A DNA stretch of 64,000 nt from positions 1 to 64,000 of the IMG/VR virus record IMGVR_UViG_3300036851_000098; one strand, written 5' to 3'. Within the stretch, counting starts at the first letter, position 1, and the number at the start of each line of letters is the position of its first letter. The stretch comes from a virus. Shown here in pieces: positions 1-64,000 of this stretch. The position numbers were made by a program, and so were the translations under genes. The notes under the pieces are model-generated. The model worked only from the letters and a program-made list of their open reading frames with translations, had not been told where the DNA came from and did not search any database.

Positions 1-515
1 CACCGGATATCTACATCGATCCTTTGGACACAGCCAAGATCGCTGCTTTTCGGGCCCAGACAGCAAAGAACGCAATGGCGCAGCACATCTACATCGAGGC
101 CGTCGATGGGAACGTCTCTTCGAAGATTCCATACGTCTATGGGGTTGATTTCGGTCTTGGTGATGTCATCGAGCTGCAGGGCTTCACACAGATCTTCTCC
201 AAGGCCCGAGTGGTCGAATATATCTACTCGCAAGACCAATATGGCGAGCAGGAATATCCAACACTTGCTGTCCTTGACCCAGATTACATCGGAACGATTC
301 CGGATTTGGAGCCTGATGAAGAGTTCCCAGAGTGGTACGAAGATCCTGATTGGGACCTTGACTTTGACGATGACATTTGGGAAGACGATGAGCATGACAC
401 TGACGAGGATGACGAGGATGACAACGATCCTAATGAAAGAGAGGACCCGAATCCTGATCCTTCACCCGATTTCTCGGGGCCGCCCGTAGCCGACTTCACC
501 TGGGAGATCACCTGA
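1..515 (+). CDS. Minor tail protein, C-terminal part (5' end outside the window), with acidic tail
   Basis: Open frame from window start; YxYGVDFGLGDVIE...ARVVEYIYSQD is typical of siphovirus minor tail (ReqiPepy6 gp37-like) C-termini. Confidence 0.7.
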   Translation, partial: PDIYIDPLDTAKIAAFRAQTAKNAMAQHIYIEAVDGNVSSKIPYVYGVDFGLGDVIELQGFTQIFSKARVVEYIYSQDQYGEQEYPTLAVLDPDYIGTIPDLEPDEEFPEWYEDPDWDLDFDDDIWEDDEHDTDEDDEDDNDPNEREDPNPDPSPDFSGPPVADFTWEIT

Positions 516-2791
516 TGCCAACCGAATCATTTGTTCACAACACAGAATATCCAGTGGTTCTGGTCCCCGGCCAGACTCTGGATGTTCAAGCTTTTATCGA
601 TTTCGATCCTAATGGTGCGGTTACGCACTTCAAGTTCAAGATGCACGCGGAACAGGATGCAGCGGAAGCTCTGTATTATTTCAAAGTTCAGTTCTTCAAT
701 GAAGCTATGGAAGAATCTGATGTTTGGTCAGGTTCTCCAATCACGATTCAGGATGGCTGGATTGGTGAGGCTGGCGAAGCCTGGGGTATTAGTATCCTTC
801 CAGAAGACCAATCGGTGTTCGTGTCAGATCATGCACATTACGGAACAACCGAAGGCCCCTTTACTGCACCCGCATATCTCGGACCTTACGAGGCCGAAGA
901 CGGTGGCACGGTCTGGGAAAATAATGTTATTGAAGAAAAGAAGACCGAAAATCATCTTCCTACTGGGGGTACCTGGTACATCAGACTTGTGTTGGATGCA
1001 GCTGCTCCTAGTAATGTTACGGTAAAGGCTTTCTCACTCGAATTCGATTGGGAAACTTGGTATCCAAGGCAGATCTATTCTGTCCCTCTAACGCAGGGTT
1101 GGGTCTGCGATAATGCATTTCCAACGCCTAGCGGCTTGTATGTAATTCTTCACCGAGGATTTGCATATTTGTATGGAGAGATGCTTGATTGGAACAACTG
1201 GAATGAGGATCTCAACGAGGATTGGTTCACTGAAGTTTACGAGGATGCCACAACTATGCTAGTGGAAGCCGGGGGTCTTCCAGAGGCGGCTAGACCTTCG
1301 GGAAGAGTAGTTGTTCCTATTCGTTTCTACGACTTCGATAGATCAAGTGTTGCGCTAGGAACGACTTGGTATCTGGCAATCGGCGCGGATGGTTCCATTA
1401 AATTCTTGAGTAAGTCTGGTCGACCCGACAAGCTTCGTCTAGGTGGTGGATCTTACTCTTTCGCGCCTATGCAAGTTCGTTGGCCAATCGCTGATCAGTC
1501 GGAAGCAACTGATACAGATGCTGGTGGTATGGACGATCTTGTCTGGAGTGTTCAAAACAATCTGATCAACGACACCGGATCTGAAAGTGGAGACAACCAG
1601 GAATGGGTTCGGGATGGAGATATTACTCTTGCCACTCATGGTGGAATCACCCATCTGCGAGCTAAGGTTTACCACAACGATCCAGACACATCATTGGATG
1701 TTCCTCTTTGGCATACTGGCGGCTATTTAGCCCATGATGCCGTCAAGGTGCTTAACACAGTTCCTGGTGTGGGGCAAGATTTCGGTTTCATCCAGCAGTT
1801 TACGTTGGAGTTGTCTGATATTCCAGCTGGCGCAACTGTTAACTTCGACGCTTCATCGTCTACTGGACAACAGCCTTTGGCGTATCACTGGAACTTCGGT
1901 GATGGAAGTACAGGCTCTGGTAAAATCACATCGCATGTGTATACCGAGCCTGGGACATATTGGGTAAAACTCACTGTTACCGATCCTCGTGATCGGACTG
2001 ACAGCGTGACGAAACGTCCGAGAAACCCTGATCCAGGAGAAGGATATCCTGGAGAGTCGAATGACTGGGCAGCATATGTTAATGACAATGGTGCTGTTAT
2101 CAACGCTGCTGGCCAGCATATACTTTTCCTATCTGCTGATCCTGACACGCAAGTGTTCAAAGGTGAAGACGTAACTCCTGGGACTCTGGGTGGAGCACCG
2201 GGCAGCTGTTTCATTGGTGCGGACGACATTGCTCCATATTTTGCAGCTGATAAAAACTTTATAGACGGGGGTATGCGCGAAGCTAGCACTTCTTTGTCAA
2301 GTCCTCAAATGGAGTATGACCTAGTCAGTGCTGTTGGACGTAAATATGGAGTAGCGATCTGTGTACAGGAAGATGGCAGTCACTATAGACACGAAGTTGA
2401 ATGCACGTCTATTTCCGGAGGCTGGCCATCTGGACGACCAAATACTTATGTGCATAAATTGTACAAGAATATCGGCGGTGCTGATACGCTAATTGCTGGA
2501 CCTGTAACTAATGATTCTCCCTCTTGTTGGGTTTCCGGATTTATTTCATTTAGTGATGTGCAATCTGTTAGATGGCAACCTCATCACACGGGGGCCGTTT
2601 TCAGTGTAGCCGACACTACTGTACCAAAATCGGGCACGTGGGGTTTCTATATTGCTGGAGACGTTACTGTAGAGACTCTTGCCGTCACAGGTAATGCGTT
2701 TCCATCATATCCACCACCTGGAGAGATCGTCAACATCGAGGCTTGGTGGCCAACTTACTACGAGTACGACGAGGCACCACCGAATCCATGA
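515..2791 (+). CDS. Tail/receptor-binding protein with PKD domain
   Basis: 758 aa; PKD signature VNFDASSS...YHWNFGDGSTGSG..SHVYTEPGTYWVKLTVTD; follows a tail gene. Confidence 0.65.
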   Translation: MPTESFVHNTEYPVVLVPGQTLDVQAFIDFDPNGAVTHFKFKMHAEQDAAEALYYFKVQFFNEAMEESDVWSGSPITIQDGWIGEAGEAWGISILPEDQSVFVSDHAHYGTTEGPFTAPAYLGPYEAEDGGTVWENNVIEEKKTENHLPTGGTWYIRLVLDAAAPSNVTVKAFSLEFDWETWYPRQIYSVPLTQGWVCDNAFPTPSGLYVILHRGFAYLYGEMLDWNNWNEDLNEDWFTEVYEDATTMLVEAGGLPEAARPSGRVVVPIRFYDFDRSSVALGTTWYLAIGADGSIKFLSKSGRPDKLRLGGGSYSFAPMQVRWPIADQSEATDTDAGGMDDLVWSVQNNLINDTGSESGDNQEWVRDGDITLATHGGITHLRAKVYHNDPDTSLDVPLWHTGGYLAHDAVKVLNTVPGVGQDFGFIQQFTLELSDIPAGATVNFDASSSTGQQPLAYHWNFGDGSTGSGKITSHVYTEPGTYWVKLTVTDPRDRTDSVTKRPRNPDPGEGYPGESNDWAAYVNDNGAVINAAGQHILFLSADPDTQVFKGEDVTPGTLGGAPGSCFIGADDIAPYFAADKNFIDGGMREASTSLSSPQMEYDLVSAVGRKYGVAICVQEDGSHYRHEVECTSISGGWPSGRPNTYVHKLYKNIGGADTLIAGPVTNDSPSCWVSGFISFSDVQSVRWQPHHTGAVFSVADTTVPKSGTWGFYIAGDVTVETLAVTGNAFPSYPPPGEIVNIEAWWPTYYEYDEAPPNP

Positions 2792-2816
2792 GTAATCTGA
2801 CGGAAAGGAGAGGAGG

Positions 2817-3056
2817 GTGAGCAAGGAGCAATACGAAGCCTGGTCGCGAATAGTTGCATTCTCGCTGAAGTTGGTAGGCGTTCTGGGCATCATATTTGTT
2901 CCTGTGTTCTGGGCTATCACGGGTCGTGTGGAACTTGCCTTCCTGCCATTTTTCGGGACCTTGGCCGGGGTTGGTCAAGGCCTCGATGTACTTAGAGAAA
3001 TCCAACAAGGTAAAGGAGGTGGGGGTGGGTCAGATGGCTCGAAAAACGCGACTTAG
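2817..3056 (+). CDS. Small membrane protein (lysis cassette)
   Basis: Strong RBS (AGGAGAGGAGG), two hydrophobic segments. Confidence 0.6.
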   Translation: MSKEQYEAWSRIVAFSLKLVGVLGIIFVPVFWAITGRVELAFLPFFGTLAGVGQGLDVLREIQQGKGGGGGSDGSKNAT

Positions 3057-3201
3057 TCTTATCGGACTGTTGATAGTTGTCTCAGCTGTTTACGCCGCTC
3101 TCGTTTCCAAAGACCCCGATCTAGCACGCACCATCATGGTGGGGTACATCGGAATGGTTCTCACCATATTCGTTGTAAACGAAATGTGGAAGAAGCCATA
3201 A
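3034..3201 (+). CDS. Small two-TM membrane protein
   Basis: ATG 3034 after GGAGGTGGGGG; two hydrophobic helices. Confidence 0.55.
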   Translation: MARKTRLSLIGLLIVVSAVYAALVSKDPDLARTIMVGYIGMVLTIFVVNEMWKKP

Positions 3202-3617
3202 TGGAAGAGCGACGTAAACAAGGAGACGATCTTACGGGGCGCCGGAATGGATATGCAGCGTTAAAGAAAGATCTACAACATTTCTTCAAAGAGGTGTGGG
3301 TAGTCGTAGTCCTTATCGGAGTAGTGTGTACTGTCGCGTTAGCTGGATTTGGAATATTTCTTCGGCACCAAGATCAAACAGCCAAAGAGTTTTGTCAAAA
3401 CCAAAATATTAGGCATGACAACGCTATATATTCTCTTATCGCCGGCTCTAATCAAGATCAGTTAGATGCTCCAACAGACGCTGCTCGAACAGATATTCGG
3501 AGACGGCGAGACGTAACCATCGGCATTATTGAAGCAATTGCTCCGAAGACTGATTGTAGTGACTCAGCCAAAGTCAAAGCCATACCAGAAGTAACACCGA
3601 TCCCGGAGCTCCCATGA
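3201..3617 (+). CDS. Single-TM membrane protein
   Basis: One TM helix, Cys pair, Pro-rich end; architecture like the next gene. Confidence 0.55.
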   Translation: MEERRKQGDDLTGRRNGYAALKKDLQHFFKEVWVVVVLIGVVCTVALAGFGIFLRHQDQTAKEFCQNQNIRHDNAIYSLIAGSNQDQLDAPTDAARTDIRRRRDVTIGIIEAIAPKTDCSDSAKVKAIPEVTPIPELP

Positions 3618-4018
3618 AAGAGGAAACTTTCGAAGAGAGAATCCTCCGTGAATGGGAGGAATACAGAACAGAGCAAGAAGAACGACTTAGTCATTTTTTC
3701 AAACGGATACTAATCGTATTCGCAATTCTAGGTTTCACCGTTGCTGGTTCTGTGTATTACGTGTATGCAACTTCGAATACTAATAAAAATGCACTTTGTG
3801 CGATGCGTTATGATGCTGAGCGTCGTGTATCCTTGTCTGAGGATTTTCTCAAAGAGAATCCAAACGGAATACCAGGGATTTCTATCGATTCTCTCCGTCG
3901 TAGTACCAATAATGCAAAGCAGACAGCTGAATCTTTGTCGTTCATAGATTGTCCGCCGCTGGAAGATCTACCAGAGGTTTCACCGTCCACATTACCTGAG
4001 GAGAGTCCAGTTCCATGA
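3614..4018 (+). CDS. Single-TM membrane protein
   Basis: ATGA overlap; TM helix, Cys pair, Pro-rich C-terminus. Confidence 0.55.
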   Translation: MKEETFEERILREWEEYRTEQEERLSHFFKRILIVFAILGFTVAGSVYYVYATSNTNKNALCAMRYDAERRVSLSEDFLKENPNGIPGISIDSLRRSTNNAKQTAESLSFIDCPPLEDLPEVSPSTLPEESPVP

Positions 4019-4422
4019 TGATTCAAGGAAAGACGTACGACACCCTAAAATGGATCGCTCAGATCCTATTGCCCGCACTGGGCTCGCTATATTTCGCCCT
4101 TGCGGGGATCTGGGATCTTCCGTCAGCGGAAGACGTTGTCGGCACCATCGTGGTGGTCGATACCTTCCTTGGCGTCGTGCTCGGACTCTCGCAGTCCAGC
4201 TTTAACAAGCAAACCGCCACCGGAACCGTCGAAACAATTGAGCATCCGGACGGTGCGTTGACATATTCGCTGAACCTTGATGACGAAAATCCGGAGAACC
4301 TGCGCAATAAGAAGCGCGCTGTCTTCGATGTCGTCAAAGGGCAGGGCGGGATGAGTTCCGTCGAGTTGATCGGTCTTCTCTGTCTGATCGGCATCGCAGC
4401 GATTCTTATTGTTCTTCTGTAG
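4015..4422 (+). CDS. Holin (Dp-1 type) with C-terminal extension
   Basis: KTYDTLKWIAQILLPALGSLYFALAGIW...VVGTIVVVDTFLGVVLGLS is the Dp-1 holin pattern. Confidence 0.8.
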   Translation: MMIQGKTYDTLKWIAQILLPALGSLYFALAGIWDLPSAEDVVGTIVVVDTFLGVVLGLSQSSFNKQTATGTVETIEHPDGALTYSLNLDDENPENLRNKKRAVFDVVKGQGGMSSVELIGLLCLIGIAAILIVLL

Positions 4423-4428
4423 GGGTAT

Positions 4429-4460
4429 TCGCGGGCGAATCATCGCCTATAATGAGACCC
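4429..4460 (+). promoter_or_regulatory. Phage promoter motif copy 1
   Basis: TCGCG(4429)-N14-TATAAT(4448)-GAGACCC. Confidence 0.8.
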
Positions 4461-4478
4461 TTACATAAAGGAGAGTAA

Positions 4479-4766
4479 TTGTTTACCAAGAATCACATCG
4501 AAACTCAGCTCGACGCTGAGATCACATCTCTGCTCAGAAAGCTGAAAGAGACCACAAAGGACTCCGAAGACTACGGAAAGCTACTCGAGCGCCTATCCAA
4601 GTTGCATTCGCTCAAGATGGACGAACGTCCGCGAAAGCGAATCAACCCGGATACGGTGCTTGTAGTAGCTGCCAACATCTTCGGGATTCTGTGGCTCGCT
4701 CGCTATGAGCGCGAGAACGTCATCAAAAGCAGAAACGCTTTGAGTTTCGTGATGAAGCCTCGGTAA
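4479..4766 (+). CDS. Hypothetical cassette protein
   Basis: TTG start after AAGGAG; between promoter motif and terminator. Confidence 0.7.
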   Translation: MFTKNHIETQLDAEITSLLRKLKETTKDSEDYGKLLERLSKLHSLKMDERPRKRINPDTVLVVAANIFGILWLARYERENVIKSRNALSFVMKPR

Positions 4767-4795
4767 CCGTTAGTCCCTAAACAGGCTATCGAAAT

Positions 4796-4835
4796 AGAGG
4801 GGCTCGTGTGCAAAACACGGCCTCTCTTTTTTTTT
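4796..4835 (+). terminator. Intrinsic terminator
   Basis: AGAGGGGC...GCCTCTCT hairpin followed by a long T tract. Confidence 0.8.
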
Positions 4836-4958
4836 GAAAACTGAAAAATTCCCGGGGGGAAATTTCTGGATAATGTTCAGATATTGGTTCGTGTTTTAGA
4901 TAGATATTGGCTCGTACTCGCGTGATATGCCATTCCCATCGAACAGCACACTCTGGAT

Positions 4959-5138
4959 TTGATCCAGATTCTTAACGGCGGCGTTCGTCCGGAGATCGAA
5001 GAAGAGCACACCTGGTTCATCTTCGATGTCAACCTGCCGGAGACCACCGAGAACCACAAGATCGTTCCCCACGACGAGCTATACGAGAAGAGTGTCGGAA
5101 TCGTCGGACACGGCTACGTCATCCAAATGGTGAAGTAG
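4959..5138 (+). CDS. Small ORF or 5'-damaged gene
   Basis: Coding-like frame open from 4926 to TAG 5138, ending at a terminator; no RBS, first usable start is TTG 4959. Confidence 0.35.
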   Translation: MIQILNGGVRPEIEEEHTWFIFDVNLPETTENHKIVPHDELYEKSVGIVGHGYVIQMVK

Positions 5139-5144
5139 TCTAAG

Positions 5145-5171
5145 AGGAGAGCCTACACGGGCTTTCCTTTT
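5145..5171 (+). terminator. Terminator (TACAC loop family)
   Basis: AGGAGAGCC-TACACG-GGCTTTCCT-TTT. Confidence 0.8.
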
Positions 5172-5200
5172 CGCGTAAAAAACTTGTCATATAATAGAAC
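5171..5200 (+). promoter_or_regulatory. Phage promoter motif copy 2
   Basis: TCGCG(5171)-N14-TATAAT(5190)-AGAAC. Confidence 0.8.
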
Positions 5201-5218
5201 CACTACTAAGGAGTAATC

Positions 5219-5278
5219 ATGCTTCCCGTTTATATTCTTCTCGCCCTTCTTGTGGCGTCGTTGTTTATCTACAAGTAA
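5219..5278 (+). CDS. 19-aa hydrophobic peptide MLPVYILLALLVASLFIYK
   Basis: Own promoter, RBS TAAGGAG and terminator; below the ORF-track size cutoff. Confidence 0.65.
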   Translation: MLPVYILLALLVASLFIYK

Positions 5279-5300
5279 CACCCCCAGAGTAGTTCACTCG

Positions 5301-5330
5301 AAGGAGAGCCTACACCGGCTTTCCTTTTTT
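5301..5330 (+). terminator. Terminator (TACAC loop family)
   Basis: AAGGAGAGCC-TACACC-GGCTTTCCTT-TTTT. Confidence 0.8.
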
Positions 5331-5339
5331 CCCTGCAAT

Positions 5340-5368
5340 TCGCGTATTTTTCATGTTGTATAATGAAA
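5340..5368 (+). promoter_or_regulatory. Phage promoter motif copy 3
   Basis: TCGCG(5340)-N14-TATAAT(5359)-GAAA. Confidence 0.8.
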
Positions 5369-5458
5369 GAAGTAGCTCTAAGCAATACGTTAAGTCGGAT
5401 TCGTACCCGAGAAATATTACGGTAAAAGTCCGTCATAGAGCAATGCTTCTATTTTTTT
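5365..5458 (+). ncRNA. Putative small structured RNA A
   Basis: AGAAGTA/TGCTTCT and GCTCTA/TAGAGC close a multi-hairpin body; T7 tail; no RBS or ORF. Confidence 0.6.
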
Positions 5459-5480
5459 CTCAACAACCAAAGGAACAGCT

Positions 5481-5678
5481 ATGAGTAACATTGTTGGTCG
5501 AGTTGTGTACTACGAGGAGGATCCTTCAAATCCTGCCACAGGTTTTAATGCGGGAGCTTATGCTCCTATCGGTTCCAACTATTTCGAGGTCGTTGTGGCT
5601 ATGGCGATGAATCGTCCGTCGGCAACGATCTGCATCAAGCCTGTCAACACGATTCCTTCTTGGGTATGTGATTACTAG
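5481..5678 (+). CDS. Hypothetical protein
   Basis: RBS AAGGA, 65 aa. Confidence 0.6.
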   Translation: MSNIVGRVVYYEEDPSNPATGFNAGAYAPIGSNYFEVVVAMAMNRPSATICIKPVNTIPSWVCDY

Positions 5679-5680
5679 TT

Positions 5681-5712
5681 TCGCGGATAGTTCACTCCGT
5701 ATAACGAGACCA
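5681..5712 (+). promoter_or_regulatory. Phage promoter motif copy 4
   Basis: TCGCG(5681)-N14-TATAAC(5700)-GAGACC. Confidence 0.75.
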
Positions 5713-5729
5713 CTACCTAAAGGAGTGTA

Positions 5730-5969
5730 ATGTTCGAAATGTTCTACTGGAGTTCGATCATTTCAGCCCTGGAGAAGCTTCCTAAGGAAGCGATCATCTC
5801 TGTCGCCGGAGCCTATGCTGCTGCCGAGATCTACAAGCGTCACACCAATGCTCGTATTCGTCTCGCACAGATCGAAGCCGACGCGCAGGTGAAGATCGCT
5901 GAAGCGGAAAGCGAAACTCTACGTCTGAAGATCAAACTTCAAGAGATCACCGACACCGCCACAAGGTAG
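5730..5969 (+). CDS. Hypothetical cassette protein (coiled coil)
   Basis: RBS AAGGAG; flanked by promoter and terminator. Confidence 0.7.
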   Translation: MFEMFYWSSIISALEKLPKEAIISVAGAYAAAEIYKRHTNARIRLAQIEADAQVKIAEAESETLRLKIKLQEITDTATR

Positions 5970-5973
5970 TATC

Positions 5974-6003
5974 AAAAAGAGAATCCTCACGGGTTCTCTT
6001 TTT
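5974..6003 (+). terminator. Terminator (TCAC loop family)
   Basis: AAGAGAATCC-TCAC-GGGTTCTCTT-TTT. Confidence 0.8.
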
Positions 6004-6008
6004 CTTGT

Positions 6009-6040
6009 TCGCGAATTTTTCAGCTCATATAATGAGACTC
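6009..6040 (+). promoter_or_regulatory. Phage promoter motif copy 5
   Basis: TCGCG(6009)-N14-TATAAT(6028)-GAGACTC. Confidence 0.8.
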
Positions 6041-6065
6041 TACACCTCTATCAAAGGAGTACAGC

Positions 6066-6275
6066 ATGTCCGAGAACGAGACCCCTGAGGTCGTCGACTC
6101 GTCCACCCCGTCCAAGCTCGCCCGCGTCAAGCGCGCCGCCATTACCGTCGGAATCTTCGGAATCCCCGTCGTCGTGATGACCGCCGCCTCTTACGCTGGC
6201 TTCAAGACGAGCGTGAACAACGTCGAGACCGCTCGACTCACCCTCGAGGCCGCCAAGCTCGCCAACAAGGCGTAA
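6066..6275 (+). CDS. Hypothetical single-TM cassette protein
   Basis: RBS AAGGAG, high GC3, one hydrophobic helix. Confidence 0.7.
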   Translation: MSENETPEVVDSSTPSKLARVKRAAITVGIFGIPVVVMTAASYAGFKTSVNNVETARLTLEAAKLANKA

Positions 6276-6281
6276 TCCTCG

Positions 6282-6313
6282 AACGAGAGATCCTAACACG
6301 GTCTCTCGTTTTT
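6282..6313 (+). terminator. Terminator (CTAACAC loop family)
   Basis: AACGAGAGATC-CTAACAC-GGTCTCTCGTT-TTT. Confidence 0.8.
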
Positions 6314-6322
6314 CCCTGCAAT

Positions 6323-6354
6323 TCGCGTATTTTTCATGCATTGTAATGAGACCC
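6323..6354 (+). promoter_or_regulatory. Phage promoter motif copy 6
   Basis: TCGCG(6323)-N14-TGTAAT(6342)-GAGACCC; shares CCCTGCAATTCGCGTATTTTTCATG with copy 3. Confidence 0.8.
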
Positions 6355-6371
6355 TACTAAGGAGAATTACA

Positions 6372-6578
6372 ATGTTTAAGCCCATCCACGCCTTTCGTGC
6401 ATTCCACGCTCTCTGCCGTGAGTACGATCAGCAGGACGGAGTCCAAAGTTACATCAACTACAATCGTAACGCTTTCGCGTACGATCAGGAGATTCAACTC
6501 TATCTGGACCGTCGTCAGGCCGATCTCGACTCCGCTCGTAAGAGCAGCGATTCGCGATTCAATGCGGTGTTTGCATAA
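6372..6578 (+). CDS. Hypothetical cassette protein
   Basis: ATG after TAAGGAG; terminator follows. Confidence 0.65.
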   Translation: MFKPIHAFRAFHALCREYDQQDGVQSYINYNRNAFAYDQEIQLYLDRRQADLDSARKSSDSRFNAVFA

Positions 6579-6605
6579 CATCAGCTTTTTCCAGTCTTTT
6601 CTCGA

Positions 6606-6635
6606 AGAGAGAGCCTTCACAGGCTTTCTCTTTTT
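6606..6635 (+). terminator. Terminator (TTCAC loop family)
   Basis: AGAGAGAGCC-TTCACA-GGCTTTCTCT-TTTT. Confidence 0.8.
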
Positions 6636-6665
6636 CTGTGAGACCCCAAACTAAGGAGAGTAGTA

Positions 6666-6899
6666 ATGCAGAGTTCGCAACACCCACTCACCAACTTCTA
6701 CAACAAGGTTAAGACTCACAGTCCCATTTTGGGAGTCTTGATCAGTGAAGACGTGGTTCTGCTCGCCTTGGGCGCTCTGACTGACGAGCATGAGCCTGTC
6801 CAAGAATCTGTAGACCGGCTACGTGAGATGACCAACATGATGCCCGAGGACATTAGGATCATCCGAGAGGACGCTCTCGCGAAGCTCGGATATCTATGA
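6666..6899 (+). CDS. Hypothetical protein
   Basis: Leader GAGACCCCAAACTAAGGAG. Confidence 0.65.
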   Translation: MQSSQHPLTNFYNKVKTHSPILGVLISEDVVLLALGALTDEHEPVQESVDRLREMTNMMPEDIRIIREDALAKLGYL

Positions 6900-7399
6900 T
6901 CGACGGTCGACCGGACGGAGTAACCATGATTGCCAGTTGGTGCGTTCCTTTCGTTCTCCGCGAGTCTCATACATTGAACGTTCTTCAAAGCCGTCTACAC
7001 GGTTTAGACCACTGGTTTCGTGTCTGGCAGAACGGACAGATGTTGGCAAACATGGAAATCGACGTAGATCTTGAAGTCCTTGCCCTGTACGCGTTATTTC
7101 ACGACTCGATGCGTATGAACGAAGGTTCAGATCCGAGTCATGGAATGCGCGGCTTCAGGTTGTGGGAACGTGTCAACCAGCGCCAAGAAGTCGAAGACCT
7201 TCTCAGCGAACGACAGCGAGAGTTATTTTTCGAGGTATGTACTCAACATAGTGATGGGCTTCGAAGTACTGATCCAACTATCGCCGCTTGCTGGGATGCC
7301 GATCGACTGGATCTCCATCGCAAAGGGATCTGGCCGGATGCTCGTTTCATGAGCACCCAAGCAGGACTAAGTCTTGTCATGACTCGGATTACCTCATAA
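6896..7399 (+). CDS. HD-domain phosphohydrolase
   Basis: HGLDHW...ALFHDS...HG...CWDADRLDL HD motif set. Confidence 0.8.
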   Translation: MIDGRPDGVTMIASWCVPFVLRESHTLNVLQSRLHGLDHWFRVWQNGQMLANMEIDVDLEVLALYALFHDSMRMNEGSDPSHGMRGFRLWERVNQRQEVEDLLSERQRELFFEVCTQHSDGLRSTDPTIAACWDADRLDLHRKGIWPDARFMSTQAGLSLVMTRITS

Positions 7400-7421
7400 A
7401 CCCTATATTTGCAGGAGAAAC

Positions 7422-7595
7422 ATGAGCGAAGACCAAGAGAAGCATGTGGGCAAGATCAGGCATGATCGAAACAATCAGAAGGATTCGGCGATCGCGATGA
7501 AGAAGAAGGGTCACTCGAATGCAGTCATTGCTGCGATTCTTGGCATCTCAGAAAGCACCGTTCAAGAGGTGCTCAAGCCTAAGAAGGATAAGTAG
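7422..7595 (+). CDS. 57-aa HTH protein
   Basis: RBS CAGGAG; KGHSNAVIAAILGISESTVQEVLKP helix-turn-helix. Confidence 0.7.
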   Translation: MSEDQEKHVGKIRHDRNNQKDSAIAMKKKGHSNAVIAAILGISESTVQEVLKPKKDK

Positions 7596-7596
7596 T

Positions 7597-7626
7597 TCGC
7601 GAAAAATTCACGTCATAAAATGAGAA
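7597..7626 (+). promoter_or_regulatory. Phage promoter motif copy 7
   Basis: TCGCG(7597)-N14-TAAAAT(7616)-GAGAA. Confidence 0.75.
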
Positions 7627-7730
7627 GAACCCTATCTATGTGTTTATGATCTCACAGGCACTCATAAACTAAATAGCAAAGATAGGGGGACCATGATCCC
7701 ACAGGCACTCATGGTCTCTTCTTATTTTTT
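7622..7730 (+). ncRNA. Putative small RNA B with twin loops
   Basis: Repeats ATGATCYCACAGGCACTCAT at 7646 and 7693, each capping its own stem; closed by GAGAAGA/TCTTCTT; T tail. Confidence 0.7.
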
Positions 7731-7756
7731 CTGAGACCCCAAATTAGGAGGACGAA

Positions 7757-8077
7757 GTGATTCACGAGGAACGGATCCTACAGATTGATGTGGAGGTGAA
7801 AAAACTAAGAAGCAATATTCGTGAACTGTTGAAAGAACGGCGTAGTCTCGTACGATCGGAGTATACGGGATCAGCAAAAACCTGGAGAAACGAGATTATC
7901 ACAATTCTTGACTGCTATCCAGGAGCATCTCGACAGAACATCGTAGATGGACTAAGTTCTTATATTTCCTCAAAGATGCTTACAAACGTGCTTACCACGT
8001 TGCGGCGTCATGGGGAAATCGAGAATCGAGGAACAAAGAAAAATCCGCAGTGGTATATCAAAGAGACCCCAAACTAG
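7757..8077 (+). CDS. Coiled-coil plus winged-HTH protein
   Basis: LTNVLTTLRRHGEIENRG...WYI winged-helix pattern; RBS AGGAGG. Confidence 0.55.
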   Translation: MIHEERILQIDVEVKKLRSNIRELLKERRSLVRSEYTGSAKTWRNEIITILDCYPGASRQNIVDGLSSYISSKMLTNVLTTLRRHGEIENRGTKKNPQWYIKETPN

Positions 8078-8086
8078 GAGGACGTC

Positions 8087-8254
8087 ATGAAGATCAAACT
8101 CGATCCTCCGGTCGACGGAGTTGACGTCAACATCCACGTAGGACTTCCAACCCAAGATCTTGAGGATCTGATTGACAAAATCACCGATGCGGCCGTCACC
8201 ATTGTGGTGGCGGTCACTGTCGGCGGTATCCTCAAGCACATATTTACTAAGTAA
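8087..8254 (+). CDS. Small protein with C-terminal TM
   Basis: Leader GAGACCCCAAACTAGGAGG; 55 aa. Confidence 0.6.
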   Translation: MKIKLDPPVDGVDVNIHVGLPTQDLEDLIDKITDAAVTIVVAVTVGGILKHIFTK

Positions 8255-8264
8255 AGGAGAAGTC

Positions 8265-8450
8265 ATGGAGCGTAAGCGCGTCAAGCTGGCAGTGTACGTC
8301 GATCTCGATCCGGTTCCCGGAACGTTCCACTCGGCGGAATCTGCGCAGAATACAGTGCGGAGGCTGCTTAAGCAAAGCATCCCGCATTACAACCCTCTCG
8401 TGTCGATTGAGTCGTATGATACAGAGCAGCAGAAAGAGCTTCAATCATGA
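8265..8450 (+). CDS. Hypothetical protein
   Basis: ATG 8265 after AAGGAG. Confidence 0.6.
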   Translation: MERKRVKLAVYVDLDPVPGTFHSAESAQNTVRRLLKQSIPHYNPLVSIESYDTEQQKELQS

Positions 8451-8839
8451 AATTTCGTGGGGTTTTTCATCCGTCTTATAACCCGGAGATCCGTGGGTTT
8501 AATCAAGATGGCGGGGAATTTTACATCGGCTTCTTCACCGATGATGATAGTTCAGATGGAATGATCCAGATTAAACTTACTGTCTGGGCTCCAGATTCCC
8601 CTACTCACAATACCTTTGCTTCGCTACGTGTGTACCATGATGGCATCAAGGTTCTCCGTGAACTAGAAAAGCGTGGATTTCTCAAGTTGTTCGAAGAACT
8701 CAAGGCATCCACGTTTTACGACGTGGTGCAATGCTTCGTTTGGTGTAATATTCCCATTATGTATCACGGTGGGGATGAGTACAAGGAGATGACTCCGCGC
8801 AAGATTTACCAGTTACTGTATGAAGAGCAGATCACGTAA
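8447..8839 (+). CDS. Hypothetical protein
   Basis: ATGA coupling, 130 aa. Confidence 0.6.
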   Translation: MKFRGVFHPSYNPEIRGFNQDGGEFYIGFFTDDDSSDGMIQIKLTVWAPDSPTHNTFASLRVYHDGIKVLRELEKRGFLKLFEELKASTFYDVVQCFVWCNIPIMYHGGDEYKEMTPRKIYQLLYEEQIT

Positions 8840-9159
8840 TGCCCAAAGTACCCCAAAAGTCTTGGCGAGGACGCGAGTTTCCTCTTGACAAGCATCTGAA
8901 AGACATTCGCGCGGTACGAGTGAGCGCTATCGAAGAAGAGTTGGTGAATCGTGGCTTCTGGTACGTTCAAGTCAAAGGAGACAACGGAGAATTCAGAATT
9001 CGATGTCGGTGCGGAGACATCCGCCCATGGATTGAACATCACTTCGAACAACAGACTCTCTTAGATTTCACCATATTTCCATACAAATGGGATGTTGGTA
9101 GTAAGTTAGATGTAGTCAACATCTTCGTCAAGGCGAAGGTGCACAAACTCGCGACGTAA
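8839..9159 (+). CDS. Hypothetical protein
   Basis: TAATG coupling, 106 aa. Confidence 0.55.
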   Translation: MPKVPQKSWRGREFPLDKHLKDIRAVRVSAIEEELVNRGFWYVQVKGDNGEFRIRCRCGDIRPWIEHHFEQQTLLDFTIFPYKWDVGSKLDVVNIFVKAKVHKLAT

Positions 9160-9179
9160 ACATGCTGTATAATGAAAGG
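9149..9179 (+). promoter_or_regulatory. Phage promoter motif copy 8
   Basis: TCGCG(9149)-N14-TATAAT(9168)-GAAAGG. Confidence 0.8.
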
Positions 9180-9301
9180 TATCAACTCGATACTGTTGTG
9201 TAACGAACTCTGAGCGCAGAGTCCAGACCTTTCTTCCACGTCCCTTTACGGGGCGACTAGCCTTAACCGGCGAAAGCCCCGTTCACGGGCTCATATTTTT
9301 T
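9174..9301 (+). ncRNA. Putative small structured RNA C
   Basis: GAAAGGT/ACCTTTC closing stem, hairpins GTATC/GATAC and ACTCTG/CAGAGT, further hairpins and a T tail; no ORF. Confidence 0.6.
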
Positions 9302-9321
9302 CCAACTACAAGGAGATTGAA

Positions 9322-9480
9322 GTGCAGCAGAAGAGGGCCAAGCAGCTCTATCGGATTCCGATAGAGTTTTCGAACGGGATGACCCGCACCGTCAAGGTGA
9401 AGGCGAAGGATCGCGAGACCGCTGAGGCCCGCGCTTTGAAGTTCCACCCCAATGCCATCGGGGTGAAGCGAGGTGACTGA
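9322..9480 (+). CDS. Small basic hypothetical protein
   Basis: GTG after AAGGAG; 52 aa. Confidence 0.55.
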   Translation: MQQKRAKQLYRIPIEFSNGMTRTVKVKAKDRETAEARALKFHPNAIGVKRGD

Positions 9481-9733
9481 TTTTCGTAAGAAGCGTGAAT
9501 GGGGAGATGACGAGGAGCGAGTTTGCGACGGTTCGCTTATTTTGCTCACAGGTAAGTATATCCTTCCCGTGGACGAGTCTCCAACTCAAGTTCGGAACAT
9601 CATGGATACGTCCGACGAGAACGAGATGGTCACGTTTCACCACCACTACGATCCCGAAGTAGAGGTGTATGCTCGAAACTGCGAGATAATCGCAATAAAC
9701 GCTCGATGGACAAAGGTGGAAAATCGTGAATAG
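9473..9733 (+). CDS. Hypothetical protein
   Basis: Overlaps the upstream stop; 86 aa. Confidence 0.55.
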   Translation: MTDFRKKREWGDDEERVCDGSLILLTGKYILPVDESPTQVRNIMDTSDENEMVTFHHHYDPEVEVYARNCEIIAINARWTKVENRE

Positions 9734-9902
9734 GTTCCTGTACAGCGAAAACAGCACCTCCGGTCCGTACCCGGTCTATATTCCGGTGCGTCGGCGCAAG
9801 CGCTACGGGGTCTTCAAGTTCTTCTTCGACTGCCTTCTGGTGTTCATCACCGGAGGGCTCTGGCTCATCTGGATTTTTGTTCGTGAGATGAGAAGGCGGT
9901 AA
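9726..9902 (+). CDS. Small membrane protein
   Basis: FDCLLVFITGGLWLIWIFVREMRR, a type recalled from related actinophages. Confidence 0.6.
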   Translation: MNRFLYSENSTSGPYPVYIPVRRRKRYGVFKFFFDCLLVFITGGLWLIWIFVREMRRR

Positions 9903-10080
9903 TGGACTCCATCACTCAAGAAGCTCTTCAACATTTTGAGGCATCCCTAATTCGGGCATGCCTCGAAAAGATTCGTCCTGACGTAAAAGACGAAGACCCA
10001 ATGCTTCGAGAACTGTACGAAGACGCAATCAAGGCAGGACGTATCCGCGAACCTCTCGAGACTACGATGAAGGAAAGGTC

Positions 10081-10407
10081 TTGATGCTCAGTTCTGAAAC
10101 ATGTGAGTGTGGTCATACGCTGGGGAGTCATCCCCCACATCCTGATCATCCTTTCGCTTGGCCTTGTCGGAGCTGCCAATGTTCCGAGTACAAGGCTACG
10201 CCACAACGTATAATGGTCTTTGACTCCGTCGAGTGGGAGAAGGCTGGATACGATCGGCCAGAAGGAAACGATCGGTTCTATCACTCAGCGGAGATCCTCG
10301 AAGTAAGTGGTTTCGGGATTGAGCAAGTAGCAACTATCAAGTTCGAACATGACGGTCGTATCAGTCGTGGTCACTTTACCTCGGCTATGAAAGAGATCGA
10401 GTCATGA
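10081..10407 (+). CDS. Hypothetical protein with Cys/His zinc finger
   Basis: CECGH...H...CRSCQC. Confidence 0.55.
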   Translation: MMLSSETCECGHTLGSHPPHPDHPFAWPCRSCQCSEYKATPQRIMVFDSVEWEKAGYDRPEGNDRFYHSAEILEVSGFGIEQVATIKFEHDGRISRGHFTSAMKEIES

Positions 10408-10490
10408 CGTGGACATATTTGATCTTCGGCGTGATCATCTGGTACATCGGAAAGATGCTCTGGTGGATCATCCAGGACCGTCGTGAAAGC

Positions 10491-10553
10491 TCGCGGCAAA
10501 ATCACGGCACTTAATAGGAGGGCCCAGAGTACGTTTCTGGGCCTTCTATTTTT
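10491..10553 (+). ncRNA. Promoter motif copy 9 plus ~40-nt single-hairpin RNA D
   Basis: TCGCG(10491)-N14-CTTAAT then AATAGGAGGGCCCAGA/TCTGGGCCTTCTATT-TTT. Confidence 0.5.
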
Positions 10554-10580
10554 GTCCCCAAATTAAGGAGTTCCAGGAGA

Positions 10581-11378
10581 GTGCAGCTTCTCAATGATGT
10601 ACGGCAGAAGGCTGGAGAGTTCGTCTCAGCCAATGCTGCCGTTCTACTTACTGGTGGTGGCGTGGTCGGTACGGTCGCCACCGGCCTGGTCGCCTGGAGA
10701 GGCGGCTACAAGACGGCCGAGAAGATCGGTAACGATAAGGTTCAAGATCTTGCAGACCAGCTTTCGGTTGACTCTGAAGCATATGCTTCTGCCGATCTGG
10801 ATAAGTGGGACAAAGCCAAGATCGCGATTCCTCAGGCTTTGCCTCCGATCGTCATCGGTGGTGCCACGATCGCCAGCATCATCATGGGCCACAAGGTGTC
10901 TGCCCAGAAGGCTGCGGCTTTGGCAGCTGCCTACGGCCTCGCTGAGCGTAACCTGTCGGAGTACAAGGCCAAGGTCGAGGAAAAACTCACTGGCCCGAAG
11001 AAGACTGCCATCGAGGACGAGATTGCGCAGGATCGAGTGACCAGAACATCAGGTCACGAGAACATTGTCATCGTGGAGGGTGAGGTTCTCTGTTTCGACG
11101 AGCCTACCGGAAGATATTTCCGAAGCACGATGGAGGACATCAAGACCGCGGTTAACTCGACAAACGCAGAGATCCTCAACCACGAGTTCGCAAATGCCAG
11201 CTTCTTCTACGAGGAGCTCGGCCTGCCCGCCACGACGTGGACAGACGAGGTCGGCTGGAACCACGATCAACTCCTGGATCTGAAGTATTCCACGGTGCTG
11301 ACACCGGACAACAAGCCGTGCATCTCGATCGACTTCAAGGTGCTACCCAAGGCGGAGTACGTCCCAAAGCACTACTAG
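10581..11378 (+). CDS. Conserved phage protein (DUF6353-like), paralog 1
   Basis: N-terminal GVVGTVATG..A hydrophobic segment, AALAAAY..E..L..Y, GRYF, FYEELGLP, VGW. Confidence 0.7.
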   Translation: MQLLNDVRQKAGEFVSANAAVLLTGGGVVGTVATGLVAWRGGYKTAEKIGNDKVQDLADQLSVDSEAYASADLDKWDKAKIAIPQALPPIVIGGATIASIIMGHKVSAQKAAALAAAYGLAERNLSEYKAKVEEKLTGPKKTAIEDEIAQDRVTRTSGHENIVIVEGEVLCFDEPTGRYFRSTMEDIKTAVNSTNAEILNHEFANASFFYEELGLPATTWTDEVGWNHDQLLDLKYSTVLTPDNKPCISIDFKVLPKAEYVPKHY

Positions 11379-11866
11379 ACCGACTCGAAGCGCCCGAGCT
11401 CCGATTGCTTCCTTGGTATATCCTTGGGGGTGATCGGAGGAGTCGGTCCGAGGATACTCGGGTCACTTTTTTGCATAAACCGCAAAAGCAAATAGTAACA
11501 CAGGATTATCCGAAGAAACGCAACGAAAGGCCATATCAGCGGCGTTGGTCGGGTAGAGGAAAACGAGAGCTAAGGCAGGCTCGTAGAAATGTTCTCTAGA
11601 TGGGTTGGTGTAGGCAAGTTAGGGTAAGCAAGAACAGTACGATGAGTCCCCTATACCTATCGAAATCTGTCGGGTCCTGAGGGAATGGCGCTCGATCAGC
11701 TAATCGAGGAAGCCGGTCGCTAGAATCCATGCGGGGATCCGGTAGGAAGCTCGATAGACCCGGTATCATCGTATATTAAGATGGCTTTGATATCGGGCAT
11801 GAGGCTATCGAGAGTGGTCGGCATAAGGACTTAGATGCCTCTCCCTTAGCGCGGACCATATATTTG
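11379..11866 (+). ncRNA. Structured non-coding region
   Basis: Stems GACCGACTC/GAGTCGGTC, TACGATGA/TCATCGTA, TCGGGTC/GACCCGG, CTCGAT/ATCGAG; no RBS-led ORF. Confidence 0.5.
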
Positions 11867-12003
11867 TCAACTGAAGTAAGGAGAGCGAAGTGCACAAGAT
11901 GCTCGCCTGGCTCCGCCCTCGTCGGCGGTCGCGGCGTGACAAGCTGGCTCAGAAGTTCGGAGAGTTCTTCGGACGGGCCCTATCTCAGAAGCGGAGGAAG
12001 TAG

Positions 12004-12456
12004 ATGCAGATCCAGATGCGGGTGATTGTTGCGATCGGCGCAGCATATTTCATCGGCTACAGCCGAGGCGTGACGGCGTCGAACAACCTGGGAACCCAGA
12101 TCGGAGAAGGACTCAACAAGGTCGGCGATGGGCTCAAGGCCCTCGCTATTGAGCTTGGAGTCGACTTCAAGAAGTACCAGGAGGAGAAGGAGGAGTTCGA
12201 TCAGAACATCGTCATGAGCGACTCCTATACCGTGGAGGAGAAGATCCGGCGTATGGGTATGCGACGAGATCTTTATCGATCCGACGATCAGATCGCAGAG
12301 AAACTGAACACCACAGTGGAGGACGTAAAGCGTATTCTTGATGAAGGAGCGGTTTCTGACATCGAAGGAGACGTCGTCGACTCCACCGTGGATGAGGACG
12401 TCCGCGCAGCAGCGCTCGGAGAACCGCCGGAAAAGCCCGGCTCAGACGCCACCTGA
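12004..12456 (+). CDS. TM plus HTH-like protein
   Basis: N-terminal hydrophobic helix; SDDQIAEKLNTTVEDVKRIL. Confidence 0.55.
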   Translation: MQIQMRVIVAIGAAYFIGYSRGVTASNNLGTQIGEGLNKVGDGLKALAIELGVDFKKYQEEKEEFDQNIVMSDSYTVEEKIRRMGMRRDLYRSDDQIAEKLNTTVEDVKRILDEGAVSDIEGDVVDSTVDEDVRAAALGEPPEKPGSDAT

Positions 12457-12459
12457 ATC

Positions 12460-12741
12460 ATGAACGGGCCTTCCCCAATTATTCCGCCCTGGAATAAGCC
12501 ATATTCCGAGTGGAATCGCATGCAGCTAGACGCTGGTCTCCTCGCTTGCGACGAGTATCGATGGAAGAACCTCGAGCGACAAATCCGACAGGAAATCGCA
12601 GAACGCGATCAAACAAACAGGTGTTCTAACTGCGGTTCTAAAGCTTGCGGTATGTCCATATTCACCAAGCAGTTTCACTGTGATGAATGCGGTCATACGC
12701 AAGAAGCGAGCCAGGACGCGTATCTCAAGGAACTACTTTAA
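12460..12741 (+). CDS. Zinc-ribbon protein
   Basis: CSNCG...CDECG. Confidence 0.55.
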   Translation: MNGPSPIIPPWNKPYSEWNRMQLDAGLLACDEYRWKNLERQIRQEIAERDQTNRCSNCGSKACGMSIFTKQFHCDECGHTQEASQDAYLKELL

Positions 12742-12758
12742 AGGAGAGTGAAGTAAAG

Positions 12759-13064
12759 ATGGATGAGCAGGAAAAGGCCGCCGCCAAGGAGCTCGCCGGT
12801 CGTGGTGTGCGTCAGGCCAGGCATGCAGCGAAGAACACGGCCAAGGCCACCGCATACGCCGCCGATGCCATCGGTGACGACATCCAGGAGGGTGCGGAGA
12901 AGGTTGTCGAGGCTGGAAAGCGCATCAACCCGAAGGCACTGACCTTCATCTCGAGCGAGACCGGAATGGGCTTCCTGGCACTTGCTCTCGGTGTTGGAGC
13001 ATTCGCGTTCGCCGGTCGTCGATTCAGCGGCGCTATCGCAGCCCGTAAGCAGGTTGTCAAGTAG
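12759..13064 (+). CDS. Hypothetical protein with C-terminal TM
   Basis: RBS AAGGAG, Ala-rich. Confidence 0.6.
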   Translation: MDEQEKAAAKELAGRGVRQARHAAKNTAKATAYAADAIGDDIQEGAEKVVEAGKRINPKALTFISSETGMGFLALALGVGAFAFAGRRFSGAIAARKQVVK

Positions 13065-13387
13065 TGAAGGTCGACCAATTCGAGCACATCCTGGATGCGC
13101 AAATCAAACGTGTCCAGGCTGTGCTGGTCGCTAAACGCGACGAATATGCAGACGAAGATGTATTGGCAAATTTCAAGCACTCTGCCCATATGCGGGAATG
13201 TGGTCTTCCGCAAGCTGTCGAAGGCATGATGATCAAGCACACGACTTCGATCTACACCATGCTTCGAAGCGAAAAAGCATATCCGATAGAACTTTGGGAT
13301 GAGAAGATCACCGACCACATCAACTACCTCATCCTGCTCAAAGCCTGTCTTCACGAAAACGTCGATAACCCGCAGCTGGAGGTCTAG
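13064..13387 (+). CDS. Conserved all-alpha phage protein (DUF1599/MazG-like)
   Basis: KRDEYA..D.L.NFK...KH..SI...WDEKITDHINYLILL. Confidence 0.55.
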   Translation: MKVDQFEHILDAQIKRVQAVLVAKRDEYADEDVLANFKHSAHMRECGLPQAVEGMMIKHTTSIYTMLRSEKAYPIELWDEKITDHINYLILLKACLHENVDNPQLEV

Positions 13388-14067
13388 TGCTAAAGAAGAC
13401 CGTAACGTACGAGAACCCGTTCACTGAAGAAGAAGTGACTGAGGTTCATTACTTCCATATTTCCAAGGCCGACATGATCAAGCTGGAAATGTCGGAGCAC
13501 AAGAGGCGATACACCGGCACGGATGGCAAGGAGTACACAGGCTGGATGGCCAAGCTTCAACGAATTGTCGACTCCGAAGACGGCAGGGGCATCATGGAGG
13601 AGCTCGAGGATATTCTTCGACGTTCCTACGGCCGCAAGGATGGTGACTTCTTTCGAAAGTCTCCTGAAATTTTGGCAAACTTCGAGGACTCTGGTGCGTT
13701 CGGACAAGTTTTGTTCGAGCTCTGCACTAGCGCTGATATTGCTGCCGACTTCGTTAACCAGGTCTTTCCGAAGAACCTGGAGCAAGTTGCTGCTGAGGTC
13801 GCTGCTCTCGCAAAGGCCGAGGAGACCAAGAGCGAGGACACCCCAACTGAGACAGCCGATATTTCTGAGGAGAGGCAGAAGCGACTGGAAAGGCTGAAGA
13901 GTCTCGAAGATTCGGAAGCTAAGCCGGATGCGGATGCAGAGCGTCGATCGGTCATTTTCAAGGCTACGCCTCAGGATCCGGTTACACTCACTCGGGCTGA
14001 GATGCTCGAGATGGACAACGGACAACTTCAACGCGGCCTAACAGACGGCCGCTACAAGCTCTCCTAG
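13387..14067 (+). CDS. Conserved phage protein
   Basis: MLKKTVTYE....E...YFHISKA...SYG.KDGD.F.KS family of R4/BD-like phages (recall). Confidence 0.65.
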   Translation: MLKKTVTYENPFTEEEVTEVHYFHISKADMIKLEMSEHKRRYTGTDGKEYTGWMAKLQRIVDSEDGRGIMEELEDILRRSYGRKDGDFFRKSPEILANFEDSGAFGQVLFELCTSADIAADFVNQVFPKNLEQVAAEVAALAKAEETKSEDTPTETADISEERQKRLERLKSLEDSEAKPDADAERRSVIFKATPQDPVTLTRAEMLEMDNGQLQRGLTDGRYKLS

Positions 14068-14069
14068 AG

Positions 14070-14593
14070 AGGTGGGGTCTCACCCAAGGGGTACCAGCGA
14101 TTAAAGCGCTCGGTAGTAGTCAATAACAGCAAATGGCACGATCTGGTTCCCTCCCGTCCCTAGATCGTCCGTATGTGTCTCTTGGGCCCATATTTAAAGA
14201 AGTAGGGACCCCGACGTAGGTGTCAAGCTCTTCAAAAGAGGGAGCGGCCTATAGGAAGCGGGGGAGCCAGATAGGGGACTGCGAAACAGGCCATAAGGCT
14301 AACTTCGCGGTGATATCGCAACCAGTGGGAGGCGATAGGGTGACTCTGGCCCGGTTTAAATGCCCTAGTGAATCGGTCCTGGGCTAAGGATCGCGGACAA
14401 GACAGGCGGAGTTCGAATCTCCGTACAGGGTTGCCTCCTGTATATGGAATTGTAACTTGTTCTCTGGGTATATTCTTGAGGGGGTCCGCGTGCTGCAACA
14501 CGCACGACCACAAAACGACAGCAGCCAGTGCCTGGGTGCTCGATACCTCGTCCCTCCCGGGGGCTTGGCGATTGCGCCCTCAAGATCCATATT
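14070..14593 (+). ncRNA. Cluster of structured RNA domains including a tRNA-like T-arm
   Basis: CCCAAG/CTTGGG, ACGATCT/AGATCGT, GCCAGA/TCTGGC, CGGAG-TTCGAAT-CTCCG, CTTGAGGG/CCCTCAAG. Confidence 0.55.
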
Positions 14594-14625
14594 TCGCGTA
14601 AAATTCACGCATAATAATGAGACCC
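14594..14625 (+). promoter_or_regulatory. Phage promoter motif copy 10
   Basis: TCGCG(14594)-N14-AATAAT-GAGACCC. Confidence 0.75.
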
Positions 14626-14651
14626 TAAAATCTATTCAAGGAGTATTTTTC

Positions 14652-14942
14652 ATGCTTGACCGAATCGACTTCACGCCCCGTGGCGTTGCGAAGTTCGTAG
14701 TCAACGCCGCCGTCGCCGCGAAGGTTTCAGCAACCACTGTCAATGCTATCGACGAGAACACCAGGTACGACAAGGACAACTTCCTCGTCGGTACCACCGG
14801 TACGCTCGTCGGTGCATATGTCAGCGCCAAGCTGGAACCGCTCACGGACAAGGCCGTCGACCTGACCGCTGACTTCATCACCGCCCAGCGCGAGAAGTAC
14901 GAGACCAGAAGGTCTGAAAAGAACACTGCCGAAAAGGCTTAG
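14652..14942 (+). CDS. Hypothetical cassette protein
   Basis: ATG after AAGGAG; terminator follows. Confidence 0.7.
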   Translation: MLDRIDFTPRGVAKFVVNAAVAAKVSATTVNAIDENTRYDKDNFLVGTTGTLVGAYVSAKLEPLTDKAVDLTADFITAQREKYETRRSEKNTAEKA

Positions 14943-14950
14943 TTCTCAGA

Positions 14951-14980
14951 AAGGGAGGCCCTAACACAGCTTCTCTTTTT
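14951..14980 (+). terminator. Terminator (CTAACAC loop family)
   Basis: AAGGGAGGC-CCTAACACA-GCTTCTCTT-TTT. Confidence 0.75.
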
Positions 14981-15096
14981 CGCGTGAAAATCACTCTCTT
15001 TAATAGAAGAATAGATAATTTCCGCGCTTCCTTTGGAAGCAGTCTACTGGTGGCGGAATTAAAAAGACTATTACCAGCATCTGCTCTTCTCTTTTT
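14980..15096 (+). ncRNA. Promoter motif copy 11 plus small structured RNA E
   Basis: TCGCG(14980)-N14-TTTAAT; AGAAGA/TCTTCT closing stem, TTCCGC/GCGGAA, GCTTCC/GGAAGC, T tail. Confidence 0.6.
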
Positions 15097-15127
15097 CGCG
15101 TGAGAAACACGCCATCTAATGAGACCC
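15096..15127 (+). promoter_or_regulatory. Phage promoter motif copy 12
   Basis: TCGCG(15096)-N14-TCTAAT-GAGACCC. Confidence 0.75.
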
Positions 15128-15146
15128 TACAAATAAAAGGATTTTC

Positions 15147-15305
15147 ATGAACAAGTTTCTCGAAAACCTTCGTCGTGAGGCCGAGGAAAACCCGGTCGCA
15201 GCTCTCGCTGCAGCAGCAGCCCTGCTGACAGCGATCACCAGCTTCCGCAACTCCAACTCATGGCGCAAGGAGACGAATCGCCGCGTCAAGATGTCCAAGA
15301 AGTAG
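15147..15305 (+). CDS. 52-aa cassette protein
   Basis: RBS AAAGGA; between promoter and terminator. Confidence 0.65.
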   Translation: MNKFLENLRREAEENPVAALAAAAALLTAITSFRNSNSWRKETNRRVKMSKK

Positions 15306-15313
15306 ACGTCCAG

Positions 15314-15346
15314 AATGAGGAGCCCTAACACGGCTTCTCATTTTTT
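15314..15346 (+). terminator. Terminator (CTAACAC loop family)
   Basis: AATGAGGAGCC-CTAACAC-GGCTTCTCATT-TTTT. Confidence 0.8.
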
Positions 15347-15371
15347 GCCAAACCCAAACTTTAGGAGTTCC

Positions 15372-16022
15372 ATGGAAGACTTTCCCGCTAACAGCGCCAG
15401 AATAAGAGCGCGATCTGAGGGACCACCCCCCGATCAGACGATCAGGCGCGGAGAGGCCATCGAGCAGGTTACATCTGCCGAGGTCCGTCAGCGGCGAAGG
15501 GGTCTTGGCCGTCGGGTCAAAGAGACATTTGTCGGTGGTAGTGGGCGTATGGCGTTCGACTACATGATCGCTGACGTCGTGGTTCCCGCAATTCAAGACA
15601 CCATCCTCGAAGCTCTTCAAGGTGGACTCGAACGGTTGATCAAGGGTGAGACTCGTCATAGACGAGGGTTCACTACCGCATCGCCATATACCAATCTTAC
15701 CAATCCTCCTCGCATCAACTATCAGAGTATGGGCCATACCCCTACAGCTCGGACTCTTTCACCTCAGGCTCGGACTCGTCACGATTTTCGAGATATCGTG
15801 ATTGCATCACGGCAGGAAGCAGATGAAGTTCTCGAACGGATGTACGATATTCTGGGTAAGTATGGCAGCGTATCGGTATCTGATCTATATGAGCTTACCG
15901 GCATCCAGAGCGGGCACACTGATCACAAGTGGGGCTGGGTGACCCTACGTGGTGCCAAGATCGCTCGGATGCGAAACCAGGGATATTTGTTGGATCTACC
16001 AATTCCGGAGCCTCTAGGCTAA
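15372..16022 (+). CDS. Conserved phage protein
   Basis: FPANS..., SRQEADEVLERM...YG.VSVSDLYELTG...KWGW..L...GYLLDLP.P family. Confidence 0.7.
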   Translation: MEDFPANSARIRARSEGPPPDQTIRRGEAIEQVTSAEVRQRRRGLGRRVKETFVGGSGRMAFDYMIADVVVPAIQDTILEALQGGLERLIKGETRHRRGFTTASPYTNLTNPPRINYQSMGHTPTARTLSPQARTRHDFRDIVIASRQEADEVLERMYDILGKYGSVSVSDLYELTGIQSGHTDHKWGWVTLRGAKIARMRNQGYLLDLPIPEPLG

Positions 16023-16255
16023 TGGCTAACGCCGAGCAAAAACGAGCGTTTGTCGCTAGTCTATATGTTGGCCCAGGTTGGATGCGCCGGGTTGCGAACA
16101 TGCTTGATGATCAAATCACGGCCATCTATCTAGATCATCAAGGAGAGAAGCAGCACCGTCTTCCGAAGCCCAAGCCGGAACCGGTACAGGAACATCTCGA
16201 TATTCCACTTGGGCACGGTCCTCACGCCAACGAGGACGAATTCCAAATCATTTAG
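16022..16255 (+). CDS. Conserved small phage protein
   Basis: Y.GPGW.RRV..M.DDQI.AIY motif. Confidence 0.6.
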   Translation: MANAEQKRAFVASLYVGPGWMRRVANMLDDQITAIYLDHQGEKQHRLPKPKPEPVQEHLDIPLGHGPHANEDEFQII

Positions 16256-16264
16256 GAGAGTTAG

Positions 16265-16435
16265 ATGGAGGAGTCGACCGAAGAAGAGTTTCGCGTCTCG
16301 CGTCCTCTTCCTTGCCCAGAGTGCCTAAGCGCAAAGGGTTTCAACAGAGTGGGTAAGTTCCGCTCGCAATGCCAAAACTGCAACGCGCTGATCCCAAACT
16401 CAGCGATTGACCAAGAAGATCAGGAGCCTCAATGA
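16265..16435 (+). CDS. Small zinc-finger protein
   Basis: CPEC...CQNC; RBS AGGAG. Confidence 0.55.
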   Translation: MEESTEEEFRVSRPLPCPECLSAKGFNRVGKFRSQCQNCNALIPNSAIDQEDQEPQ

Positions 16436-17376
16436 GATTCGTACCAACCGCGATCAGTCGAAAGGTCGCTTCGCAAGCATTGCTTACCAAGAAGAACTCG
16501 CCGACGATCCTGTTCGGCGTGGGCGTCGTCAGCATGGTGGGCTCCACAGTCCTCGCATGCCGTGCGACTCTTAAAATGGAGGAGGCCCTCGACAAGATCG
16601 AGGACGACAAGAATCAGGCCGTGAAGACGAAGGAACTGGTCGACTCAGGTCAGATGAATTCAGATGTCACATATTCGGACAAGGAGCACAAGCGGGACCT
16701 CGCCATCATCAGCGTGCGTGGTGTTGGGAGTATTGCCAAGCTGTATGCGCCGTCGGTTATTCTTGGCGGTGTTGGCATTGTCTGTCTGACCAAGTCGCAT
16801 TCAATCCTTATGGAGCGTAATACGGCATTGACGGCAGCTTACATTACCATCGACAAGGCATTCTCGGCATACCGAGAGCGAGTGGTCGATCGCTACGGCG
16901 AGGACGTGGATCGCGAGCTTCGTTACGGCTCAGAGGAGATCGACGACATCGACGAGGAGACCGGTAAGGTCAAGACGTTGACTGTGGCGGCTTCTGGAGA
17001 GGTCTCGGGCTATGCCCGGTGGTTCGACGACACGAACGCCAACTGGAACGGCCCGGATTTCGATCGACACAACTGGCTATTTCTGCGTAATCAGCAGAAC
17101 TGGGCCAACGACATGCTTCGAGCTCGGGGGCATTTGTTTCTGAACGAGGTCTACTCGATGTTGGGGCTAACTCATACCTCAGCCGGAGCCATTGTGGGCT
17201 GGGTCTACAAGCGAGAGAACGAAGTCGGAGATAACTTCGTCGACTTTGGCTGCTGGGATCAAGAGAGCGGCCAGCCCAACGAGTTCTACAACGGCCGAGA
17301 GGGGATCCTACTCGACTTCAATGTCGACGGCCCCATTTGGGCACTTATCGATGACAGTGTTGCGAGGAACTCATGA
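16432..17376 (+). CDS. Conserved phage protein (DUF6353-like), paralog 2
   Basis: KKNSPTIL..VG...TVLACRAT, GHLFLNEVY..LG, VGW, LLDFNVDG. Confidence 0.75.
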   Translation: MRFVPTAISRKVASQALLTKKNSPTILFGVGVVSMVGSTVLACRATLKMEEALDKIEDDKNQAVKTKELVDSGQMNSDVTYSDKEHKRDLAIISVRGVGSIAKLYAPSVILGGVGIVCLTKSHSILMERNTALTAAYITIDKAFSAYRERVVDRYGEDVDRELRYGSEEIDDIDEETGKVKTLTVAASGEVSGYARWFDDTNANWNGPDFDRHNWLFLRNQQNWANDMLRARGHLFLNEVYSMLGLTHTSAGAIVGWVYKRENEVGDNFVDFGCWDQESGQPNEFYNGREGILLDFNVDGPIWALIDDSVARNS

Positions 17377-18338
17377 ACAACTCTATTTCAGAGAAGTTCC
17401 AGGAGCTCTCAGAGCATATTCTCCCGCATGTCAAGACCGCGGCAAAGGACCAGGTCATCGAGGTTCTGAACGAAGCTTCGATCGAGGCTTTGGCTGAATC
17501 TGCCGCTCAGAAGGATGCTATGGTTCGGATTACCGAGTCCATGAGCAAAATCAAGGTCCAGTTCGGTCTTCTCGGAATCGCAATGGGTGCGACCGCTGGA
17601 GGAATGGCTGCTTTCGCCATCGCATACCGCAAGGCGGAGACAAAGTACTCCAAGATCGCCGATGAAGAGATCGAGGAGATGCGCGAGCACTACCAGGCGA
17701 AGAGTCTGGCGCTGGAAGCCGACAAAGGTAAGGGCGACCTTGAGGAGATCGTCAAGGAGAGGGGATATTCTTCTCCCGAATCCCAGAGTGTCCCTCAGCC
17801 AATGGCAATTCAGCCTCCGTTGAAGGTGGTGGAGGAGGCCGCAGAAGCAGTCGAAGGATCAGTAGATCTGGATGCTCCTGAGAACGCCTCTATCAAGGCG
17901 CAGGTCGGTGAGCCTGAACCTAGAAACATATTCCAGCAGGCTGAGACCACTCACGAGTGGGACTGGGAAGCTGAGCGACGGAGTCGACGGCCGAATAAGC
18001 CGTATGTCGTGCATGCCGACGAGCGCCATGAGATCGAGGAGTACCACGATGTCAGCCTGACGTACTACGAGGTAGACGACGTTCTGTGTGACGATCGAGA
18101 CGAAATCGTCGATCCGGCCGATCGTGACGAACTCATCGGAGAAGCGAACTTGGAGCGGTTTGGCCATGGTTCGGGCGATGCGTCTGTCGTCTATATTCGG
18201 AACGACAAACTTGAGATCCTCTACGAGGTGATCAAATCGCCGAATTCCTTTGCGGAGGAAGTGCACGGAATCAAGCACGAGTCCTATGACCGAGGAAACC
18301 TTAGGCGCATGCGAATGAGGGAGATGGATGACGAATGA
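17373..18338 (+). CDS. Conserved phage protein with TM
   Basis: LTYY..DDVL.D...FG.GSGD..VVYIRN. Confidence 0.65.
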   Translation: MNNSISEKFQELSEHILPHVKTAAKDQVIEVLNEASIEALAESAAQKDAMVRITESMSKIKVQFGLLGIAMGATAGGMAAFAIAYRKAETKYSKIADEEIEEMREHYQAKSLALEADKGKGDLEEIVKERGYSSPESQSVPQPMAIQPPLKVVEEAAEAVEGSVDLDAPENASIKAQVGEPEPRNIFQQAETTHEWDWEAERRSRRPNKPYVVHADERHEIEEYHDVSLTYYEVDDVLCDDRDEIVDPADRDELIGEANLERFGHGSGDASVVYIRNDKLEILYEVIKSPNSFAEEVHGIKHESYDRGNLRRMRMREMDDE

Positions 18339-18870
18339 CCAACTTAGAGAAGACTATCTAGGCTGGTTAGCGCCTCAACTCGGAATCGAGAACGGTAATC
18401 CGGGCAAGACCTATAATGAACTTCTCATTGCAATGTTCGAGAAGGAATTTGGTTGGGTTTTGCCCATGGATGAGAATCGAATGGTGGATGGCACTGACTT
18501 GCGAGTGGAGTATGCCCGCAAGCATCATATTCGCCCAAACACCTTGGAATTCCTTGGCGGGTGTTCGTTTCTTGAGGTTTTGATAGGACTTTCTCGTCGT
18601 CTGTCTTTTGCCGCAGGGGAGGATGCTCCAGGGTGGGCCTGGCAGCTTATTTGTAATCTCGAACTGCACAAGATGCCAGATCCACTCACGCGGCACAAGT
18701 ACCGAAAGGTGCAAGAAATCATGGATGGTGTAATTGGTAGGACGTATGCACCCGATGGCACCGGTGGGTTTTTTCCTCTGGCTTGGCCGGATGATGATCA
18801 AACCACAGTCGAACTCTGGTATCAGATGCATTCGTTTGTCGAAGAATTACATCCGGAGCATCGAAGATGA
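18328..18870 (+). CDS. Conserved phage protein
   Basis: D.NR..DG..LR...CSFLE.LI.L..R...G.GGFFPL...ELWYQM. Confidence 0.7.
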   Translation: MTNDQLREDYLGWLAPQLGIENGNPGKTYNELLIAMFEKEFGWVLPMDENRMVDGTDLRVEYARKHHIRPNTLEFLGGCSFLEVLIGLSRRLSFAAGEDAPGWAWQLICNLELHKMPDPLTRHKYRKVQEIMDGVIGRTYAPDGTGGFFPLAWPDDDQTTVELWYQMHSFVEELHPEHRR

Positions 18871-19347
18871 CCAATATAGAGGTAGGGATCAAGAAGGAGA
18901 GTTCACACAAGAGGCCGAAAGAAGTTGCTCATGATGAATCACCGGCCGTAGTCAGTAGTCACGCTTTCGAACCCATCGCAGAATGGTGGTCGAGGTGTAA
19001 GCATTGCTCTCTATATGAAGCTGCTCACGCTGAGACCACTCTGCATCATCCGGTTGGGTACGTTTCCGACGATATGCAAGCCGAGGAGTAGTAGTGGAAG
19101 AGAGTAGCACTGAGCGATTTCTTCGTTTGATGAATGAACAAAACATCGCAATCGCTGCCCAGGATGCTCAGAAAATCAGCAATCGATCTACGCCAGACCC
19201 AGTCCGACTACAAAGAGACCAGGAACGTCGAGAAAAATATGGCGAATTGCGAGCTCGTGAGCATCCTGGTAAACGCCCAAAGCAAGCGCACAGCATATTT
19301 CCTTATATAGATCTTTCGAAGGACTAGATTAGGAGAGAGGAGGTTTA

Positions 19348-22300
19348 GTGGATTTCTATCAGATCCTTGCACGCGAAACAAAGGACAAGAACGATCCGAG
19401 GTTGGAGTTGTACCCTGACTTCGTGGTCGGGCGCTCTGAGGATCTGATGGTCCAAGGCGGTAAGTTCTACGCCATTTGGGATGAAGAGAAGGGCCTATGG
19501 TCTCGCGATGAATATGACGTTCAGCGTCTTGTCGATGAGGATCTTCGGCAAACGAGAGAGCGGTTGGAACAGGATACAGGCCAGAAGTACACCGTGAAGT
19601 TCATGCGGTCATTCCACTCGAACATCTGGGCGCAGTTCCGGAAGTTCATGGCACATATTTCGGATAACAGCAAGCCCTTGGACCGAAAGTTGGTGTTCGC
19701 CAACACGGAAGTGAAGAAGAAGGACTACGCTAGCAAGAAGCTTCCCTATGACATCGGTGAAGGTGATATTTCCGCATGGGAAGAACTGACATCAACTCTG
19801 TATTCTCCAGACGAACGAGCGAAGATCGAGTGGGCGATCGGGTCAATTGTTGCCGGGGATTCAAAGAAGATCCAGAAGTTCCTGGTGTTCTACGGACCTC
19901 CAGGTACCGGGAAGTCAACGATCTTAAATATCATTCAGCAACTGTTCGAGGGGTATACGACTTCCTTCGATGGGAAGGCCCTTGGGTCATCTAGCTCTCA
20001 GTTCGCTACTGAGGCATTCAAATATAACCCTCTGGTGGCTATTCAGCATGACGGCGATCTTAGTCGTATCGAGGACAATGCGCGGCTGAACTCTATTGTC
20101 GCTCACGAAGAAATGACGATGAACGAGAAGTATAAGCCTTCATATTCTTCAAGAATCGATGCCATGCTGTTCCTCGGATCGAATCAGCCGGTGAGAATCT
20201 CCGATGCCAAGTCGGGTATTATTCGTCGACTGATCGATATTCATCCGACAGGAATCAAGTTCGCGCCAAAGCGCTACCAAACGCTTATGACTCAGATCGG
20301 CTTTGAGCTTGGCGCCATAGCGCATCATTGTCATCAAGTATATTTGACGATGGGCAAGAACTTCTATAACGGTTATCGCCCGTTGGAGATGATGTTGCAG
20401 ACCGATGTCTTCTTCAACTTCATCGAAGCTTACTTCGATGTGTTCAAGAAGCAGAATTACACCACACTCAAGCAGGCTTACACGATGTATCGTGAGTACT
20501 GCGCTGAGAGCGGAATCGAGCGGCCCATGCCTCAGTACAAGATGCGTGAGGAACTGCGCAACTACTTTGATGAGTTCAAGGATAGAGGTGAGATCGATGG
20601 GGAAGCAGTTCGAAGCCTATATATGGGCTTCACGGCCGAGAAGTTCAAGACTCCTACGGATGATCCGACGCAGTTTTCGCTCGTCCTTGAAGAGAAGACG
20701 TCTCTGCTGGATGAGCTCCTCGCACGATTTCCCGCTCAGCTAGCAAACGCTGATGGGATGCCTACCAAACGGTGGGCAAATGTGACGACAACTCTTTCAG
20801 ATATTGATTCGCGAAAAATTCACTACGTGAAAGTTCCTGAAAAACACGTGGTTATCGACTTCGATCTGAAGGACCAAAATGGCCATAAAGCTCTGGAAAG
20901 AAACCTGGAAGCGGCATCTCACTGGCCTGCTACTTATGCAGAGATCAGCAAGTCCGGCTCAGGAATCCATCTTCATTACAACTACACCGGAGGCGATGTC
21001 TCAGATCTCAGGCGTGATTACGCTGATGGGATCGAAGTTAAGGTTTATACTGGTGACGCCTCTCTCCGTCGACGACTTACTCGCTGTAATAACGTGGGAG
21101 TGGCCGAAATCTCCAGCGGGCTTCCGCTAAAAGACAAGAGGGAGCCGATGCTAAAGACAAAAACTATGCAGAGCGAACAAGGGCTCCGAGATTTGATTCA
21201 GCGGAATCTTCGTAAGGAGATTCATCCTGGAACCAAGCCTTCGGTGGACTTCATCAAGAAGGTCCTCGATGATGCTTACGAGTCAGGTATTCAGTATGAC
21301 GTGACCGATCTTCGTAGTCGTATTGTCGCTTTCGCCAACAACTCCTCCAATCAGGCGCAGGCGTGTCTGAAGACGGTCAACGAGATGCGATGGAAGTCAG
21401 AAGAAGCTGGAGAAACCAAGGAGGAAGCCTTCACTTCCGACCATAATGTTGACGTAAAAGACGATCGCATTGCGTTCTTCGACGTAGAAGTCTATGAGAA
21501 CCTCTTCGTGATCTGCTGGAAATTCCAGGGATCTGATGAAGTGGTGAAGATGGTCAACCCAAAGGCCCATGAGGTCGCGGAGTTGTTCAGTCTCAAGCTG
21601 GTTGGTTTCTACAACCGTCGATACGACAATCATATTCTTTACGCAGCAGCTATGGGAGCCAGTAACGCGGAGCTCTTCACGTTGTCAAAGAAGTTGGTTA
21701 TTGATAACAACCGATCAGTGTCGTTTGCTCAGGCGTACAATCTCTCATACGCTGATATTTGGGAGTTCTCGTCTGAGAAGAAGTCTCTGAAGAAGTTCGA
21801 GATTGACCTGGGGATCCTGCACATGGAGCTGGATATTCCTTGGGATCAGCCTGTTGACGAGAAGGATTGGCCCAGAGTTGTGGCATACTGTGAAAACGAC
21901 GTGCGCGCAACCGAAGCCGTGTTTGAGGATCGTAAGGGGGACTTCACAGCGCGGCTAATTCTAGCTGAGTTGTCTGGTTTGACCCCCAACGATACTACGC
22001 AAAACCATACCGCCAAGATCATATTTGGCGACAAGGTGAAGACAGCCAACAAAGACTTCGTCTACACCGATCTCTCGAAGGAGTTCCCCGGGTACAAGTT
22101 CGAGCTCGGAAAGAGCTATTACAAGGGGGAAGAGCCTGGCGAAGGTGGCTATGTGTATGCCGAGCCGGGTATGTATTCAAATGTCGCCGTCTTGGATGTT
22201 GCATCGATGCATCCGATGTCGATCATCAAGCTGAACGCATTCGGTCCTTATACGCAGAAGTTCGAAGACTTGATCAAAGCTCGCATCGCGATCAAACGTA

Positions 22301-23205
22301 AAGATTTTGAGGCTGCCTCCTACATGATGGATGGGCGCCTGAAGCCGTTCCTCCTAAACGAGGACGAAAGCTATGACGTAGAGGGAGCTGACAAGCTTGC
22401 CTACGCACTCAAGATCGTGATCAATATTGTTTACGGTCTCACTTCTGCCAAGTTCGATAATCCGTTCCGCGATATTCGCAACGTCGACAACATCGTCGCC
22501 AAACGCGGCGCCTTATTCATGATCGATCTCAAGCACGCCTTGCAAGAGAAGGGCGTCTCGGTTGTGCACATCAAGACGGACTCTGTCAAGATCCCGGATA
22601 CTACTCCGGATATCATCAAATTTGTCACAGAGTTCGGTGCCAAGTACGGGTATGACTTCGAGCACGAAGAGACATATGACCGATTCTGCCTGGTCAACGA
22701 TGCGGTCTACGTGGCTGGGATTCAGGCAGTGCCTTGGGAAGAGAACTTCCCGAAGTATAAGTGGACTGCTGTTGGTGCACAGTTCCAGCACCCTTACGTC
22801 TTCAAGACGTTGTTCTCAGAAGAAGATATTTCGTTTGAGGATTATCGAGAGGGTCGTTCTGTCGTCAAGGGAGCGATGTATCTCGATAAAGCGGAAATGG
22901 AAGAGCCTGACTACACCAAGATGCGCCATATTGGCAAGACTGGCCTGTTCGTTCCAGTTCTGTCTGGTGGCGGAAAGCTTTACCGCGTCAACAAAGATAC
23001 AGATGCCGAAGGTCACGATATCGAAAAATACTACGCGGTGAGCGGTACTAAGGGCCATCTCTGGATGGATGCCGATGAAGCAAGCGAAGCCAACGAGAAG
23101 GGCAATCTCGAAATTGACATGTCATATTTCGAGAAATTGAAAGATGACGCCGTCAAGACGATCGAGAAGTTCGGTAACTTCGACGAATTCATAGGGAGGA
23201 AGTGA
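19348..23205 (+). CDS. Fused SF3 helicase / primase / 3'-5' exonuclease / family B-like DNA polymerase
   Basis: GPPGTGKST Walker A; VIDFD..SKSGSGIHLHY prim-pol motifs; FFDVE and YN..YD exonuclease motifs; DVASMHP, K..IN..YG and HIKTDS polymerase motifs. Confidence 0.85.
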   Translation: MDFYQILARETKDKNDPRLELYPDFVVGRSEDLMVQGGKFYAIWDEEKGLWSRDEYDVQRLVDEDLRQTRERLEQDTGQKYTVKFMRSFHSNIWAQFRKFMAHISDNSKPLDRKLVFANTEVKKKDYASKKLPYDIGEGDISAWEELTSTLYSPDERAKIEWAIGSIVAGDSKKIQKFLVFYGPPGTGKSTILNIIQQLFEGYTTSFDGKALGSSSSQFATEAFKYNPLVAIQHDGDLSRIEDNARLNSIVAHEEMTMNEKYKPSYSSRIDAMLFLGSNQPVRISDAKSGIIRRLIDIHPTGIKFAPKRYQTLMTQIGFELGAIAHHCHQVYLTMGKNFYNGYRPLEMMLQTDVFFNFIEAYFDVFKKQNYTTLKQAYTMYREYCAESGIERPMPQYKMREELRNYFDEFKDRGEIDGEAVRSLYMGFTAEKFKTPTDDPTQFSLVLEEKTSLLDELLARFPAQLANADGMPTKRWANVTTTLSDIDSRKIHYVKVPEKHVVIDFDLKDQNGHKALERNLEAASHWPATYAEISKSGSGIHLHYNYTGGDVSDLRRDYADGIEVKVYTGDASLRRRLTRCNNVGVAEISSGLPLKDKREPMLKTKTMQSEQGLRDLIQRNLRKEIHPGTKPSVDFIKKVLDDAYESGIQYDVTDLRSRIVAFANNSSNQAQACLKTVNEMRWKSEEAGETKEEAFTSDHNVDVKDDRIAFFDVEVYENLFVICWKFQGSDEVVKMVNPKAHEVAELFSLKLVGFYNRRYDNHILYAAAMGASNAELFTLSKKLVIDNNRSVSFAQAYNLSYADIWEFSSEKKSLKKFEIDLGILHMELDIPWDQPVDEKDWPRVVAYCENDVRATEAVFEDRKGDFTARLILAELSGLTPNDTTQNHTAKIIFGDKVKTANKDFVYTDLSKEFPGYKFELGKSYYKGEEPGEGGYVYAEPGMYSNVAVLDVASMHPMSIIKLNAFGPYTQKFEDLIKARIAIKRKDFEAASYMMDGRLKPFLLNEDESYDVEGADKLAYALKIVINIVYGLTSAKFDNPFRDIRNVDNIVAKRGALFMIDLKHALQEKGVSVVHIKTDSVKIPDTTPDIIKFVTEFGAKYGYDFEHEETYDRFCLVNDAVYVAGIQAVPWEENFPKYKWTAVGAQFQHPYVFKTLFSEEDISFEDYREGRSVVKGAMYLDKAEMEEPDYTKMRHIGKTGLFVPVLSGGGKLYRVNKDTDAEGHDIEKYYAVSGTKGHLWMDADEASEANEKGNLEIDMSYFEKLKDDAVKTIEKFGNFDEFIGRK

Positions 23206-23531
23206 TGAGGGAAGAACTACAAGAAAAGCTAGTGCTAGGTGGGTTTGTGTTGATTGGGCTTGCCCAACTGGCACTCCACCCTCGAAAGACATACAACCTA
23301 GTCGTCCATAAAGTCGGCTGGCACAACTGATGGGAATCAACAACATAGGATTTCTTATCTCGGACGGCGACATTCACATTACGCTGCACCCTCCTGAGAG
23401 TTCGAGGATTATTCAAGCTCAAGCTGCATACGCACAAACTCTGATCGAAGCTCATCGCCGCGGAGAACATCCGTGGGGAAACATGCGACGAGATTGTCCG
23501 TTGTGCCAGCTGAATAAATAGAAAGGAAATT

Positions 23532-23792
23532 TTGTCCCGACATATTATCGAGCAGGGGGAGAAGAAATACGTGTTCGGCTGGGATCAGTCGCTCATGAGC
23601 TTCTATCTTCAAATTCATGATCTACTCAAAGAGCCAGATCATGAGGATCGAATTCCTGTTTGGTTGGGGGCTACAGTAAATACTCGCATGTACGAAGTTG
23701 AGGAGCTTGTACATGCAGCTCAGAAGTATGGGCTACATATTGATCATCAAACGCAGGTCAAACTCTACGGAGAAAAAGATGATGGAGTCTAG
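23532..23792 (+). CDS. Hypothetical protein
   Basis: TTG after AAAGGA; GWDQSL.SFYLQI. Confidence 0.55.
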   Translation: MSRHIIEQGEKKYVFGWDQSLMSFYLQIHDLLKEPDHEDRIPVWLGATVNTRMYEVEELVHAAQKYGLHIDHQTQVKLYGEKDDGV

Positions 23793-24075
23793 AATAGAAG
23801 CATCTGCTGAGGAGAGGCAAAAAGTTCTTCTTAACATGCTAAACACTCTAGGCTCTTTGACAGTTCAGAAAGCATGGGAAGTTGGACATAGTGCAGGGTT
23901 CTACATCGGTGGCGATGTAGGTCTTGTCAAGGACGATCTAAAGGCGCTCAGTAATCAACGACTGGCTCGTCGACATGATGGGTTTTGGCGCCACATCAAT
24001 GAGCCGGATCGTATTCGGCGAAAGTATAAGCGGTGGGCTGATTACTGGACCCCGCTTGGGAAAGGAGTTAAGTGA
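23782..24075 (+). CDS. Hypothetical protein
   Basis: Overlapping start, 97 aa. Confidence 0.5.
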   Translation: MESRIEASAEERQKVLLNMLNTLGSLTVQKAWEVGHSAGFYIGGDVGLVKDDLKALSNQRLARRHDGFWRHINEPDRIRRKYKRWADYWTPLGKGVK

Positions 24076-24548
24076 AGTATAGAAAGAAGCCACCTGTCGT
24101 CGAAGCCACTCAGTGGTGGAGAAACGGCGATCATCCCCAAGACAAGTCAAAGTCGGTAGACACCGCTGGTGGAGGAACTACTCTCACCGAAGGTAAGGTC
24201 GTCCGATATTTCCGCCGACTCAACGTTCCTGGGAATCGATTCTGTCAGGAATGTGGGCAGATTATGCAGCGGCACGGTCTCCTTAACGGACTGAACGGAG
24301 AAGAGGTCATCTGCCCTGGTGACTATATCGTCACCAACAAGCAGGGGCTTCTCTACCGAATGAGGTCCGTCGACTTCGAGGCTCAGTACGAGCCGTACGA
24401 TACGGTCGCTCATCCGTCGCCCAAGATGGATAAGCCCGAGCCGGTCTTGGCGGATGAGGAACAAGGGAAGAACCCTCCGAAGGAGGATAAATCCCCTCCC
24501 AAGAAGCCTGAGCCAATCACAGTCGATCCTGGCAAAGTAAGTTCGTGA
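24072..24548 (+). CDS. PGDYG-like phage protein with zinc-finger insert
   Basis: KYRKKP.VVEA...CPGDYIV...Y....DFE..YE; CQEC..H insert. Confidence 0.65.
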   Translation: MKYRKKPPVVEATQWWRNGDHPQDKSKSVDTAGGGTTLTEGKVVRYFRRLNVPGNRFCQECGQIMQRHGLLNGLNGEEVICPGDYIVTNKQGLLYRMRSVDFEAQYEPYDTVAHPSPKMDKPEPVLADEEQGKNPPKEDKSPPKKPEPITVDPGKVSS

Positions 24549-24756
24549 GGATTAACCAAGATACTCTGCGTCGAGATACGGTGGTATTGATAACCGAGAT
24601 CGACAAGCAGATCGAAGAAGCTAAGTCAGCTATGAGAGCCTCTACGTCGACTACGTTGACGCGCAACTTCTCAGCTGATTCCACGTATGCCACGTTGCTT
24701 GGAGCCAAGGCAACGGCATACAACACACTCGTACTCCTCCAAACCAAGAGATAAAG

Positions 24757-24978
24757 ATGGATGAGTACCCCATATTCACCAAGGAAGCGTTGAAGGATCA
24801 AGATGGTAAAAAGGTCCCTCTGACCAAGTACCCAGGGGGACCGGTCATCGGCGAATGCACTCTGAAGTACAACGAAGCTGAGAAACGGTTGGACCTTGTT
24901 GAAGCCAGCATCACAGACGAGGCGTATCTCAAGTTGCTCAGCAATCCATCCGTGCCCATATCTAAGAAGGAGAGGTAA
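24757..24978 (+). CDS. Hypothetical protein
   Basis: 73 aa in operon context. Confidence 0.5.
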   Translation: MDEYPIFTKEALKDQDGKKVPLTKYPGGPVIGECTLKYNEAEKRLDLVEASITDEAYLKLLSNPSVPISKKER

Positions 24979-25466
24979 TGTCACGTGTAGAAGAGCCAGT
25001 TGTGATGGAGAATGTGAGGATCATTTTCCGTAACTTCGAAGGCAAGGAAGGCCCGTTCAACAAGCCGGGAGAGCGAAACTTCGGCGTGGTCCTTCCGCCT
25101 GACGTCGCCGAAGCCATGGCGCGCGACGGATGGAACGTCAAATATCTCGACCCGAGAGACGAAGACGAGATCGACCCCAATGATCCGTTGGAGGGCCGGA
25201 CCCCATGGCTATCGGTGAAGGTCGCCTACGACAAGGGACGTCCGCCGAAGATCATGCTGATCACGTCTCGTGGAAAGACGGCGCTGGACGAGGCCACGGT
25301 CAAGGAGCTCGATTGGGCCGACATCACTAACGTCGATCTGATCGTCAGTCCGTTTAACTGGGAAATCAACCAGAAGGCGGGAGTCGCGGCCTACTGCAAG
25401 TCGATGTTTGTCACGATCGAGGAGGACGAACTCGAGCGCAAGTACGCAGAGATGGACGGGCAGTAA
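24978..25466 (+). CDS. ssb: Single-stranded DNA-binding protein
   Basis: RIIFRNFEG....N..G.RNF.V...GWNVK...VDL...W.....G..AY.K, the SSB family of these phages. Confidence 0.7.
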   Translation: MSRVEEPVVMENVRIIFRNFEGKEGPFNKPGERNFGVVLPPDVAEAMARDGWNVKYLDPRDEDEIDPNDPLEGRTPWLSVKVAYDKGRPPKIMLITSRGKTALDEATVKELDWADITNVDLIVSPFNWEINQKAGVAAYCKSMFVTIEEDELERKYAEMDGQ

Positions 25467-25676
25467 TGGTTCGACAGTGGAACTGGGAACTGATCGGAGT
25501 TCTCTTCGCGCTGGCATGCTTCTGGGTCTTTGTGATCTGGAGCTTGATGGAGATCTTCTAACGTGATCACCGGCGCCATCATCATGCTTGTGGGGATCCT
25601 CGTTGGATGGGCCCTGAAATCTTCTACCACTTCTGACACGTAAATCCGTAAAATACGGAAGGACACTGCCGTACAT

Positions 25677-26084
25677 ATGACAGCTGTTACCACAACTCGA
25701 TACATCAGGAAGCCACTCTACGTCGATGCTGTGAGGGTGACCAAGCAGAACTTCGACGCGATTGCGGAGTGGTGCCAGGGTGAGATCCTGGAGGAGGATG
25801 ACAGGAACCAGCAGGAACAGAAGTTCATCCGGGTCCGTGTCCACAATCCGAAGAACACGCGTCAGACGCAGGCGTTCGTCGGAGACTGGATCCTCTATAC
25901 CGAGCGCGGCTACAAGGTCTACACGAACAAGGCCTTCCGAGGTTCGTTTGACCTGGTGGAAGTGGAGGATCCGGACCTGGACCTCGACGAGGAGCTCTCA
26001 GAGGAGGAAGAGGCGACCTTTCAGAACGGCACTAAGCTAGAGGAGAAGACCTTTTCGGAACCCGCCGATGAGAAGGTGGCGTAG
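25677..26084 (+). CDS. PGDYG-like protein (second copy) with acidic tail
   Basis: Y.RKP..VDAV.VT..NF..IAEWC...AFVGDWIL....YKVY...F. Confidence 0.6.
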   Translation: MTAVTTTRYIRKPLYVDAVRVTKQNFDAIAEWCQGEILEEDDRNQQEQKFIRVRVHNPKNTRQTQAFVGDWILYTERGYKVYTNKAFRGSFDLVEVEDPDLDLDEELSEEEEATFQNGTKLEEKTFSEPADEKVA

Positions 26085-26086
26085 TC

Positions 26087-26437
26087 ATGTCGACAACACC
26101 GGATATTTTCGGGGATAACCGGCAAGACATCGCACCGCCGGAGCGTTCGCTCAAGCAACGTATGGAGGCGTTGCATACCGCCAATCGAATCCGTTCCGCA
26201 CGAGCGAAGTTGAAGCTCGATCTGAAAGCGGGACGTGAGCGCGTTCACGATATTCTTCTGGAACCGCCGGAGTATATCGAGACGATGAAGGCTTTCGACC
26301 TATTGTTGGCCACACCGAAGTACGGACGAGTCAAGACAAATCGACTCTTGGCTCAGTGCCGGATGTCTCCCTCGAAGACGATCGGTGGAATGAGCGAACG
26401 TCAGCGGAACGAACTCGTCTCAATGCTGAGACGATAG
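26087..26437 (+). CDS. mihF: Actinobacterial integration host factor (mIHF/sIHF)
   Basis: QR..AL..AN..R..RAKLK.DLKAG...MK..DLL...PKYG.VK...LL....S.SK.IGG.SERQR. Confidence 0.85.
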   Translation: MSTTPDIFGDNRQDIAPPERSLKQRMEALHTANRIRSARAKLKLDLKAGRERVHDILLEPPEYIETMKAFDLLLATPKYGRVKTNRLLAQCRMSPSKTIGGMSERQRNELVSMLRR

Positions 26438-26458
26438 CAGCTATATCTGGTCGACAGC

Positions 26459-26940
26459 CGGTGACGATCTAGGGAATAGGTAGCCACGCATTCAAATAAG
26501 TCGTGAGGGTAGAACAATACGCATCGCTTTAACGGATAAGTGATCTTAAGTTATTGCGACTCGTGTCCCTCGTTGTGTAAATCCTATTAGGGCTGTGGAA
26601 GCGGGTAGATCACAAAACCCCCTTCGCCCTAGATGACCGATAAAATAGAGGTCCGGGGGTGATAAACCACACCGGTATAAGTCGATTTCTGAGGTCGATC
26701 GAAAGGGTGAGTCCTAGGCCACCTTACCTCTATAAACGTGATGGGACACGCCCATCGCCGTAAGTCCTGCAACGCGTGGAGGCAAATGCCTGCGAAGCTC
26801 GTGTCAGTCAGGTAAATCGGCAACACGTGAGGTTCGCCGCTCACGTCAATAGAGCACCCGTTGTGGTGGACTCGAGTTAAACCCGGGGTAGTGACCTGGT
26901 ACCAGGGGGAGATCGGCGCCCCCTGGTCATTACATATTCC
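26459..26940 (+). ncRNA. Large structured non-coding region
   Basis: ATCTAGGG/CCCTAGAT, AATAGG/CCTATT, ATAGAGG/CCTCTAT, GATGGG/CCCATC, ACGTGAG/CTCACGT, ACCAGGGGG/CCCCCTGGT. Confidence 0.6.
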
Positions 26941-26961
26941 CCCCGGAAAGGAGGTGACAGC

Positions 26962-27141
26962 ATGGGGAGAAAGTGGGCAAAGGTTGGTTTGACTTCCGAC
27001 GGAACGCTGTACATCTCTGAGGAAGTTCGTCCGGGAGATGCGATGCGTCTCGAGAAGGCGATGACCAACCCCGAGAAGAAGGAACAGCTCGAGAAGCGTA
27101 TGGACGATCTGATCGTCGCTCTCGGGGCGAAGTGGGGATAA
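26962..27141 (+). CDS. 59-aa hypothetical protein
   Basis: Strong RBS AAAGGAGGTG. Confidence 0.65.
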   Translation: MGRKWAKVGLTSDGTLYISEEVRPGDAMRLEKAMTNPEKKEQLEKRMDDLIVALGAKWG

Positions 27142-27341
27142 GTTAGAAGTTGGGAGTCCTAGCGTACGCCTATTGGCTGTAACCGCGTATTCTGGCGGCA
27201 GAACAGTAGCTTTGCGTGTAAAGAGGACGAAGTTGGATTGGGGAGCGCCGGAGAGTGTCGCTCGAGGCACAGAAGGTCGGGAAACTCCAACATATGTACA
27301 ACACAATTCCTGGGTGGATACCTAGGAGAAAGGATGGGCGG

Positions 27342-27725
27342 ATGCTCACCCGAATCAGGATCGAAGTAGAAGGCGCCGATTCGGCGGCCGCATGCGAGGA
27401 AGAGCTTTCCAAGTACGAACACGCCATGCAAGTAACCGAGGCGCAACGCTATGGCATCGGCTACGAATACATCGAAACCGAGAAAGGAATAAATCAGTCC
27501 TCAGCCACTCATCGCCCATGGGATTTCTCGGTGGAAACCCGAGACTTCTATAACTCGCAACTCGGACGTGAGGTGACCGATGAGGTCATCGAATACGATG
27601 CGTCTCTGCCTGGCTACCGAGGTCGGCGAGTGGTGCAGTTCAAGCGTATGGACACGCGTGCCTACACATACGGCCGAGCGGATCAGCATGAGGTCGGAGA
27701 GGCGGCTCGTCAGAGCCTTGCTTAA
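27342..27725 (+). CDS. Hypothetical protein
   Basis: ATG 27342 after GAAAGGA. Confidence 0.6.
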   Translation: MLTRIRIEVEGADSAAACEEELSKYEHAMQVTEAQRYGIGYEYIETEKGINQSSATHRPWDFSVETRDFYNSQLGREVTDEVIEYDASLPGYRGRRVVQFKRMDTRAYTYGRADQHEVGEAARQSLA

Positions 27726-27739
27726 TAAGTAATTCAGTA

Positions 27740-28320
27740 GATCGGGAGATCGGGCCCCTTTTGATCGGGGGTGGATAATACCGGCTGACGCGGGATGATG
27801 GAGATCATATCCGAAAGGATAAGGTCGTTGGGACGCCCGCATTACTTTGGGTCAACCTGGGCTCAAGGGTCGACGAGAGTCGATTGGCTCACTCCGTACG
27901 TTATGTCGGAGGACAACAGAGGCCAATGGCGGACTACGCCTGTTCGAAAGCGAGGCGTCGGTTTGAGAGGGCCGAAGACGTTTGAATTCCTCTCTTGTGT
28001 GGTCAAGACCCGATAAGAAGCTTGGTCATAAGGACTAAAAGGCAGACTAAGCTCGCCGCACAAAGTAGGCCTGCTCTACTATTTCAGGAAGTCCGACTCT
28101 AGTGAGAATACCTATGGGCCCTCCTAGATAGGCGCTGCGTCAGAGGTCAGACGTAGAGGGATGGAATAGAACCCCACCTCTTATCCAACGATGGGAGACG
28201 TTAGGAATCGGAGTGAGCCGATCCTGAACGCGAACCTATTGGCTGCGGCCATGGAAGAAGGATTCCACTTTGTATAAGAGTTTCTCTCTGAAAGACCGGT
28301 CTATTCGCGATCCCATATTT
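27740..28320 (+). ncRNA. Large structured non-coding region with GNRA tetraloops
   Basis: TATCC-GAAA-GGATA, TCGAC-GAGA-GTCGA, CGGACT/AGTCCG, AGCTTGGTC/GACTAAGCT, ATGGGA/TCCCAT. Confidence 0.6.
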
Positions 28321-28345
28321 AGAGACCCCAATTTAAAGGAACATC

Positions 28346-28441
28346 ATGAAGCTTTTCTTCGTAATTCTTCTAGCAATCCTCGTCGCATTTGGTGGACTGC
28401 TGTGGTTCCTTCGTTGGGCCGCGCAGGATATCGACCAGTGA
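28346..28441 (+). CDS. 31-aa membrane peptide
   Basis: Leader GAGACCCCAATTTAAAGGA; MKLFFVILLAILVAFGGLLWFLRW. Confidence 0.55.
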   Translation: MKLFFVILLAILVAFGGLLWFLRWAAQDIDQ

Positions 28442-28857
28442 GCACTAACCGTATCCCAGTTTTGCTCCTTCCTGGGGTAAATCACACCGAAGATCTTGTG
28501 GGATTCGGCGAACTCACAGATGACGGAAAGCTGATCATCACCGTAGAGCACGACCGAGGATATTCGAGAACTCTATCTGAGTCTCGGGTTTACTCTACAA
28601 GACGGCTACCGAACGAGAAGTATATGATGAAGTGGTTGCAAAGGTTTCAACGCAGTAAAGAAGAACGTGTTCTCAAAGCAATTCGAAACAATGTCCGATT
28701 TACTTTAGAGATCAGCAAGGAAGCGCGCATTGGTATTAGTTCCTTATATCCCATTCTAGCCCGTTTAGAGAATGACGGAGTCATCGACAGCGCTTGGGGT
28801 TGGGACGACAATATCAAACGGCGAGTCTATTACATCAAGGAAGAAAATCATGAGTAA
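28438..28857 (+). CDS. Protein with C-terminal PadR-like winged HTH
   Basis: EISKEARIG.SSLYPIL.RLE.DG.I...W....RRVYYI; GTGA coupling. Confidence 0.65.
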   Translation: MSTNRIPVLLLPGVNHTEDLVGFGELTDDGKLIITVEHDRGYSRTLSESRVYSTRRLPNEKYMMKWLQRFQRSKEERVLKAIRNNVRFTLEISKEARIGISSLYPILARLENDGVIDSAWGWDDNIKRRVYYIKEENHE

Positions 28858-29104
28858 TTGGCCAACGTTGTCAACTACCTGGCCGATCATCTGGGCGGTA
28901 AAGCGGAATGACGGGGAGCCAGGTCTCGTTATCTGTCGGGCTAAGGACAGAGAAGGAGCCAAGCGGATTGCAGCAAAGCGACTACTTGGTAATCCGGATC
29001 AGTTCATTGTCGAACCCCTCTCTCGAGAAGGAGAGGCGGTCGTATTTGATCTCGAAATTGAAGGGAAGAAGAATGACACGCGTCTACGAGGTTTTCGTGG
29101 TTAG
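28850..29104 (+). CDS. Hypothetical protein
   Basis: ATG 28850 after AAGGAAG. Confidence 0.5.
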   Translation: MSNWPTLSTTWPIIWAVKRNDGEPGLVICRAKDREGAKRIAAKRLLGNPDQFIVEPLSREGEAVVFDLEIEGKKNDTRLRGFRG

Positions 29105-29171
29105 TGGTTCCACTCGGAACCTACAGGCTAAGACTAGCCTGGTCTAACCACCAACTAGAAGGAGGCCAGTA

Positions 29172-29324
29172 ATGGCCGAGGGCGCGAACTCCATCGTCGA
29201 CCTCAAGAAGTACTTGTCGACACCGGAGAACCCGGTGACAATGGAAGAGCTCAAGGAGTTTTGGGAGTCCTGCTCCGACGAGGAGAAGGAGCAGTTCAAG
29301 AACACGGAGCTGCCGAAAAGCTAG
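29172..29324 (+). CDS. 50-aa acidic protein
   Basis: RBS AAGGAGG; PVTMEELKEFWESCSDEEKEQFK. Confidence 0.65.
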   Translation: MAEGANSIVDLKKYLSTPENPVTMEELKEFWESCSDEEKEQFKNTELPKS

Positions 29325-29335
29325 TGTGTTAATTT

Positions 29336-29925
29336 GGTTGATAATGATGCCTGGGAGAAGAACGGGATTCATTATCAACCTTGGGTGAGAGTGAAGCTAA
29401 ACGTCGATCTGTGTATGCGCCTGCCATCATCACTGGGTATATACTAGGGAGTTTGGTGGAACGTTAGGACTACATAGGAACGCGCAATATGTCCTTCTCA
29501 CCCTAAATAATCGGGGAGCCTCACCGGTGCACCGGGAGAAGGAGGCGATGCTGAATAGGGGAGTGGGCTAATGATCCACGGGTGACTTCAGCAAAAGTAG
29601 TGCTTGTCAGACCCCTGGAGGTCGTGAAACACCTCGGGGCAAGTGGCTGATGAGATCTGGCAGCGTACCGGTATTTAAGCCATCTCCCGGATGCGTGGTC
29701 AGGGGGCAATGGGGTCTCACCGGGGGGTTGGTATGGATTGCGGATTCCTGATACTGACTCCCCGGCCCGCCTCAATAAGACTTATATTCAAATAATCAAT
29801 TGGAGGAATCATGAGCGATTGATCGGTAGGGCGTCGGAATCCGACCCCAATTAAATATCAACCAGGAACGGTAAAGAGAGTGGGGGTGTCTACGGCGAGA
29901 GGGTCGAGGCACCCCTGCATATTTC
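29336..29925 (+). ncRNA. Large structured non-coding region upstream of the transglycosylase
   Basis: GGTTGATAATGA/TCATTATCAACC, GGGTGAGA/TCTCACCC, CCGGGAGA/TCTCCCGG, 15-bp stem CCGGGGGGTTGGTAT/ATACTGACTCCCCGG. Confidence 0.6.
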
Positions 29926-29940
29926 AGAAAGGAGGCACGT

Positions 29941-30417
29941 ATGATGAGACCACTACTAGCAGTTCTAGCAACTCTCTGTACGTGTATCGGGCTGGCAGCG
30001 CCAGCTTCAGCGGATTGGCGATGGGCCGATCCAACTATCAAACCGGTCAAACCGAAGATATTTGATTGCAAGATAAAACTGTGCCAAAAGAAGGCCAAGC
30101 GTGTAGCAACCCTGAAATACAGGTTGAAGGTAGCGAAGTACTCGTATAAGAAGGAGCGCGAGTGGCAGCGCTGGATCAACCAGTATATTCCGGCCTGTAC
30201 TTGGTACGGCGAGAGTGGCCCAGGACCTGAATTTGCGGCCTGGCGATACGCCGTACCAAATACAATGGGATCATCTGCTCGAGGGAAATACCAGATGATG
30301 CCCGGAACTTACTCTTCAAGAGCCAGATATTTCGATTGGAGTCCGCTCGATCAAGAGATCGCGGGTCATCGAGAGTTCTGGGCAAACGGAACCTCCCCCT
30401 GGGAGGCTTGCCACTAG
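29941..30417 (+). CDS. Secreted Rpf/SceD-like lytic transglycosylase
   Basis: Signal peptide; ESG...A.GKYQ....TY...DQ..A......G.SPW..C. Confidence 0.7.
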   Translation: MMRPLLAVLATLCTCIGLAAPASADWRWADPTIKPVKPKIFDCKIKLCQKKAKRVATLKYRLKVAKYSYKKEREWQRWINQYIPACTWYGESGPGPEFAAWRYAVPNTMGSSARGKYQMMPGTYSSRARYFDWSPLDQEIAGHREFWANGTSPWEACH

Positions 30418-30431
30418 AAAGGAATGTTGGG

Positions 30432-30689
30432 ATGGACGGCGACCTCGCATTGAAGTATCTCGATGCTACGCCTAAATGCCCTCGAACTGAGACAATTGAA
30501 AAAAGCTCTGGTCGAGGCGTTATGGGAAGCAAATCAAAGGTCGAAGTGATGTGTGGCGCCGTCCTTTCCTGGAAACATGGTGTGAACGGGTTCGGCTCAT
30601 GGTGGTGCGGCGTTCATGGCCTGATTGACGAGGCTCGTCCAGTTCAACCACTACGCGGAGATTCCCGAGAAGGTCTTTCAGCAGCGTAA
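30432..30689 (+). CDS. Hypothetical Cys-containing protein
   Basis: ATG after GAAAGGA; CP..., CG...WC..H. Confidence 0.5.
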   Translation: MDGDLALKYLDATPKCPRTETIEKSSGRGVMGSKSKVEVMCGAVLSWKHGVNGFGSWWCGVHGLIDEARPVQPLRGDSREGLSAA

Positions 30690-30698
30690 GGAGAGAGC

Positions 30699-30917
30699 AT
30701 GCCTTTCGAAATGACAATGCGTCCAAGCGAGTTGCGTGGTGTTCGTGAAGCAATGCGCACCATGCCCAAGCTCATACAATCTCTCAACGATGGGGAAGTT
30801 GAGAAATATGTTCTTATGAAGCGAGGGCGTGTTGTTGCCGTAATGCTAGATCTGGAAGACTACTCCGAAATGGTAGAAAGGACGAAGAATGCCGACAGAG
30901 TCGAACACCAGCAGTGA
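30699..30917 (+). CDS. Phd/YefM-like antitoxin
   Basis: SELR...PKLI..L...EKYVLMKRGRVVAVMLDLEDYSEM. Confidence 0.6.
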   Translation: MPFEMTMRPSELRGVREAMRTMPKLIQSLNDGEVEKYVLMKRGRVVAVMLDLEDYSEMVERTKNADRVEHQQ

Positions 30918-31242
30918 TCTAGGCCCCAATGCTCGGCACAAGCACACACCGACTCCAGTGAAATGTTTTGACGGCAAGGGAGAAGTGCGTCTTTTGATAC
31001 CCATCGAAACTCCTAAAGAGCGAATGGCACGAGTGGTCAAGAATATTCGAGAGAAGAAGCGATGAGAACCAAGAAGGTTCGTAACTATTTCGCCCCTCGG
31101 TGGTGGCAATTCAAGCTTCGCTATCGACTTAAAAAACAGGAACGTCGACTAGCTCAACTCGTACAGCGAAGAAAAATCGATGATATAGAATCTACCATCG
31201 ATCATCGAATTATCTATGGAACCAAAATAGACAAAGGATAAA

Positions 31243-31497
31243 ATGACTCTTCTTGACGGTGAACACTACGTTGGAATTCCTGGGCATGTGCTAACTTCTC
31301 GAGAGTGGGCTTCAGATCAGCTTCAAGAAGTATCGGAATACTGTTTCACTGGTAGTTACCCACACGAAATTAAAGCGTTTGATCTAGGACGTGCCATAGG
31401 TCGAGCACTTTCTAACAACAACGAAGACGATTCCTATGGAGAGCTACGTAGAGGAATTGAGCACTATCTACATAGCAAAGGGGAGACAGGAGACTAA
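31243..31497 (+). CDS. Hypothetical protein
   Basis: RBS AAAGGA. Confidence 0.5.
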   Translation: MTLLDGEHYVGIPGHVLTSREWASDQLQEVSEYCFTGSYPHEIKAFDLGRAIGRALSNNNEDDSYGELRRGIEHYLHSKGETGD

Positions 31498-31499
31498 GA

Positions 31500-31934
31500 T
31501 TGAAAGCAGATTTCACCATCACGATTCATACGGGGAGAAAGCCTATGGGAGTACGTGTGATCGTGTACGAGAACGTCCGAGCTCTTCGAAGCGCGGCTAC
31601 GCAGCATGACAACCTATATTGGAATCGCCCAGTACGAGGTAAGCCGAAATACGGAGAGTTCAAAGACACTCTCGGAATCTGTCATCGCCATCACTGGGAT
31701 GGAGATTCTGTCTATGCGATTGTCAGAGTGGCTCCACCAAACATAGGAATAGGAATCATCTCTCACGAACTGGCCCACGCTGCGATATGGCTGTGGGCAA
31801 TCGAGAACAAATTCGACGAGAAAGCACTCACATGTGAAAATGACGAATGGTTCTGCTGGGTGCTGGGAGAATTAGTGCGAGAAACTGTTAACAAATTCTA
31901 TGAAATAGGAATCTGGGAAGACAAAAACTCGTAA
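31500..31934 (+). CDS. Zincin-like HExxH protein
   Basis: IISHELAHA...NDEWFC. Confidence 0.55.
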   Translation: MKADFTITIHTGRKPMGVRVIVYENVRALRSAATQHDNLYWNRPVRGKPKYGEFKDTLGICHRHHWDGDSVYAIVRVAPPNIGIGIISHELAHAAIWLWAIENKFDEKALTCENDEWFCWVLGELVRETVNKFYEIGIWEDKNS

Positions 31935-32032
31935 TTTGCAGGGAGAAAAGGCGCCTTCGGCGCGGAAATCAACTGCCCTTGCATAAGACACACGGTTCAG
32001 ATACTGGGATATTTAAAAAGAAAGGAATCGCC

Positions 32033-32281
32033 ATGGGACTAGCTCTCACTCGTAAGCGCAATCAGTCGATCGTGCTTTTTCAAGATGGAGAGACGCTTTG
32101 CCGGGTTACCGTCGTGGAGATCGGCGACGGGAAGGTTAAGTTGGGATTCGAGGCGCCCAAGGATGTGACGATCTTGCGCGAAGAGATCATCGATCGGACT
32201 CCGACTGTCGGTCCAGATAAGAACGATAACTCCATCAACGACGATTTCGTCGAGCGCGTCAAGGCATATTTGCCTGAATAG
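32033..32281 (+). CDS. csrA: Carbon storage regulator CsrA homolog
   Basis: L.LTRK..QSIV......VTVVEI..GKVKLGFEAPKDVTILREEI. Confidence 0.85.
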   Translation: MGLALTRKRNQSIVLFQDGETLCRVTVVEIGDGKVKLGFEAPKDVTILREEIIDRTPTVGPDKNDNSINDDFVERVKAYLPE

Positions 32282-32282
32282 T

Positions 32283-32334
32283 TCGTGGGGTTTCACTGCG
32301 CATAATAGAAGATTTAACCGTCTTCTCTTTTTTT
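32283..32334 (+). promoter_or_regulatory. Degenerate promoter motif plus tiny hairpin/terminator
   Basis: TCGTG-N13-CATAAT-AGAAGA..TCTTCT-C-T7. Confidence 0.5.
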
Positions 32335-32379
32335 AAACAGATATTGGGCTTCCAAATTTAGTCTATAGAAAGGGCCATA

Positions 32380-32691
32380 ATGAAGAAGGTAGATGCAGAG
32401 AAATTGGTCCGCCATCCCGTTCGCGTCCAGATTGTGGCGCTGCTGGCAGATCAGACAATGTCTCCGAAGGACCTCGCCGATCAGACTGGGGTCACTCTGG
32501 GGACCGTGGCATACCATGTCCGAACGATGGAGAAGTTCGGCGCCATTCGGTTGGCTAAGACAAGGCCCGTGCGTGGGGCGATCGAACATTTCTACACCTT
32601 GCGCACGCCCGCAAGAGAGCCGATCAAGACGGCTTTGACCAAGATGTCGAAGGAACGATCAGCGGCTGAAAACGCACTGACAATACTCTAG
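32380..32691 (+). CDS. ArsR-type winged HTH regulator
   Basis: HPVRVQIV.LL....SPKDLA...G..LG.VAYHVR.....IRL..T.PVRGAIEHFY. Confidence 0.8.
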   Translation: MKKVDAEKLVRHPVRVQIVALLADQTMSPKDLADQTGVTLGTVAYHVRTMEKFGAIRLAKTRPVRGAIEHFYTLRTPAREPIKTALTKMSKERSAAENALTIL

Positions 32692-33065
32692 CATGTCCAT
32701 TGATCCAGTATGCGCGATTCACGGCAAACGCTGGTCAGAACACGACGGTGGACGCTGTCTCTACTGCTGCATCTGCTTTAAGCCGCTGGAACCCGAAGAC
32801 TGCGTCGAAGATTCCTCAGGAAAGAAATGGGATGTTTGTAAGGGACAATGTGCAATCGAAGCCGGTATACAAGAAAGGAAAATTAAATGAACGATGCTGA
32901 CCGAATCGCCAAAGCCGGAGGCATTGTGGATATTACACCAGGATGCTTCGCGCTCAAGGACGGATCAATTCTCTCGTGGCGAGGAGAGAACTACGTTCCC
33001 CAGAAACCTTCTCTATTGGCCCGTTTTCACAATTGGCGCGTTAGGCGCTGGAACAAGAGGCACGC

Positions 33066-33473
33066 ATGAACCCTTTGGACTTGGCCGCGAGCGAATTGCT
33101 AATCTGGGGGATTTTCCTTCATCTCGTAGCTGACTGGTTGTTGCAGAACGACTGGATGGCAAACAATAAGCAGAGCCCGCTTCATCCTGCAGCATGGGTC
33201 CACGCAGGAATTCACGGAATTCTGTTCGCGCTCATCTTCGGCTGGGTCGCGTTCCCTTTGACAATCGCGCACCTTCTCATCGATACGCGCAAGCCTGTGG
33301 TCTGGTGGGCTAGATTCATCAGACAGACTCCGTCAACAGTATTTATGGTTACCAACCCTAATACTGGTGGTCGTGTGGCTCTGATGGATATGGGGACCAT
33401 GGTACGAATCTGGGTGGATCAGGTCTTTCACATTTTCTGTGTGGGAATCGCTGCTCTACTGGTAACGCTGTAG
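33066..33473 (+). CDS. DUF3307 membrane protein
   Basis: HLVADWLLQ..WMA.NK...H..IH...HLLID...DQ.FH. Confidence 0.75.
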   Translation: MNPLDLAASELLIWGIFLHLVADWLLQNDWMANNKQSPLHPAAWVHAGIHGILFALIFGWVAFPLTIAHLLIDTRKPVVWWARFIRQTPSTVFMVTNPNTGGRVALMDMGTMVRIWVDQVFHIFCVGIAALLVTL

Positions 33474-33510
33474 TTTCTAACGAGACAACCAAAACTAAGG
33501 AGAGTTCGTA

Positions 33511-33756
33511 ATGGAATACATCGAATATCGCCGTAAGATCAAGAGTCTGAAAAAGCACAAGACCACGATCGCATGTGGTGTAACCGCTGTCGTCACCACC
33601 GCCATCACGTGGAAGGTGTCTGGCGTCGTCATGAATCACACGTTCAACCAGCGCTACCAAGCCCTGCTCCTCCGCGAAGTCGTCTTGCGCGACTTTGTGA
33701 GCGCCAAGGGTCTTAAGGAAGAGTTCCTCAACGAGTTCATTCCGTCTTTGAACTAG
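33511..33756 (+). CDS. Hypothetical protein
   Basis: Leader GAGACAACCAAAACTAAGGAG. Confidence 0.6.
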   Translation: MEYIEYRRKIKSLKKHKTTIACGVTAVVTTAITWKVSGVVMNHTFNQRYQALLLREVVLRDFVSAKGLKEEFLNEFIPSLN

Positions 33757-33761
33757 AAGAT

Positions 33762-33793
33762 TCGCGAAGTTTTCATGGGGTATAATGAGACCC
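33762..33793 (+). promoter_or_regulatory. Phage promoter motif
   Basis: TCGCG(33762)-N14-TATAAT(33781)-GAGACCC. Confidence 0.8.
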
Positions 33794-33810
33794 TTATTGA
33801 AAGGAAAATC

Positions 33811-34020
33811 ATGTCCCAGCCTCCGCTCAATCTGCTTGCAGAAGTGCTTGTCGCCGAAGACGATTTGCTCAAAGCTCAGCGAAAGATCGCCCGCGTTCAG
33901 AAGACCCCCATTGGGAAACTTCCGATCGTTCGATCCAAGTTGAACAGTCGACAGATCAATCTCGCCAGCAAGCACATTCGCATCAAAGCCGCGAAGCAGT
34001 ACCTGAATTCCACCACTTAG
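33811..34020 (+). CDS. Basic cassette protein
   Basis: ATG after GAAAGGA; terminator follows. Confidence 0.65.
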   Translation: MSQPPLNLLAEVLVAEDDLLKAQRKIARVQKTPIGKLPIVRSKLNSRQINLASKHIRIKAAKQYLNSTT

Positions 34021-34028
34021 TTTCAAAG

Positions 34029-34086
34029 AAGAGAATCTTCACGGATTCTCTTTTTCGCGAGATATTCACGCAGCATAATGAGACCC
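34029..34086 (+). promoter_or_regulatory. Terminator fused to the next promoter motif
   Basis: AAGAGAATC-TTCACG-GATTCTCTT-TT|TCGCG(34055)-N14-CATAAT-GAGACCC. Confidence 0.8.
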
Positions 34087-34112
34087 TATTCATCCTTAAC
34101 AGGAGACTTGTT

Positions 34113-34382
34113 ATGCCCAAGTTTGCCCTCGTTCCTGCATTCCTCGCCGGAGCCATCATCGCAGATGCGTACAGGTGTCACCGTGCCAAGAAGGCCATTC
34201 TCTGCATGGCAGATGAGATCAACGACGTCGTTCTCGAAACCGTCATCGATCCGCTCCACCAGGAAAACGCTCTTCTCGCTGCCACGGTCGACTACCTCGC
34301 GTCCAAGATCGCTGACTCCGACATGGAGCTGGACGAGTTCGACCTGATCATCATCAACGATCTCGCTCAGATGAAGCAGTAA
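34113..34382 (+). CDS. Hypothetical cassette protein
   Basis: RBS CAGGAG, high GC3. Confidence 0.65.
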   Translation: MPKFALVPAFLAGAIIADAYRCHRAKKAILCMADEINDVVLETVIDPLHQENALLAATVDYLASKIADSDMELDEFDLIIINDLAQMKQ

Positions 34383-34387
34383 TCCAA

Positions 34388-34421
34388 AGAGGGAGGCCCT
34401 AACACGGCCTCTCTTTTTTTT
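34388..34421 (+). terminator. Terminator (CTAACAC loop family)
   Basis: GGGAGGCC-CTAACAC-GGCCTCTC-T8. Confidence 0.8.
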
Positions 34422-34432
34422 AAAGGAGGGTA

Positions 34433-34762
34433 ATGCAGACACACGAATACGAAGTTGTCAATCCAACGCATTACAAAAACAACAGAGCATGTATCGAAGC
34501 CTATACCAAGGAAGGCTGGCGACTGGTAGCGGTGATCCCACCCCCCACCCACGGCTCTGGATACACGCATTCCATGGTTTTCGAAAAGCCAATTAAAAAG
34601 CAAATAGAACTAAAATCACCGGGGACTGTTGAAGCATTAATCGAGAATCTGAGACAATTCGACCCCAAAGCTTCATATTCGCTGATGATGACCTTAGGTG
34701 GAAATCATTCATATCTCATCATTGGGGAAGCTGGTGAGGAAAACGCAGTACCACTAACATAA
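34433..34762 (+). CDS. DUF4177-like hypothetical protein
   Basis: EYEVV...Y.KEGWRLVAV......VFEKP. Confidence 0.5.
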   Translation: MQTHEYEVVNPTHYKNNRACIEAYTKEGWRLVAVIPPPTHGSGYTHSMVFEKPIKKQIELKSPGTVEALIENLRQFDPKASYSLMMTLGGNHSYLIIGEAGEENAVPLT

Positions 34763-34772
34763 AAGGAGAGTC

Positions 34773-35318
34773 ATGCCTATCAGTGCTCTAACTGGCGAGA
34801 GGATGGTCCCCGTGTTGTACTGCGATCTCGACGGTACGATTCGACACGGGAAAGACGAACTGGGTCGATTTGTCAATGGCCCAGAGGATGTCAAGGTTTT
34901 TGACGAGATTCCTGCTCTGTTTCGCGCATACAAGAAGCTTGAATGGCGCATTGTCGGAATCAGTAACCAGGGTGGCATCGCTCTTGGCTATATGGACATG
35001 AAGACTTGTACCGCTGCGATGATCGAGACCAACAGACAATGCAAGGGTATGTTTGATAAGATCGCTTGGTGTCAACATCACCCAAATGCCAAGGATCCTG
35101 AGATGGCTGTCTGCTGGTGTCGTAAACCCCGCCCCGGTTTGGTTATCGAGTCAGCGTTGGCTCTGGCTGAGAAAACTGGAGAGATCTATCCTCCGCATCT
35201 AGGTTTGTTCGTCGGGGATCGTCCTGAAGATGAATTGTGTGCTCAAGGCGCTGGATTGCGGTTCATGCCCGCCGACGAATGGCGCACAGGTGCGCATATC
35301 GTTACTCTTGAGAGATGA
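34773..35318 (+). CDS. HAD-IIIA phosphatase (GmhB/polynucleotide 3'-phosphatase-like)
   Basis: DLDGT, SNQGG, C.HHP, CWCRKP.PG, VGDRPED. Confidence 0.85.
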   Translation: MPISALTGERMVPVLYCDLDGTIRHGKDELGRFVNGPEDVKVFDEIPALFRAYKKLEWRIVGISNQGGIALGYMDMKTCTAAMIETNRQCKGMFDKIAWCQHHPNAKDPEMAVCWCRKPRPGLVIESALALAEKTGEIYPPHLGLFVGDRPEDELCAQGAGLRFMPADEWRTGAHIVTLER

Positions 35319-35386
35319 CAGTTCAATCCGTAACATCCCAAGTAAATTCTCATGGGCTTGTAATTCTCGATTCCAAGGAAATTTTA

Positions 35387-35644
35387 ATGGCTAAATTCGT
35401 TGGTCGTCGTGGTGATCTGAAGTGGGGACCATACGATTATCCCGTGACCAAGACGCAGAAGATCACGTTGGAAGGACTTCACAACATCATGAAGGGCGTG
35501 CCTCGTACCAATCGTGGAAAGATGCCCGCGGGGTATTATGGGTCTCAGCGCCCCAGTGATGGTGGTATCATCGTTGGTTTGAACCACTATTCGGTGACCG
35601 TGCACCGTAACGGTCGCATTACCAGCAACCGGGAAAAGATCTAG
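35387..35644 (+). CDS. Hypothetical protein
   Basis: ATG after AAGGA. Confidence 0.5.
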   Translation: MAKFVGRRGDLKWGPYDYPVTKTQKITLEGLHNIMKGVPRTNRGKMPAGYYGSQRPSDGGIIVGLNHYSVTVHRNGRITSNREKI

Positions 35645-36810
35645 GAGGAAACATGAACGACGAAGTCATCGAGACTTTACCAGGTCTCTATACAGTTCGG
35701 ACTCGCTTTCACCACCACGGAGATATGGTCCAAAATCTAGAATTTGTCGAAGCGATTCGACTGGTTCAAGATCGTTTCGAAAAGAGCAACGGTGCGGTGT
35801 TCTTTGCCTCAATCGAACGGCAGGAATAAAGAGCATTATGGATCCTATTTCGAATCTGCGTGAGCAATTAGAACTTTCCCGAGATATTATCGCGCTAGTC
35901 AACGGTACCCACGAACGCGGTATGACTGAGGAAGAGCGAGCCAAGAATGAAAGCCGCGGCGAACGACTCGCCTGGGCTGTACTTGCACTCGATGAATGGC
36001 GACGAAATGGTGGGTCTGACCCCTATCAGAATGCTCACCAAGGAGATAACAAAAATTAGAAAACATCGGTGGCGATTCAAACCATCTACACAAAACTACA
36101 TCTGTACAAGATGTAAATGTTGGGACTACGAACTAATACAAATTGACTCTACCGGGCATTTCTATCCTCCGTGTAGACACCGTCAAACACTCGTTAATTG
36201 GATCTTAGCTCTTCTTAGGAAAGGAGCCTAATGGAGGTATCAGTTGGAGAATTCGCAGTCATCGCATTTATTATCCTTGTCAGCGTTTTGATCGGCTACG
36301 CGCTTGGTGCACCGAAAAAGGATGATGAAAGCTGATGGCTGGGATCGGATGTCGATGCGGTTGGCCATTGGATCCCTGTGCCCCACAGCACGCTGAGGGT
36401 AAGCCGTGCGGTAAAAAGCGACATGAAGCTGAATTGGCGAAGAGACACAAAGAAAGCATCTGGGGTCAAGCAGAAATCGCAATCGAGACAGGGGATCTAC
36501 ACAAAGCTGTAGCTTTGTTGTTGGATATCTGTAAAAAGCAGCAAACAGAGATTGAAGCAAACCGCCCAGACCCAAGAATAGCGTTTATTGGGGGATAGAA
36601 AGGAATCAACATGTGGGTTTTAGTGGTTTACAACGAACATTCAGACACAGTTTATGTTTATGGAGGTACTGAAAAGAAGCCGTGGACTTCTGATCAGGCT
36701 AACGAAGCTGCCGCAGAATATGTTCGACGTCACATCAGCAACAAGGGAAACTTCTCCAGCGATACATTTCGGATGACGGTCATTCAGATCGAAGCATTGG
36801 CAAAGTAGGA

Positions 36811-37269
36811 ATGCCTTCAGAAACTCACGGACATCGTAAAGGCCCTAGGAAACAGAAGTCCAACGGGCAAAAGAACCAATGGGATCCCACCTACGGATCG
36901 TGGCGAGAAATGAAACGGCGGTGTTTAGATCCGAAACGATCAGACTTTCAGTATTATGGCGCCGTAGGAATTCAAGTATGCCCGCAATGGATTGCAAAAC
37001 CGGGTGGGTTTGAGCAATTCTTAAAGGACGTAGGTAAGAGACCTGACGGACATACTCTGGACCGTATAAATCCGTATGGGCATTACGAGCCGGGAAATGT
37101 GCGTTGGGTTCCTACCTTAGAAAATTCTTCTGGGAATCGCCGTTCTGACTGGGATCGTGACTATGGTCCACCACCAGAGGACAGTTTGTTCCAAATCCAG
37201 CCTAAGTGGCCTGAGCTTCTAGTAGATCAAGATAAGCCTGAGACGGACGAAGAAGAGATTCCTTTTTAG
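36811..37269 (+). CDS. HNH endonuclease
   Basis: W..MKRRC.DP....YYG..GI.VC..W...F..F..DVG.RP..HTLDRI...GHYEPGNVRW. Confidence 0.85.
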   Translation: MPSETHGHRKGPRKQKSNGQKNQWDPTYGSWREMKRRCLDPKRSDFQYYGAVGIQVCPQWIAKPGGFEQFLKDVGKRPDGHTLDRINPYGHYEPGNVRWVPTLENSSGNRRSDWDRDYGPPPEDSLFQIQPKWPELLVDQDKPETDEEEIPF

Positions 37270-37807
37270 AAAGAAGGTGATGATGGCCGACTGTCCTGCG
37301 GGACGAATTCCTAGCACTTGTCCTGATACATGTTCTTGCGCGAGTATCTGCGGGCAGGCGATTATCGATGGACGCTACACCCTTAAGTGGGAAAAAGGCT
37401 TGAATATAGAAAGTAAGCGCTTACGTCGATTGGTCGGTCCATGGTTACTCGATCGTAGTAGTCCACAGGTCAAATTGAAGGATCTCTAAGTTAAAAAGGA
37501 GGTGTCGTGTTAGACGTGAGCAAAATCACGCTAGATGACCTCAATGAAGAGATCGATCGTACAGTAGACAAATTGGAACGTTTGTTAAAGCTACATGACG
37601 CAGTGTCTTCTCAGAATCAGCGCCGAGTTGAGAAACTCATCTCTGAATACAATACCATGCTTAGAAAACAGTCCAAAGACGCTGGAATGATCGAAATCGC
37701 TAGGAGGTGACGTAATTTCAAAGATCGATCTGTCAACACTATTACCTCCGCTTATCGCAGATCCCGACAGCGAAGCCGGACGATTCCTTTCATCACGCGG
37801 GCTACCG

Positions 37808-38035
37808 TTGACCTATGAGAACAGACGTGTACTCGGAACTCGCTCCTGTGGGAAAGAAATACTAAGTCTGTTACCAAGTGGTCCAGTTGTCATAGATTGC
37901 CAACATGTCGAAGTAATCAGTCCGACAGTCTTTCACGAATTGCTTCTAAAACGAGATGATCTTACGTTTGAAGGGATGAACGAAGATGTCCAAGAATCTT
38001 TGAAGCTTGTCGAAGAAAGACTAGGTAAAAATTAG
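37808..38035 (+). CDS. STAS-like (DUF4325-like) protein
   Basis: LGTR..G.EI......VVID...VE.IS.....EL; start uncertain. Confidence 0.45.
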   Translation: MTYENRRVLGTRSCGKEILSLLPSGPVVIDCQHVEVISPTVFHELLLKRDDLTFEGMNEDVQESLKLVEERLGKN

Positions 38036-38049
38036 AAAGGAGGTGGCAT

Positions 38050-38358
38050 ATGGTAAATGCTGAATTGAAGAAACTGACAGCTAAAGAGTTCCGAGCTCAG
38101 GGATACCTACAAGAACTCAATCGACGATTTCTTCATCCTCTAGGTCTTGCCCTTGAAGTGACCCTCCACGAAGACGGCAATGAAACTTTTGGTGAAGTCT
38201 GGGATTGCCGAGATGATCCAGAGGGATTGATCTATGGCCCGGGTGTCATCAATCCCAAGAAGGCTAAATTCGTCTACGACGAGACCGCAGCTCGTTTTCC
38301 AGAACGAGTGAAGAGACTCGGATTCGACATCCAACCGGATGGAGAGATAGATACGTAA
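38050..38358 (+). CDS. Conserved hypothetical phage protein
   Basis: EFR..GYLQE.NR.FLHPLGLALEV...VWD.R.DPEG. Confidence 0.6.
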   Translation: MVNAELKKLTAKEFRAQGYLQELNRRFLHPLGLALEVTLHEDGNETFGEVWDCRDDPEGLIYGPGVINPKKAKFVYDETAARFPERVKRLGFDIQPDGEIDT

Positions 38359-38779
38359 TGGGAGAATTAGAAAGGAATGACGGCATACCACACAAACGGC
38401 CCATTTGTCCGCACTGTGGAGAATTAGCTCCTTACGGTGACGAGCGGTTGGCGTGGATAAGCTGGCACATCGATCATCCTATTCATGCTTGGTGGTGGAG
38501 ATGGAAGAACCGTAAGAAAAAGTAGAAAGGATTCGTAATAATGTTTATCATTTACTACTGGGCTTCACACCCCTGTGGCGGATGGTATCTAGAAGCAGCA
38601 CACTATTGGACCGAGAATGGGCGTGGTAAATACGCTCCAAGAAGGTGACATGCTCGGCTGTCATTACGATCGAAATACGGGAGCAATGATCTGTTGGTGG
38701 GAGGAGAACGGAAAGGTCGTTGCGGTATGGGTAGTCAATCGTAAACAGAGACGGAAAAATTAGAAAGGAGGTGACAGTA

Positions 38780-39997
38780 ATGGGAGAGATTCGAACCGGC
38801 GTTAAACTGGCTGAGCATCAGCAGATCGCTCTAGGTAAGTTGAAGGACGGCAATATCCTTTGGGGCGGCGTCGGTTCGGGTAAGAGTCGAGTTGGTATGG
38901 CGTACTATTGCACGACCGAACAAGACGAAGACTTGATCGTCATCACGACGGCCAAGAAGCGTGATTCTCTGGATTGGGAGACCGAGGCGGCACGATTCGG
39001 CGTGGGTAAGGAGAGAGACGCCACTCAGCACGGCACCATTACTGTCGACTCCTGGAACAACATCGAGAAATACATCGATGTAGAGGGCGCGTTCTTTATT
39101 TTCGACGAGCAACGACTGGTGGGAGCGGGTAAGTGGTCGAAGTCGTTTCTTAAGATCGCGAAGCGCAACCGATGGATCATGTTGTCAGCGACACCAGGAG
39201 ATACCTGGCTGGATTACATTCCCGTATTCGTGGCAAATGGGTTCTACCGAAATCGCACCGAATTCAAGCGCGAGCACGTGATCTACCGCCCATTCTCGAA
39301 GTATCCCGTAGTGGAGAGATATGTAGGAGTCCAGCGTCTGGTACGTCACCGTAATCAGATACTGGTGCACATGCCGTATGCAAAGGAGACGACTCGCCAC
39401 CCAGTTAACATCTGGTGTGAACATGATGAGGTCGCTCTGGCTCGAGTTTCACATGGACTGTGGAACATATTTGAAGAAAAGCCTATCCGAGACAAGGCTG
39501 AGCTTTTCCATGTGATGCGCAGGGTTGTAAACTCTGATCCATCCCGTCTAAGGGCTGTCCAAGAACTGCTGGACAAACACGACAGGCTGATCGTCTTCTA
39601 CAGTTTTGACTACGAGCTCGCAATCCTTCGAGAGCTATCTGAATCTTCAAAGCGGGTTTATGCCGAGTGGAACGGTCACAAGCATGAAGAGATCCCCACG
39701 ACGGACAAGTGGGTCTACGTGGTTCAGTATGTCGCAGGTGCAGAAGGATGGAATTGCGTCACGACAAATGCGGTGTGTTTCTACAGTCTGACATATTCGT
39801 ATAAAATGTGGGAACAAGCCCACGGGCGAATTGACAGGCTCGATACCGACTTCATTGATCTGTATTACTACGCGCTCCGGTCGAAGGCTACGATCGACTG
39901 GGCCATTTGGCGTTCTTTGAAGTCTAAGAAGTCTTTCCAGACCGAGCACTTCGACATGACAGATGCCGAGTTTGCGGATTTTTCCTATCAGGAGTAG
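38780..39997 (+). CDS. SF2 (SNF2-like) DNA helicase
   Basis: GGVGSGKS, FIFDE, LSATPG, AGAEGWN, QAHGRIDR. Confidence 0.85.
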   Translation: MGEIRTGVKLAEHQQIALGKLKDGNILWGGVGSGKSRVGMAYYCTTEQDEDLIVITTAKKRDSLDWETEAARFGVGKERDATQHGTITVDSWNNIEKYIDVEGAFFIFDEQRLVGAGKWSKSFLKIAKRNRWIMLSATPGDTWLDYIPVFVANGFYRNRTEFKREHVIYRPFSKYPVVERYVGVQRLVRHRNQILVHMPYAKETTRHPVNIWCEHDEVALARVSHGLWNIFEEKPIRDKAELFHVMRRVVNSDPSRLRAVQELLDKHDRLIVFYSFDYELAILRELSESSKRVYAEWNGHKHEEIPTTDKWVYVVQYVAGAEGWNCVTTNAVCFYSLTYSYKMWEQAHGRIDRLDTDFIDLYYYALRSKATIDWAIWRSLKSKKSFQTEHFDMTDAEFADFSYQE

Positions 39998-40195
39998 AAA
40001 GGTGGCCACGATTGAATAATTGTCTGTGTCTCTGCTCCGCTAACCACCCGGATCAACTCGGTGTCTGCACGGGCGACCCGACTCGAACGCTTCGGTTCAG
40101 CGACTTCCCAAAGGACTCACCTCTTCACGGACTAGATCATGTAGATATACACATGTGTGAATCGTGTTTTCTAAGAACAACAGCTAGGAGAAAAG

Positions 40196-40444
40196 ATGGA
40201 AGCTCTTAGAATCATCCCTGATTTGGAACGTCATGGTATTCGCGACGAGCCGTATAATGTCGTGGAATACGATAACGGTCCTATTATCATCGGTGGAATG
40301 TCCAAGGGCACCGAGAACGGAAAGCCGGTTGTCATGATCGCTATCGATACTGATGACGGAGATGTCATGGTCATTCAGACCACGTTGGCTTTATTCCTCA
40401 GTGCTGCCGATGCGCTCAAAGCTTACCATGGTGATCCCAGATAG
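40196..40444 (+). CDS. Hypothetical protein
   Basis: RBS AGGAG; GT.NGKP.VMI. Confidence 0.55.
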   Translation: MEALRIIPDLERHGIRDEPYNVVEYDNGPIIIGGMSKGTENGKPVVMIAIDTDDGDVMVIQTTLALFLSAADALKAYHGDPR

Positions 40445-40677
40445 ATGGAGAATCGTCGATGAGCGATGAAACCGAGAAGATGAGTCAAGAAGAGTTATTG
40501 CGTTGGAACCTGGTTCGAGCCGAGCAGCACGCGTCTCAAGCTTTAGACCTGATCTATGGAAACAAAGCAGGTGGGATCCGGGTTCCGCGCGGTTTCTGGT
40601 GGCGTAGAAGACTACTAGCTGCTCAGAATCATCTAATGACTCTGACAGTAAGAGAATTGAATAAAAAAGGGTGACAG

Positions 40678-40902
40678 ATGTCTGATCTCGTCTCATTTAC
40701 TATCGAAGTCGATATGGAGAAACGTTGGGTACCACACTTCCTGGGTATGTTACAGTCAATGGAACATCTAGGTCGTCTAGGTTTGTCACGAGCGCTTACG
40801 TTCTTCTCAGATGGAGACGGAGACTTCCATCCGCGATTCAAATGGAATATCGAAGCACAACCAATTCAGCCAGGTGAGGAATATTCATGGGATGCAGGAT
40901 GA
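40678..40902 (+). CDS. Conserved hypothetical phage protein
   Basis: M..RWVPHF..ML..ME.LG..G.SR...F.SDGDGDF.P.F. Confidence 0.6.
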   Translation: MSDLVSFTIEVDMEKRWVPHFLGMLQSMEHLGRLGLSRALTFFSDGDGDFHPRFKWNIEAQPIQPGEEYSWDAG

Positions 40903-41949
40903 AAGATAGCGGATACGAACAACTCGTCACCAACATACGAACTGAGGCCGATAACCTAAAGGCACATCAAGATGCATCCCCCCAGCAAGTGAGAGCTCTT
41001 CGGCAATTCGCTGATTTCATCGCAATGGGACGTTGGGGCAACAACAATCGTGAAACGGAGGTGAAAAATTGCTAGAATATCGCGCTATCGTGCGTTTCGA
41101 AGATCGCCATGACACTTGGTCTTTTTCCCCACACGTTACCAAGTGGAATCCAGATCGACAAGCAGCACTCATTTACATTGAGATTTACAGAGGTATTCCT
41201 TCATATAGGTCAGGTAAGATCGAAAAACGAGAAGTTGGGTTCCCAAAAGACGATGAGCTGTTCCCTAAGGAGGTGAAAGATGGCAGCAAAGCGACTGAAA
41301 ACGAAGATAACCCCCGATGATCAGCTAACTGAGTACTTGAAAGTTGCAGAGGAGGCCCTCATAGGGGCCGTAAAGCTCTTCTCAGAGCATAAAACGCTTA
41401 ATCGAAGGGTTGGGTACCTAACACGGCTCGTAAGGGCTCAGGAGGGCGTTACGGGCCTTCATAGGGAGGAATTGGTGCGTGCGCTGGCTACGAAAGGTAG
41501 AAAAGGGCGGAAAAAGGCTTAAAAGGGGGTCTAAATCGATGGAAGAGACCATCACAAACCTGGATTCGTACGTCAATGGCTATAAAGTCGTGTCCTCGGA
41601 TGAAAAGACGGTTACTTTGGAGGATGGGGTAACCGTTGAGAAGGCGAAATGTGAGTATGTAGGGCGTTTGTCCGAGTCTGGGGCAACATTGTATCACTGC
41701 GATGATCTTAGAGAAGAGGGCGATCAACTGTGATCAAGCTTATATTCCCTCCTGGGTTCCCCCATGATCTGGAAGTTCACATCCGGCCAGACTCTATTGA
41801 ATACTGGAGATGGGGCGGAAAGATCCTGGAGCTCACTCCCCCACAATACGGGATGATTCACAGGGCTATAGAAGAGAAGCTACGCTCTATAGAGGTGGAT
41901 CAGCTGTTTGTGCCGTATAAGCCGGAAAAACTCGAAAATCGGGTAGATT

Positions 41950-42410
41950 CAGATACTGGGATGCCCTAAAACAAGCTAAAAACGGCTTGCCAAGCTTTTT
42001 GCCAAGATTTTCTTTGGCAAGATTTTAATGCTGAATCACCTGCAAATAAGCGGTTTTGTGTTGCGAAAACGCTTGCCAAGAAATTTCGTAAAAAGTTTTT
42101 TAATATTTTACGACTTCAATATCTGATTATACCTATGGTATTCCTTATATATCTACGCGGGCGCGCGGAAAAATAGGGGGTTCCATACAAGGAATCAGAT
42201 ACTGGGATGCGTTTTTATAAAAACTTTTTGTCCTCAAAATCTTGGCAGACAAATTCGGCCTAAAAAGTCGCTGTTTGCGGAGAATCCCAGTATCTATTTG
42301 GTCTATTTGCCAAGATTTGCCAAGATTTAGGATAATGTGGACCGCGAAAACCCATGCTGTAGGGGTACTCTAATATCTGAAAACGGGTGCCAAATCGACA
42401 GATATTGACT
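41950..42410. repeat. Iteron-rich AT-rich intergenic region, putative replication origin
   Basis: TTGCCAAG at 41987, 41999, 42073, 42307, 42317 and inverted near 42014 and 42241; CAGATACTGGGATGC at 41950 and 42196, inverted core at 42284; T/A tracts. Confidence 0.6.
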
Positions 42411-43044
42411 GAAAGGAAAATTGATGGCTTCATTGGTGAACGCTGAGTTTAGATACTGGAGGACAGACACCAAGCGTCACAGTCGGGAAATCTACGCGCT
42501 TGTGTACAACGATCCGGCAAAGCCCTCGCCTCATGATCCATTGATCGGGACGATGGAGACTGCCGATTTGGCTGAGATCGTGGTGGAAGTACACAACAAC
42601 GCTATCCGGAAGTACGGAAAGCGGTATCTGAAGGTGCTGCAATCAGATGGATGAAGAGAGATTGGTTGAGATTCGTGGATTTGCGCTTGATCTTGTCGAA
42701 GAACTATTCGCGACTGGTAATTACAACCATCTCGATGGGTACGGCGGCGCCAGTCTCGTTATTGATCTCGAAGAAGCTGTGACGGCGCTTCATAAAAAAG
42801 GGTGGGCGATCGCTCGAGAGCTCGGGGATGGTTAGTTTTCCTATGCTGAATCATGTGTGGTATTACGTGATTCGGAAACCAGATGAAATGTTCAGGTTCA
42901 TCGATAGGAAGGCAGTCATAACATACTACCGACCATGGCATACTGTTGTCTATCTAGAAGGCGCCTTTGAGTCGGATGACAAAGAAGAGCTCATGCAAGA
43001 GGTGTATCGAGCAGCAGCTTCAAAACTCAACTGAAAGGATTCCT

Positions 43045-43341
43045 ATGATGGTTAGCGATTACACGTATGAGGCTTCACGCATGGCGAACTTCGGACGGGA
43101 CACCGCCAAGGCGCATTCTACATTTACTCGATCGACTGAGAAGTTGGCTGCTGAAATCAACGCCGCAATCGACAACGGCATCAAGCCTATCAAGGTTGCA
43201 CACGATGTCATGGGGCGGTGCTCATCAAGAGAGATGCAGATCGAACTTCTGTCATCTTTGATGGCATTGGCGCAGATGAACAAGATTCCGCAGTCGGTGG
43301 TGGACCCCTTCGAGGGAGGTATCCGTGTTAAACGAGTCTGA
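43045..43341 (+). CDS. Hypothetical protein
   Basis: ATG after GAAAGGA. Confidence 0.5.
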   Translation: MMVSDYTYEASRMANFGRDTAKAHSTFTRSTEKLAAEINAAIDNGIKPIKVAHDVMGRCSSREMQIELLSSLMALAQMNKIPQSVVDPFEGGIRVKRV

Positions 43342-43635
43342 TGTTGAATGTGGACGGAGACTTGTTTTAAATCTTCGGAACGCATGCCATGATGCCAATT
43401 CTCCGATTGTCCCAACGCCCATTGCTGAAGCAATCAGAGCGTTGGTAGTGTGGGCAGAGAAGGGAAAAGAAAATGAAAGAGAATGATAGATCTCAGGATA
43501 CGAAAGTGTTTCTTGGTGGACGAGCTTTGTGTTCTCCTATGTTTAGATGCTTTCCTCCTCAACCTACCATCTGTCTAATTTGTCAAGGAACTACGACTGA
43601 GTTTTGTTTGCTGGTAGAGAAATTGGAGAGAGCTG

Positions 43636-44139
43636 ATGATAGAGAATGATGGATGGAGGCCGGTGGAAGGATTTCCTGGTTATAGCATAAACGCCCTAGG
43701 CCAGATTGCAAGAGACTCTACTGGTCGGTTGCTGCGTCCAAGGTATAATCAGTATGGTGTCCCCTACGTCGGACTTATGCGAAATTGGCAACAGTGTATT
43801 CGTTCTCTACCCCGATTGGTGGCGTTGGCGTTTCTAGATAATCCATCGGATATTTTCGATACTCCGATTCAAATAGATGGGGATCCGGCTAACTGTCGAG
43901 CCGACAATCTGATGTGGCGTCCTCGGTGGTATGCGGTGCTTTACAAGAAGCAGTTTGAAAAGGAAGGTCGATATGAGAATCCTATCGATTCTCCTGTGCA
44001 TGCTGTGAACGAAGGAGAGCGTTTTTCAAACTCTTTGGAGGCAGCGTGCCGGTATGGTCTTCTAGAACGTGAGGTCGTGTTGTCTATTCTTAATAAGACA
44101 CCAGCATGGCCTACATATCAATTCTTCGAGATGCTGTAG
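43636..44139 (+). CDS. NUMOD4/HNH-derived protein
   Basis: WRPVEGFPGYSI...G.I......LL...RLVA.AF....IDGD..NC..DNL.W; HNH His apparently lost. Confidence 0.7.
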   Translation: MIENDGWRPVEGFPGYSINALGQIARDSTGRLLRPRYNQYGVPYVGLMRNWQQCIRSLPRLVALAFLDNPSDIFDTPIQIDGDPANCRADNLMWRPRWYAVLYKKQFEKEGRYENPIDSPVHAVNEGERFSNSLEAACRYGLLEREVVLSILNKTPAWPTYQFFEML

Positions 44140-44366
44140 GGGTCAAATGGAATCCGAGATTTTGGTAAACCTTAGTTTGCGTCTGCCTCAAGCGGATCGG
44201 CGAGCATTAGCTGACCATTTGGCCCCAGTTATCAAGGAGGCAATCATTGCTGGAGGAGACAGTGTAGTTGTTTCGTTGCAACCGTATGATCCAGACAAAG
44301 ACCCAGAAGGCGAGGAATAGAGCCAAATAGTGAGCAAATCACTCCTTATTTTTTTCAGATACTGGA

Positions 44367-44431
44367 TCGTGGAGAAATCGCGCCATATAATAGAAGGAGG
44401 GTACAATATCCCTTCTGCTTCTTTCTTTTTT
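44367..44431 (+). promoter_or_regulatory. Promoter motif variant plus hairpin ahead of the nuclease-RNAP operon
   Basis: TCGTG(44367)-N14-TATAAT(44386)-AGAAGG, then hairpin and T tract. Confidence 0.65.
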
Positions 44432-44452
44432 CGGCGATCGGAAGGAGGTTTT

Positions 44453-44770
44453 GTGGCTGAGAACGCCTATCAGCGAAAATTGATCCGTAAGTTGAAGAGA
44501 ATGTTTCCTGGCTGCGAAATCCTCAAAAACGATTCGCAATATCTTCAAGGAGTGTTGGATCTTACAATTTTGTGGGGTCCTTTGTGGGCAATGCTTGAGG
44601 TTAAAACGTCTCGTGATGCTCCATTTCGTCCAAATCAAGAGTACTACATCAAGCGGTTTGATGAGATGGCGTTTGCGTCTTCTATCTGCCCCGAAGATGA
44701 AGAGGAGGTGCTAACTGCGCTTCAACAAGCATTCGCATCTCGAGGGGCAGCATGCGTTCCTCAGTCCTAG
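44453..44770 (+). CDS. VRR-NUC/Holliday junction resolvase-like nuclease
   Basis: E..YQ..LI..L....G..D......WA.LEVK......PNQEYY. Confidence 0.75.
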   Translation: MAENAYQRKLIRKLKRMFPGCEILKNDSQYLQGVLDLTILWGPLWAMLEVKTSRDAPFRPNQEYYIKRFDEMAFASSICPEDEEEVLTALQQAFASRGAACVPQS

Positions 44771-45275
44771 TTCGTATCACTGGATCAACTACGACGAAGA
44801 AAAACTTAGGTTTCGCTATAAGACTCTTCGTGCGGCGCTCGAAGGAATAGAGCAGCATCGCTACGCAGCGATTTGTATCGCCGAAAGGATTGTCCAAGAT
44901 GATGAAAGAACAACCCTGGGACTGTACATCAATCAATGCATTCAATACAGAATGCACCCAGAAATTGTCCTGTTTTATTCTCCTAATGCATTCGGAACAG
45001 TTGACGCCATTGCGTATCGATATCGAGTGCTTAGGATCTCAGATCTCAAGACAGGAGCCACTCGAGTCTCAGAACATCAGCTGGAAGTATATGCAGCGTT
45101 TTTCTGTCTCGAGTACGAAATTAGTCCTTTCCACATGAGAGGAATTGAGCTTCGTATTTACAAAGACGGCAAAGTACAGGTGTACGATGCTGATCCCCAC
45201 TACATAAAGGGGCTCATGGATAAGATCGTTCGTTTCGACGGAATTCTCAACATGCTTCGAGAGGAGGTGTCGTAG
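44715..45275 (+). CDS. Cas4-like PD-(D/E)XK exonuclease with CTG start
   Basis: Frame reads LRFNKHSHLEGQHAFLSPSSYHW...FGTVDAI..LRISDLKTG...QLEVYAA; RBS GAGGAGGTG. Confidence 0.75.
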   Translation: MRFNKHSHLEGQHAFLSPSSYHWINYDEEKLRFRYKTLRAALEGIEQHRYAAICIAERIVQDDERTTLGLYINQCIQYRMHPEIVLFYSPNAFGTVDAIAYRYRVLRISDLKTGATRVSEHQLEVYAAFFCLEYEISPFHMRGIELRIYKDGKVQVYDADPHYIKGLMDKIVRFDGILNMLREEVS

Positions 45276-48139
45276 TGCGCGTTACTGAAGAAGACTACTT
45301 GATGCATTACGGCATCAAGCGTAAGTCAGGTCGGTATCCTTGGGGATCTGGTCAGAATCCTCTACAACGTTCAAAGACGTTCCTAGGAATAATCGAGCAA
45401 CACAAGAAAATCGACAAAATGACTGAGTCCGAGATTGCTAGGGCATACTCGGATAATGATCACAAACTCAGTGTCGCTGACATTAGAGCAATGAGGTCTA
45501 TTGCTGGTGCAGAAGTCAAGATGGATCAGATTCGTACTGCCCAACGTCTAAGAGATAAGGGTATGGGCGCGTCTGCGATTGCAAGGCAGATGGACCTAAA
45601 CGAGTCTACTGTCCGTTCGCTTCTGGAGCCAGGTAGGCAGGAGAAGTTGGACATTCTCATGAATACCGCCGACATGCTCAAGCGGCAGGTCGAAGAAAAG
45701 GGTATGATTGACGTCGGTTCAAACGTCAATCTAGATCTTCCGATTGGCGACAATCCTGCCACCCGAATCGGAATTAGTCCAGATAAGTTTGCTACTGCTC
45801 TTTCCATGCTCAAGGAAGAGGGCTACCAAGTTCATACTTTCAACGCCCCTCAGGTTGGAACTGGAGAGATGACCAAGTACAAGGTGCTGGTCAAGCCTGG
45901 GGTTACGCAGAAAGAAGCTTGGTCCAATCGTGACAACATTCGTCTGATCTCGGAAAAGACCGACGATCGTGGCAGAAATTTCACCGATTTTGGTATCCAG
46001 CCTCCGTTGAATGTCTCCTCCAAGCGAGTGGGCATCAACTATAAGGAGGATGGTGGTAGTGACGCGGACGGCGTGATCTATGTTCGTCCTGGTGTCCCTG
46101 ATATAACGCTTGGTAAATCTCGTTATGCTCAGGTTCGTATTGCGATTGATGGTTCACACTATCTCAAGGGTATGGCTGTCTACAAAGACAATCTACCCCC
46201 TGGCATGGATCTTCAGTTCAATACGAACAAGTCCAACACGGGCAATAAGCGTGACGCTATGAAACCCCTGAAGAGGGACCCTCAAACGGGTGAGGTCGAT
46301 AAGGATAACCCATTTGGTGCCGTCATCAAGAAGGATGGCCAGATCCTAGATAAGAATGGGAAAGTCAAGTCGGCGATGAATCTCATCAACGAAGAGGGTG
46401 ATTGGGATACATGGTCAAGAAACTTGTCCAGTCAGGTTCTCTCGAAGCAGAAGCCTGAACTAATTAAGACCCAATTGGATCTTACTCATGATCGGCGTAG
46501 AGCTGAGCTTGAAGAAATTCGCTCGCTCACTAACCCGCAGATCAAGAGAAAGCTTCTCGAAACTTTCGCTGAAGAGACTGATGCTGCAGCTGTGCATCTC
46601 AAAGCAGCAGCTATGCCTAATCAGGCTACTAAAGTCATTCTTCCGTCGAACAAAGTAAAGCCTAATGAGATCTTTGCTCCTACTTTCAGGGATGGAGACA
46701 AGGTTGCTCTTGTGCGATTCCCTCATGCGGGAACGTTCGAGATTCCAGAACTGACTGTTAACAACAAGTCACGTGAAGCAAAGGCTCTAGTTGGACTGAA
46801 CAAGGGTGGGACAGCAAGAGACGCTGTAGTCATTCACCCCAAGGTAGCAGAGAGACTATCTGGTGCTGACTTTGATGGCGACGCTGTCGTTGTCATTCCA
46901 AACAATCGTGGGCGGATTACCCATAAGCCCCCGTTGGAGGGACTTAAGGGATTTGATCCTCAAAGCGAATTTGCTCCCTATCATGGTATGAAGACCATTG
47001 ATGGAGGAACGTACAACGCTACTACAAAGAAGATCGAATACCCTAAGGACAAGGACGGTAACGAACGCAGTCCCAACAAGTCGAGAAAACAGCATGAGAT
47101 GGGTAACGTTACCAACCTAATCTCTGACATGACCATTCGTGGTGCTAACAACGACGAGATAGCTCGTGCAGTGAAGCACTCTATGGTGGTTATCGATTCT
47201 GAGAAGCATGTTCTCGACTTCAAGGCTTCGGAGAGAATCAACGGAATCACAGCTCTTAAGAAGAAGTATCAAGGCGTGCACCCTAAGACAGGGCAAGCAC
47301 GTGGTGCTTCTACGATCATTACTCGTGCTACTGCACAGACTCATCCTGTACAAAGGAAGGACGCATCAGCTGGTCCTGGCAGAACTAGGATCTCTAGTGG
47401 TACGGTTGACAATCGTACAGGTAAGAAGCTGTATGAACCTACGGGTAAGCGTAAGCGTGACGGTAGTCTAGCTACGTTTAAGTCTCAGAAGTTGGCTGAG
47501 ACAGATGATGCCTTTGAGTTGGTGTCAAAAGGTAGGGGCACTACGGAAGAACAGCTCTATGCTGAGCATTCTAATCGGCTTAAGGCTATGGCCAATGAGG
47601 TACGTAAAGAACTAATCCGTATCAAGCCCATCCCCTACTCGCCCTCAGCCAACAAGGTGTACAAGCATGAAGTGGATTCGCTTACAGCGAAATTGCGTAA
47701 GGCTGAAAAGAACGCCCCCCTCGAACGGCAGGCCCAGGCTGTAGCCAGGCGGATCGTTGCGGATCGTAAACGCGCAAACCCAGGGATGGAGAAGGACGAG
47801 GAGCGGAAGATCAAAGGTCAGGCGTTGACCGAAGCTCGACGTAGAACAGGAGCGGGTAAAGTACGCCTAGGTTCTGATGAATCCCCCATTACTGATCGTG
47901 AGTGGGAAGCTATTCAGAATGGTGCGATCTCGAATCACATGTTGGATAACATCTTGAAGAACTCTAACATAGACAAGATCCGTGAGCGCGCAACACCTAG
48001 AGAGAAGCCTGTGATGAGTAATGTCATGACAGCTAGGGCCAGGCAGATGATTGCGTCTGGGTACCCATTGTCGGTCATTGCTGAGCAACTGGACATTCCT
48101 GTGTCCACCCTTAAGTCTGGGCTTGAGGATGGGGGGTGA
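45275..48139 (+). CDS. Single-chain two-barrel (DPBB) RNA polymerase with terminal HTH domains
   Basis: DG..Y, QVR...LKG, RFPHAG and LSGADFDGD (46868-46882); HTH at N- and C-termini. Confidence 0.8.
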   Translation: MRVTEEDYLMHYGIKRKSGRYPWGSGQNPLQRSKTFLGIIEQHKKIDKMTESEIARAYSDNDHKLSVADIRAMRSIAGAEVKMDQIRTAQRLRDKGMGASAIARQMDLNESTVRSLLEPGRQEKLDILMNTADMLKRQVEEKGMIDVGSNVNLDLPIGDNPATRIGISPDKFATALSMLKEEGYQVHTFNAPQVGTGEMTKYKVLVKPGVTQKEAWSNRDNIRLISEKTDDRGRNFTDFGIQPPLNVSSKRVGINYKEDGGSDADGVIYVRPGVPDITLGKSRYAQVRIAIDGSHYLKGMAVYKDNLPPGMDLQFNTNKSNTGNKRDAMKPLKRDPQTGEVDKDNPFGAVIKKDGQILDKNGKVKSAMNLINEEGDWDTWSRNLSSQVLSKQKPELIKTQLDLTHDRRRAELEEIRSLTNPQIKRKLLETFAEETDAAAVHLKAAAMPNQATKVILPSNKVKPNEIFAPTFRDGDKVALVRFPHAGTFEIPELTVNNKSREAKALVGLNKGGTARDAVVIHPKVAERLSGADFDGDAVVVIPNNRGRITHKPPLEGLKGFDPQSEFAPYHGMKTIDGGTYNATTKKIEYPKDKDGNERSPNKSRKQHEMGNVTNLISDMTIRGANNDEIARAVKHSMVVIDSEKHVLDFKASERINGITALKKKYQGVHPKTGQARGASTIITRATAQTHPVQRKDASAGPGRTRISSGTVDNRTGKKLYEPTGKRKRDGSLATFKSQKLAETDDAFELVSKGRGTTEEQLYAEHSNRLKAMANEVRKELIRIKPIPYSPSANKVYKHEVDSLTAKLRKAEKNAPLERQAQAVARRIVADRKRANPGMEKDEERKIKGQALTEARRRTGAGKVRLGSDESPITDREWEAIQNGAISNHMLDNILKNSNIDKIRERATPREKPVMSNVMTARARQMIASGYPLSVIAEQLDIPVSTLKSGLEDGG

Positions 48140-48143
48140 AACA

Positions 48144-48434
48144 GTGGCTCACGAACCTGAATACATGTTGACAACGGTAGACAACCCATTTGATCCTTGG
48201 ACACAGTGGGATGAATGGTTCGCTTACGATCAGAATTCTGGGTACAATACCCCCGGCCTCCTGGCCAGGGTAGCTCTTGCCTCTAACGAATTAGCTGAAG
48301 TGGATCAAGATCATGCTATCCAGACAGCTATCCAAGAGATCGTGCGCGAGAATGTTTCTGGTGTTCATACGAAAGTGAAAGAAGGAGAAGTACAAACACT
48401 TTCTAATCAGAACGAATCTGAGACCGAGGCATAA
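48144..48434 (+). CDS. Conserved small protein directly downstream of the RNAP gene
   Basis: MLTTVDNPFDP.TQWDEW..YD...GYNT...LAR. Confidence 0.65.
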   Translation: MAHEPEYMLTTVDNPFDPWTQWDEWFAYDQNSGYNTPGLLARVALASNELAEVDQDHAIQTAIQEIVRENVSGVHTKVKEGEVQTLSNQNESETEA

Positions 48435-48589
48435 GGTTTATGTTAAATCTCAGGTATAGAAATTAGGTATCTCACATGAGTGAAGCACGACCCCCCTACC
48501 TCCACCTACCATGGATAGATAGTTAAAGAAAAACTTTTTCATACATGTTCTTTTCTTTTTTTTTGTAAAAGATTAGAAAAGAAATTTTT

Positions 48590-48680
48590 AGAACGGGTAG
48601 GGGGGAGGGGTCAAAAAAATTTAACCCCCCGTGTGCATCGCTCGGCTCCCAAAAATATCCCCGGGGGGATTTTTTCTGGG
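48590..48680. other. Probable genome terminus/cos region
   Basis: Non-coding junction between the RNAP operon and the packaging/lysis module; G/C/A homopolymer runs and CGCTCGGCTCC followed by AAAAATATCCCCGGGGGGATTTT. Confidence 0.5.
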
Positions 48681-48788
48681 AACAATCTGGTATGGTACCC
48701 GGCATAAACCCCTTGGTAAGCGCGAAGAAGCCTTACTCATCAGTTCGAAACATAGTGCAAAAATTTTCAGATAAGAAAGGAGGCACCG

Positions 48789-49475
48789 ATGGGCATCCAT
48801 GTCAAGGGTGTTGAACAGCAGTACTCCAATCTGGGCCGCCAGATGGTTCATGATTCCAAGTCGCGTGCCTTCCCAACCGATGTCATCATCGACAAATCGA
48901 AGTGGGTTGATAAGAAGGTTCGTATCTACGACCCTGAGATCAATCCGAATCAGTGTCACGGCGAGTGCACGGGTTGCGCGAAAGCGATGGAGATGAATGC
49001 GCTTGGTAATCGGGTCGCCGGTGTTGTTCTCGGAATGAACAAAGCACACGAACTGTATTCGGCGGCAACTAAGATCGATCCATTCGAAGGAACGTGGCCG
49101 CCTGAAGATACTGGGTCGTCTGGTCTCGCTGCAGCGAAGGCGGCAAAAGCCTTAGGGCTCGGTGGGGCCTATCGTCACGTATTCGGTGGAGCAAACGAAG
49201 TTGTGCAGTTGATCATGCTCGGCCGCGTTGTCAACATCGGGACGTGGTGGTACGAAGGTATGTTCCACCCGAACTCATACAAAGTCATCGTGCCAACTGG
49301 CGACATTGTTGGCGGCCATCAGTACATCGCAAGAGGGTACGATGTCGACACCGACCGTGTCATGATTCGCTGCTGGTGGGGCTCGTTCCGAGATGTATGG
49401 ATCAAACGGTCGGACCTTCATAAGCTTTTACTGGATGGTGGGGATGCTCACATCCAGGATCGACTCAAGCCGTAG
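48789..49475 (+). CDS. Papain-like cysteine peptidase
   Basis: NQ..GECTG.A, LYS.AT..D, DTGSS, GGHQY, WG...VWI. Confidence 0.7.
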   Translation: MGIHVKGVEQQYSNLGRQMVHDSKSRAFPTDVIIDKSKWVDKKVRIYDPEINPNQCHGECTGCAKAMEMNALGNRVAGVVLGMNKAHELYSAATKIDPFEGTWPPEDTGSSGLAAAKAAKALGLGGAYRHVFGGANEVVQLIMLGRVVNIGTWWYEGMFHPNSYKVIVPTGDIVGGHQYIARGYDVDTDRVMIRCWWGSFRDVWIKRSDLHKLLLDGGDAHIQDRLKP

Positions 49476-49617
49476 CTTATGACTGTCCTGTTTAGTGTGA
49501 TAAACATTCATTCGGGTGCAGTCATATCCACCGTGACATACGTTGTCGGGCTGAAGTCCGATCGCGTACTATCGGTATCGTCAGGTAAGAGATAGTACAC
49601 ACAACTAAGGAGGCATC

Positions 49618-49830
49618 ATGGCCCCTATCGAAGACGAGAATGTCCCGCACGAGGCTGAGCACGCTGCTGCAACCGATGCTCAGATGCGCCGCACTTCAGA
49701 TCACGCGGCCATCGCAGATCTCGCGGCCCCGTCCGCGGCATATGTGGAGGCTGAGCAGATCGCACAGACCAACGCGATCAATGCGATCCTCGACGTCCTC
49801 CGAGACGCCGAGCTGATCCCGAGCGCGTAA
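49618..49830 (+). CDS. Small head-fibre-like protein
   Basis: AAIADL.....INAILDVLRDAELI fibre-terminal pattern. Confidence 0.45.
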   Translation: MAPIEDENVPHEAEHAAATDAQMRRTSDHAAIADLAAPSAAYVEAEQIAQTNAINAILDVLRDAELIPSA

Positions 49831-49899
49831 ACTTCTGTGACGTGGGGTAGGCGCTTACTCAGGTCTGCCCCACCTCACGAAGAGGAAGGAGGTGAGTGT

Positions 49900-50145
49900 A
49901 TGAACGCTACCACTCACGAAGCAGTGGGAACCGTGATCGAGTATGTTGATCCGGTCGGTAAGAGTCACGATGCGCTGGTCACCGCTGTTTGGGGACCAGA
50001 TCTTGGTGTGAACTCCATTAACTTGGTGTTCGTTTCGGATAATCATGCGAAGACCGACTCGTGTGGTCGCCAGATTGTACGAGAAACTAGCGTCTCGCCC
50101 GAAGGACCAAACACAGCATACGGTAGATTTTACCGAATCAAGTAG
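49900..50145 (+). CDS. Conserved small phage protein
   Basis: VG..I.Y.......ALVTAVW....INLVF. Confidence 0.55.
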   Translation: MNATTHEAVGTVIEYVDPVGKSHDALVTAVWGPDLGVNSINLVFVSDNHAKTDSCGRQIVRETSVSPEGPNTAYGRFYRIK

Positions 50146-50213
50146 TCTCAATTGGGGTGGCGCCGACGAGGTACCTCAAAGCCCCGAGGCCATATACAAA
50201 CAGGAGAGACATT

Positions 50214-50447
50214 ATGCATCTTACAAAGGATGAACTCGCGCATCGGTTCCAGTTCCATCCGGCCGACGCACAGAACAAGAAGGAAGCTCATGAGGAAGTT
50301 CGCAATGTGTTGCTCGAGGCTGCCGACAAGATTGTTGACCTTACGGGTGCTCAGTCACGTGAACAATCGCTTGCGGTGACCCATCTCGAGGAAGCTATGT
50401 TCTGGGCAAACGCTGCCATTGCACGCGGCGATGGACCGAGGACGTGA
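50214..50447 (+). CDS. Acb2/Tad1-like hairpin protein (putative nucleotide-signal sponge)
   Basis: RF.FH...SREQSLAVTHLEEAMFWANAAIAR. Confidence 0.6.
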   Translation: MHLTKDELAHRFQFHPADAQNKKEAHEEVRNVLLEAADKIVDLTGAQSREQSLAVTHLEEAMFWANAAIARGDGPRT

Positions 50448-50890
50448 GCGCACTTCTCATGATTCCGCGACTTATTGTCGTGGACCGGGAGAACTTCACA
50501 CTCGACATCTATCGATGGCGTACGTTCAAACAACGTTACGATACTCAACATCGATATATGGTCACCGTAGGCAAGGAAGGCAATGAGACTCCTCATGGTC
50601 TGTACTTTGTCGAGCGTAAGACACGAGAAGCAGACTGGCGTATTCCAGAAGACCCGGACTATTCCGAAGAAAGCTGGGGAAGCATCGTTCCACACGGCGC
50701 CCCAGGCAATCCGTTCAAAAGCGGATTCATATCTCTGGGTGGAGATGTATCGGGCATTGGCATTCACGATACGACGTTTGAACCTCGAGTGGGTACAGCG
50801 TCTAGTCATGGGTGTATCCGGATGAGAACTGAGGATTTTCTGGAGATCTATGATAGGTGCAAGATCGGAACACCAGTCTATCTACACTAG
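50444..50890 (+). CDS. L,D-transpeptidase (YkuD)
   Basis: V.VGK...TP.G, IGIH.T, SHGCIRM, GTPV. Confidence 0.85.
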   Translation: MSALLMIPRLIVVDRENFTLDIYRWRTFKQRYDTQHRYMVTVGKEGNETPHGLYFVERKTREADWRIPEDPDYSEESWGSIVPHGAPGNPFKSGFISLGGDVSGIGIHDTTFEPRVGTASSHGCIRMRTEDFLEIYDRCKIGTPVYLH

Positions 50891-50932
50891 GAGAGTTGGC
50901 TAACAGGACTGTAGGGGACCTGGGAGGCAACA

Positions 50933-51253
50933 ATGTATTTCGTTGTACCACAGACGTGGGTTACTCCGGCGATAACCGCCGCGGCTCTTCATTTCGGGCC
51001 AATTGGCCAACCTGTGGAAGTTAAGTATCGGGCTCTCGATTGGGGGATAGGTACGATCGACAGACCGAACGTGATAATTGTGGATAAGCGACCAAGATGG
51101 GATTGGTCTAGAGTAAAAGCTCAATGCACGCTTGTTCATGAGTATGGACATTTGACAGGAAATAGACACTCAGACAATCCGAAATCAGTAATGTATCCGG
51201 TTTACAGATACCGGGTTTGCAAACGATGGCTAATACGCCATGGGGTGCTGTAA
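50933..51253 (+). CDS. Matrixin-like metallopeptidase
   Basis: HEYGHLTG.RHS.NPKSVMYP (HExxHxxGxxH plus Met-turn). Confidence 0.75.
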   Translation: MYFVVPQTWVTPAITAAALHFGPIGQPVEVKYRALDWGIGTIDRPNVIIVDKRPRWDWSRVKAQCTLVHEYGHLTGNRHSDNPKSVMYPVYRYRVCKRWLIRHGVL

Positions 51254-51269
51254 AAGAAGGAGAGATAAA

Positions 51270-51650
51270 TTGACCAACGCACGGCCGAACACAAAGTTCT
51301 TGGACAATCTTGACGAGGCTACTCTTCGCCAAGTGTGTAGCAGGCTAGATGCGCTTGAACCTTATATTGCGGAGCATCGAGATCTTGTCAAACGTCGCCG
51401 TGCGTTGGAGATTCGCCTGGGCAAAATTTCAAAGTCGGATCGAGTGCGACAACTTCTTGCTCATCATCCTAATGGGCTTACACGAGCAGTGATAGGAGAT
51501 AAACTTGACATAACAGTCGGACTGTCGGGAGTGTTGGGTGAACTTAAACGACAAGGGCATATCGATCAGCCTGGGAAAGGACTCTATCGGCTCACTGACC
51601 TTGGCCATCAGGCCACGAGTTCAATGGTGGTTAACCAAAACGCAACCTAA
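51270..51650 (+). CDS. Coiled-coil plus winged-HTH protein
   Basis: TTG after AGGAG; LL..HP.GLT...I...L..LK..G.I....GLYRLT. Confidence 0.55.
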   Translation: MTNARPNTKFLDNLDEATLRQVCSRLDALEPYIAEHRDLVKRRRALEIRLGKISKSDRVRQLLAHHPNGLTRAVIGDKLDITVGLSGVLGELKRQGHIDQPGKGLYRLTDLGHQATSSMVVNQNAT

Positions 51651-52284
51651 TCGACAAGATCATGAAGATCTTGTAAGCGCGGTGATGATTCAGCTTTTAG
51701 AGGCTGAAGTAAGATTTACCGGTACTCCAGAAACTTGGCCAGCATATGCTTGGCCTAGAATCAAAGGCACTATTCTTGACGAAATTCGTAAAACTAAACC
51801 AAGAGGGTTTCGTCGACGGCGACACGATGATACACCTGTGATCGTGTCTATTAACGAATTCATTGGGGAAACCGATCAGACTCTAAGCGATACGATTCCT
51901 GATATAAAAGCGATCATCGATCATGATCCGGTCGCAGAACAGAAATTTGCTGATGCTATCTCCGCACTTTCTGTTAACGAACGGGTTGTGGTTGAGTTAA
52001 TGATTGACCAGGATCTGTCATCAGCCGATATAGCAAAAGTCCTTGGCGTAACTAATGGGCGAGTAAGTCAGATGGCGAAAGCTATTCGACATCAACTAGT
52101 AGAGAGTCTTGCGCACCCAATGCTACGCAAGGAGGCTCTTTGTTCTCTACGCTCTGAAAGCTTTCTCCGTGATCGAGTCCGGAGTGGTCACAGCGTAAGA
52201 GAGATAGCAGACGAACTAGGTGTAGCTCGAACCAGCGTTCGAGAATGGATGAGGCTATACCAAATTCAACCAGTCAATCGCTGA
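51538..52284 (+). CDS. FliA/WhiG-like sigma factor with extra C-terminal HTH (start uncertain)
   Basis: EDLVS.....LLEA..RF, YA..RIKG.ILDEIR, LS.NER.V......LS..DIA.VLGVT.GRVSQ. Confidence 0.75.
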   Translation: MNLNDKGISISLGKDSIGSLTLAIRPRVQWWLTKTQPNRQDHEDLVSAVMIQLLEAEVRFTGTPETWPAYAWPRIKGTILDEIRKTKPRGFRRRRHDDTPVIVSINEFIGETDQTLSDTIPDIKAIIDHDPVAEQKFADAISALSVNERVVVELMIDQDLSSADIAKVLGVTNGRVSQMAKAIRHQLVESLAHPMLRKEALCSLRSESFLRDRVRSGHSVREIADELGVARTSVREWMRLYQIQPVNR

Positions 52285-52325
52285 AGTAAGCGGTCAAACT
52301 AACACTAAAGAAAGGAGTGTGACTA

Positions 52326-52655
52326 ATGGCCAGATCAAGATCGTCTGATCGTAAGAACAACCCAGCGCGCACTCCTGAAGCGCGGGAGCTACAACTTGCC
52401 TCGGCGGCTTACGACCTAGCTGAGGAACAGCTCAACGCTGGCACAGCCTCATCGCAGGTAATCACCCACTTCCTGAAGATGGGGTCAACAAGGGAACGTC
52501 TCGAGCAGCAAAGCATCCAGCACGACATCGAACTCAAGAAGGTGAAGGCCGAGCAGATCGAAGCGCAGAAGCACATTGAGAGCCTCTTTGTCGAGGCCAT
52601 CAGTGCGATGCGGTCGTATCAGGGTGGGGAGCCAGTCGAGTCTCCGGACGAGTAA
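52326..52655 (+). CDS. Conserved packaging-region protein (possible small terminase)
   Basis: PA.TPEARE.QL...A.DLAE.QL..GTASSQVITHFLK.GS.RE.LE; precedes the HNH gene. Confidence 0.6.
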   Translation: MARSRSSDRKNNPARTPEARELQLASAAYDLAEEQLNAGTASSQVITHFLKMGSTRERLEQQSIQHDIELKKVKAEQIEAQKHIESLFVEAISAMRSYQGGEPVESPDE

Positions 52656-52660
52656 GTTCT

Positions 52661-53071
52661 ATGCGAACTCGAACCTATAGAGAGCTTCGACGTATTGGAA
52701 CCTTTGAAGAGCGCTTCCAATATCTCTCGCTTTCTGGTGAAGTCGGAGCAGCGACTTTCGGCTTTGATCGTTGGGTCAATCAGCAGTTCTATCGTTCCAG
52801 AGAGTGGAAGCAAGCTCGCAACTATGTTGTTGTAAGAGACAACGGTTGTGATCTGGGAATTCCTGGTTTAGAAATTCAAAATGGGTATGTGGTTCACCAC
52901 ATGAATCCACTGACTCCAGAAGATTTGGAACGAGGTGGCGATTGGATTCTCGATCCAGAGTATCTGATCACCACCACACATCGCACGCACAACGCCATTC
53001 ACTACGGTGATGAGAGTTTACTCCGCAGAGCGCCTGTTGAAAGACGACCTGGGGATACAAAGCTGTGGTAA
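52661..53071 (+). CDS. HNH endonuclease (packaging-associated)
   Basis: RDNGCDLG...HHMNP...YLITT.H.THNAIHYG. Confidence 0.8.
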   Translation: MRTRTYRELRRIGTFEERFQYLSLSGEVGAATFGFDRWVNQQFYRSREWKQARNYVVVRDNGCDLGIPGLEIQNGYVVHHMNPLTPEDLERGGDWILDPEYLITTTHRTHNAIHYGDESLLRRAPVERRPGDTKLW

Positions 53072-53198
53072 CTCATCCACAGTAAAGGATCGTGAACGAC
53101 CCGGCTTCGTAGGAGCTGAAGCGAGATGAGCGGGGAGGGCGATGGCCCCGGTTGAGTCGTCCAACCGTCGACCCGTTGAATAGACATAAAGGAGAGTA

Positions 53199-53918
53199 AT
53201 GTCAAGATTTATCCTCGATACGAGGCTGAGTGAAGCTCACTACGTTCTTTGTACGGAAGCCATTCGTCGTGGCATCATCACGCCGAGCGATCTTAACGAA
53301 GGTCGCCGGACAATGGACGAACAGTGGGCATTCTATAACAATCAGCCCCCATTGGCTGCATATCCTCGTCCGACTGCCCCACACATCTGGGCAGGTAAGG
53401 CGAATCATGCAATTGATGCCAACTCCTGGAATGGCGCGGCGCGACGTCTGGCCAACTTCTACGAGAGTCAAGGCGTTGACGTCGTTTTCAACGTTCCGGG
53501 TGAGAATTGGCACTTCCAGCCTACATCTGAGTCGCAGCTTCTCAATGCTGCTAATCGGATTCGGGATCGCCGCGATCTCCTAATTTCCAAAGTTGGAGAG
53601 ACCGAGCCACGTATCAACTTCTTCAAGTTCCAGCTGCACTACATTCACGATCCGGATACTGGGAAGTCATATTTCCAGCCTGGTCAGAAGCGCCCTGACG
53701 AAGGCTACGGAGACAAGTTCACTCCGGAGCTTGAAACTTCAGTTAAGAAGTTCCAACGAGATCACGATCTCAAGGCTGACGGCGTCATCGGGCCGATCAC
53801 CGATCGTAAGATCGATGCCGCGTATACGCGCGCGAAGAACAACCGTACACTCAAGTCTGTTGAGCTGCATGCCAAGGAGCGTAAGGCTCGGGTCGAGGCT
53901 GGAAAGGCGGCGATGTGA
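53199..53918 (+). CDS. Endolysin: M15-like peptidase plus peptidoglycan-binding domain
   Basis: R...EQ, AA.P..A.H, AID, E.WHF; VKKFQ....LKADG.IGP.T. Confidence 0.75.
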   Translation: MSRFILDTRLSEAHYVLCTEAIRRGIITPSDLNEGRRTMDEQWAFYNNQPPLAAYPRPTAPHIWAGKANHAIDANSWNGAARRLANFYESQGVDVVFNVPGENWHFQPTSESQLLNAANRIRDRRDLLISKVGETEPRINFFKFQLHYIHDPDTGKSYFQPGQKRPDEGYGDKFTPELETSVKKFQRDHDLKADGVIGPITDRKIDAAYTRAKNNRTLKSVELHAKERKARVEAGKAAM

Positions 53919-54710
53919 ATGACACTACCGAGTAGTCCGCCAATTTATCGGAGTTGGACGGAGCTAGTTGCACCGATTCGTTTTGGCGAAGGTCTGTCCA
54001 GCCATGGTTGGGAAACAGGTACCTGGCGTGTTTATGCATTGCAGACGGGCTTGAAGGCCGTTGGTCGTGACACTGTGCCAGATGGAATGTTTGGTGAGTA
54101 TACCAAGAAGCAAGTGATCGGATTCCAGGCTAATAATGGGCTTACAGCAGATGGAATCGCTGGACAGCTAACACAACGTGCACTTGTTAAGAAGGCTGCA
54201 ACGCGCTTGCGTGACATGTTTTACCCGCGCGTGCCTGAGGGCATGATGTTTGGTATTGCAATCAAGGAAACATCCGGTTTTGTCGGAGCGACCAACGACT
54301 TCGATCCGAGTCTGTCAGATCTGGGTTGCGATTGCGGTGTGATTCAGCGTCGGGTCAAAGGTCCGCCATATTCCATGGAAACTCTGTTGCTCGCGTTTGA
54401 TGTTGCCCAGGCATTGATCTGGGGAGCGGTTGACGACGGCGGCGGCGATCCAGGAAAGATGAAGGGATATTTGCCGCGTTACGATCGGCTTACTCGCGCA
54501 CAGCCGACTCTTTCTGAGCTGACTAAGCGTAAAGCCGTGATCATCGCTCACAACGCACCGTTCATGTATGAGCAGTTCGTTGACCACGGGCGTTTGACGA
54601 CTCCGAATGCGCTTGCGAAGTGGACACTCAAGCCTGGTGGCGGTCACTATACGCATGCCGAGTGGCTAGAAGTCTACACGAGCGAAGTTCTTTCATTCGT
54701 GACTGGGTAA
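53919..54710 (+). CDS. Peptidoglycan-binding protein with lysozyme-like domain
   Basis: LQ..L....DG.FG..T...V..FQ..NGL.ADGIAG..T; KETS...DCG.IQ. Confidence 0.65.
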   Translation: MTLPSSPPIYRSWTELVAPIRFGEGLSSHGWETGTWRVYALQTGLKAVGRDTVPDGMFGEYTKKQVIGFQANNGLTADGIAGQLTQRALVKKAATRLRDMFYPRVPEGMMFGIAIKETSGFVGATNDFDPSLSDLGCDCGVIQRRVKGPPYSMETLLLAFDVAQALIWGAVDDGGGDPGKMKGYLPRYDRLTRAQPTLSELTKRKAVIIAHNAPFMYEQFVDHGRLTTPNALAKWTLKPGGGHYTHAEWLEVYTSEVLSFVTG

Positions 54711-54743
54711 CTACTTAGAACGCTAACCAAGGAGGCGATTTTC

Positions 54744-55097
54744 TTGGCACAGACCAAGGCAGAGCGTAGTGCAGCAGCGAAGAAGGCTGCCGCAACTCGG
54801 AAGAAGAACGCCAAGGCCACTGAACGAGGGGTCGAAGCAAGGAAGGCTCGGGCTATGCAGGCCACGGCCGAGGATGTCGCGTCGATGGAAGAGCCCCAGC
54901 AGGCTGAGGGTCTTTCTGAGTACCGACCGAAGCACAAGGCTCTTCAGGCTGCTGGTTTGGATCAGCAGGCCGCACATAAGGTGCGGGAGGCCGAGCGGCA
55001 GGCGGAACGTGACAGGCATCTTGCACTCACTGGTGATGTCAGTCGCGGTCTTGTTCGTAAGAGCCGTGGGATTCCGCGCAAGGGCCGGAAGAACTAA
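54744..55097 (+). CDS. Basic Ala/Lys/Arg-rich protein
   Basis: TTG after AAGGAGG; ERSAAAKKAAATRKKN. Confidence 0.6.
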   Translation: MAQTKAERSAAAKKAAATRKKNAKATERGVEARKARAMQATAEDVASMEEPQQAEGLSEYRPKHKALQAAGLDQQAAHKVREAERQAERDRHLALTGDVSRGLVRKSRGIPRKGRKN

Positions 55098-55127
55098 CAT
55101 TCAACATATTTCGAAAGGGGGTGGAGA

Positions 55128-55553
55128 ATGGAACAGAGCATTCTAAAGAGTACCAAGAAGTATGTGGGTCTTGATCCTGAAAACACAGCATTCGATCTTG
55201 ACATCCTCACCCTTATTAACTCGGCGTTCTCCACCATCCACGATCTGGGTGTGGGTCCTGATAGTGGCTTCGCTATCGAAGACGAAGAAACGGTGTGGCA
55301 GGATTTTCTTGATGAGGACCCCGTGCAGCTTGGGCATATCAAAATCGTCGTCTGGACTCGGACACGGCTGGGATTTGATCCTCCTACTCAGCAATTCCTT
55401 ATCGAGGCAATCAACAAGCAGCGTGAGGAAGCTGAGTGGCGACTCAACACGAACCGCGAAGCAGTCGCGTGGGTCGATCCTGATCCGGCTGATGTCGTAG
55501 ATGAAGACGAATTGGTCGTCCTCGACGGCGGCGACGCGGAGGATTCACCATGA
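55128..55553 (+). CDS. Head-to-tail adaptor
   Basis: SIL.STKK..GL......FD.DI...INS.FS....LGVGP...RL.FDPP......EWRLN. Confidence 0.75.
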   Translation: MEQSILKSTKKYVGLDPENTAFDLDILTLINSAFSTIHDLGVGPDSGFAIEDEETVWQDFLDEDPVQLGHIKIVVWTRTRLGFDPPTQQFLIEAINKQREEAEWRLNTNREAVAWVDPDPADVVDEDELVVLDGGDAEDSP

Positions 55554-58378
55554 GTCGAATCGTTTTCAAGCTTCGACGAGATTTCGCCGCAGATTGGACT
55601 GCGGCAAATCCTGTCCTTTCTGATGGCGAGCCTGGATTGGAGATCGATACCGGGAATCTGAAGGTCGGCGATGGAATCACCGCTTGGAATGAGCTGGATT
55701 ATTTTGTCGAAGCAGGATCGGTTGGGCCAGCAGGCCCGGCAGGTCCCGAAGGCCCGGCAGGTCCCGAAGGCCCGGCAGGTCCCGAAGGCCCTGCAGGCGC
55801 CGATGGCGCAGATGGCGCACCTGGTCCGGCAGGTCCAGCTGGTGAACCGGGTTCAGCAGGAGCTGATGGCGAAGACGGTGCCACAGGTCCGCAGGGCGCA
55901 ACTGGCCCCGCAGGGCCGCAGGGTGTTGAAGGACCGCAAGGCGGGCAGGGGCCTCAGGGTGCTGACGGCACTTCCTTCATTTACCAAGGTGAATGGAACA
56001 ATACCGATACATACAATCCTCTTGATGTTGTTCGCAGTCCAATTTCTTTTGATACGTATATTGCAGTTCAAGAGAATACTGGAGTAAACCCCGACACCGA
56101 TACGACGAACACGTATTGGGATCCGATTGCTATTGAAGGCGTTATGGGTCCCGAAGGCCCGCAAGGTGAGCAGGGGGCAACCGGTCCTGCGGGTCCTCAA
56201 GGTATTCAGGGGATTCAGGGTGAGCAAGGCGAAACTGGTCCTGCTGGTCCCGAAGGCCCCGAAGGTCCCGAAGGACCTCAGGGTGAGACCGGCCCTATGG
56301 GCCTACCCTCTCCTGGTGCTGTGTTGTTCTTCGAAACGTTCGACGTGGATCTTTCCAACTATTCACAGCCCTCACGGGGTGCTGTGTCTGGTGGATTGTT
56401 CAACGCGGTTACGCCGTTCAATGTGGACACTGTTATGTCAACAGTGCTCAAGTTCCCGTACGGCGTCATCATGCATGAAATCAAGTATGTAATCGGTTCG
56501 GGTGGCACCACTCCTAATGGCGTTGGCGTCATGCTTCGATATCTTGACGATAACAACTACGTCTTCGTCAGGCATGAGTATATTGCCAACCGTCTTGGTG
56601 TGTACAGGAAAATTGGCGGCGCTTCGCCCGCACTTGTTGGTCGAATCAATGTTGCGGCGACGGCTGTCGGAGCTACTCGTTGGCTGAGAGCTTGGCTAAC
56701 GCCAGATGGCTATGCGCATGCTGCACTATTTTCTTCTGACCCCAACGTCGATACTCCTCCGGATCCAATCTCGGTTACCTCAGAACAGGGAACGGTTCTC
56801 AGTTCGAACGCCACGTTTGGCGCTATGCGCAACGATTTGGCGGCTGGTCTATATTTCAATCTGCCTTCGGCTACGACGAAGATCGACCATCATAAGGTCT
56901 ACGTTGCATCTCGCGGGCCTAAGGGTGACACTGGTTCTACGGGAGTAACTGGTGCTACTGGGGCTACCGGAGCAACTGGTGCCACTGGGGCTACCGGACC
57001 TGCCGGGCCGACTGGTGCTGAGGGCGATTCGGCCTATGAGGTTGCTGTCGCGAATGGGTTTGTGGGAACTGAGGAAGACTGGCTCGAGTCGTTGGGCGGT
57101 ATCCAAGGTCCTGCGGGCGAAGATGGTTCGACATGGCATTCTGGAACAGGCGCTCCTTCTGGGGCTATCCATGATGTCGGCGATTGGTATCTGGATGATT
57201 CCAATGGCAATGTCTATGAGAAAACTGGTGCTTCTTCGTGGACGCTTCGAGATAATTTGACAGGTCCACAGGGTATTCAGGGTATTCAGGGTGATCCTGG
57301 TGAAGGTGGAAGCGCCGCTGTTTGGCGTTCTGGTACAGGAGCTCCTTCGGGTGCTCTCGGTAATATCGGCGACTGGTATCTGGATGATGCTAATGGCGAT
57401 GTATATGAAAAGACCGGATCGTCCACTTACACGCTTCGTGACAACATTATGGGGCCCGCTGGTGCTGATGGTACTATTGGTGCCGATGGCGCGGATGGAT
57501 CAGTTTGGCGTTCGGGTTCCGGAGCTCCTTCGGGAGCTCTAGGAGTAATTGGTGATTGGTATCTTGACACCGCTAATGGCGATGTGTATGAGAAGACTGG
57601 TTCTTCTACTTACACTCTGCGTGATAACCTTACTGGCCCAGCTGGTGCAGATGGAACTGACGGGTCGGTTTGGCGATCTGGTACTGGTGCACCTTCTGGT
57701 GCGTTAGGTGTAATTGGAGACTGGTATCTGAACGACGCTAACGGAGATGTTTACGAGAAGACTGGCTCTTCTACGTATACTCTGCGTGACAACCTTACTG
57801 GTCCTACGGGTGCGGCTGGTGCCGATGGCGCTGACGGAGCCGATGGATCGCCTGGCGCAGCCGGTGCGGATGGTGTTGATGGATCAGTTTGGCGTTCGGG
57901 TTCCGGAGCTCCTTCGGGAGCTCTGGGGGTGATTGGCGATTGGTATCTTGACACCGCTAATGGCGATGTGTATGAGAAGACTGGTTCTTCTACTTATACA
58001 CTTCGAACCAATATTACTGGGCCGCAAGGTCCTGCTGCATCAAACGTCTATTACCACACGTTTAATTTCACAGTCATGGGCACTGTGGCTGATGGAATCA
58101 CAGTTCCTGATGTTCGTATTAGGTTGGCGACGGGACAGACAGCTCGTCTAATTGTTGTGGAAGCGAATATTGTTACCGGCTCTATCACCATTCAACCGCG
58201 TATCAATGGTTCTAATGCAGGCTCTTCGTTCTCCACCGATTCGGATGCAGCTTGGGAAACGAGTGCAACATTGAACACCTCGCTATCTGATGGTGATGTG
58301 CTCGATTTTACAACCGCTTCTGGTGCATCTTCTCCGGCGAACCTGACTGTCGCATTTGTGGTGGAGTATACGATCTAA
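55550..58378 (+). CDS. Collagen-like fibre protein with internal repeats
   Basis: N-terminal RR..A..W...NPVL..GE.G.E.DTG..K.GDG; several GXY tracts; five WxSGxGAP..GDWYL..NG.VYEK repeats. Confidence 0.8.
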   Translation: MSRIVFKLRRDFAADWTAANPVLSDGEPGLEIDTGNLKVGDGITAWNELDYFVEAGSVGPAGPAGPEGPAGPEGPAGPEGPAGADGADGAPGPAGPAGEPGSAGADGEDGATGPQGATGPAGPQGVEGPQGGQGPQGADGTSFIYQGEWNNTDTYNPLDVVRSPISFDTYIAVQENTGVNPDTDTTNTYWDPIAIEGVMGPEGPQGEQGATGPAGPQGIQGIQGEQGETGPAGPEGPEGPEGPQGETGPMGLPSPGAVLFFETFDVDLSNYSQPSRGAVSGGLFNAVTPFNVDTVMSTVLKFPYGVIMHEIKYVIGSGGTTPNGVGVMLRYLDDNNYVFVRHEYIANRLGVYRKIGGASPALVGRINVAATAVGATRWLRAWLTPDGYAHAALFSSDPNVDTPPDPISVTSEQGTVLSSNATFGAMRNDLAAGLYFNLPSATTKIDHHKVYVASRGPKGDTGSTGVTGATGATGATGATGATGPAGPTGAEGDSAYEVAVANGFVGTEEDWLESLGGIQGPAGEDGSTWHSGTGAPSGAIHDVGDWYLDDSNGNVYEKTGASSWTLRDNLTGPQGIQGIQGDPGEGGSAAVWRSGTGAPSGALGNIGDWYLDDANGDVYEKTGSSTYTLRDNIMGPAGADGTIGADGADGSVWRSGSGAPSGALGVIGDWYLDTANGDVYEKTGSSTYTLRDNLTGPAGADGTDGSVWRSGTGAPSGALGVIGDWYLNDANGDVYEKTGSSTYTLRDNLTGPTGAAGADGADGADGSPGAAGADGVDGSVWRSGSGAPSGALGVIGDWYLDTANGDVYEKTGSSTYTLRTNITGPQGPAASNVYYHTFNFTVMGTVADGITVPDVRIRLATGQTARLIVVEANIVTGSITIQPRINGSNAGSSFSTDSDAAWETSATLNTSLSDGDVLDFTTASGASSPANLTVAFVVEYTI
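55733..55786 (+). repeat. 18-bp tandem repeat x3 (GPAGPE)
   Basis: GGCCCGGCAGGTCCCGAA repeated. Confidence 0.85.
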
Positions 58379-59724
58379 TGCCTGCGCCTCCGACACCCAC
58401 TACCATTGGCGATGTTCTTTCAACAGTTAACTCAGCATCAGTGATTATTACAACCACTGATGCTGTAGCAGCTGGTGAATCGATTATCGTTGCGGCCATG
58501 AGAAAAACTAATGGTTGTGATTTGGCTCATGTTCAAGATTCTGGCGGAAATATTTATGAGATAGAAGGCACAACCACAACGGGTCTAGCGGGCGGAATTG
58601 CTGTTGCTACTGCTAAAACAGCATTACCTGTAGGATCGACAATTACAGTGACTTTCACTGTAACTGCTAATACGGATCCAAAGTATGCAGCAGCATATAA
58701 AACTTCGACAGCTGTTGTAATTGATCAAAGAGCACTAGCAACAGGCGCTGCTACAACTGCTTGGTCATCGGGCGCTACTGGGACTACTAGCCATGCCAAT
58801 GAGTTAGTATTCACAATGGCGGCAACTAATACATCACCTGTTTCTTCAACTCCTGATGGTTCTCAGATTGAACTGTATGACAATTCAACTACCGGTGCTG
58901 CTTTTGTAGCCCAATACGAATTGATTAGTTCTATTGGTACGCCAAGTGGTTCCGGAGTTTGGTCTACGTCTGCGACAAACTGGCTTGCTGTTTGTGTGAC
59001 TTTACGTGACGCATCGACAGGTATTACCAGAGAAACAGTCGGTACGCCTACCGCCGTTACCACATTTGGCCAGGGTGGACAAGGATTGACCTCGACAATT
59101 ACAACCACTGGAGCTATTCCATCTGGAGCTACAGCATTTCTTGTTGTTGGTAGTTCGGTTGTTGGCGCGGGTGTTCTTTCCGTTAAAGATAACGACGGTA
59201 ATCTATGGCATAGAGTCGCCAATCAGACATCAGCAAATTCCGTTAATGCTTCAATTTTCGCTCGTTATATGCGAGCTGGGTTGGCTTCTGGGAAGATTAT
59301 TACAATTACGTATGCCAGCGGATCATCTAAGACAGCACAAGCGGTTATTGGCTATATGACTGGGCGTGCTTTAGTAGATGCGGTTGCTAGCGCTGGTGGA
59401 GGATCTGGAACAGCGTGGTCCACAGGAGCGAGTGGCGCGACGGTCTTGTCTGATGAGCAATCGGTTGCCGTTGCGAATGCTAGTTCGGCGACATCGAATT
59501 CAAACACAACTGGTTCGTCTCCAGCAATGACTGAGATGAATGACATTAGTGGTAACTCCCGAGCTACGGTGCTTACCCGAGCAAGTTCGTCTATTGGCTC
59601 AGGTACTGCTGTTACTGCAGCAGGAACATGGGCTGCTGGGTCTACTTGGAACGCAGCGGTGGCAACATTTGCTGGCGTACTTGATGGTGTGGAGCCGTTC
59701 ACGAACTTTAATGTGATTGGCTAA
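58378..59724 (+). CDS. Ser/Thr/Ala-rich virion structural protein with two internal repeats
   Basis: Duplicated beta-rich unit (V.D..GN.Y/W ... G..IT.T ... WSSG/WSTG). Confidence 0.6.
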   Translation: MPAPPTPTTIGDVLSTVNSASVIITTTDAVAAGESIIVAAMRKTNGCDLAHVQDSGGNIYEIEGTTTTGLAGGIAVATAKTALPVGSTITVTFTVTANTDPKYAAAYKTSTAVVIDQRALATGAATTAWSSGATGTTSHANELVFTMAATNTSPVSSTPDGSQIELYDNSTTGAAFVAQYELISSIGTPSGSGVWSTSATNWLAVCVTLRDASTGITRETVGTPTAVTTFGQGGQGLTSTITTTGAIPSGATAFLVVGSSVVGAGVLSVKDNDGNLWHRVANQTSANSVNASIFARYMRAGLASGKIITITYASGSSKTAQAVIGYMTGRALVDAVASAGGGSGTAWSTGASGATVLSDEQSVAVANASSATSNSNTTGSSPAMTEMNDISGNSRATVLTRASSSIGSGTAVTAAGTWAAGSTWNAAVATFAGVLDGVEPFTNFNVIG

Positions 59725-59771
59725 TGTTCGAAGCTATTCGTCAGCAATTGAAAAGGAGGTGAAGCTTCAAA

Positions 59772-60980
59772 ATGGGTAGTAATCTTGTCGTAGTGGCTAT
59801 CCCCGATGAGAACGATCGTGTATGGAAGGTCTCGAGCGAAAAGATTCCTCATCTCACCGTCCTCTTCCTGGGTGATGTGGACGAGGTTTCAAATCTCGAT
59901 CAGATCGTCCAGTTCGTGGAGCATGCGGCCGAGCAGACGCTGCGGCGGTTCTATCTTCCGGTGGACCGTCGCGGTGAGCTTGGCGCCGACAAAGCGGACG
60001 TTCTCTTTTTCAAGAAGGGACGTTACGACTTCAAGGCGATTCGAGACTTCCGAACGGCGCTTCTTCAGGACAGCAACATCAGGAAAGCGTACGATTCTAC
60101 AACACAATTCGAAACGCCGCCTGCGGTTGGTTCTCCTGGGCAGTCCTGGATCCCTCATCTGACTCTCGGCTATCCGACGTCGCCAGCCAAGCCTGAGAAG
60201 GGAGATCAGTATCCCGGATTCTACGACGTCTGCTTCCACAAGATCGCTGTGTGGGTGGGAGATTACGAGGGCTCCGAGTTTCTGTTGAAGGATCAGTGGG
60301 AAGAGATGGAGCTAGCTGAGGTTGCGCCAATGGACGTAGCTATGAGCGATCTGGTAAGTCGGAATCAGGCTCGTATTGCTCTCGGCCTTAAGGAGATCGA
60401 AGCCGAGCTCGAACACTATGGCGTGAAGGGTATGCGTTGGGGACAGCGTAGGTCGGAGCGTCAGCTTGCTGTGGCTCAGAAGCGAAGGAATGACGCTAAG
60501 ACTCTGGAAGAAGCTGCTGCTCGTAGAGGCGAAGGGGCTACTCGTGGAATCCTTGAGCGACTCGCTGCTCAAGAGCGAAGCGGAGCGCTTAAGCTTGAAG
60601 CCAAAGCTAGGTCAAGACAAGAGAAATTGGCTGAGAAAACGGCTACAGTAGAGCCTACCGCTAAGTCTGTTGTTCCTCCTGGGTCGAAGCGTAAGACTAA
60701 AATCGATGTTGAAGGTGGAGAAAATCATCCGGCTACGGAAGACGCGCTTAACGTAGCTAAGGCTCAAGTTAAATTGCAAAAGAGTGGTGCTGCTGCTCTC
60801 TCTAATAAAGAGCTTCGTGAAGTTGCTAATCGGCTGCAACTAGAGCAACAAGTCAAGCAGCTGTCTACGTCTGGTGGACGTAAGTTTGTAACTAACCTGT
60901 TGAGAGAACAGGGCAAGCAACAGACTCAAAGTCTTATCAACGAGCAGATCAGAGACTTGCGGCGTCGCCAGGCAGCATAA
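59772..60980 (+). CDS. 2H phosphoesterase fused to a HYGVKGMRWG domain
   Basis: PHLTVLFLG and PHLTLGY HxT motifs; LEHYGVKGMRWG; LSN.EL.....RL.LEQ. Confidence 0.75.
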   Translation: MGSNLVVVAIPDENDRVWKVSSEKIPHLTVLFLGDVDEVSNLDQIVQFVEHAAEQTLRRFYLPVDRRGELGADKADVLFFKKGRYDFKAIRDFRTALLQDSNIRKAYDSTTQFETPPAVGSPGQSWIPHLTLGYPTSPAKPEKGDQYPGFYDVCFHKIAVWVGDYEGSEFLLKDQWEEMELAEVAPMDVAMSDLVSRNQARIALGLKEIEAELEHYGVKGMRWGQRRSERQLAVAQKRRNDAKTLEEAAARRGEGATRGILERLAAQERSGALKLEAKARSRQEKLAEKTATVEPTAKSVVPPGSKRKTKIDVEGGENHPATEDALNVAKAQVKLQKSGAAALSNKELREVANRLQLEQQVKQLSTSGGRKFVTNLLREQGKQQTQSLINEQIRDLRRRQAA

Positions 60981-60994
60981 GAAAGGAGGGGTAC

Positions 60995-62740
60995 GTGGCA
61001 CTGTCCAACAAAGCAGTCCCGGTGTATTACGGGCAGTTCCGCGATGCGGTGATGCGGGGCGACATTCCGGTCAACCGGGAAATCTCACTAGAGATGAACC
61101 GGATCGATTCGCTCATCGCAAACCCCAACATCTATTACGACGATCAGGCAGTGGAGGGCTTTCTCCGCTTTTGCGAGGGCGAGATGACCCTTACAGATGG
61201 AAACGATCTCCACCTCCTATTCACATTCAAGCTATGGGCCGAACAGATCTTCGGCTGGTATTACTTCGTTGACCGGTCGATTTACGTCCCCTCTGATGGT
61301 AATCACGGGGGTCATTACGAGACTAGGACGATCAAAATCCGGTTGATCAAGAAGTTCTACCTTATCGTAGCCCGAGGTGCGGCCAAATCGATGTTCGCTG
61401 CATTAATCCAGGCATACTTCCTAACCGTCGATACGGCGACTACTCATCAGATCACAGCGGCCCCGACCATGAAGCAGGCAGAAGAGGTCATGTCCCCCTT
61501 CCGTACTGCCATCACCAGAGCTAGAGGTCCGTTGTTCAAGTTCCTTACCGAGGGATCTCTGCAGAATACTACCGGAGATCGGATGCTTCGGCAGAAGTTG
61601 GCAGCAACTAAGAAGGGAGTCGAGAACTTCCTTACTGGATCACTGCTTGAAGTCCGTCCAATGACCATTAATAAGCTTCAGGGTCTTCGAACCAAGATCG
61701 CTTCAATCGATGAGTGGCTTTCTGGTGACCTTCGAGAGGATGTAATTGGCGCAGTTGAGCAGGGTGCTTCTAAGCTTGATGACTATTTGATCATTGCTAT
61801 CTCTTCTGAGGGCACTGTTCGAAATGGTTCCGGTGACACAATCAAAATGGAACTTGCTGACATCCTCAAGGGTGAGTATGCAGCTCCTCACGTTTCAATC
61901 TGGCACTACAAACTGGACGAATTGGAGGAAGTTGGCGATCCGTCTACGTGGTTGAAGGCGAATCCTAATCTTGGGCAAACAGTTACATACGAGACTTATC
62001 AGCTCGATGTCGAAAGAGCTGAAAAAGCTCCAGCTGCTCGTAACGATATTCTTGCCAAGCGTTTTGGTATCCCGATGGAGGGTTACACATACTTCTTCAC
62101 GTATGAAGAGACTCTTCCGCATCGTGTTCGTGAGTTCTGGCAGCTTCCGTGTTCTCTGGGTATGGATGCTTCACAGGGTGACGACTTCTGGGCGTTTACT
62201 TTCTTGTTCCCGCTAGGCGGAAGCCGATTTGGTGTAAAAACTCGCAGCTACATCACCGAGCGGACGCTCATGATGTTGCAGCCTGCCATGCGCCAGAAGT
62301 ATGAAGAGTTCATCCAAGAGGGAAGTCTTCATGTAATGCCGGGAACCGTTCTCGAATGGGAACAGATCTATGATGACATGGATGCGTTTATCATCAAAGC
62401 AGAGTACGACGTTCGATGCTTTGGTTACGACCCGTACAATGCTAAAGAGTTCGTTACTCGATGGGAAGCTGAAAATGGCCCATTCGGTATTGAGAAGGTG
62501 ATTCAGGGTGCGAAGACTGAGTCCGTGCCGTTAGGAGAGTTGAAAAAGCTTTCAGAAGATCGTTTTCTCATATTTGACCAGTCTCTGATGTCATTCGCCA
62601 TGGGTAATGCTATTACTCTGGAAGATACAAATGGTAATCGCAAGCTGCTTAAGAAGCGCCAAGAGGAGAAAATCGACAACGTGGCGGCCATGATGGATGC
62701 TTACATCGCGTTCAAGGCAAACACAGAGGCATTCGAATGA
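60995..62740 (+). CDS. terL: Terminase large subunit
   Basis: VARGAAKS Walker A, DEW Walker B, W.KANPNLG, DASQGDD, YDPYNA, KID..AA..DA. Confidence 0.9.
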   Translation: MALSNKAVPVYYGQFRDAVMRGDIPVNREISLEMNRIDSLIANPNIYYDDQAVEGFLRFCEGEMTLTDGNDLHLLFTFKLWAEQIFGWYYFVDRSIYVPSDGNHGGHYETRTIKIRLIKKFYLIVARGAAKSMFAALIQAYFLTVDTATTHQITAAPTMKQAEEVMSPFRTAITRARGPLFKFLTEGSLQNTTGDRMLRQKLAATKKGVENFLTGSLLEVRPMTINKLQGLRTKIASIDEWLSGDLREDVIGAVEQGASKLDDYLIIAISSEGTVRNGSGDTIKMELADILKGEYAAPHVSIWHYKLDELEEVGDPSTWLKANPNLGQTVTYETYQLDVERAEKAPAARNDILAKRFGIPMEGYTYFFTYEETLPHRVREFWQLPCSLGMDASQGDDFWAFTFLFPLGGSRFGVKTRSYITERTLMMLQPAMRQKYEEFIQEGSLHVMPGTVLEWEQIYDDMDAFIIKAEYDVRCFGYDPYNAKEFVTRWEAENGPFGIEKVIQGAKTESVPLGELKKLSEDRFLIFDQSLMSFAMGNAITLEDTNGNRKLLKKRQEEKIDNVAAMMDAYIAFKANTEAFE

Positions 62741-62978
62741 ACAATACTTACAGAGCACACATTTTCAAGCAATGTCAAGTCGGGCTACGTGAGGAAGTAA
62801 AGCTTAGATTGTTTACTACATTAGGTGATCCAATTGACCTATGTGGTAACGATGAAGAAGATCCCGATATTCCCATCCCGGAGGATCTCTCTGAGCATGT
62901 GAATTCGGAAACTCCACATCCTATCTACGATGACGGGCCGTCTCTTGTCCTCCTTTATGAGAATGCGAAGGTTTGATC

Positions 62979-63632
62979 ATGTCGCTCCAAACCCGTCTAA
63001 GTGACCTGATCACTGCGGTCGGCACTGATTACAAGCAGCTTCGAACCTGGCTTACCGGATCTGCTTCTGGAGATCTTACTGGTCTTACAACCACGGACAA
63101 GACTAGCGTTGTGGCGGCCATTAACGAGGTTGATGCGCAGTCCAGTGCTCCTCCGGATGCCAGTACTACGGTCAAGGGGCTCATCGAGATTGCTACATTG
63201 GCTGAGGTAAGTACAGGCACGGATTCTGATCGTGCAGTTACGCCTGCGGGTGTTAAGCAGGAGACTGATGCCGTAAGAGACGCAATTCTAGGTGTCGGAG
63301 TTCCTGCCGCATTGGACACTTTGGACGAGTTGGCTGCCGCTTTGGGCGACGATGCCAACTTCGCTTCGTCAGTTACTACCTCTCTGGCTGGAAAGCAGCC
63401 GCTTGACACAGATTTGACAGCCATTGCAGCGCTAGTATCGGCTGCAGACAAGTTCCCGTATGCTACGGGAGCAGGTACCTGGACGTTGGGTGACGTGTCG
63501 GCGTTTGCCCGAACGTTGCTCGACGATGCTGACGCAGCGACTACTCGTGGGACGCTTTCGGTTTACAGCCAAGTCGAGCTTGGTAACCCTGATACCGATC
63601 TTGCAGCGCTCTACGCAACCGCTAAGGCGTAA
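62979..63632 (+). CDS. Fibre/decoration protein
   Basis: DASTTVKG..EIAT..EV..GT...RAVTP; P..LDTL.ELA.ALGDD.NFA. Confidence 0.7.
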   Translation: MSLQTRLSDLITAVGTDYKQLRTWLTGSASGDLTGLTTTDKTSVVAAINEVDAQSSAPPDASTTVKGLIEIATLAEVSTGTDSDRAVTPAGVKQETDAVRDAILGVGVPAALDTLDELAAALGDDANFASSVTTSLAGKQPLDTDLTAIAALVSAADKFPYATGAGTWTLGDVSAFARTLLDDADAATTRGTLSVYSQVELGNPDTDLAALYATAKA

Positions 63633-63634
63633 TC

Positions 63635-64000
63635 ATGGCCTCGCTGGCCACTCGCATCAGTGAGCTAATCACAGCTATTGGTGCGGATATTAAAGCGTTG
63701 CAAACCAGGGATACAAGTTACAACGCATCGACATCGGCGCAATCTGGAATCAGCGGCGATACATATTTGGCGGGGTCTAGCATTGCGATTCCACAAGGTA
63801 AGATAAAAGCTGGAACGATCTACCGATGCAAGTTCAACGTTGTTAAGACTGCAGCCGGAACTGGCGCGCCGGTTATATCTGTTCGAGTCGGAACAGCGGC
63901 ATCAACGGCTGATACCGCTCGGGCCACGTTGACATTTGCTGCGCAGACTGCGGTAGTCGATGAGGGTATATTTGAGGTAGATTGTGTATTCCGTGCTGCT
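63635..64000 (+). CDS. Fibre-related protein, truncated by window end
   Basis: MASLATRISELITAIGADIK mirrors the previous gene's N-terminus; frame open to the end. Confidence 0.6.
   Translation, partial: MASLATRISELITAIGADIKALQTRDTSYNASTSAQSGISGDTYLAGSSIAIPQGKIKAGTIYRCKFNVVKTAAGTGAPVISVRVGTAASTADTARATLTFAAQTAVVDEGIFEVDCVFRAA

Follow-up and report, generated by a model that had tools for sequence, protein, structure and literature searches.

A repeated intergenic signal in a soil siphophage is probably the dedicated promoter of a two-barrel phage RNA polymerase

Which RNA polymerase reads a signal that recurs between the genes of a soil siphophage? The window analyzed here, 64,000 nucleotides of a 79.9-kb genome, carries this signal 16 times, always on the plus strand and always between genes, and many copies lie directly 3′ of a terminator (Table 1). 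A sequence-only reading of the window had described the signal as TCGCG-N14-YATAAT and had attributed it to a dedicated polymerase that starts transcription next to TAAT. All 16 copies that it described are present, and their spacer is 14 nt except in copy 13; two of the 16, copies 13 and 16, begin with TCGTG. In a pattern scan, TCGCG-N14-YATAAT had 7 exact matches versus 0.06 expected and 21 matches with one mismatch versus 6.7 expected. The sites in Table 1 are all on the plus strand, whereas the seven other one-mismatch matches, most of which look like chance, include the only two on the minus strand. When both strands of the 79.9-kb genome were scored with a position matrix, 15 sites reached 25 to 45 bits and the next best reached 9.6 bits; because this matrix was trained on the promoter sites themselves, only the gap between these scores is informative. 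The matrix detected no copy beyond 44.4 kb in the genome.

Table 1. Motif copies in the window, with neighboring genes and RNAs
Feature	Position	Strand	Sequence and surroundings
Copy 1	4429..4453	+	TCGCG-N14-TATAAT then GAGACCC; first unit past the tail/structural module; 95-aa ORF at 4479
Copy 2	5171..5195	+	TATAAT then AGAACC; directly 3′ of a hairpin and T run
Copy 3	5340..5364	+	ORF-less 87-nt RNA cassette, 5365-5451, closed end to end; T run after
Copy 4	5681..5705	+	Hexamer TATAAC; 79-aa ORF at 5730
Copy 5	6009..6033	+	69-aa ORF at 6066
Copy 6	6323..6347	+	Hexamer TGTAAT; 68-aa ORF at 6372
Copy 7	7597..7621	+	Hexamer TAAAAT; ORF-less 103-nt RNA, 7622-7724, first base paired with the bases immediately 5′ of the T run
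Copy 8	9149..9173	+	ORF-less structured RNA of about 122 nt, 9174-9295
Copy 9	10491..10515	+	Hexamer CTTAAT; 13-bp hairpin directly after, 10517-10547, T run; 265-aa ORF at 10581
Copy 10	14594..14618	+	Hexamer AATAAT; 96-aa ORF at 14652
Copy 11	14980..15004	+	Hexamer TTTAAT; ORF-less 87-nt RNA, 15005-15091, closed end to end; T run enters copy 12
Copy 12	15096..15120	+	Hexamer TCTAAT; 52-aa ORF at 15147
Copy 13 (variant)	32283..32306	+	TCGTG, 13-nt spacer, CATAAT; 7-bp hairpin and T run, 32307-32334; 103-aa HTH-type ORF at 32380
Copy 14	33762..33786	+	69-aa ORF at 33811
Copy 15	34055..34079	+	Hexamer CATAAT; 89-aa ORF at 34113
Copy 16 (variant)	44367..44391	+	TCGTG, inner box TCGCG; hairpin and T run, about 44395-44431
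Genes after copy 16	44453; 44952		Endonuclease; exonuclease; then the polymerase gene
Two-barrel RNA polymerase	45275..48139	+	954 aa, single chain; proposed reader of the promoter
Sigma70_r2/r4 protein	51538-52284		248 aa

The motif proved to be longer than first described. Its consensus, TTCGCG-N6-TCAYG-N3-TATAAT-GAGACCCTAC, extends the earlier description by a T directly 5′ of TCGCG, an inner box (TCAYG, spacer positions 7 to 11), and a conserved downstream block, so that about 35 positions are conserved from box 1 to 10 nt beyond the hexamer. Fifteen copies are strong; the other is copy 13, which lacks a base between the two upstream boxes. In some copies these two boxes are partly palindromic. 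The terminator-to-box junction is identical in copies 3 and 6 and recurs in another contig.

Part of this element is already known. In the DJ Gordonia phages Vardy and Conley, an intergenic motif of 50 bp or 43 bp was reported at 5 copies per genome, with its hexamer interpreted as a sigma70 −10 element (PMC9671010, PMC10868162). It is the same element as that of the window: both are intergenic, lie in the central small-gene region, contain TATAAT, and end near a start codon, and the 8 to 12 copies in Gordonia DJ phages can be aligned to the window sites base by base, with TCGCA in the isolates where the window lineage has TCGCG. Neither announcement mentions the homolog of the polymerase, the boxes upstream of the hexamer, the motif in further clusters, or the question of where transcription starts (PMC9671010, PMC10868162).

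The interpretation offered in those announcements deserves weight. The hexamer matches the sigma70/sigmaA consensus at 7 of the 16 window sites and in nearly all actinophage copies. Actinobacterial sigmaA is able to work without a −35 element, and the hexamer followed by GAGA resembles a −10 element plus discriminator; thus, the host polymerase could fire from these sites. The host primary sigma holoenzyme would then use TATAAT as a −35-independent −10 and start about 7 nt downstream, within GAGACCC, while the upstream boxes (centered about 23 bp upstream of the start) would be the operator of a conserved phage repressor or activator, a role that their partial palindromy would suit. The phage polymerase would transcribe a different, later set of genes, in the manner of YonO in SPbeta. 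This arrangement would also fit the location of the sites on early-looking genes, normally the domain of the host polymerase, and the position of the polymerase gene, about 18 to 25 kb downstream of the last motif site in four isolate genomes. We nevertheless regard it as unlikely, for reasons that begin with the hexamer itself. No TTGACA-like hexamer lies 16 to 18 nt upstream at any of the 16 sites, as the sequence-only reading had maintained, and TGn does not as a rule directly precede the hexamer. A generic sigma70 scan of the 4- to 16-kb region returned 8 sites versus 8.6 expected and never used the motif hexamer as a −10. In the window sites, hexamer positions 3 to 6 (TAAT) are nearly invariant, with positions 3 to 5 best kept and T at position 6 in 15 of 16, whereas A occupies position 2 in 12 and is replaced in the other 4; this nnTAAT profile of the window appears to be the reverse of the sigma70 pattern TAnnnT; the actinophage relatives have TATAAT. 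A purine follows the hexamer directly at every site (16/16).

Folding of the RNAs downstream of the motif bears on where transcription starts. We folded 33 non-redundant ORF-less cassettes together with the 30 nt preceding them, which were left free to pair. In 20 of these, the helix next to the T run began between −2 and +4 nt of the hexamer end, a signal that could in part reflect composition, since the pyrimidine-rich 3′ strands typical of these phages' terminators offer partners for purine-rich starts. In none of the 33 did such a helix begin 5 to 10 nt downstream of the hexamer. In addition, a tRNA-like gene of Faecalibacterium phage FP_oengus begins 2 nt past the hexamer. The earlier proposal that RNA 5′ stems of ORF-less units begin at TAAT is thus supported for most of them, and because these closing helices begin at the hexamer end, they point to a start site adjoining TAAT, probably 0 to 2 nt past the hexamer, rather than the 6 to 8 nt typical of sigma70. 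A start by the host enzyme 7 nt downstream of the hexamer would drop bases that these 20 closing helices and the tRNA-like gene need.

The same cassettes bear on whether the motif is a promoter at all. Their modular makeup, and the junction shared by copies 3 and 6 and found in another contig, would suit a signal at which mobile gene cassettes join or recombine; roles in RNA processing, replication, or packaging are other functions of this kind. Against these stand the orientation of the copies, which is strictly that of the genes, their placement just after terminators, the A/T hexamer with a purine start directly after it, and the tRNA and tRNA-like genes directly downstream of motif copies. 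Moreover, the distance from hexamer to start codon is fixed at 24 to 33 nt in the small-ORF cassettes (61 to 73 nt in those with an intervening hairpin), and this interval contains a Shine-Dalgarno site. A function other than a promoter therefore appears very improbable.

We then considered how the motif is distributed among phages. The source phage belongs to an RNA polymerase (RNAP)-bearing supercluster comprising Arthrobacter clusters AM/AU/AW, Gordonia DJ, Rhodococcus CC, Streptomyces BI, Lactococcus phage 1706, and FP_oengus, and motif and polymerase travel together through hundreds of these related phages. Almost unchanged copies, on the forward strand only, occur in Gordonia phage Gravy (8 copies), Rhodococcus phage ReqiPepy6 (14), Streptomyces phage DrGrey (6), and Arthrobacter phage Nightmare (10), and a reversed-pattern control returned 0 in the first three. 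A BLAST search with a 48-nt motif matched 147 of 50,697 phage records, all in polymerase-bearing groups save two doubtful, weak matches (Arthrobacter phage Qui and Streptomyces phage SscP1EGY, E = 0.3); in these records the motif was not found in other phages of the same hosts, which counts against recognition by the host holoenzyme. Among 185,579 bacterial and archaeal genomes, it occurred only in 4 metagenome-assembled contigs of phage-like size. A pattern-only scan of IMG/VR retrieved more than 84 stretches, nearly all true family members, and a polymerase homolog was present in 13 of 15 motif-found contigs tested, including all 8 of those at least 90% complete. The co-occurrence by which the sequence-only reading had proposed to judge its idea thus holds across metagenomic contigs and isolates, although it is confounded by common descent because the motif-bearing phages are all relatives. 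In every relative, the sites head arrays of small genes, often encoding membrane proteins, after the tail module.

Across the supercluster, the geometry (5-nt box, CA at spacer positions 8 and 9, 14-nt spacer, hexamer, purines) is common to all phages, while the box sequences drift in step with RNAP divergence. The motif reads yCRCA-N7-CA-N5-TATAGT-AGAAAG in Lactococcus phage 1706, whose polymerase is 33% identical, and RCGCG-N7-CA-N5-CTTTAT-GGAAGG in FP_oengus (41% identical; 12 copies on the plus strand and 0 on the minus strand). CTTTAT lacks the position-2 A that a sigma70 −10 needs and is not such an element. It also counts against a host-read promoter that the geometry and the conserved 10-nt downstream block stay constant across hosts of two phyla. 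That the motif co-occurs with the polymerase and keeps its geometry where the hexamer is no longer sigma70-like supports the proposal of a dedicated polymerase, and all the computational tests suggested with that proposal and run here came out in its favor.

The candidate reader is the predicted single-chain polymerase encoded downstream of copy 16. Its GADFDGD loop (530-536) is invariant in 29 homologs, and it matches PHROG 4291 (E = 0). In Foldseek, an AlphaFold model (pLDDT 77.7) matched QDE-1 (E = 2e-8), P74-26 gp62 and P23-45 gp64 (about 6e-5 to 8e-5), and also RDR2 and P23-45 gp96; together, the DxDGD loop and the modeled fold place the protein in the QDE-1/YonO/P23-45 branch of two-barrel polymerases. 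HTH matches indicate HTH modules at both of its ends. The polymerase is among the few genes common to the whole actinophage-plus-Firmicutes group, and among the shared genes named it encodes the only HTH, and hence sequence-specific DNA-binding, protein (Koert et al., 10.1101/842583). No further conserved DNA-binding gene is named for the whole group that could supply the regulator a host-read promoter would call for.

The window also encodes a protein in which both sigma region 2 and sigma region 4 exceed the Pfam thresholds and which might steer the host core polymerase to the motif; the short 14-nt spacing, unlike that of primary-sigma promoters, would be compatible with this. However, a search whose positive control on its own genome gave E = 2e-166 found no homolog in Gravy, ReqiPepy6, DrGrey, Nightmare, 1706, or FP_oengus, all of which bear the motif, and the gene is located in the late part of the genome. 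We therefore consider a phage sigma factor an extremely unlikely reader.

We conclude that the sites are probably the dedicated promoter of the phage two-barrel polymerase. Promoters of T7, T3, and SP6 are contiguous and highly conserved, with upstream duplex recognition, an A/T melting block before +1, and a conserved purine-rich initial sequence, and they drift together with the polymerase among related phages. The window motif is likewise one contiguous conserved unit, in one orientation and reaching the putative start, whose sequence drifts with the polymerase, as would befit a promoter of T7-like logic. It is longer (about 35 bp), and its polymerase has the two-barrel fold of QDE-1 and YonO rather than the right-hand T7 fold, so recognition probably falls to the fused HTH modules. 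Some sigma70/sigmaA promoters also lack a −35 element (extended −10 or discriminator-assisted), and T4 middle promoters have a MotA box. These share with the window TATAAT and an upstream box in place of the −35 but differ in the TG extension, in TAnnnT versus nnTAAT, and in the non-sigma hexamer that FP_oengus has in the same position. In N4-like and crAss-like phages, an injected virion RNA polymerase reads a set of early-gene promoters; the crAss enzyme is two-barrel, the promoters of N4 take the form of DNA hairpins, and in both cases the enzyme is a giant podophage protein. Early promoters with an injected polymerase are what we propose here, and crAss shares the fold, whereas hairpin promoters and giant podophage enzymes have no likeness in the window.

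A further parallel is Thermus phage P23-45, which has two two-barrel polymerases, each associated with a conserved motif that precedes early genes and is restricted to relatives encoding that enzyme; its virion enzyme reads pre-early genes, starts were mapped, and the polymerases were located by ChIP-seq (10.1101/2022.12.01.518664). The window resembles it in having a conserved motif before early-looking genes that occurs only in relatives with a matching polymerase. It differs in that our starts are placed from sequence, that in P23-45 the virion enzyme forms a fusion with the tape measure protein, and that the P23-45 enzymes lack the terminal HTH modules of the window polymerase.

Under the promoter model that we favor, +1 would be the first purine after the hexamer and the initial transcribed sequence purine rich (GAGACC or AGAAG). 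Box 1 (TCGCG) would lie at about −25 to −21 and, a helical turn from it, box 2 (TCAYG) at about −14 to −10; the HTH modules at the polymerase ends may bind both boxes as duplex DNA, and the hexamer (nnTAAT, −6 to −1) would be the melted region. Each promoter would drive a short insulated cassette of leader, Shine-Dalgarno site plus small ORF or structured RNA, and intrinsic terminator. Copies 9, 13, and 16, directly followed by a terminator hairpin, may be regulated entry points to longer operons. Copy 16 does precede the polymerase operon, as had been noted, but the autoregulation suggested on that basis gains little from a weak variant that has no counterpart before the operon in four isolate genomes.

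The late genes carry no motif copy; thus, another mode of transcription must exist too. For the early-looking genes, the promoters lie far upstream of the polymerase gene, which sits by the late module, so the enzyme is probably carried in the virion and injected. Such carriage may also be reflected in 1706 orf75, the ortholog in a distant relative, which its depositors labeled "structural protein." The phage polymerase, which may thus arrive with the DNA, would probably read this signal in place of the host enzyme and its sigma factor.

A pattern scan of the window found seven exact copies of the promoter-like signal TCGCG-N14-YATAAT where 0.06 were expected, and 21 against 6.7 when one mismatch was allowed. 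The pattern listed in the sequence-only reading, with 16 sites that all lie on the + strand, is thus real, but its description was too short, as the conserved region extends further. Across the 16 sites and their flanks, conservation also covers a T 5' of TCGCG (box 1), TCAYG at spacer positions 7 to 11, and GAGACCCTAC after the YATAAT hexamer. Hexamer positions 3 to 6 (TAAT) are nearly invariant, A occupies position 2 in 12 of 16 sites, and a purine directly follows the hexamer in every one. When a position matrix was run over both strands of the complete 79,866-bp genome, 15 sites scored 25 to 45 bits, the runner-up location scored 9.6, and no copy was found beyond 44.4 kb. The copy at 32283 is one base short between its two upstream boxes. 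The remaining seven one-mismatch matches, including the only two on the - strand, look for the most part like chance.

Many copies have a hairpin and T run immediately 5', and in the small-ORF cassettes (motif copy, short transcript unit, and terminator) a Shine-Dalgarno site and then a start codon follow 24 to 33 nt past the hexamer. In three copies a hairpin lies close to the promoter, and there the start codon is 61 to 73 nt past the hexamer. A role other than that of a promoter fits poorly with the orientation of the sites, their location behind terminators, and the constant spacing to start codons. A generic sigma70 scan paired no copy with a -35 element, in agreement with the earlier claim that none is present. 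One terminator-to-promoter junction, TTTTCCCTGCAAT followed by TCGCG, is present at two places in the window and at one in a 59-kb relative, which suggests from the sequence that cassettes may have been duplicated or exchanged as units. Separately, the repeat TTCAGATACTGGGAT has four intergenic copies in the middle region; one adjoins the variant promoter at 44367 (TCGTG), and another lies 285 nt upstream of the variant at 32283. In the last of the four, the third G is replaced by A.

The contig comes from a soil metagenome, and all genes in the window are on the + strand. Because it encodes both a primase-polymerase and the 954-aa protein, we assigned the phage to the supercluster of Koert et al. 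(bioRxiv 10.1101/842583), which comprises Arthrobacter AM/AU/AW, Gordonia DJ, Rhodococcus CC, Streptomyces BI, Microbacterium EL, Lactococcus 1706-like, and Faecalibacterium phages. A search of phage records for DNA nearly identical to the early region gave nothing useful.

Features of the window, with coordinates as window positions
Feature	Coordinates	Strand	Remarks
End of tail module, then array of small ORFs		+	First in gene order
Fused primase-polymerase	19348	+	
Helicase	38771	+	
954-aa protein (predicted polymerase)	45275-48139	+	PHROG 4291 match
Sigma-like protein, 248 aa	51538-52284	+	Sigma70_r2 and Sigma70_r4, extra C-terminal HTH; between polymerase and lysis/structural genes
Lysis genes, collagen-like fibre, then large terminase	60995 (terminase)	+	3' of the 954-aa protein
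ORF-less promoter-to-terminator cassettes	5365-5451, 7622-7724, 9174-9295, 15005-15091	+	Structured RNAs, 87-122 nt
Hairpin and T run directly 3' of copies 10491, 32283, 44367	10517-10552, 32307-32334, 44395-44431	+	Copies heading longer operons
TTCAGATACTGGGAT repeat	31997, 41949, 42195, 44355	+	
TTTTCCCTGCAAT-TCGCG junction	5327-5344, 6310-6327		In the 59-kb relative, about 5099-5116

We found that the motif travels with the gene for this predicted two-barrel RNA polymerase, which we propose as its reader. A pattern-only scan of IMG/VR returned at least 84 stretches with the motif and, among the matches listed, nearly all showed every element of the family signature, among them CA at spacer positions 8 and 9 and GAGACCCC...GAAAGGA...ATG. 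The polymerase was encoded in 13 of the 15 motif-bearing contigs tested and in all eight of those at least 90% complete, as the co-occurrence suggested in the sequence-only reading would predict; the two contigs without it were fragments (29% and 68% complete). Among isolates, Nightmare (Arthrobacter) has 10 copies, and Gravy (Gordonia), ReqiPepy6 (Rhodococcus), and DrGrey (Streptomyces) have 8, 14, and 6 exact copies, respectively, on the forward strand only; reversed-pattern controls gave 0 in these last three. The common isolate consensus is TCGCA-gaaaT-TACACG-nCC-TATAAT-GAGACCCCTAyGAAAGGA, and both G and A occur as the last box-1 base within Nightmare. A BLAST search of a 48-nt motif copy against 50,697 phage records matched 147 (Gordonia, 55; Streptomyces, 42; Arthrobacter, 42; Rhodococcus, 4; also a few gut contigs and one Microbacterium phage). 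The groups matched are those that possess the polymerase, and the many other phages of the same host strains were absent save for two weak matches (E = 0.3). Among prokaryotes (one genome per species, 185,579 species), the motif was found only in four metagenome-assembled genome (MAG) contigs of phage-like size (4 to 51 kb), in bins assigned to Acidobacteria, Atopobium, Scandinavium, and Marmoricola. They are probably phage sequences that were binned together with bacterial ones; thus, the bin labels are weak host hints at best.

More distant relatives keep the layout of the motif while its boxes vary. Lactococcus phage 1706, whose polymerase is 33% identical, has 9 to 11 copies of yCRCA-N7-CA-N5-TATAGT-AGAAAGAAGG, and Faecalibacterium phage FP_oengus (41% identical) has 12 copies of RCGCG-N7-CA-N5-CTTTAT-GGAAGG, all forward. 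(A frequent FP_oengus word, TGATATTT, was rejected as a motif candidate, since it lies mostly within genes or at start codons.) Constant across lineages are the 14-nt spacing, the CA at positions 8 and 9, and a purine run past the hexamer. The same pattern of kept geometry and drifting boxes is seen in the co-evolving polymerase-promoter pairs of T7, T3, and SP6. It is possible that a host holoenzyme acts at the motif together with a phage regulator, as TATAAT and a following GAGA make a good -35-independent element for such an enzyme and the sites are placed on early-looking genes. Recognition of the -10 element by the sigma70 family depends on A at position 2, and CTTTAT of FP_oengus lacks it. 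Host sigma factors belonging to two phyla would also not easily account for conserved geometry with drifting boxes, and we consider the host-holoenzyme explanation unlikely. We rejected a phage sigma factor as the reader: a homolog of the sigma-like protein is absent from six motif-bearing relatives, in a search whose positive control worked. This protein could instead direct host polymerase to late genes.

A sequence-profile search of the proposed polymerase reader against PDB chains gave HTH matches only (resolvase, NarL, and sigma-region-4, at residues about 35 to 120 and 860 to 950), and the polymerase core was visible solely by fold search. The best match of the AlphaFold model (pLDDT, 77.7) was QDE-1 (E = 2e-8; probability, 1.0), with further matches to plant RDR2 and to P23-45 gp96; the Thermus phage polymerases of non-virion type, from P74-26 and P23-45, scored about 6e-5 to 8e-5, and the large subunits of cellular polymerases came next. 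All 29 aligned homologs share the sequence GADFDGD unchanged. That this "HTH protein" is a YonO/RdRP-like polymerase was already proposed by Koert et al., whose text does not mention promoters (bioRxiv 10.1101/842583).

The sequence-only reading had also placed the transcription start adjacent to TAAT. We folded ORF-less cassettes, starting 30 nt before the hexamer end and stopping at the last base ahead of the first T run, and recorded the first position of the helix adjoining the T run, as an offset from the hexamer end. This offset was 0 to +4 in 10/17 cassettes of a first set from six phages and -2 to +4 in 20/33 of a wider de-duplicated set from about 22 contigs, in which none of the 33 fell at +5 to +10. 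It follows that these RNAs are closed end to end, with the closing helix serving as the terminator stem, as are three of the four ORF-less cassettes of the window. Such a helix can form only if the transcript starts at or beside the first base past the hexamer; thus, RNA folding indirectly supports a start adjacent to TAAT, and composition bias could contribute to this folding signal. The initial sequence is GAGACC in ORF cassettes versus GAGAAG, AGAAG, or AGAGAG in RNA cassettes, where it matches the pyrimidine strand preceding the T run.

Similar ORF-less cassettes occur in relatives, some of them tRNA-like. The FP_oengus tRNA-like gene (2935-3006 of the stretch examined) begins 2 nt past the hexamer and has an odd anticodon loop, and its acceptor 3' strand continues into the T tract; tRNA-Ala of ReqiPepy6 (41206-41280) begins 9 nt past the hexamer, with an extended acceptor helix that also serves as the stem of a terminator. 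ARAGORN found no tRNA genes in the window and only these two promoter-adjacent genes in relatives, so the tRNA-based argument for the start site rests on few cases.

In isolates, the polymerase is the second-to-last right-arm gene, about 18 to 25 kb downstream of the last motif copy. Because of this position, it could start the early cassettes only if it arrived with the DNA, and we infer that it may do so. Its ortholog in 1706, orf75 (EU081845; 2083-5172 of the stretch examined), was originally labelled "structural protein," as was orf71 nearby; the ReqiPepy6 record repeats this label for the ortholog, and RefSeq now labels orf75 an RNA-dependent RNA polymerase. The copy at 44367 does precede the polymerase operon, as had been noted, but it is a weak variant with a hairpin and T run at once 3'. 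Judged from sequence, transcripts from 10491, 32283, and 44367 should end after 20 to 40 nt unless something prevents termination. We speculate that this promoter-then-terminator layout may form a regulated gate, through attenuation or antitermination.

The motif itself and the polymerase homology are already published (PMC9671010, PMC10868162; bioRxiv 10.1101/842583): two genome announcements describe an intergenic motif of 50 bp or 43 bp, present in five copies in DJ phages and containing a "sigma70 -10" (PMC9671010, PMC10868162). In the literature searched, we found no paper that joins motif and polymerase, gives the cross-phylum geometry, or treats the start site, and none that maps start sites or reports polymerase biochemistry in this phage group. 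New here are the TCGCG lineage of the window, the linkage tests, the Lactococcus and Faecalibacterium versions, the closing-helix argument, and the exclusion of the phage sigma factor.

Collectively, we tentatively propose, with somewhat less than even confidence, that a very large cross-phylum siphophage group, including hundreds of cultured Arthrobacter, Gordonia, Rhodococcus, Streptomyces, and Lactococcus phages, injects a compact HTH-fused two-barrel RNA polymerase with its DNA. This enzyme would then begin early transcription where the A/T hexamer ends, on its own duplex promoter of about 35 bp and with no need of host sigma factors, and the lineage-specific promoter-polymerase pairs TCGCR/TATAAT, yCRCA/TATAGT, and RCGCG/CTTTAT would be natural orthogonal one-protein transcription systems. 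An enzyme of <1000 residues with a compact duplex promoter and natural specificity variants is attractive for studies of how two-barrel polymerases achieve minimal promoter recognition and as an orthogonal expression tool for Actinobacteria and Firmicutes; since hosts and phages are in culture, the decisive experiments are simple. If the pairing is true, an uncharacterised family of one-protein two-barrel RNA polymerases, which are related to the core of the cellular enzyme, would gain its first promoter, many genes annotated as "HTH DNA-binding protein" would become part of a transcription system open to experiment, and early-gene transcription in hundreds of teaching-collection phages would be explained.

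Follow-up and report, generated by a model that had tools for sequence, protein, structure and literature searches.

A putative end-closed small RNA with twin hairpin heads in an uncultured soil phage, and units of similar architecture in its relatives

The closest described counterparts of the element studied here come from several unrelated systems. 6C RNA of Actinobacteria (RF01066) has two hairpins with the same loop motif, functions in an Hfq-free actinobacterial setting and ends in a terminator. CsrB and RsmZ repeat a hairpin motif that serves several copies of a dimeric protein. In the ANTAR dual-hairpin, lambda N/boxB and HK022 put systems hairpins are found between promoter and terminator, ToxI, CptI and pseudo-ToxI loci consist of a promoter, repeated RNA units, a terminator and a downstream gene, and the pRNA of phi29 is a phage RNA of ~120 nt with paired 5' and 3' ends, a three-way junction and two functional loops.

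Here we explore an ORF-less gap in the genome of an uncultured soil phage that shows a partial likeness to each of these. The window, i.e. the whole stretch of DNA that was analysed, comprises positions 1 to 64,000 (64,000 nucleotides) of IMG/VR record IMGVR_UViG_3300036851_000098. A listing of sequencing runs comprised one DNA run, of a soil metagenome that is probably the source, and no RNA run. The 6C loops are C-rich seeds, whereas the loop found here reads UCYCACAGGCAC and the conserved unit includes four stem pairs; the RNA studied is moreover phage-encoded, lacks an Rfam match up to E 10 and no target was found for it. As for CsrB and RsmZ, the phage does have a CsrA gene, but the loops contain no GGA, there are two sites and the design is also present in relatives that lack CsrA. 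Twin hairpins could serve a dimeric regulator, as in the antitermination systems, but ANTAR hairpins have hexaloops (A1, G4) and the second one competes with the terminator, whereas 12-nt loops are here nested inside the terminator stem; the hairpins of put and boxB are not identical twins, and the polymerase in question is here probably the phage's own. Unlike in ToxI and CptI, 20-nt heads are repeated rather than whole tandem units, and, unlike in type III systems, the downstream gene is a winged-helix-like orphan without a ToxN/AbiQ/CptN-type nuclease domain. The loops of phi29 pRNA are mutually complementary, which allows ring formation, whereas those described here are identical and lack self-complementarity; the type of phage and the position in the genome differ as well.

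The twin heads and their fold

The repeat consists of two 20-mers (7646-7665 and 7693-7712) that are identical at 19 of their 20 positions. The sequence ATGATCYCACAGGCACTCAT is found in the window at 7646 and 7693 only, even when up to 3 mismatches are allowed, against a chance expectation of 0.01, and the complete virus record of 79,866 bp has two forward copies and no reverse copy of the 12-nt loop. The heads are carried by 8-bp stems (Table 1) that have 5 pairs in common and differ at 3, all three differences being compensated on both sides (from hairpin 1 to hairpin 2, U-A becomes A-U once and C-G twice). The + strand RNA corresponding to 7596-7756 folds at -47.2 kcal/mol with z = -4.78, a value that none of 200 shuffles equalled, and the - strand counterpart has z = -3.0. 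For the unit as such the folding energy is -37.2 kcal/mol on the + strand versus -34.5 kcal/mol on the - strand; several units of relatives fold better on the - strand, and a crude count over the lower stems of the units gives 12 G.U versus 11 A.C.

Table 1. Coordinates and description of features at the studied locus (numbering of the window) and of units in related phages (numbering of the record named).
Feature	Coordinates	Strand	Description
57-aa HTH gene	7422..7595	+	stop codon ends 1 nt 5' of the promoter; Pfam HTH_23 at E 1.7e-5, above the cut-off
Clade-specific promoter	7597..7621	+	TCGCG (7597-7601), 14-nt spacer including TTCACG, -10-like TAAAAT (7616-7621)
P1 5' strand, GAGAAGA	7622..7628	+	pairs with 7717-7723 in MFE and centroid folds; G7622 is the predicted RNA 5' end
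P2 arm	7630..7687	+	CCCTATCT (7630-7637) pairs with AGATAGGG (7680-7687), around hairpin 1 only
Hairpin 1	7642..7669	+	stem GTTTATGA/TCATAAAC; head copy 1 at 7646-7665; loop 7650-7661, UCUCACAGGCAC
Hairpin 2 (P3)	7689..7716	+	stem GACCATGA/TCATGGTC; head copy 2 at 7693-7712; loop 7697-7708, UCCCACAGGCAC
P1 3' strand, TCTTCTT	7717..7723	+	in MFE and centroid folds
U-tract ATTTTTTC (AUUUUUU)	7724..7731	+	read from the sequence; predicted RNA 3' end; intrinsic-terminator-like with P1 or hairpin 2
Standard leader GAGACCCCAAATTAGGAGGACG / GAGACCCCAAATTAGGAGG with the Shine-Dalgarno of the next gene	7733..7756	+	follows the U-tract here; in ordinary units directly after TATAAT
106-aa gene	7757..8077	+	GTG start; coiled-coil N-terminus; weak winged-helix match, Pfam HxlR at E 0.044 only
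Other promoter-led end-closed RNAs	5365-5458, 9174-9301, 10516-10553	+	first bases pair with bases 5' of the U-tract
Other promoter-led end-closed RNAs	15005-15095, 32308-32335, 44392-44431	+	first bases pair with bases 5' of the U-tract
Unit of relative G002			head UGCAUUGCGC twice
Unit of relative G001			head AGCGCGGCUUUGCCGUACU (19-mer) twice
Unit of relative L326			head GCGCUGCAUUAGCAGUACU (19-mer) twice; homologous to the G001 head, GCGGC/GCCGU becoming GCUGC/GCAGU
Units of relative L310			three neighbouring units with 2, 2 and 3 heads
Gordonia phage Rickmore	L445 293-398		cloverleaf-like RNA, head CCGCCGUUUGGGUAG three times, each time on a different stem
Perkunas, Artorias	L446 293-395 (Perkunas)		Rickmore scaffold, three copies of (C/A)CCUUUAUGAGGAG
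Avazak, Captrips	L450/L451		same scaffold, three copies of CCCGUUAUACGGAG
Rhodococcus phage ReqiPepy6	L443 2890-3215 = NC_023735.1 48442-48787		both head types, in tandem modules
RNAs shared by ReqiPepy6 and Tanis	L443 2340-2450 and L444 2335-2440; L443 2893-2995 and L444 2902-3010		no Rfam match

Since P1 (7622-7628/7717-7723) closes the whole RNA, the topology is that of a three-way junction. In our model the 20-nt head is built from four AUGA/UCAU base pairs, an internal loop that is asymmetric, a mini-helix (CY/GG) and a tip of CACA. The two copies differ at one position only, U7652 versus C7699, which falls at the Y of this possible 2-bp mini-helix around CACA; since U.G there replaces C-G, the difference is compatible with a + strand RNA.

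A sequence-only reading of the locus had described an ORF-less cassette that displays the same loop twice on divergent stems inside a closed scaffold, and had seen in this the mark of selection at the RNA level. Most of that description holds. The + strand of the gap lacks any ORF of 25 aa or more, the heads and their compensated stems are as given above, and identical heads on covarying stems, together with a closing stem that spans from promoter to U-tract, agree with RNA-level selection. The scaffold needs correction: GAGAAGA/TCTTCTT closes the whole RNA but CCCTATCT/AGATAGGG encloses hairpin 1 only. Two micro-ORFs that start at the ATGs of the heads (MISQALIN and MIPQALMVSSYFF, 8 and 13 codons) were rejected as candidates, as they lack a usable Shine-Dalgarno, their starts lie within stems and other heads have no ATG.

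The search for homologues of loop and RNA that the same reading had proposed came back empty. Rfam has no family in the window at gathering score, in a 500-nt region at E-values up to 10 or in six related loci. Screens for the head in IMG/VR (by means of a 15-base pattern and a twin 9-mer pattern) as well as in the JGI and ENA metagenomes resulted in chance matches only, all without hairpin context, and blastn with the head identified no homologue among cultured phages. A 17-mer search of the 185,579 species genomes of GTDB gave 63 single, scattered matches, with no arrays or multi-copy matches, where ~70 were estimated by chance. In the two nearest relatives the element is missing from the corresponding position, and neither the head nor the three-way scaffold has a sequence or scaffold homologue among other multi-head RNAs. 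Since the head has no homologue in any of these collections, the covariation of the studied element is covariation within one molecule, between two copies. Even so we consider it very probable that the element is a real structured RNA.

Promoter, RNA ends and neighbouring genes

The promoter motif TCGCG-N14-TATAAT has about 16 copies in the window, on the + strand only (at 4429, 5171, 5340, 5681, 6009, 6323, 7597 and 9149, and further on at 10491, 14594, 14980, 15096, 32283, 33762, 34055 and 44367). TATAAT is usually followed by GAGACCC or a similar purine-rich start, a short leader, a Shine-Dalgarno and the start codon. Two related IMG/VR phages, which were found via the HD-domain protein encoded at 6896-7399 (~70% identity), have 13 copies each, on the gene strand only, while reversed-pattern controls gave 0, and at least 85 IMG/VR stretches match a stricter promoter pattern. 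Of 164 distinct clade promoters, 19 are followed by a closing stem that opens within 1-4 nt of the -10 and runs up to a T-tract, against 1.6 in shuffles (maximum 4) and 1 when the start was shifted to +9..+12. Since these closing stems begin at +1 to +4, transcription would start immediately after TATAAT. In this the clade promoter would differ from sigma-70 promoters and rather be likened to compact phage-polymerase promoters; a sigma-70-like start ~7 nt after the -10 would leave P1 outside the RNA. The YonO paper provides no promoter or terminator rules.

At the other end, AUUUUUU directly follows hairpin 2 (7689-7716) and the 3' strand of P1, as in an intrinsic terminator, albeit an atypical one in that P1 encloses ~88 nt of folded RNA; it was missed by a simple scan because its loop exceeds 8 nt. 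Further promoter-led RNAs of the window are closed in the same manner (Table 1), some of which are just a hairpin (28-40 nt) ahead of a gene. The unit at 15005-15095 is directly followed by the next promoter, at 15096. Where a promoter is found directly 3' of the unit, as is the case for the one at 15005-15095 and in G001, Rickmore and ReqiPepy6, the RNA itself would be the product. We think it likely that the unit at 7622-7731 is a discrete promoter-to-terminator transcript, the transcription and ends of which we infer from the DNA.

The phage is an actinophage and belongs to the actinophage supercluster with a YonO/QDE-1-like RNA polymerase. Its 954-aa phage polymerase (45275-48139) shares ~52% identity with the polymerases of Streptomyces, Arthrobacter and Gordonia phages and its terminase is 80% identical to the terminases of Gordonia DJ, Rhodococcus ReqiPepy6 and Streptomyces phages. 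The CsrA homologue at 31979-32281 scores 55.9 bits with Pfam and has kept the LTR...REEI motifs, hence the phage indeed encodes its own CsrA, as the sequence-only reading had stated.

Both proteins encoded beside the RNA look like DNA binders. The small 57-aa HTH protein weakly matches (E 0.001) the HTH found C-terminally in phage polymerase family phrog_4291 and may represent a promoter-recognition-type module that stands on its own. In the studied phage, as in most multi-head units examined, the gene that ends at the RNA promoter codes for a small protein with a DNA-binding domain of the HTH or NUMOD-like kind. For the 106-aa protein no relatives turned up in IMG/VR or in a set of 5.8 billion proteins; over 50 aa it is 40% identical to the product of a 70-aa gene in relative G001, which is likewise located behind a promoter and an end-closed RNA. 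Since the 106-aa gene has no promoter of its own, it would be reachable only by read-through. A 22-nt leader, GAGACCCCAAAYTAGGAGGACG, is found at 7733-7754 and at 8063-8084 and thereby flanks the 106-aa gene exactly, the right copy overlapping the stop codon, and a leader similar to it is found at 6641. These flanks look like a cassette junction derived from recombination between shared leaders.

Recurrence and concerted evolution in relatives

A twin-repeat survey, for which only repeats of at least 13 nt in hairpins were used, shows the same design in promoter units of uncultured relatives: 2-3 identical hairpin heads, different self-complementary stems and a closing stem that connects +1 to the U-tract (Table 1). 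At least 10 independent units contain identical heads. Between relatives the inside of such units is freely replaced, and several heads of sister units have loops of just 3-5 nt. In the studied unit, the clade promoter is found directly 5', +1 pairs up to the U-tract and two near-identical heads are placed on differing stems; by our comparisons it joins the class by architecture only, its head sequence being seen nowhere else. A second RNA domain of Perkunas (L446 ~400-470) displays the G002 head GCAUUGCGC (L277(-) 1548-1617) on two of its hairpins, in the form AGCAUUG(C/U)GCA, which suggests some head types are common to distant phages.

The membrane-protein family phrog_27818 adjoins twin units in four uncultured relatives and led to the RNAs of cultured phages. 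The studied phage has no phrog_27818 gene in its genome, and its 57-aa HTH protein shows no detectable homology to the phrog_27818 proteins found beside multi-head RNAs elsewhere (probability 1.6%). DrGrey, ReqiPepy6 and Secretariat do not contain the strict TCGCG promoter pattern but use the related form ACACG-N3-TATAAT, and it is behind this form that the multi-head RNAs of the cultured Gordonia and Rhodococcus phages are located. ReqiPepy6 shares two more structured intergenic RNAs with Gordonia phage Tanis, which flank the phrog_27818 membrane-protein gene on its left and right.

Comparison of the cultured phages shows how heads change. Between Perkunas/Artorias and Avazak/Captrips the head helix goes from CCUU/GAGG to CCGU/ACGG in all three copies, i.e. 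one double compensatory change plus U.G to U-A, and one lower stem of the DJ phages goes from G.U to A-U. This is most simply explained as concerted evolution of a small hairpin, at the RNA level and on the + strand. The multi-head regions of these genomes either carry no annotation or overlap with ORF calls that are doubtful; Artorias, Avazak and Captrips have an annotated 'hypothetical protein' whose start falls inside the RNA unit, which may be a miscall. A scan of IMG/VR for twins of the head type designated B returned ReqiPepy6 itself only. In 151 genomes sampled from the order around a Mycobacterium MAG, an order which presumably includes Gordonia and Rhodococcus, head B was furthermore found on neither strand, whereas the controls had 17 hits, which makes host mimicry or host antisense less likely for head B. 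The genome announcement of DJ phage Vardy describes a 50-bp intergenic, promoter-like TATAAT motif that was read as sigma-70 type (PMC9671010). It resembles the motif described here in being a repeated intergenic promoter-like sequence in the central small-gene region of a phage of the same supercluster, but the RNAs behind the motif go unmentioned (PMC9671010).

Multi-head display RNAs appear as an undescribed class, characterized by an end-to-end closed junction scaffold with 2-3 identical heads on non-identical stems. Heads seem to be swapped between phages and kept identical within one RNA.

A possible role and its competitors

Our preferred explanation, to which we assign a probability of roughly 0.45, is that the gap encodes a multivalent, probably protein-binding, end-closed small RNA of the multi-head class that also acts as a leaky terminator; partner and function we infer. 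An RNA of ~103-110 nt would be transcribed from the phage's own repeated promoter (7597-7621), starting at or beside G7622. Its first 7 nt would pair with the 7 nt that precede the U-tract and thereby form the three-way junction; since P1 joins the start of the RNA to the U-tract, the closing stem would double as terminator and protect both ends. Each of the two arms would present the same 20-nt head, to which one partner, probably a protein, would bind as a dimer or in two copies; the RNA may act as its decoy or scaffold. Since no promoter follows the RNA, its terminator must also limit expression of the 106-aa gene, which it would throttle. That heads bind a protein multivalently is possible rather than probable. 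Small apical hairpins that are set off by internal loops, identical within an RNA and exchanged between RNAs, would fit a multimeric partner, and they do so better than base-pairing seeds would, given the loops of just 3-5 nt in several heads. Heads are very different between phages and need not all share one kind of partner. A bolder and rather doubtful extension is that modular display RNAs form a head-borne specificity code read by a partner that recognises RNA, such as a decoyed host defence nuclease or a phage-encoded regulator of the phage polymerase, in which case 7622-7731 would be a new specificity.

The main rival is a role in cis, as nut-like site or attenuator, in which a promoter-proximal terminator gates the 106-aa gene and the genes behind it, and in which the heads would be nut-like or ANTAR-like sites where a factor that controls the level of read-through meets the nascent RNA. 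This is supported by the lack of a promoter between the U-tract and the GTG at 7757, with a normal leader (GAGACCCC...) following the U-tract, and by the minimal promoter-hairpin-T-tract units that precede other genes here (10491, 32283, 44367) as well as the orthologues of those genes in relatives (L275, L288); the G001 homologue of the 106-aa gene, behind its promoter and end-closed RNA, fits too. We nevertheless consider it unlikely, since many relatives have a fresh promoter directly after the multi-head RNA, which makes read-through control unneeded there, since the heads are nested inside the terminator stem and do not compete with the terminator, unlike ANTAR or RAT antiterminators, and since no candidate factor is known. 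The possibility that the element has no function other than termination, its apical part being recently duplicated and the twin heads lacking a function of their own, has in its favour that the inner part of units is freely replaced between relatives and that the studied head is an orphan. It is hard to reconcile with the divergence of the lower stems (3 of 4 variable pairs) beside 20-nt heads that stayed identical at 19 of 20 positions, or with the identical heads in at least 10 independent units and their concerted change in DJ phages, and it is given a chance below one in ten. DNA operators, which would be bound as 20-bp repeats by the adjacent 57-aa HTH or 106-aa winged-helix protein, for instance in autoregulation by roadblock between promoter and gene, would render the fold incidental. 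The position of the repeats between a promoter and a putative DNA-binding gene, directly behind another HTH gene, points in that direction, as do the HTH or NUMOD-like domain genes that abut the multi-head units of relatives; co-evolving operators would also change all copies in concert, and the fold is not strand-asymmetric. This alternative is weakened, to the point of being improbable, by several facts: operators have no need for flanks that differ between copies yet are self-complementary, as they are in every unit; the closing stem runs from the first transcribed base to the U-tract; head B keeps a U.G pair, which as a palindrome would be a T:G mismatch, in four phages and has U-A in two others; and the 12 central bases are conserved without being palindromic, which leaves ATGA/TCAT half-sites 16 bp apart centre to centre.

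The remaining explanations concern partners that the sequence-only reading had put forward, none of which gained from the searches. In Hfq-free Gram-positive and actinobacterial sRNAs hairpin loops serve as seeds, and 12-nt loops are long enough for kissing contacts, so that the identical loops could act in trans as a double antisense seed against host or phage mRNAs with GUGCCUGUGRGA, as the twin C-rich loops of 6C RNA do. We regard this as improbable: the phage has no complement longer than 9 nt, the best duplexes with its 175 translation-start regions fall within the shuffled range for three of four probes while the fourth, the hairpin-1 20-mer only, is marginal (4 of 100 shuffles were as good), the 63 GTDB matches are single, scattered and about as many as estimated by chance, the 3-5 nt loops of sister units are too short for seeds, and head B is unmatched on both strands of the 151 actinobacterial genomes sampled. 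An RNA anti-CRISPR found no backing in the same 17-mer search of 185,579 species genomes, which yielded neither arrays nor multi-copy matches. Neither did a pseudo-ToxI or type III antitoxin, since there is no toxin gene nearby and just 20 of each 47 nt are repeated. Least probable, in fact very improbable, is a CsrB-type sponge that titrates the phage's own CsrA. A true homologue is indeed present, and a CsrA dimer bridges two hairpin sites that are 10-63 nt apart, a range that includes the 47 nt between the twin sites. Against this, the near-invariant GGA is absent from the loop, which reads CAGGCAC, there are two sites only versus many in CsrB-type RNAs, five relatives without CsrA have the same RNA design and the csrA gene is 24 kb away.

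The small RNAs that phages encode have been charted poorly, and those of actinophages next to not at all. The multi-head RNAs constitute a recurring, unannotated design, promoter-led, with paired ends and several identical heads subject to concerted evolution. Since the design is present in easily grown Gordonia and Rhodococcus phages, the class is directly testable. A TATAAT motif with immediate transcription start bears on how the phage's unusual single-chain polymerase finds its genes. If the heads are indeed specificity modules for a protein partner, these RNAs would represent a new kind of phage regulatory or counter-defence RNA.

Follow-up and report, generated by a model that had tools for sequence, protein, structure and literature searches.

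A gene-free gap in the genome of an uncultured soil phage reads as a string of separately conserved candidate RNA modules

The mycobacteriophages L5, D29 and StarStuff produce abundant non-coding RNAs of several hundred nucleotides that contain no conserved ORF (PMC5712189). RNA-seq located them at the genome end adjoining Pleft; they belong to early-gene transcription, are stable, have no known function and come from genome parts that are mosaic and rich in indels (PMC5712189). On a broader scale, a catalogue published in 2023 holds over 10,000 candidate structured RNAs from IMG/VR viruses (PMC10690425). The locus analysed here resembles those of L5, D29 and StarStuff in being an actinophage region of several hundred nucleotides without a conserved ORF, but its modules share no sequence with their RNAs, lie mid-genome and are known from covariation rather than from RNA-seq.

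The phage and its gene-poor interval

The source record is a 79,866 bp IMG/VR phage genome rated complete by CheckV, and the window, i.e. the whole stretch of DNA that was analysed, consists of its bases 1-64000. The large terminase shares ~80% identity with the terminases of Streptomyces, Gordonia and Rhodococcus phages and the genes around the locus encode an mIHF-like protein and transglycosylase-like secreted proteins, which makes a soil actinobacterium the very probable host. No close relative of the phage was found among cultured phages. Local genes lie on the plus strand, most of them end to end; the region from the mIHF-like gene to the gene for a secreted 158-aa protein, by contrast, has four long gaps with six small genes interleaved.

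19348-23205: gene for a D5-like primase-helicase
26087-26437: mIHF-like gene, before the gap region
26438-26961, 27142-27341, 27726-28345 and 29325-29940: the four long gaps
28346-28441, plus strand: gene for a 31-aa peptide, on sequence reading a hydrophobic membrane peptide; the first gene after 27726-28345
28438-28857: PadR-like gene with a GTG start; 139-aa product with a PadR-type winged helix (Pfam match)
29941-30417: gene for the secreted 158-aa protein, after the gap region

The stop of the 31-aa gene overlaps the start of the PadR-like gene by GTGA. Neither the 31-aa peptide nor the 139-aa PadR-like protein has a homologue in the related contigs, and when the flanking 127-aa and PadR-like proteins were searched against IMG/VR, no close homologue emerged. 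Of the 158-aa family, at least 270 members come from metagenomes and none from cultured phages. Searches of one genome per prokaryotic species were empty both for the 158-aa protein and for the exact pattern of E3, one of the elements described below, so that nothing points to a host copy or to a prophage.

Secreted proteins are encoded downstream of this region in the window (29941-30417) and also in two of the related contigs, which are cited here by our own L numbers (L097 8334-8693, minus strand; L104 7020-7445), and they carry motifs (CTWYGESG and GKYQ; WCES...GGLQF) that typify transglycosylases or Rpf-like proteins. In four phages the secreted transglycosylase-like gene is preceded, at a distance of about 120-200 nt, by a conserved mini-ORF with a strong Shine-Dalgarno sequence (AGGAGG, ATG, two to four codons, stop), which reads MSD, MGR, MGRTR or MGWKH before the stop (window 29802-29822; L084 about 6990-7012; L104 6785-6813; L101 6470-6497); AAAGGGCCUACG comes after it in three of the four.

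Conserved elements in and around the 27726-28345 spacer

The sequence-only reading had taken 27740-28320 for a single, GNRA-rich non-coding RNA of about 580 nt, and had named translation of an ORF at 27795 under purifying selection as evidence that would count against it. As judged from its reading frames and from comparison with relatives, the spacer 27726-28345 is non-coding. TAA, TAG and TGA are each present in all six frames, which also rules out stop-codon recoding, and the one ORF of note is judged spurious:

27795-28016, plus strand: 73-aa ORF, its ATG inside the SL-II stem (see below) and without a Shine-Dalgarno sequence

This ORF has no Pfam or PHROG match and is not kept in relatives, since the matching frames in L084 and L090 run into unrelated peptides after a shared GRPH. 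When the non-coding sequence of the window was aligned with that of L104, mismatches were spread evenly over the codon positions (33/29/36) and gaps measured 7, 2, 2 and 1 nt; in the same comparison the neighbouring genes had gaps in multiples of three, and two of three control genes had a third-position excess. Thus, the proposed non-coding character is borne out, and an RNA reading is not contradicted by the 27795 ORF.

The spacer folds better than its shuffles on the plus strand (z -2.8), compared with z -1.2 on the minus strand. No family of Rfam 15 matched anywhere in the window at the gathering threshold, and at E <= 10 over 26300-30100 there were two noise matches only, both outside 27726-28345; the group I/II introns, RNase P, GOLLD, ROOL and OLE, with which the spacer was to be compared, are therefore absent from the matches even at this lenient level. 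ARAGORN found no tRNA or tmRNA in the window. Megablast and blastn searches of GenBank phages with the 3.5-kb region and the 76-nt E3 core returned no real match, and a sequencing-run search with the stretch listed no RNA run as containing the 27.7-28.3 kb sequence; it is contained in one DNA run, probably that of the source sample.

Relatives were gathered through neighbouring-protein anchors and a DNA pattern, and compared by blastn, nhmmer and covariance models. Close relatives are rare and related soil-phage contigs few, but the comparison divides the spacer into four parts, E5, VAR, E3 and TAIL, which comprise the following features.

27738-27845, plus strand: module E5, two hairpins, beginning at the invariant GAUCGGGAG
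about 27747-27786: SL-I, a two-tier hairpin, part of E5
27790-94 (GCGGG) / 27836-40 (CCCGC): SL-II of E5, with the conserved loop AYGAYGGAG..GGGAYG
27803-27828, plus strand: variable hairpin in the SL-II loop, bearing a GAAA tetraloop
27846-28057, plus strand: VAR, a window-specific filler of ~210 nt, with the GAGA hairpin 27870-83, the arm 27882-96 complementary to 28209-23 and the H0 hairpin 28020-28 / 28043-51
28061-28136, plus strand: module E3 core, 76 nt, made up of a pseudoknot, a single strand, H2 and AUAGGC
28064-68 / 28076-80: S1, 5-bp stem of the E3 H-type pseudoknot
28070-73 (loop bases) / 28085-88: S2, 4-bp stem of the same pseudoknot
between pseudoknot and H2: conserved single strand AAGUCCGA(C/A)UC
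28099-28127: H2, a variable hairpin, followed by AUAGGC at 28128-33
28133 to about 28320, plus strand: TAIL, a multi-helix domain of ~190 nt that extends E3 in the window and L104
28133-41 / 28150-58: TAIL helix H3
28178-88 / 28270-80: TAIL helix P8
28190-95 / 28235-40: TAIL helix P9
28199-211 / 28218-30: TAIL helix P10
28241-43 / 28248-50: TAIL helix P11
28091-96 / 28305-11: possible closing helix, invariant in the comparison

Module E5, which is ~80-105 nt long with stems of 6 + 6 bp and 5 bp, was matched by our model R1 in the window, L084, L087, L088, L090 and L097, while L101 retains SL-II alone. Its alignment cells are paired in 97.7% of cases, compared with 37-47% when the partners are slid; three pairs show changes on both sides and two G-U pairs are invariant. 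Against column shuffles, the alifold energy scores z -3.05 on the plus strand, compared with -0.9 on the minus strand; the z of single-sequence folds is near zero in several relatives. What follows SL-II is no more than a weak A/U-rich run.

For E3, model R2 matched six contigs, namely the window, L104, L090, L084, L120 and L133. The 38-nt block 28062-28099 is 100% identical in L084 and 92% identical in L090, whereas the flanking proteins are merely ~55-65% identical; an exact 20-mer of the conserved block, sought across IMG/VR, was matched in the contig of L084 only. In the six-sequence alignment 96.4% of cells are paired (slid controls 24-49%), and changes on both sides affect eight of the 14 pairs, in 22 cells, including two of five pairs in S1 and two of four in S2. 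As S2 was absent from the model that built the alignment, its covarying pairs are not a fitting artefact. The E3 core can thus be assigned, on comparative grounds, to the H-type pseudoknot class with covariation in both stems, though one divergent lineage (L120 and L133) supplies these changes, which may go back to single events. H2 covaries too, and pairs end to end in four sequences that differ in sequence and in length (29-58 nt).

TAIL is homologous to L104 6565-6775 at 58% identity, L104 being the sole contig that shares it, and brings E3 + TAIL to ~260 nt in all. RNAalifold found 60 pairs in E3 + TAIL, 14 of them compensatory (slid controls 0-2), with a column-shuffle z of -5.3, the structures being scored on the same sequences that yielded them. 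Alignment depth is six to seven sequences for E3 and E5 and two for TAIL.

Further readings were tried and discarded. Pairing of the pseudoknot-loop GCCU with AUAGGC fails as the loop changes in L120 and L133 and AGGC does not; a T-loop reading of GUCCGAAUC meets a C at the key U in L133 and a flanking C that is paired in H2; AGGAAGUCCG as an RNase P P4-like element found no supporting model match; and a 50-aa gene to which E3 might be tied occurs in five of the six carriers but also in 19 loci without E3.

VAR has no homologue in the related contigs by blastn or nhmmer, and the short string CTCCGTACG is its only sequence in common with L097. Its 15-nt inverted repeat (27882-27896 / 28209-28223, 93% complementary) joins it to the apex of TAIL P10; by our own estimate, ~0.01 such repeats are expected by chance in 620 nt. 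The repeat is not conserved, because the relatives lack VAR, and it could be an alternative pairing or the trace of an inverted duplication.

The common order among relatives is M, E5, E3, where M is a further conserved element described below. Individual contigs depart from it as follows.

L090: E5, then an 81-aa gene with a good ribosome-binding site, then E3; a homologue of the 81-aa gene lies elsewhere in L097
L104: M straight into E3, no E5
L097: module A (see below) straight into E5, no E3
L087 and L088: E5 ~160 nt ahead of the 158-aa gene, no E3
L120: an 85-aa gene, then E3, then a strong hairpin with a U-tract, resembling an intrinsic terminator
L133: E3 abuts the next ribosome-binding site

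Insertions fall between modules and not inside them, and each module is single-copy in the 79.9-kb genome. Across 50 whole related records, model R2 found E3 in three, all carriers already known, and not in the remaining 47, so E3 behaves as an accessory element. Judged from these arrangements, the modules are accessory, separable units. The domains of a single large RNA should be contiguous and inherited together; here E5 and E3 occur alone or are split by the 81-aa gene. Of the proposed ~580-nt RNA, then, conserved plus-strand structure of RNA type holds up, but the idea of one molecule does not, and the comparative evidence leads us to view the spacer as a string of separately conserved, folded plus-strand RNA modules instead of one 580-nt ribozyme or scaffold. 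As a side observation, L101 (6290-6345) and L090 (2705-2760) have in common a hairpin, GCUGGGAGGAC ... CCCCUCCUACUCC, that precedes E3; L101 differs in sequence where the E3 pseudoknot would sit, which is another sign of module exchange.

The neighbouring gaps fit the same picture. An RNA island with interleaved small ORFs had been proposed from the sequence of the window, and it holds because the blocks at 26.5, 27.2 and 29.5 kb carry conserved structured modules too, namely module A and the covarying M-core.

window 26438-26961: module A, conserved with L097, L104, L090 and L093; alifold column-shuffle z -4.3
window 27218-27302 and 29531-29606: M-core copies
L084 6462-6550 and 6893-6966: M-core copies
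L090 2258-2332, L104 6376-6462 and L087 139-226: one M-core copy each

The M-core, with these seven copies in five contigs, has the form AAGAGGRYGARG, P1 (GYYGRA / UYCRRC, 6 bp), U(A/U)GGGG, a variable hairpin, GGG(A/U)RAC and a tail like AUAUU. Three positions of P1 covary, each in another copy (GCUGGA, GUUGGA, GCCGGA, GCUGAA), and the element lies upstream of E5 or E3 or ahead of the transglycosylase-like gene. The terminal hairpin of module A covaries as well (CCAGGGGG / CCCCCUGG in the window); in L104, L090 and L097 it is followed by a U-tract, terminator-like, just before the ribosome-binding site, and in the window the U-tract has decayed.

Weighing the explanations

At the level of aligned sequences, the comparisons described above show that plus-strand helices, together with certain unpaired bases, are under purifying selection. 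They also show that the spacer is non-coding and holds at least two independently inherited elements with a conserved plus-strand fold, and we consider it on balance probable that these modules act at the RNA level.

Among the alternatives, the one that fares best, unlikely as we think it is, would make the modules cis-regulatory leaders, riboswitch-like or attenuators, with E3 as a ligand- or protein-sensing pseudoknot aptamer that controls the next gene through a terminator or a masked ribosome-binding site. The E3 core is indeed aptamer-like, a small H-type pseudoknot in which unpaired bases are invariant, the terminator after E3 in L120 and the ribosome-binding site after it in L133 resemble two alternative expression platforms, and module A has its terminator-like end just before a ribosome-binding site in L104, L090 and L097. 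However, a riboswitch is expected to place its aptamer ahead of related genes, and the genes downstream of the six E3 carriers are unrelated (the 31-aa peptide and PadR, a secreted 559-aa protein, transglycosylase-like proteins, small unknown genes); with neighbours that change from carrier to carrier, a gene-specific riboswitch is unlikely. In the window and L104, moreover, E3 is followed by a further ~200 nt of conserved structure before the next start codon is reached, a scan for intrinsic terminators (G+C-rich hairpin plus U-tract) found no plus-strand site in 27726-28345, and no riboswitch family of Rfam matches.

The conserved blocks might also act as DNA, as recombination linkers, protein-binding sites or single-strand initiation signals for the primase-helicase. 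Their positions coincide exactly with the borders between shuffled gene cassettes, the 38-nt block is fully identical between phages whose proteins are far less so, and a D5-like primase-helicase is encoded at 19348-23205. Yet the helices are kept by compensatory change while the sequence diverges fully, H2 being represented by four unrelated sequences, a pattern not expected of simple homology linkers or duplex binding sites. The conserved G-U pairs, C-A mismatches if read from the opposite strand, favour RNA, as does the plus-strand fold bias, and GC skew makes no turn at 27-28 kb. Since helices outlast total sequence replacement and G-U pairs are invariant, DNA-level roles are disfavoured and we regard them as very improbable.

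A very improbable explanation, in our view, is the one originally put forward, that 27740-28320 is one ~580-nt RNA with a ribozyme- or scaffold-like tertiary fold. Its best arguments are the fold of the whole stretch, which surpasses its shuffles on the plus strand, a 15-nt complement (27882-96 / 28209-23) that joins the two halves, and the two GNRA-capped hairpins, ATATCC-GAAA-GGATA at 27808-27823 and TCGAC-GAGA-GTCGA at 27870-27883, which are present as described and exceed chance: 2000 dinucleotide shuffles of the 620 nt gave a mean of 0.03 GNRA hairpins with at least five Watson-Crick pairs (P(>=2) 0.0005), and the whole 64-kb window has only seven. The GNRA loops are not conserved, however, and a GNRA-rich tertiary fold is therefore unsupported. 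The 27870 hairpin is specific to the window, and the 27808 hairpin lies in the variable SL-II insert, where L084 and L088 have a hairpin of other sequence with a non-GNRA loop and L087, L090 and L097 have no insert; comparison with these relatives suggests that the 27808 helix is real and its GNRA loop incidental.

The two long-range helices of that proposal fare no better. The 6-mers CGGACT (27930) and AGTCCG (28090), and ATGGGA (28191) and TCCCAT (28311), do exist, but their pairing is unsupported, as perfect 6-mer complements in the stretch are at chance level (61 observed vs 48 +/- 9 in shuffles), CGGACT lies in VAR and is absent from every relative, and TCCCAT is not conserved in L104. 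The comparative fold pairs GUCCGA (28091-96) with UCGCGAU (28305-11), not with CGGACT, and GAUGGG (28190-95) with CCUAUU (28235-40) in a helix that covaries. Added to this are the separation of E5 from E3 in relatives, with a gene between them in L090, the 210-nt middle without a homologue, and the lack of any Rfam ribozyme or large-RNA match.

Decayed gene remnants or functionless neutral spacer are scarcely credible as an account of the whole, since this reading is possible for VAR alone (27846-28057, no homologue, a spurious ORF only), whereas E5, E3 and TAIL covary and are more strongly conserved than the flanking genes.

Possible roles and comparison with known systems

We therefore return to separate modules that act as RNA, and ask how they might be made and used. 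A promoter-like repeat, TCGCG-N14-TATAAT-GAGACC, occurs at 16 sites over window positions 4429-44367, ahead of many small genes, and this early promoter-like motif has no copy from 15.1 to 32.2 kb. A promoter directly upstream of E5 was considered and rejected, six carriers having no -10-like element in common. With neither signal at hand, the modules are probably internal to long transcripts and would be co-transcribed with the surrounding plus-strand genes, each acting alone at the RNA level whatever gene adjoins it.

Our leading suggestion, made tentatively and at somewhat less than even confidence, is that E3 or its TAIL-extended form E3T, and probably E5, are excised from the polycistronic transcript, or outlast it, as stable RNAs and bind protein, in which case the conserved single-stranded faces would recognise a specific partner, either an RNA-binding factor of host or phage or else a nuclease. 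Next comes a gene-independent action in cis, a reasonable but again tentative possibility, in which the modules might form a barrier to decay by 5'-exonuclease or RNase E, a processing site or a put-type RNA polymerase antitermination signal. A bolder proposal, which we offer as speculative and hold to be rather doubtful, is that E3 + TAIL is the founder of a new class of phage structured ncRNA built on a compact pseudoknot, that 26.4-29.9 kb is a shuffling array of autonomous RNA cassettes (A, M-core, E5, E3T), and that the RNAs act in trans. Soil actinophages would then exchange such cassettes much as they do accessory genes, small ORFs would insert between the cassettes, and the RNAs might act on host or defence factors, e.g. 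as decoys for an RNA-binding protein or nuclease.

Should the modules act in trans or stabilise RNA in general, the accessory or anti-host gene islands of phages would gain an RNA layer, in the form of compact, testable parts such as the 76-nt E3 core. If they prove to be ordinary processing or terminator signals, the long gene-free gaps of these phages would still have been shown to consist of separable conserved units and not of one RNA. Across this family of abundant, uncultured soil phages, the modules behave as accessory units that are mobile.

Small H-type pseudoknots that bind a ligand or protein are familiar from the preQ1-I, SAM-II, fluoride and guanidine-III aptamers, the T4 gene 32 leader, ToxI repeats and phage pseudo-ToxI. 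E3 is like them in having a ~25-nt pseudoknot of 5 bp + 4 bp with short loops and invariant unpaired bases. Unlike the H-type aptamers, it has no Rfam match and no consistent downstream gene, and unlike ToxI it has no tandem repeats, nor was a host copy to mimic found in one genome per prokaryotic species. The E3 pseudoknot motif is thus new relative to Rfam. GOLLD and ROOL differ in size, E3 + TAIL at ~260 nt being well under their 500-800 nt, and their models do not match.

T7 RNase III sites and HK022 put RNAs are conserved intergenic hairpins on the coding strand that act on whatever RNA adjoins them, put being a two-hairpin element of ~70 nt with a promoter directly upstream. E5 resembles put in being a two-hairpin element, but it lacks a promoter directly upstream, and its stems (6 + 6 bp, 5 bp) are shorter than those of typical RNase III substrates. 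Non-coding RNAs of actinophages are otherwise known mostly as unexplained RNA-seq peaks; here they take the form of sequence-defined candidate modules that are supported by covariation.

Follow-up and report, generated by a model that had tools for sequence, protein, structure and literature searches.

The analysed window, a stretch of 64,000 nucleotides of a phage genome, contains on its plus strand a GTG-initiated open reading frame (ORF) for a protein of 954 aa, as seen from the ORF listing and its translation (Table 1). All motifs that the initial annotation had reported are present in the translation: HYG (residues 11–13), DG..Y (265–269), QVR...LKG (286–299), RFP (481–483), and GADFDGD (530–536). 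The ORF belongs to a nuclease-polymerase operon, whose first gene occupies the position that in phages Gill and Gordon is annotated as 'VRR-Nuc domain protein'. Residues 2–178 of Gill gp92 align by tblastn in a single frame to 44736–45269, i.e. to the second, Cas4-like exonuclease gene, which is intact and probably starts at a CTG codon located after an in-frame stop and preceded by GAGGTG. The ATG of the following 101-aa gene (48129) overlaps the polymerase stop codon (48137–48139), and both genes are translationally coupled. The same small gene directly follows the polymerase gene in nine of nine relatives, so that the tight linkage noticed earlier holds beyond this genome; in its product T16, D18, N19, P20, P23, W30, D34, Y39, L45, and R47 are invariant among 36 sequences. 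Ahead of the operon lies a variant copy of the promoter motif described below. Including this one, such operon-leading copies were found in eight of ten genomes, the others being those of G001, G002, G003, G004, Gill, Gordon, and FP_oengus.

Table 1. Features of the nuclease-polymerase operon, promoter motif copies and further genes discussed in the text.
Feature	Position	Strand	Basis or remark
954-aa gene, very probable single-chain two-barrel RNA polymerase (P0001)	45275..48139	+	ORF, PHROG 4291, AF2 model
N-terminal peptide, residues ~9–30 (HYG...SGRYPWGSG), invariant but disordered	45299..45364	+	alignment, AF2
N-terminal helix-turn-helix, residues 82–113	45518..45613	+	Pfam HTH_7
Winged-helix module, residues 119–222	45629..45940	+	VIA-align match to TFIIIC tau138
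Two-barrel catalytic core, residues ~242–787	45998..47635	+	structure alignments, invariant columns
DFDGD metal-binding loop, residues 532–536	46868..46882	+	invariant D532, D534, G535, D536
C-terminal helix-turn-helix, residues 909–954	47999..48136	+	VIA-align, Tc3/GcrA-like
101-aa coupled gene, phrog_4303	48129..48434	+	PHROG 1.5e-32
VRR-Nuc-like gene, first of operon	44453..44770	+	conserved in 9/9 relatives
Cas4-like exonuclease gene, directly upstream of polymerase	44715..45275	+	tblastn, phrog_3953
Weaker variant promoter copy ahead of operon	44367..44397	+	PWM 29.7 bits
Motif copy TCGCG-N14-TATAAT-GAGACC	4429..4459	+	39.4 bits; gene start 26 nt after TATAAT block
Motif copy	5171..5201	+	40.4 bits; hairpin (−18.1 kcal/mol) + T-run before copy
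Motif copy	5340..5370	+	39.6 bits; hairpin + T-run before copy
Motif copy	5681..5711	+	37.5 bits; gene start 25 nt downstream
Motif copy	6009..6039	+	42.9 bits; hairpin + T-run before copy
Motif copy	6323..6353	+	43.0 bits; hairpin + T-run before copy
Motif copy	7597..7627	+	40.8 bits
Motif copy	9149..9179	+	35.0 bits
Weaker motif copy, upstream of DUF6353 gene at 10581	10491..10521	+	26.9 bits
Motif copy	14594..14624	+	45.3 bits
Motif copy	14980..15010	+	38.3 bits; hairpin + T-run before copy
Best-scoring motif copy	15096..15126	+	49.1 bits
Motif copy in replication module	33762..33792	+	41.6 bits
Motif copy in replication module	34055..34085	+	44.2 bits; hairpin + T-run before copy
Sigma-70-family factor, genome-specific, possible late-gene factor	51538..52284	+	Pfam regions 2 and 4
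ORF beside large terminase, canonical DUF7211 tag (HYGVKGMRWGQRR) at residues 208–229	59772..60980	+	Pfam DUF7211

Three DNA-binding-type modules, two helix-turn-helix (HTH) domains and a winged helix, flank the core of the 954-aa protein. In Pfam, the N-terminal HTH matched HTH_7 (6.5e-7; 29.8 bits, cutoff 23.8) and, more weakly, HTH_23 and Sigma70_r4_2. By structural alignment, the winged helix matched the extended winged helix of TFIIIC tau138 (Z 8.1, 93 residues aligned), and the C-terminal HTH matched the DNA-binding domains of Tc3 transposase (Z 7.0) and GcrA (Z 6.8); PDB HTH repeats were also matched there by the polymerase profile. HTH domains at both ends, as proposed before, were thereby found by Pfam at the N-terminus and by fold search at the C-terminus.

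The AF2 model of the protein (pLDDT 86.1; pTM 0.78) was used for fold searches. All Foldseek top matches were two-barrel RNA polymerases (RNAPs), with QDE-1 (3e-9) and P74 gp62 (2.5e-7) besides RDR2, P32 gp64, P23-45 gp96, crAss gp66, Pol II, and bacterial beta'. An independent aligner gave QDE-1 (Z 15.4 over 383 residues), P74 gp62 (Z 13.7 over 362 residues), and RDR2 (Z 13.6), with residues 242–780 aligned to QDE-1, 244–787 to P74 gp62, and 444–553 to many double-psi beta-barrel domains. Conservation of catalytic residues was scored over 64 diverged homologues of 42–62% identity. Invariant residues were Q286, R288, K298, and G299 in barrel A (~242–330), whose active-site residues also include D265/G266, and R481, P483, D532, D534, and D536 in barrel B (~444–553). 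Invariance of the catalytic aspartates and of the basic residues of the barrels down to 42% identity indicates selection for catalysis. At the sequence level, the Pfam RdRP model scored 14.4 bits, below its cutoff of 23.8. Of the three comparisons suggested earlier, those with QDE-1 and with the crAss RNAP (gp66, Foldseek E=0.012) yielded structural matches, while similarity to YonO was not detectable by hhalign (probability 0.9%). Fold and invariant residues together lend strong support to the double-psi beta-barrel polymerase proposed by the initial annotation, and the ORF product is very probably a single-chain RNAP of this type. It resembles a one-chain miniature of the cellular RNAP core to which DNA-binding modules were added.

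The protein could also be a DNA-binding regulator or structural protein with an inactive core, or an enzyme for RNA synthesis apart from promoters such as replication priming or RNA-templated synthesis. We consider this improbable. The labels in most database records, the 'structural protein' label of phage 1706 orf75 in its GenBank record, and the RNA-dependent nature of QDE-1, the best structural match, agree with it, but the invariant metal-binding aspartates and basic residues do not. Also, the genome already encodes a primase-polymerase (19348–23205), and the tested phage two-barrel enzymes, YonO, crAss gp66, P23-45 gp64, and gp96, are all DNA-dependent transcriptases (PMC5467207, PMC10770324).

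The polymerase belongs to a family that is not new, namely the phage-1706 orf75/actinophage 'HTH protein' family PHROG 4291, which matches it over the full length (E=0; 1173 bits). This family was flagged computationally in 2010, when phage 1706 orf75 was placed among 'YonO-like' proteins (Ruprich-Robert & Thuriaux, PMC2919709), and again in 2021, when an actinophage supercluster signature protein was described as 'HTH DNA-binding / RNA-dependent RNA polymerase' (Koert et al., bioRxiv 10.1101/842583). These descriptions had been overlooked by the initial annotation. In the literature, no bench test of the PHROG 4291 family was found. The earlier remark that such a gene is easily mis-annotated proved apt, as most of 250 phage records of the family carry the label 'HTH DNA-binding domain protein'.

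The repeated TCGCG...TAAT element described earlier was recovered by a PWM scan in 15 copies, all on the plus strand, compared to ~0.2 expected in shuffled sequences. The motif of ~40 nt consists of TCGC(G/A), CA one helical turn downstream, and then TATAAT-GAGACC. Copies head many tiny early units (4.4–15.1 kb), two units of the replication module, and the nuclease-polymerase operon, and hairpin-plus-T-run terminators precede seven of them. Among the late genes (48.8–80 kb, wrapping to 4.4 kb) there are zero copies; the restriction to early and replication genes had not been noticed before. Searches upstream of the late genes gave neither a second repeated motif nor a promoter of sigma-70 type.

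This layout bears on an alternative in which the protein is a two-barrel RNAP, but the motif is an ordinary early promoter for the host sigma-A holoenzyme, with TATAAT as −10 and additional conserved flanks that serve strength or regulation. The phage enzyme, synthesised from these early transcripts, would then transcribe later genes from unrecognised starts like YonO, a late-gene enzyme that acts on the SPbeta late operon (PMC5467207). Most copies have a perfect or nearly perfect TATAAT, and small units of promoter, gene, and hairpin-plus-T-run terminator are characteristic of early regions that the host transcribes. Terminators of this type are a classical signal for bacterial RNAP, and the polymerase gene, which closes the early/replication module and follows a motif copy, is placed as expected for early synthesis. 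However, 14 nt separate the upstream block from TATAAT instead of the 16–18 nt of the sigma-70 layout, and no copy qualified as a sigma-70 promoter in a −35/−10 consensus scan. The searches ahead of the late genes, for their part, gave no such motif or promoter. Since motif copies precede early and replication genes only, the analogy of the initial annotation to YonO, a late-gene enzyme, does not fit the layout.

Further evidence came from comparison of ten polymerase-bearing genomes, in which 133 motif copies were found, 132 of them on the polymerase strand and all in one gap-free register; in 50 kb of SPbeta as control, each motif matrix gave 0–1 matches. Relatives at 66–78% identity carry 18–23 copies of this motif. 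For the ten genomes, the hosts that are known comprise Lactococcus (34% GC), Faecalibacterium, Streptomyces, Gordonia, and Arthrobacter. The element is thereby shared in one register between phages of Firmicutes and of Actinobacteria, two groups with different sigma-A promoters. Motif variants track the divergence of the polymerase: the variant is TATAATGAGA for enzymes of at least 48% identity, TATAGTAGAA for phage 1706, and TTATGGAGG for G004/FP_oengus. G004 and FP_oengus have CTTATGG/TTTATGG as '−10' block, without the crucial A (position 2) and T (position 6), so that in the most distant genomes the resemblance to a −10 element is lost; this also argues against host sigma-A. The downstream block of seven of the ten genomes matches TATAAT perfectly or nearly so and could be used by the host holoenzyme as a −10-only promoter. 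Taken together, we regard the ordinary sigma-A promoter as unlikely.

Among the non-structural proteins common to all relatives, only the polymerase possesses modules for binding of double-stranded DNA. We also considered the phage sigma factor, which might redirect the host core polymerase to the motif while the 954-aa protein does something else. Its regions 2 and 4 are true ones (Sigma70_r2 38.1 bits, cutoff 24; Sigma70_r4_2 42 bits, cutoff 25.7), an extra HTH_28 is present, and the two-block structure of the motif resembles a −35/−10 pair. But the gene lies in a genome-specific island beside the late module, and no homologue was found in nine of nine relatives, including those with 18–23 motif copies. 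The factor therefore cannot be the conserved reader, and this explanation is hardly credible. The presence of a phage-encoded sigma-70-family factor had been missed by the initial annotation.

Judged from sequence comparison, the polymerase probably reads the conserved ~40-base promoter signal. Its proposed pairing with this promoter gained support from co-occurrence and co-divergence across genomes; polymerase and motif are both inherited by related phages, so their co-occurrence is no independent proof of recognition. For the reading as a whole, a two-barrel RNAP that recognises its own promoter, we estimate a probability of roughly 0.6. The enzyme would be DNA-dependent and start transcription at the phage's own promoter, with the built-in HTH modules reading the two upstream blocks and the AT-rich block serving as melting and start region. 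Late genes would be transcribed by another route, in this phage maybe by the host core enzyme together with the private sigma factor, or alternatively by read-through across the joined genome ends.

Because the polymerase gene sits behind the same promoter type, such a self-recognising system would face a bootstrapping problem, which a capsid-carried polymerase entering with the DNA would solve. Three hints of virion carriage, also overlooked previously, were obtained. Besides the 'structural' label of 1706 orf75, rare single-contig proteins (P0181, P0194, P0314) are long fusions with the polymerase core behind an extension, which in P0181 contains a portal domain and is a member of a portal-cargo fusion family. 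The third hint is the N-terminal peptide, in which G13, S18, G19, R20, G24, and G26 are invariant (64 sequences), while residues 12–34 have a pLDDT below 50. The peptide is a candidate diverged DUF7211 head-loading tag by its sequence, with a score that stays under the cutoff (15.9 vs. 27 bits); the ORF directly ahead of TerL (start at 60995) has a clear DUF7211 match (1.8e-11; 43.6 bits; motif scan also). That the polymerase travels inside the capsid and enters the cell together with the DNA is thus a possibility of slightly less than even odds.

The full-length homologues in phage 1706 and actinophages (33–52% identity over at least 99% of length) share the HTH-core-HTH architecture, the order nuclease-polymerase-small gene, and a repeated promoter motif of the same kind. 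YonO of the Bacillus prophage SPbeta is likewise a two-barrel single chain (~100 kDa) that has a DxDGD loop, but an HTH module of this kind is not part of its description (PMC5467207), on which the comparison is based. Its target is a single late operon with an undefined promoter (Forrest et al. 2017, PMC5467207), whereas the motif associated with the polymerase studied here is found at early and replication genes. Among solved phage structures, P74-26 gp62 and gp96 are the closest (Z 9.9 for the latter). P23-45 gp64/P74-26 gp62 are non-virion enzymes and gp96 is a tape-measure-fused virion RNAP (Chaban et al. 2024, PMC10770324); these single-chain two-barrel Thermus phage RNAPs are each associated with a conserved promoter motif of their own, located in early regions (PMC10770324). 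They differ by having no terminal HTH modules and no significant sequence similarity (best E=0.25, to 8H2N), and virion delivery occurs for gp96 via the tape-measure fusion, whereas here it is only hinted at by a portal-type fusion. QDE-1 and RDR2, in which both barrels and the connecting helices are covered, are only 11–14% identical and are RNA-templated enzymes of eukaryotic RNA silencing (QDE-1 uses both templates) without promoter recognition. In the proposed role, the polymerase is similar to crAss-like phi14:2 gp66 and N4 vRNAP, which are injected and read phage early promoters without host polymerase. Of these, gp66 is also a two-barrel enzyme, but with 2,180 aa and structurally distant, and N4 vRNAP has a T7-like fold and is comparable by function only. 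Both are virion enzymes, while for the PHROG 4291 family presence in the virion is only hinted at, as described above. Compared to the 1706/actinophage relatives, the present phage originates from a soil metagenome (51% GC), its polymerase is just 52% identical to the best isolate match, and its genome is larger (79.9 kb vs. 55–60 kb) and contains the extra island with the private sigma factor.

The 954-aa protein is a homologue of the two-barrel (double-psi beta-barrel, DPBB) RNA polymerases, the enzymes of all cellular transcription, and its active-site residues are under purifying selection. This assignment follows from the predicted fold together with the invariant residues. All motifs listed in the initial annotation were located in the ORF, namely HYG (residues 11–13), DG..Y (265–269), QVR...LKG (286–299), RFP (481–483), and GADFDGD (530–536). 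In an alignment of 64 sequences with 42–62% identity to the query, Q286, R288, K298, G299, R481, P483, D532, D534, G535, and D536 were invariant and D265 nearly so. Judged from the alignment, these positions would supply the residue set of the superfamily: a DxDGD loop and R-x-P in barrel B, and for barrel A an acidic residue together with basic ones.

An AlphaFold2 model was built on the same alignment (pLDDT 86.1, pTM 0.78) and compared with the PDB using Foldseek. The top matches were all two-barrel RNA polymerases (probability 1.00), including QDE-1 (E = 3e-9), RDR2, and Thermus phage P74-26 gp62 (2.5e-7), with further matches to P32 gp64, P23-45 gp96, crAss gp66, Pol II, and bacterial beta'. 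A second, independent aligner gave Z scores of 15.4 for QDE-1 over 383 residues, 13.7 for gp62 over 362 residues, and 13.6 for RDR2. The predicted core (residues 242–787) has two DPBB domains in beta-like then beta'-like order with one active site, and residues 444–553 of the model match isolated DPBB domains (Z 7–9). The core is flanked by a winged helix (119–222) and a Tc3/GcrA-like HTH (909–954), as seen in structure alignments of the model; this HTH-core-HTH architecture is that of PHROG 4291. The outcome that was to count against the polymerase, no predicted DPBB fold, did not occur in the model, with Foldseek, or with the independent aligner. Among the comparisons suggested at the outset, QDE-1 and crAss gp66 were matched, and a YonO structure was absent from the PDB matches.

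Regarding profile and sequence searches, phrog_4291 (‘RNA-dependent RNA polymerase’) matched with E = 0, residues 3–952 aligning to profile positions 6–907 of 909. Above the Pfam thresholds, the N-terminal HTH alone was found (HTH_7, residues 82–113); Pfam RdRP (PF05183) stayed below its gathering cutoff (14.4 vs 23.8 bits, E = 0.015, residues 523–648 only). A phmmer search of the protein against PDB sequences gave no match, while hmmsearch with the family profile returned HTH matches only, plus weak 8H2N (E = 0.25). With hhalign, the 64-sequence profile and one single YonO sequence gave a probability of 0.9% and a misregistered alignment.

The identification as a polymerase is thus right, yet it was already known, and the window holds another member of a described family. 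The protein of phage 1706 was listed among five ‘YonO-like’ families (Ruprich-Robert and Thuriaux 2010, PMC2919709). For the same protein, an HTH at both ends, DxDGD, and an HHpred RdRP probability of 95.7% for a family alignment were reported, and it was described as a signature protein of an actinophage supercluster and, beyond it, of Lactococcus and Faecalibacterium phages (Koert et al. 2021, bioRxiv 10.1101/842583). A literature search for biochemical studies of the PHROG 4291/1706 orf75 family found none. Using tblastn, homologues were detected in 250 isolated phages (coverage at least 80%, 33–52% identity) with the hosts Arthrobacter, Gordonia, Streptomyces, Lactococcus, Curtobacterium, Rhodococcus, Microbacterium, and Faecalibacterium. 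As had been anticipated, the protein is easily misannotated: most isolate records read ‘HTH DNA-binding domain protein’. A word-indexed search of metagenomes yielded at least 8,000 scored candidates, every one matching, and the metagenome matches with E<1e-30 formed at least 834 clusters at 50% identity. Source names for these homologues were ‘CsgD family transcriptional regulator’ or similar.

The gene neighbourhood also corresponds to that of PHROG 4291, with a Cas4-like nuclease upstream, a gene of ~85–100 aa downstream, and the end of the replication module adjoining the genome end. The tight linkage of the small gene, which belongs to phrog_4303, was confirmed; in all relatives it lies directly 3′ of the polymerase gene, and an N-terminal motif of its product is strongly conserved. 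The small protein may act as an accessory factor; its predicted complex with polymerase residues 118–954 scored 0.01 and gives no answer either way on binding. The Cas4-like exonuclease probably starts at a CTG just preceded by GAGGTG, and automatic callers would therefore shorten its product to 107 aa.

Features of the phage genome and copies of the candidate promoter motif
Feature	Position	Strand	Remarks
Late-module PKD-domain protein	515–2791	+	758 aa; no PHROG match
Motif copies, early region of very small genes	4.4–15.1 kb	+	n = 12
DUF6353 paralogues (phrog_2152)	10581–11378 and 16432–17376	+	One behind a promoter copy; family kept in most relatives
Motif copies inside replication module	33.8 and 34.1 kb	+	n = 2
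HNH endonuclease gene	43636–44139	+	Between replication genes and nuclease-polymerase operon; in only some relatives
Weaker motif variant	44367	+	Ahead of VRR-Nuc/Cas4-like nuclease/polymerase/small-gene operon
Cas4-like exonuclease	44715–45275	+	Probable CTG start (44715); one intact frame; no ATG/GTG/TTG before 44952
Polymerase gene	45275–48139	+	954 aa; GTG start
Small gene	48129–48434	+	101 aa; ATG overlaps polymerase stop codon
Sigma-70-family factor	51538–52284	+	Regions 2 and 4 above Pfam cutoffs; extra C-terminal HTH
Tail-fibre gene	55550–58378	+	942 aa; long collagen-like Gly-X-Y repeats
ORF just upstream of large terminase	59772–60980	+	402 aa; canonical DUF7211 (43.6 bits), residues 208–229: HYGVKGMRWGQRR

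The repeated element proposed as promoter was recovered in 15 copies, all on the plus strand, compared with about 0.2 in shuffled sequences. Its consensus consists of TTCGCG, 14 nt, TATAAT, and GAGACC; a CA located one helical turn past CGCG is also conserved. For most copies, a gene start follows 25–34 nt past TATAAT, and a hairpin plus T-run abuts seven copies. The late module (48.8–80 kb, wrapping to 4.4 kb) contains zero copies, and a search of the late-region gaps for a second repeated motif revealed only shared ribosome-binding sites. No relevant paper came up in a literature search with the motif string.

The TATAAT block raises the question of recognition by a sigma-70-type holoenzyme. 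In a scan for sigma-70 −35/−10 promoters at 4–16 kb, none of the 12 copies was called via its own TATAAT block, and the total of 8 sites compares with 8.6 expected. The conserved upstream block is located 14 nt from TATAAT, instead of the 16–18 nt of a −35 element. Sigma-70-consensus promoter-like sites were under-represented at 44000–53300, where 2 were found, both on the non-coding strand, vs 10.2 ± 3.7 in shuffles.

For a comparison across relatives, ten genomes were used: that of the window's phage and those of nine polymerase carriers, comprising four uncultured relatives (G001–G004; 40–78% polymerase identity) and the phages 1706 (Lactococcus), Psst2 (Streptomyces), Gill (Gordonia), Gordon (Arthrobacter), and FP_oengus (Faecalibacterium). 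Each relative carries 9–23 motif copies in one gap-free register, with the exception of the partial genome G003 with 3 copies. Of the 133 sites found altogether, 132 share the strand of the polymerase gene; shuffled sequences gave 0–0.4 matches and a 50-kb SPbeta control 0–1. In 8 of the 10 genomes, a variant motif lies ahead of the polymerase operon.

The consensus drifts alongside polymerase divergence. TCGC(G/A)...CA...TATAATGAGA is kept wherever the polymerase is at least 48% identical to that of the window, and phage 1706 has CACA...ACA...CTATAGTAGAA. In G004 and FP_oengus, whose polymerases are mutual nearest relatives (44%), the motif reads CGC(A/G)...CA...(C/T)TTATGGAGG, without the A and T needed by a sigma-A −10. 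These key bases of the −10 hexamer, A at position 2 and T at position 6, are present in seven of the ten genomes (the window's phage and six relatives) and are retained in the TATAGT block of phage 1706; they are missing in G004 (TCTTATGG) and FP_oengus (CTTTATGG).

A second candidate reader is the sigma factor encoded by this phage. Its gene lies in an island (about 48.6–51.5 and 53.2–54.7 kb) that none of the nine related genomes has, and no homologue was found in any of the nine, including those with 18–23 motif copies; it therefore cannot be the conserved reader. This sigma factor may instead direct the host polymerase to late genes, and its presence beside the phage polymerase suggests a two-polymerase temporal programme. 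The non-structural set common to the relatives comprises DNA polymerase, helicase, ssDNA-binding protein, DUF6353, nucleases, the RNA polymerase, and the small gene, and within this set only the RNA polymerase has dsDNA-binding modules. A precedent is Thermus phage P23-45 with two two-barrel enzymes, each having its own promoter motif (Chaban et al. 2024, PMC10770324). Taken together, the pattern of motif divergence, the failure of the −35/−10 description, the sole dsDNA-binding modules, and the absence of the sigma factor make reading of the repeated promoter by the polymerase the best-supported explanation, a plausible one which now has cross-phylum comparative backing. Of the initially proposed pairing, co-occurrence and co-divergence held in ten genomes; as these genomes are related, we still infer the pairing itself.

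If the polymerase alone reads the motif, its first molecules must come from some other supply. Delivery in the virion, for which there are three independent hints, has in our estimate a little less than an even chance. In the GenBank record of phage 1706, orf75 is labelled ‘structural protein’. Three long proteins (P0181, P0194, and P0314; 1,789–1,809 aa) carry the polymerase core without the terminal HTH modules behind an extension of ~1,050 aa. In P0181, this extension opens with a portal domain (PF04860, 2.9e-29) and falls into a family in which portals are fused to diverse cargo (ADP-ribosyltransferase, NUDIX, Mu-F-like, and SAP domains, among others); a scan of viral contigs with P0181 detected only ordinary standalone polymerases of 891–917 aa. 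The N-terminal peptide of the polymerase is invariant yet disordered, and its weak resemblance to DUF7211 (PF23847) reaches 15.9 bits, under the gathering cutoff of 27. The ORF with the canonical DUF7211 may represent a cargo protein bearing the tag or else two separate genes; its N-terminal half is weakly 2H-phosphoesterase/LigT-like. In a further protein, P0315 (metagenome, 2020 aa), the first ~559 residues of a family polymerase are followed by the final two thirds of a tape-measure protein, which falls into the same PHROG as the tape measure of the window's phage. P0315 recalls the polymerase-tape-measure fusion of P23-45 and is probably a chimeric assembly, because neither part breaks at a domain boundary.

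With a probability of roughly 0.35, we propose a virion-delivered, promoter-specific single-chain polymerase that would use its HTH and winged-helix modules as sigma substitute on a bipartite promoter and would be loaded into the capsid by an N-terminal tag or, rarely, by a portal-type fusion. If true, this would be the first example among two-barrel polymerases of promoter recognition that is intrinsic and modular; the enzyme would be very abundant in soil and gut viromes, and its bipartite promoter would have stayed recognisable in phages of both Firmicutes and Actinobacteria. Its family is very large and mostly mislabelled as transcriptional regulator. Since the candidate promoter is clearly defined and members are culturable (Gordonia, Arthrobacter, Streptomyces, and Lactococcus phages), how a minimal one-chain two-barrel enzyme selects its promoter without sigma is directly testable, and a compact orthogonal polymerase-promoter pair could serve as a tool for Gram-positive hosts. 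The window's own additions are modest, comprising the private sigma factor, a larger genome, and the portal-fusion evidence; otherwise it is another member.

Some further observations concern the genome as a whole. The source record of 79,866 bp, whose first 64 kb form the window, was rated complete by CheckV. A sequencing-run search pointed to one soil-metagenome DNA run as its possible source and to no RNA run. The assembly is permuted, as an ORF of the tail module is cut by the 3′ end of the full record (79015–79866) and tail genes resume at positions 1–515 of the window. In isolates and many contigs, the polymerase gene is located at the extreme right genome end. Because of the permutation, the physical genome end is placed inside the record, probably at about 48.44–48.79 kb. 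C-rich and G-rich runs and a palindrome plus T-run (48657–48676) occur near this candidate end. The PKD-domain protein probably acts at the distal tail or in receptor binding. At the DNA level, the tail-fibre repeats appear as 9-nt-periodic direct repeats at 55.7–56.3 kb and as ~184-nt repeats at 57.1–58.0 kb.
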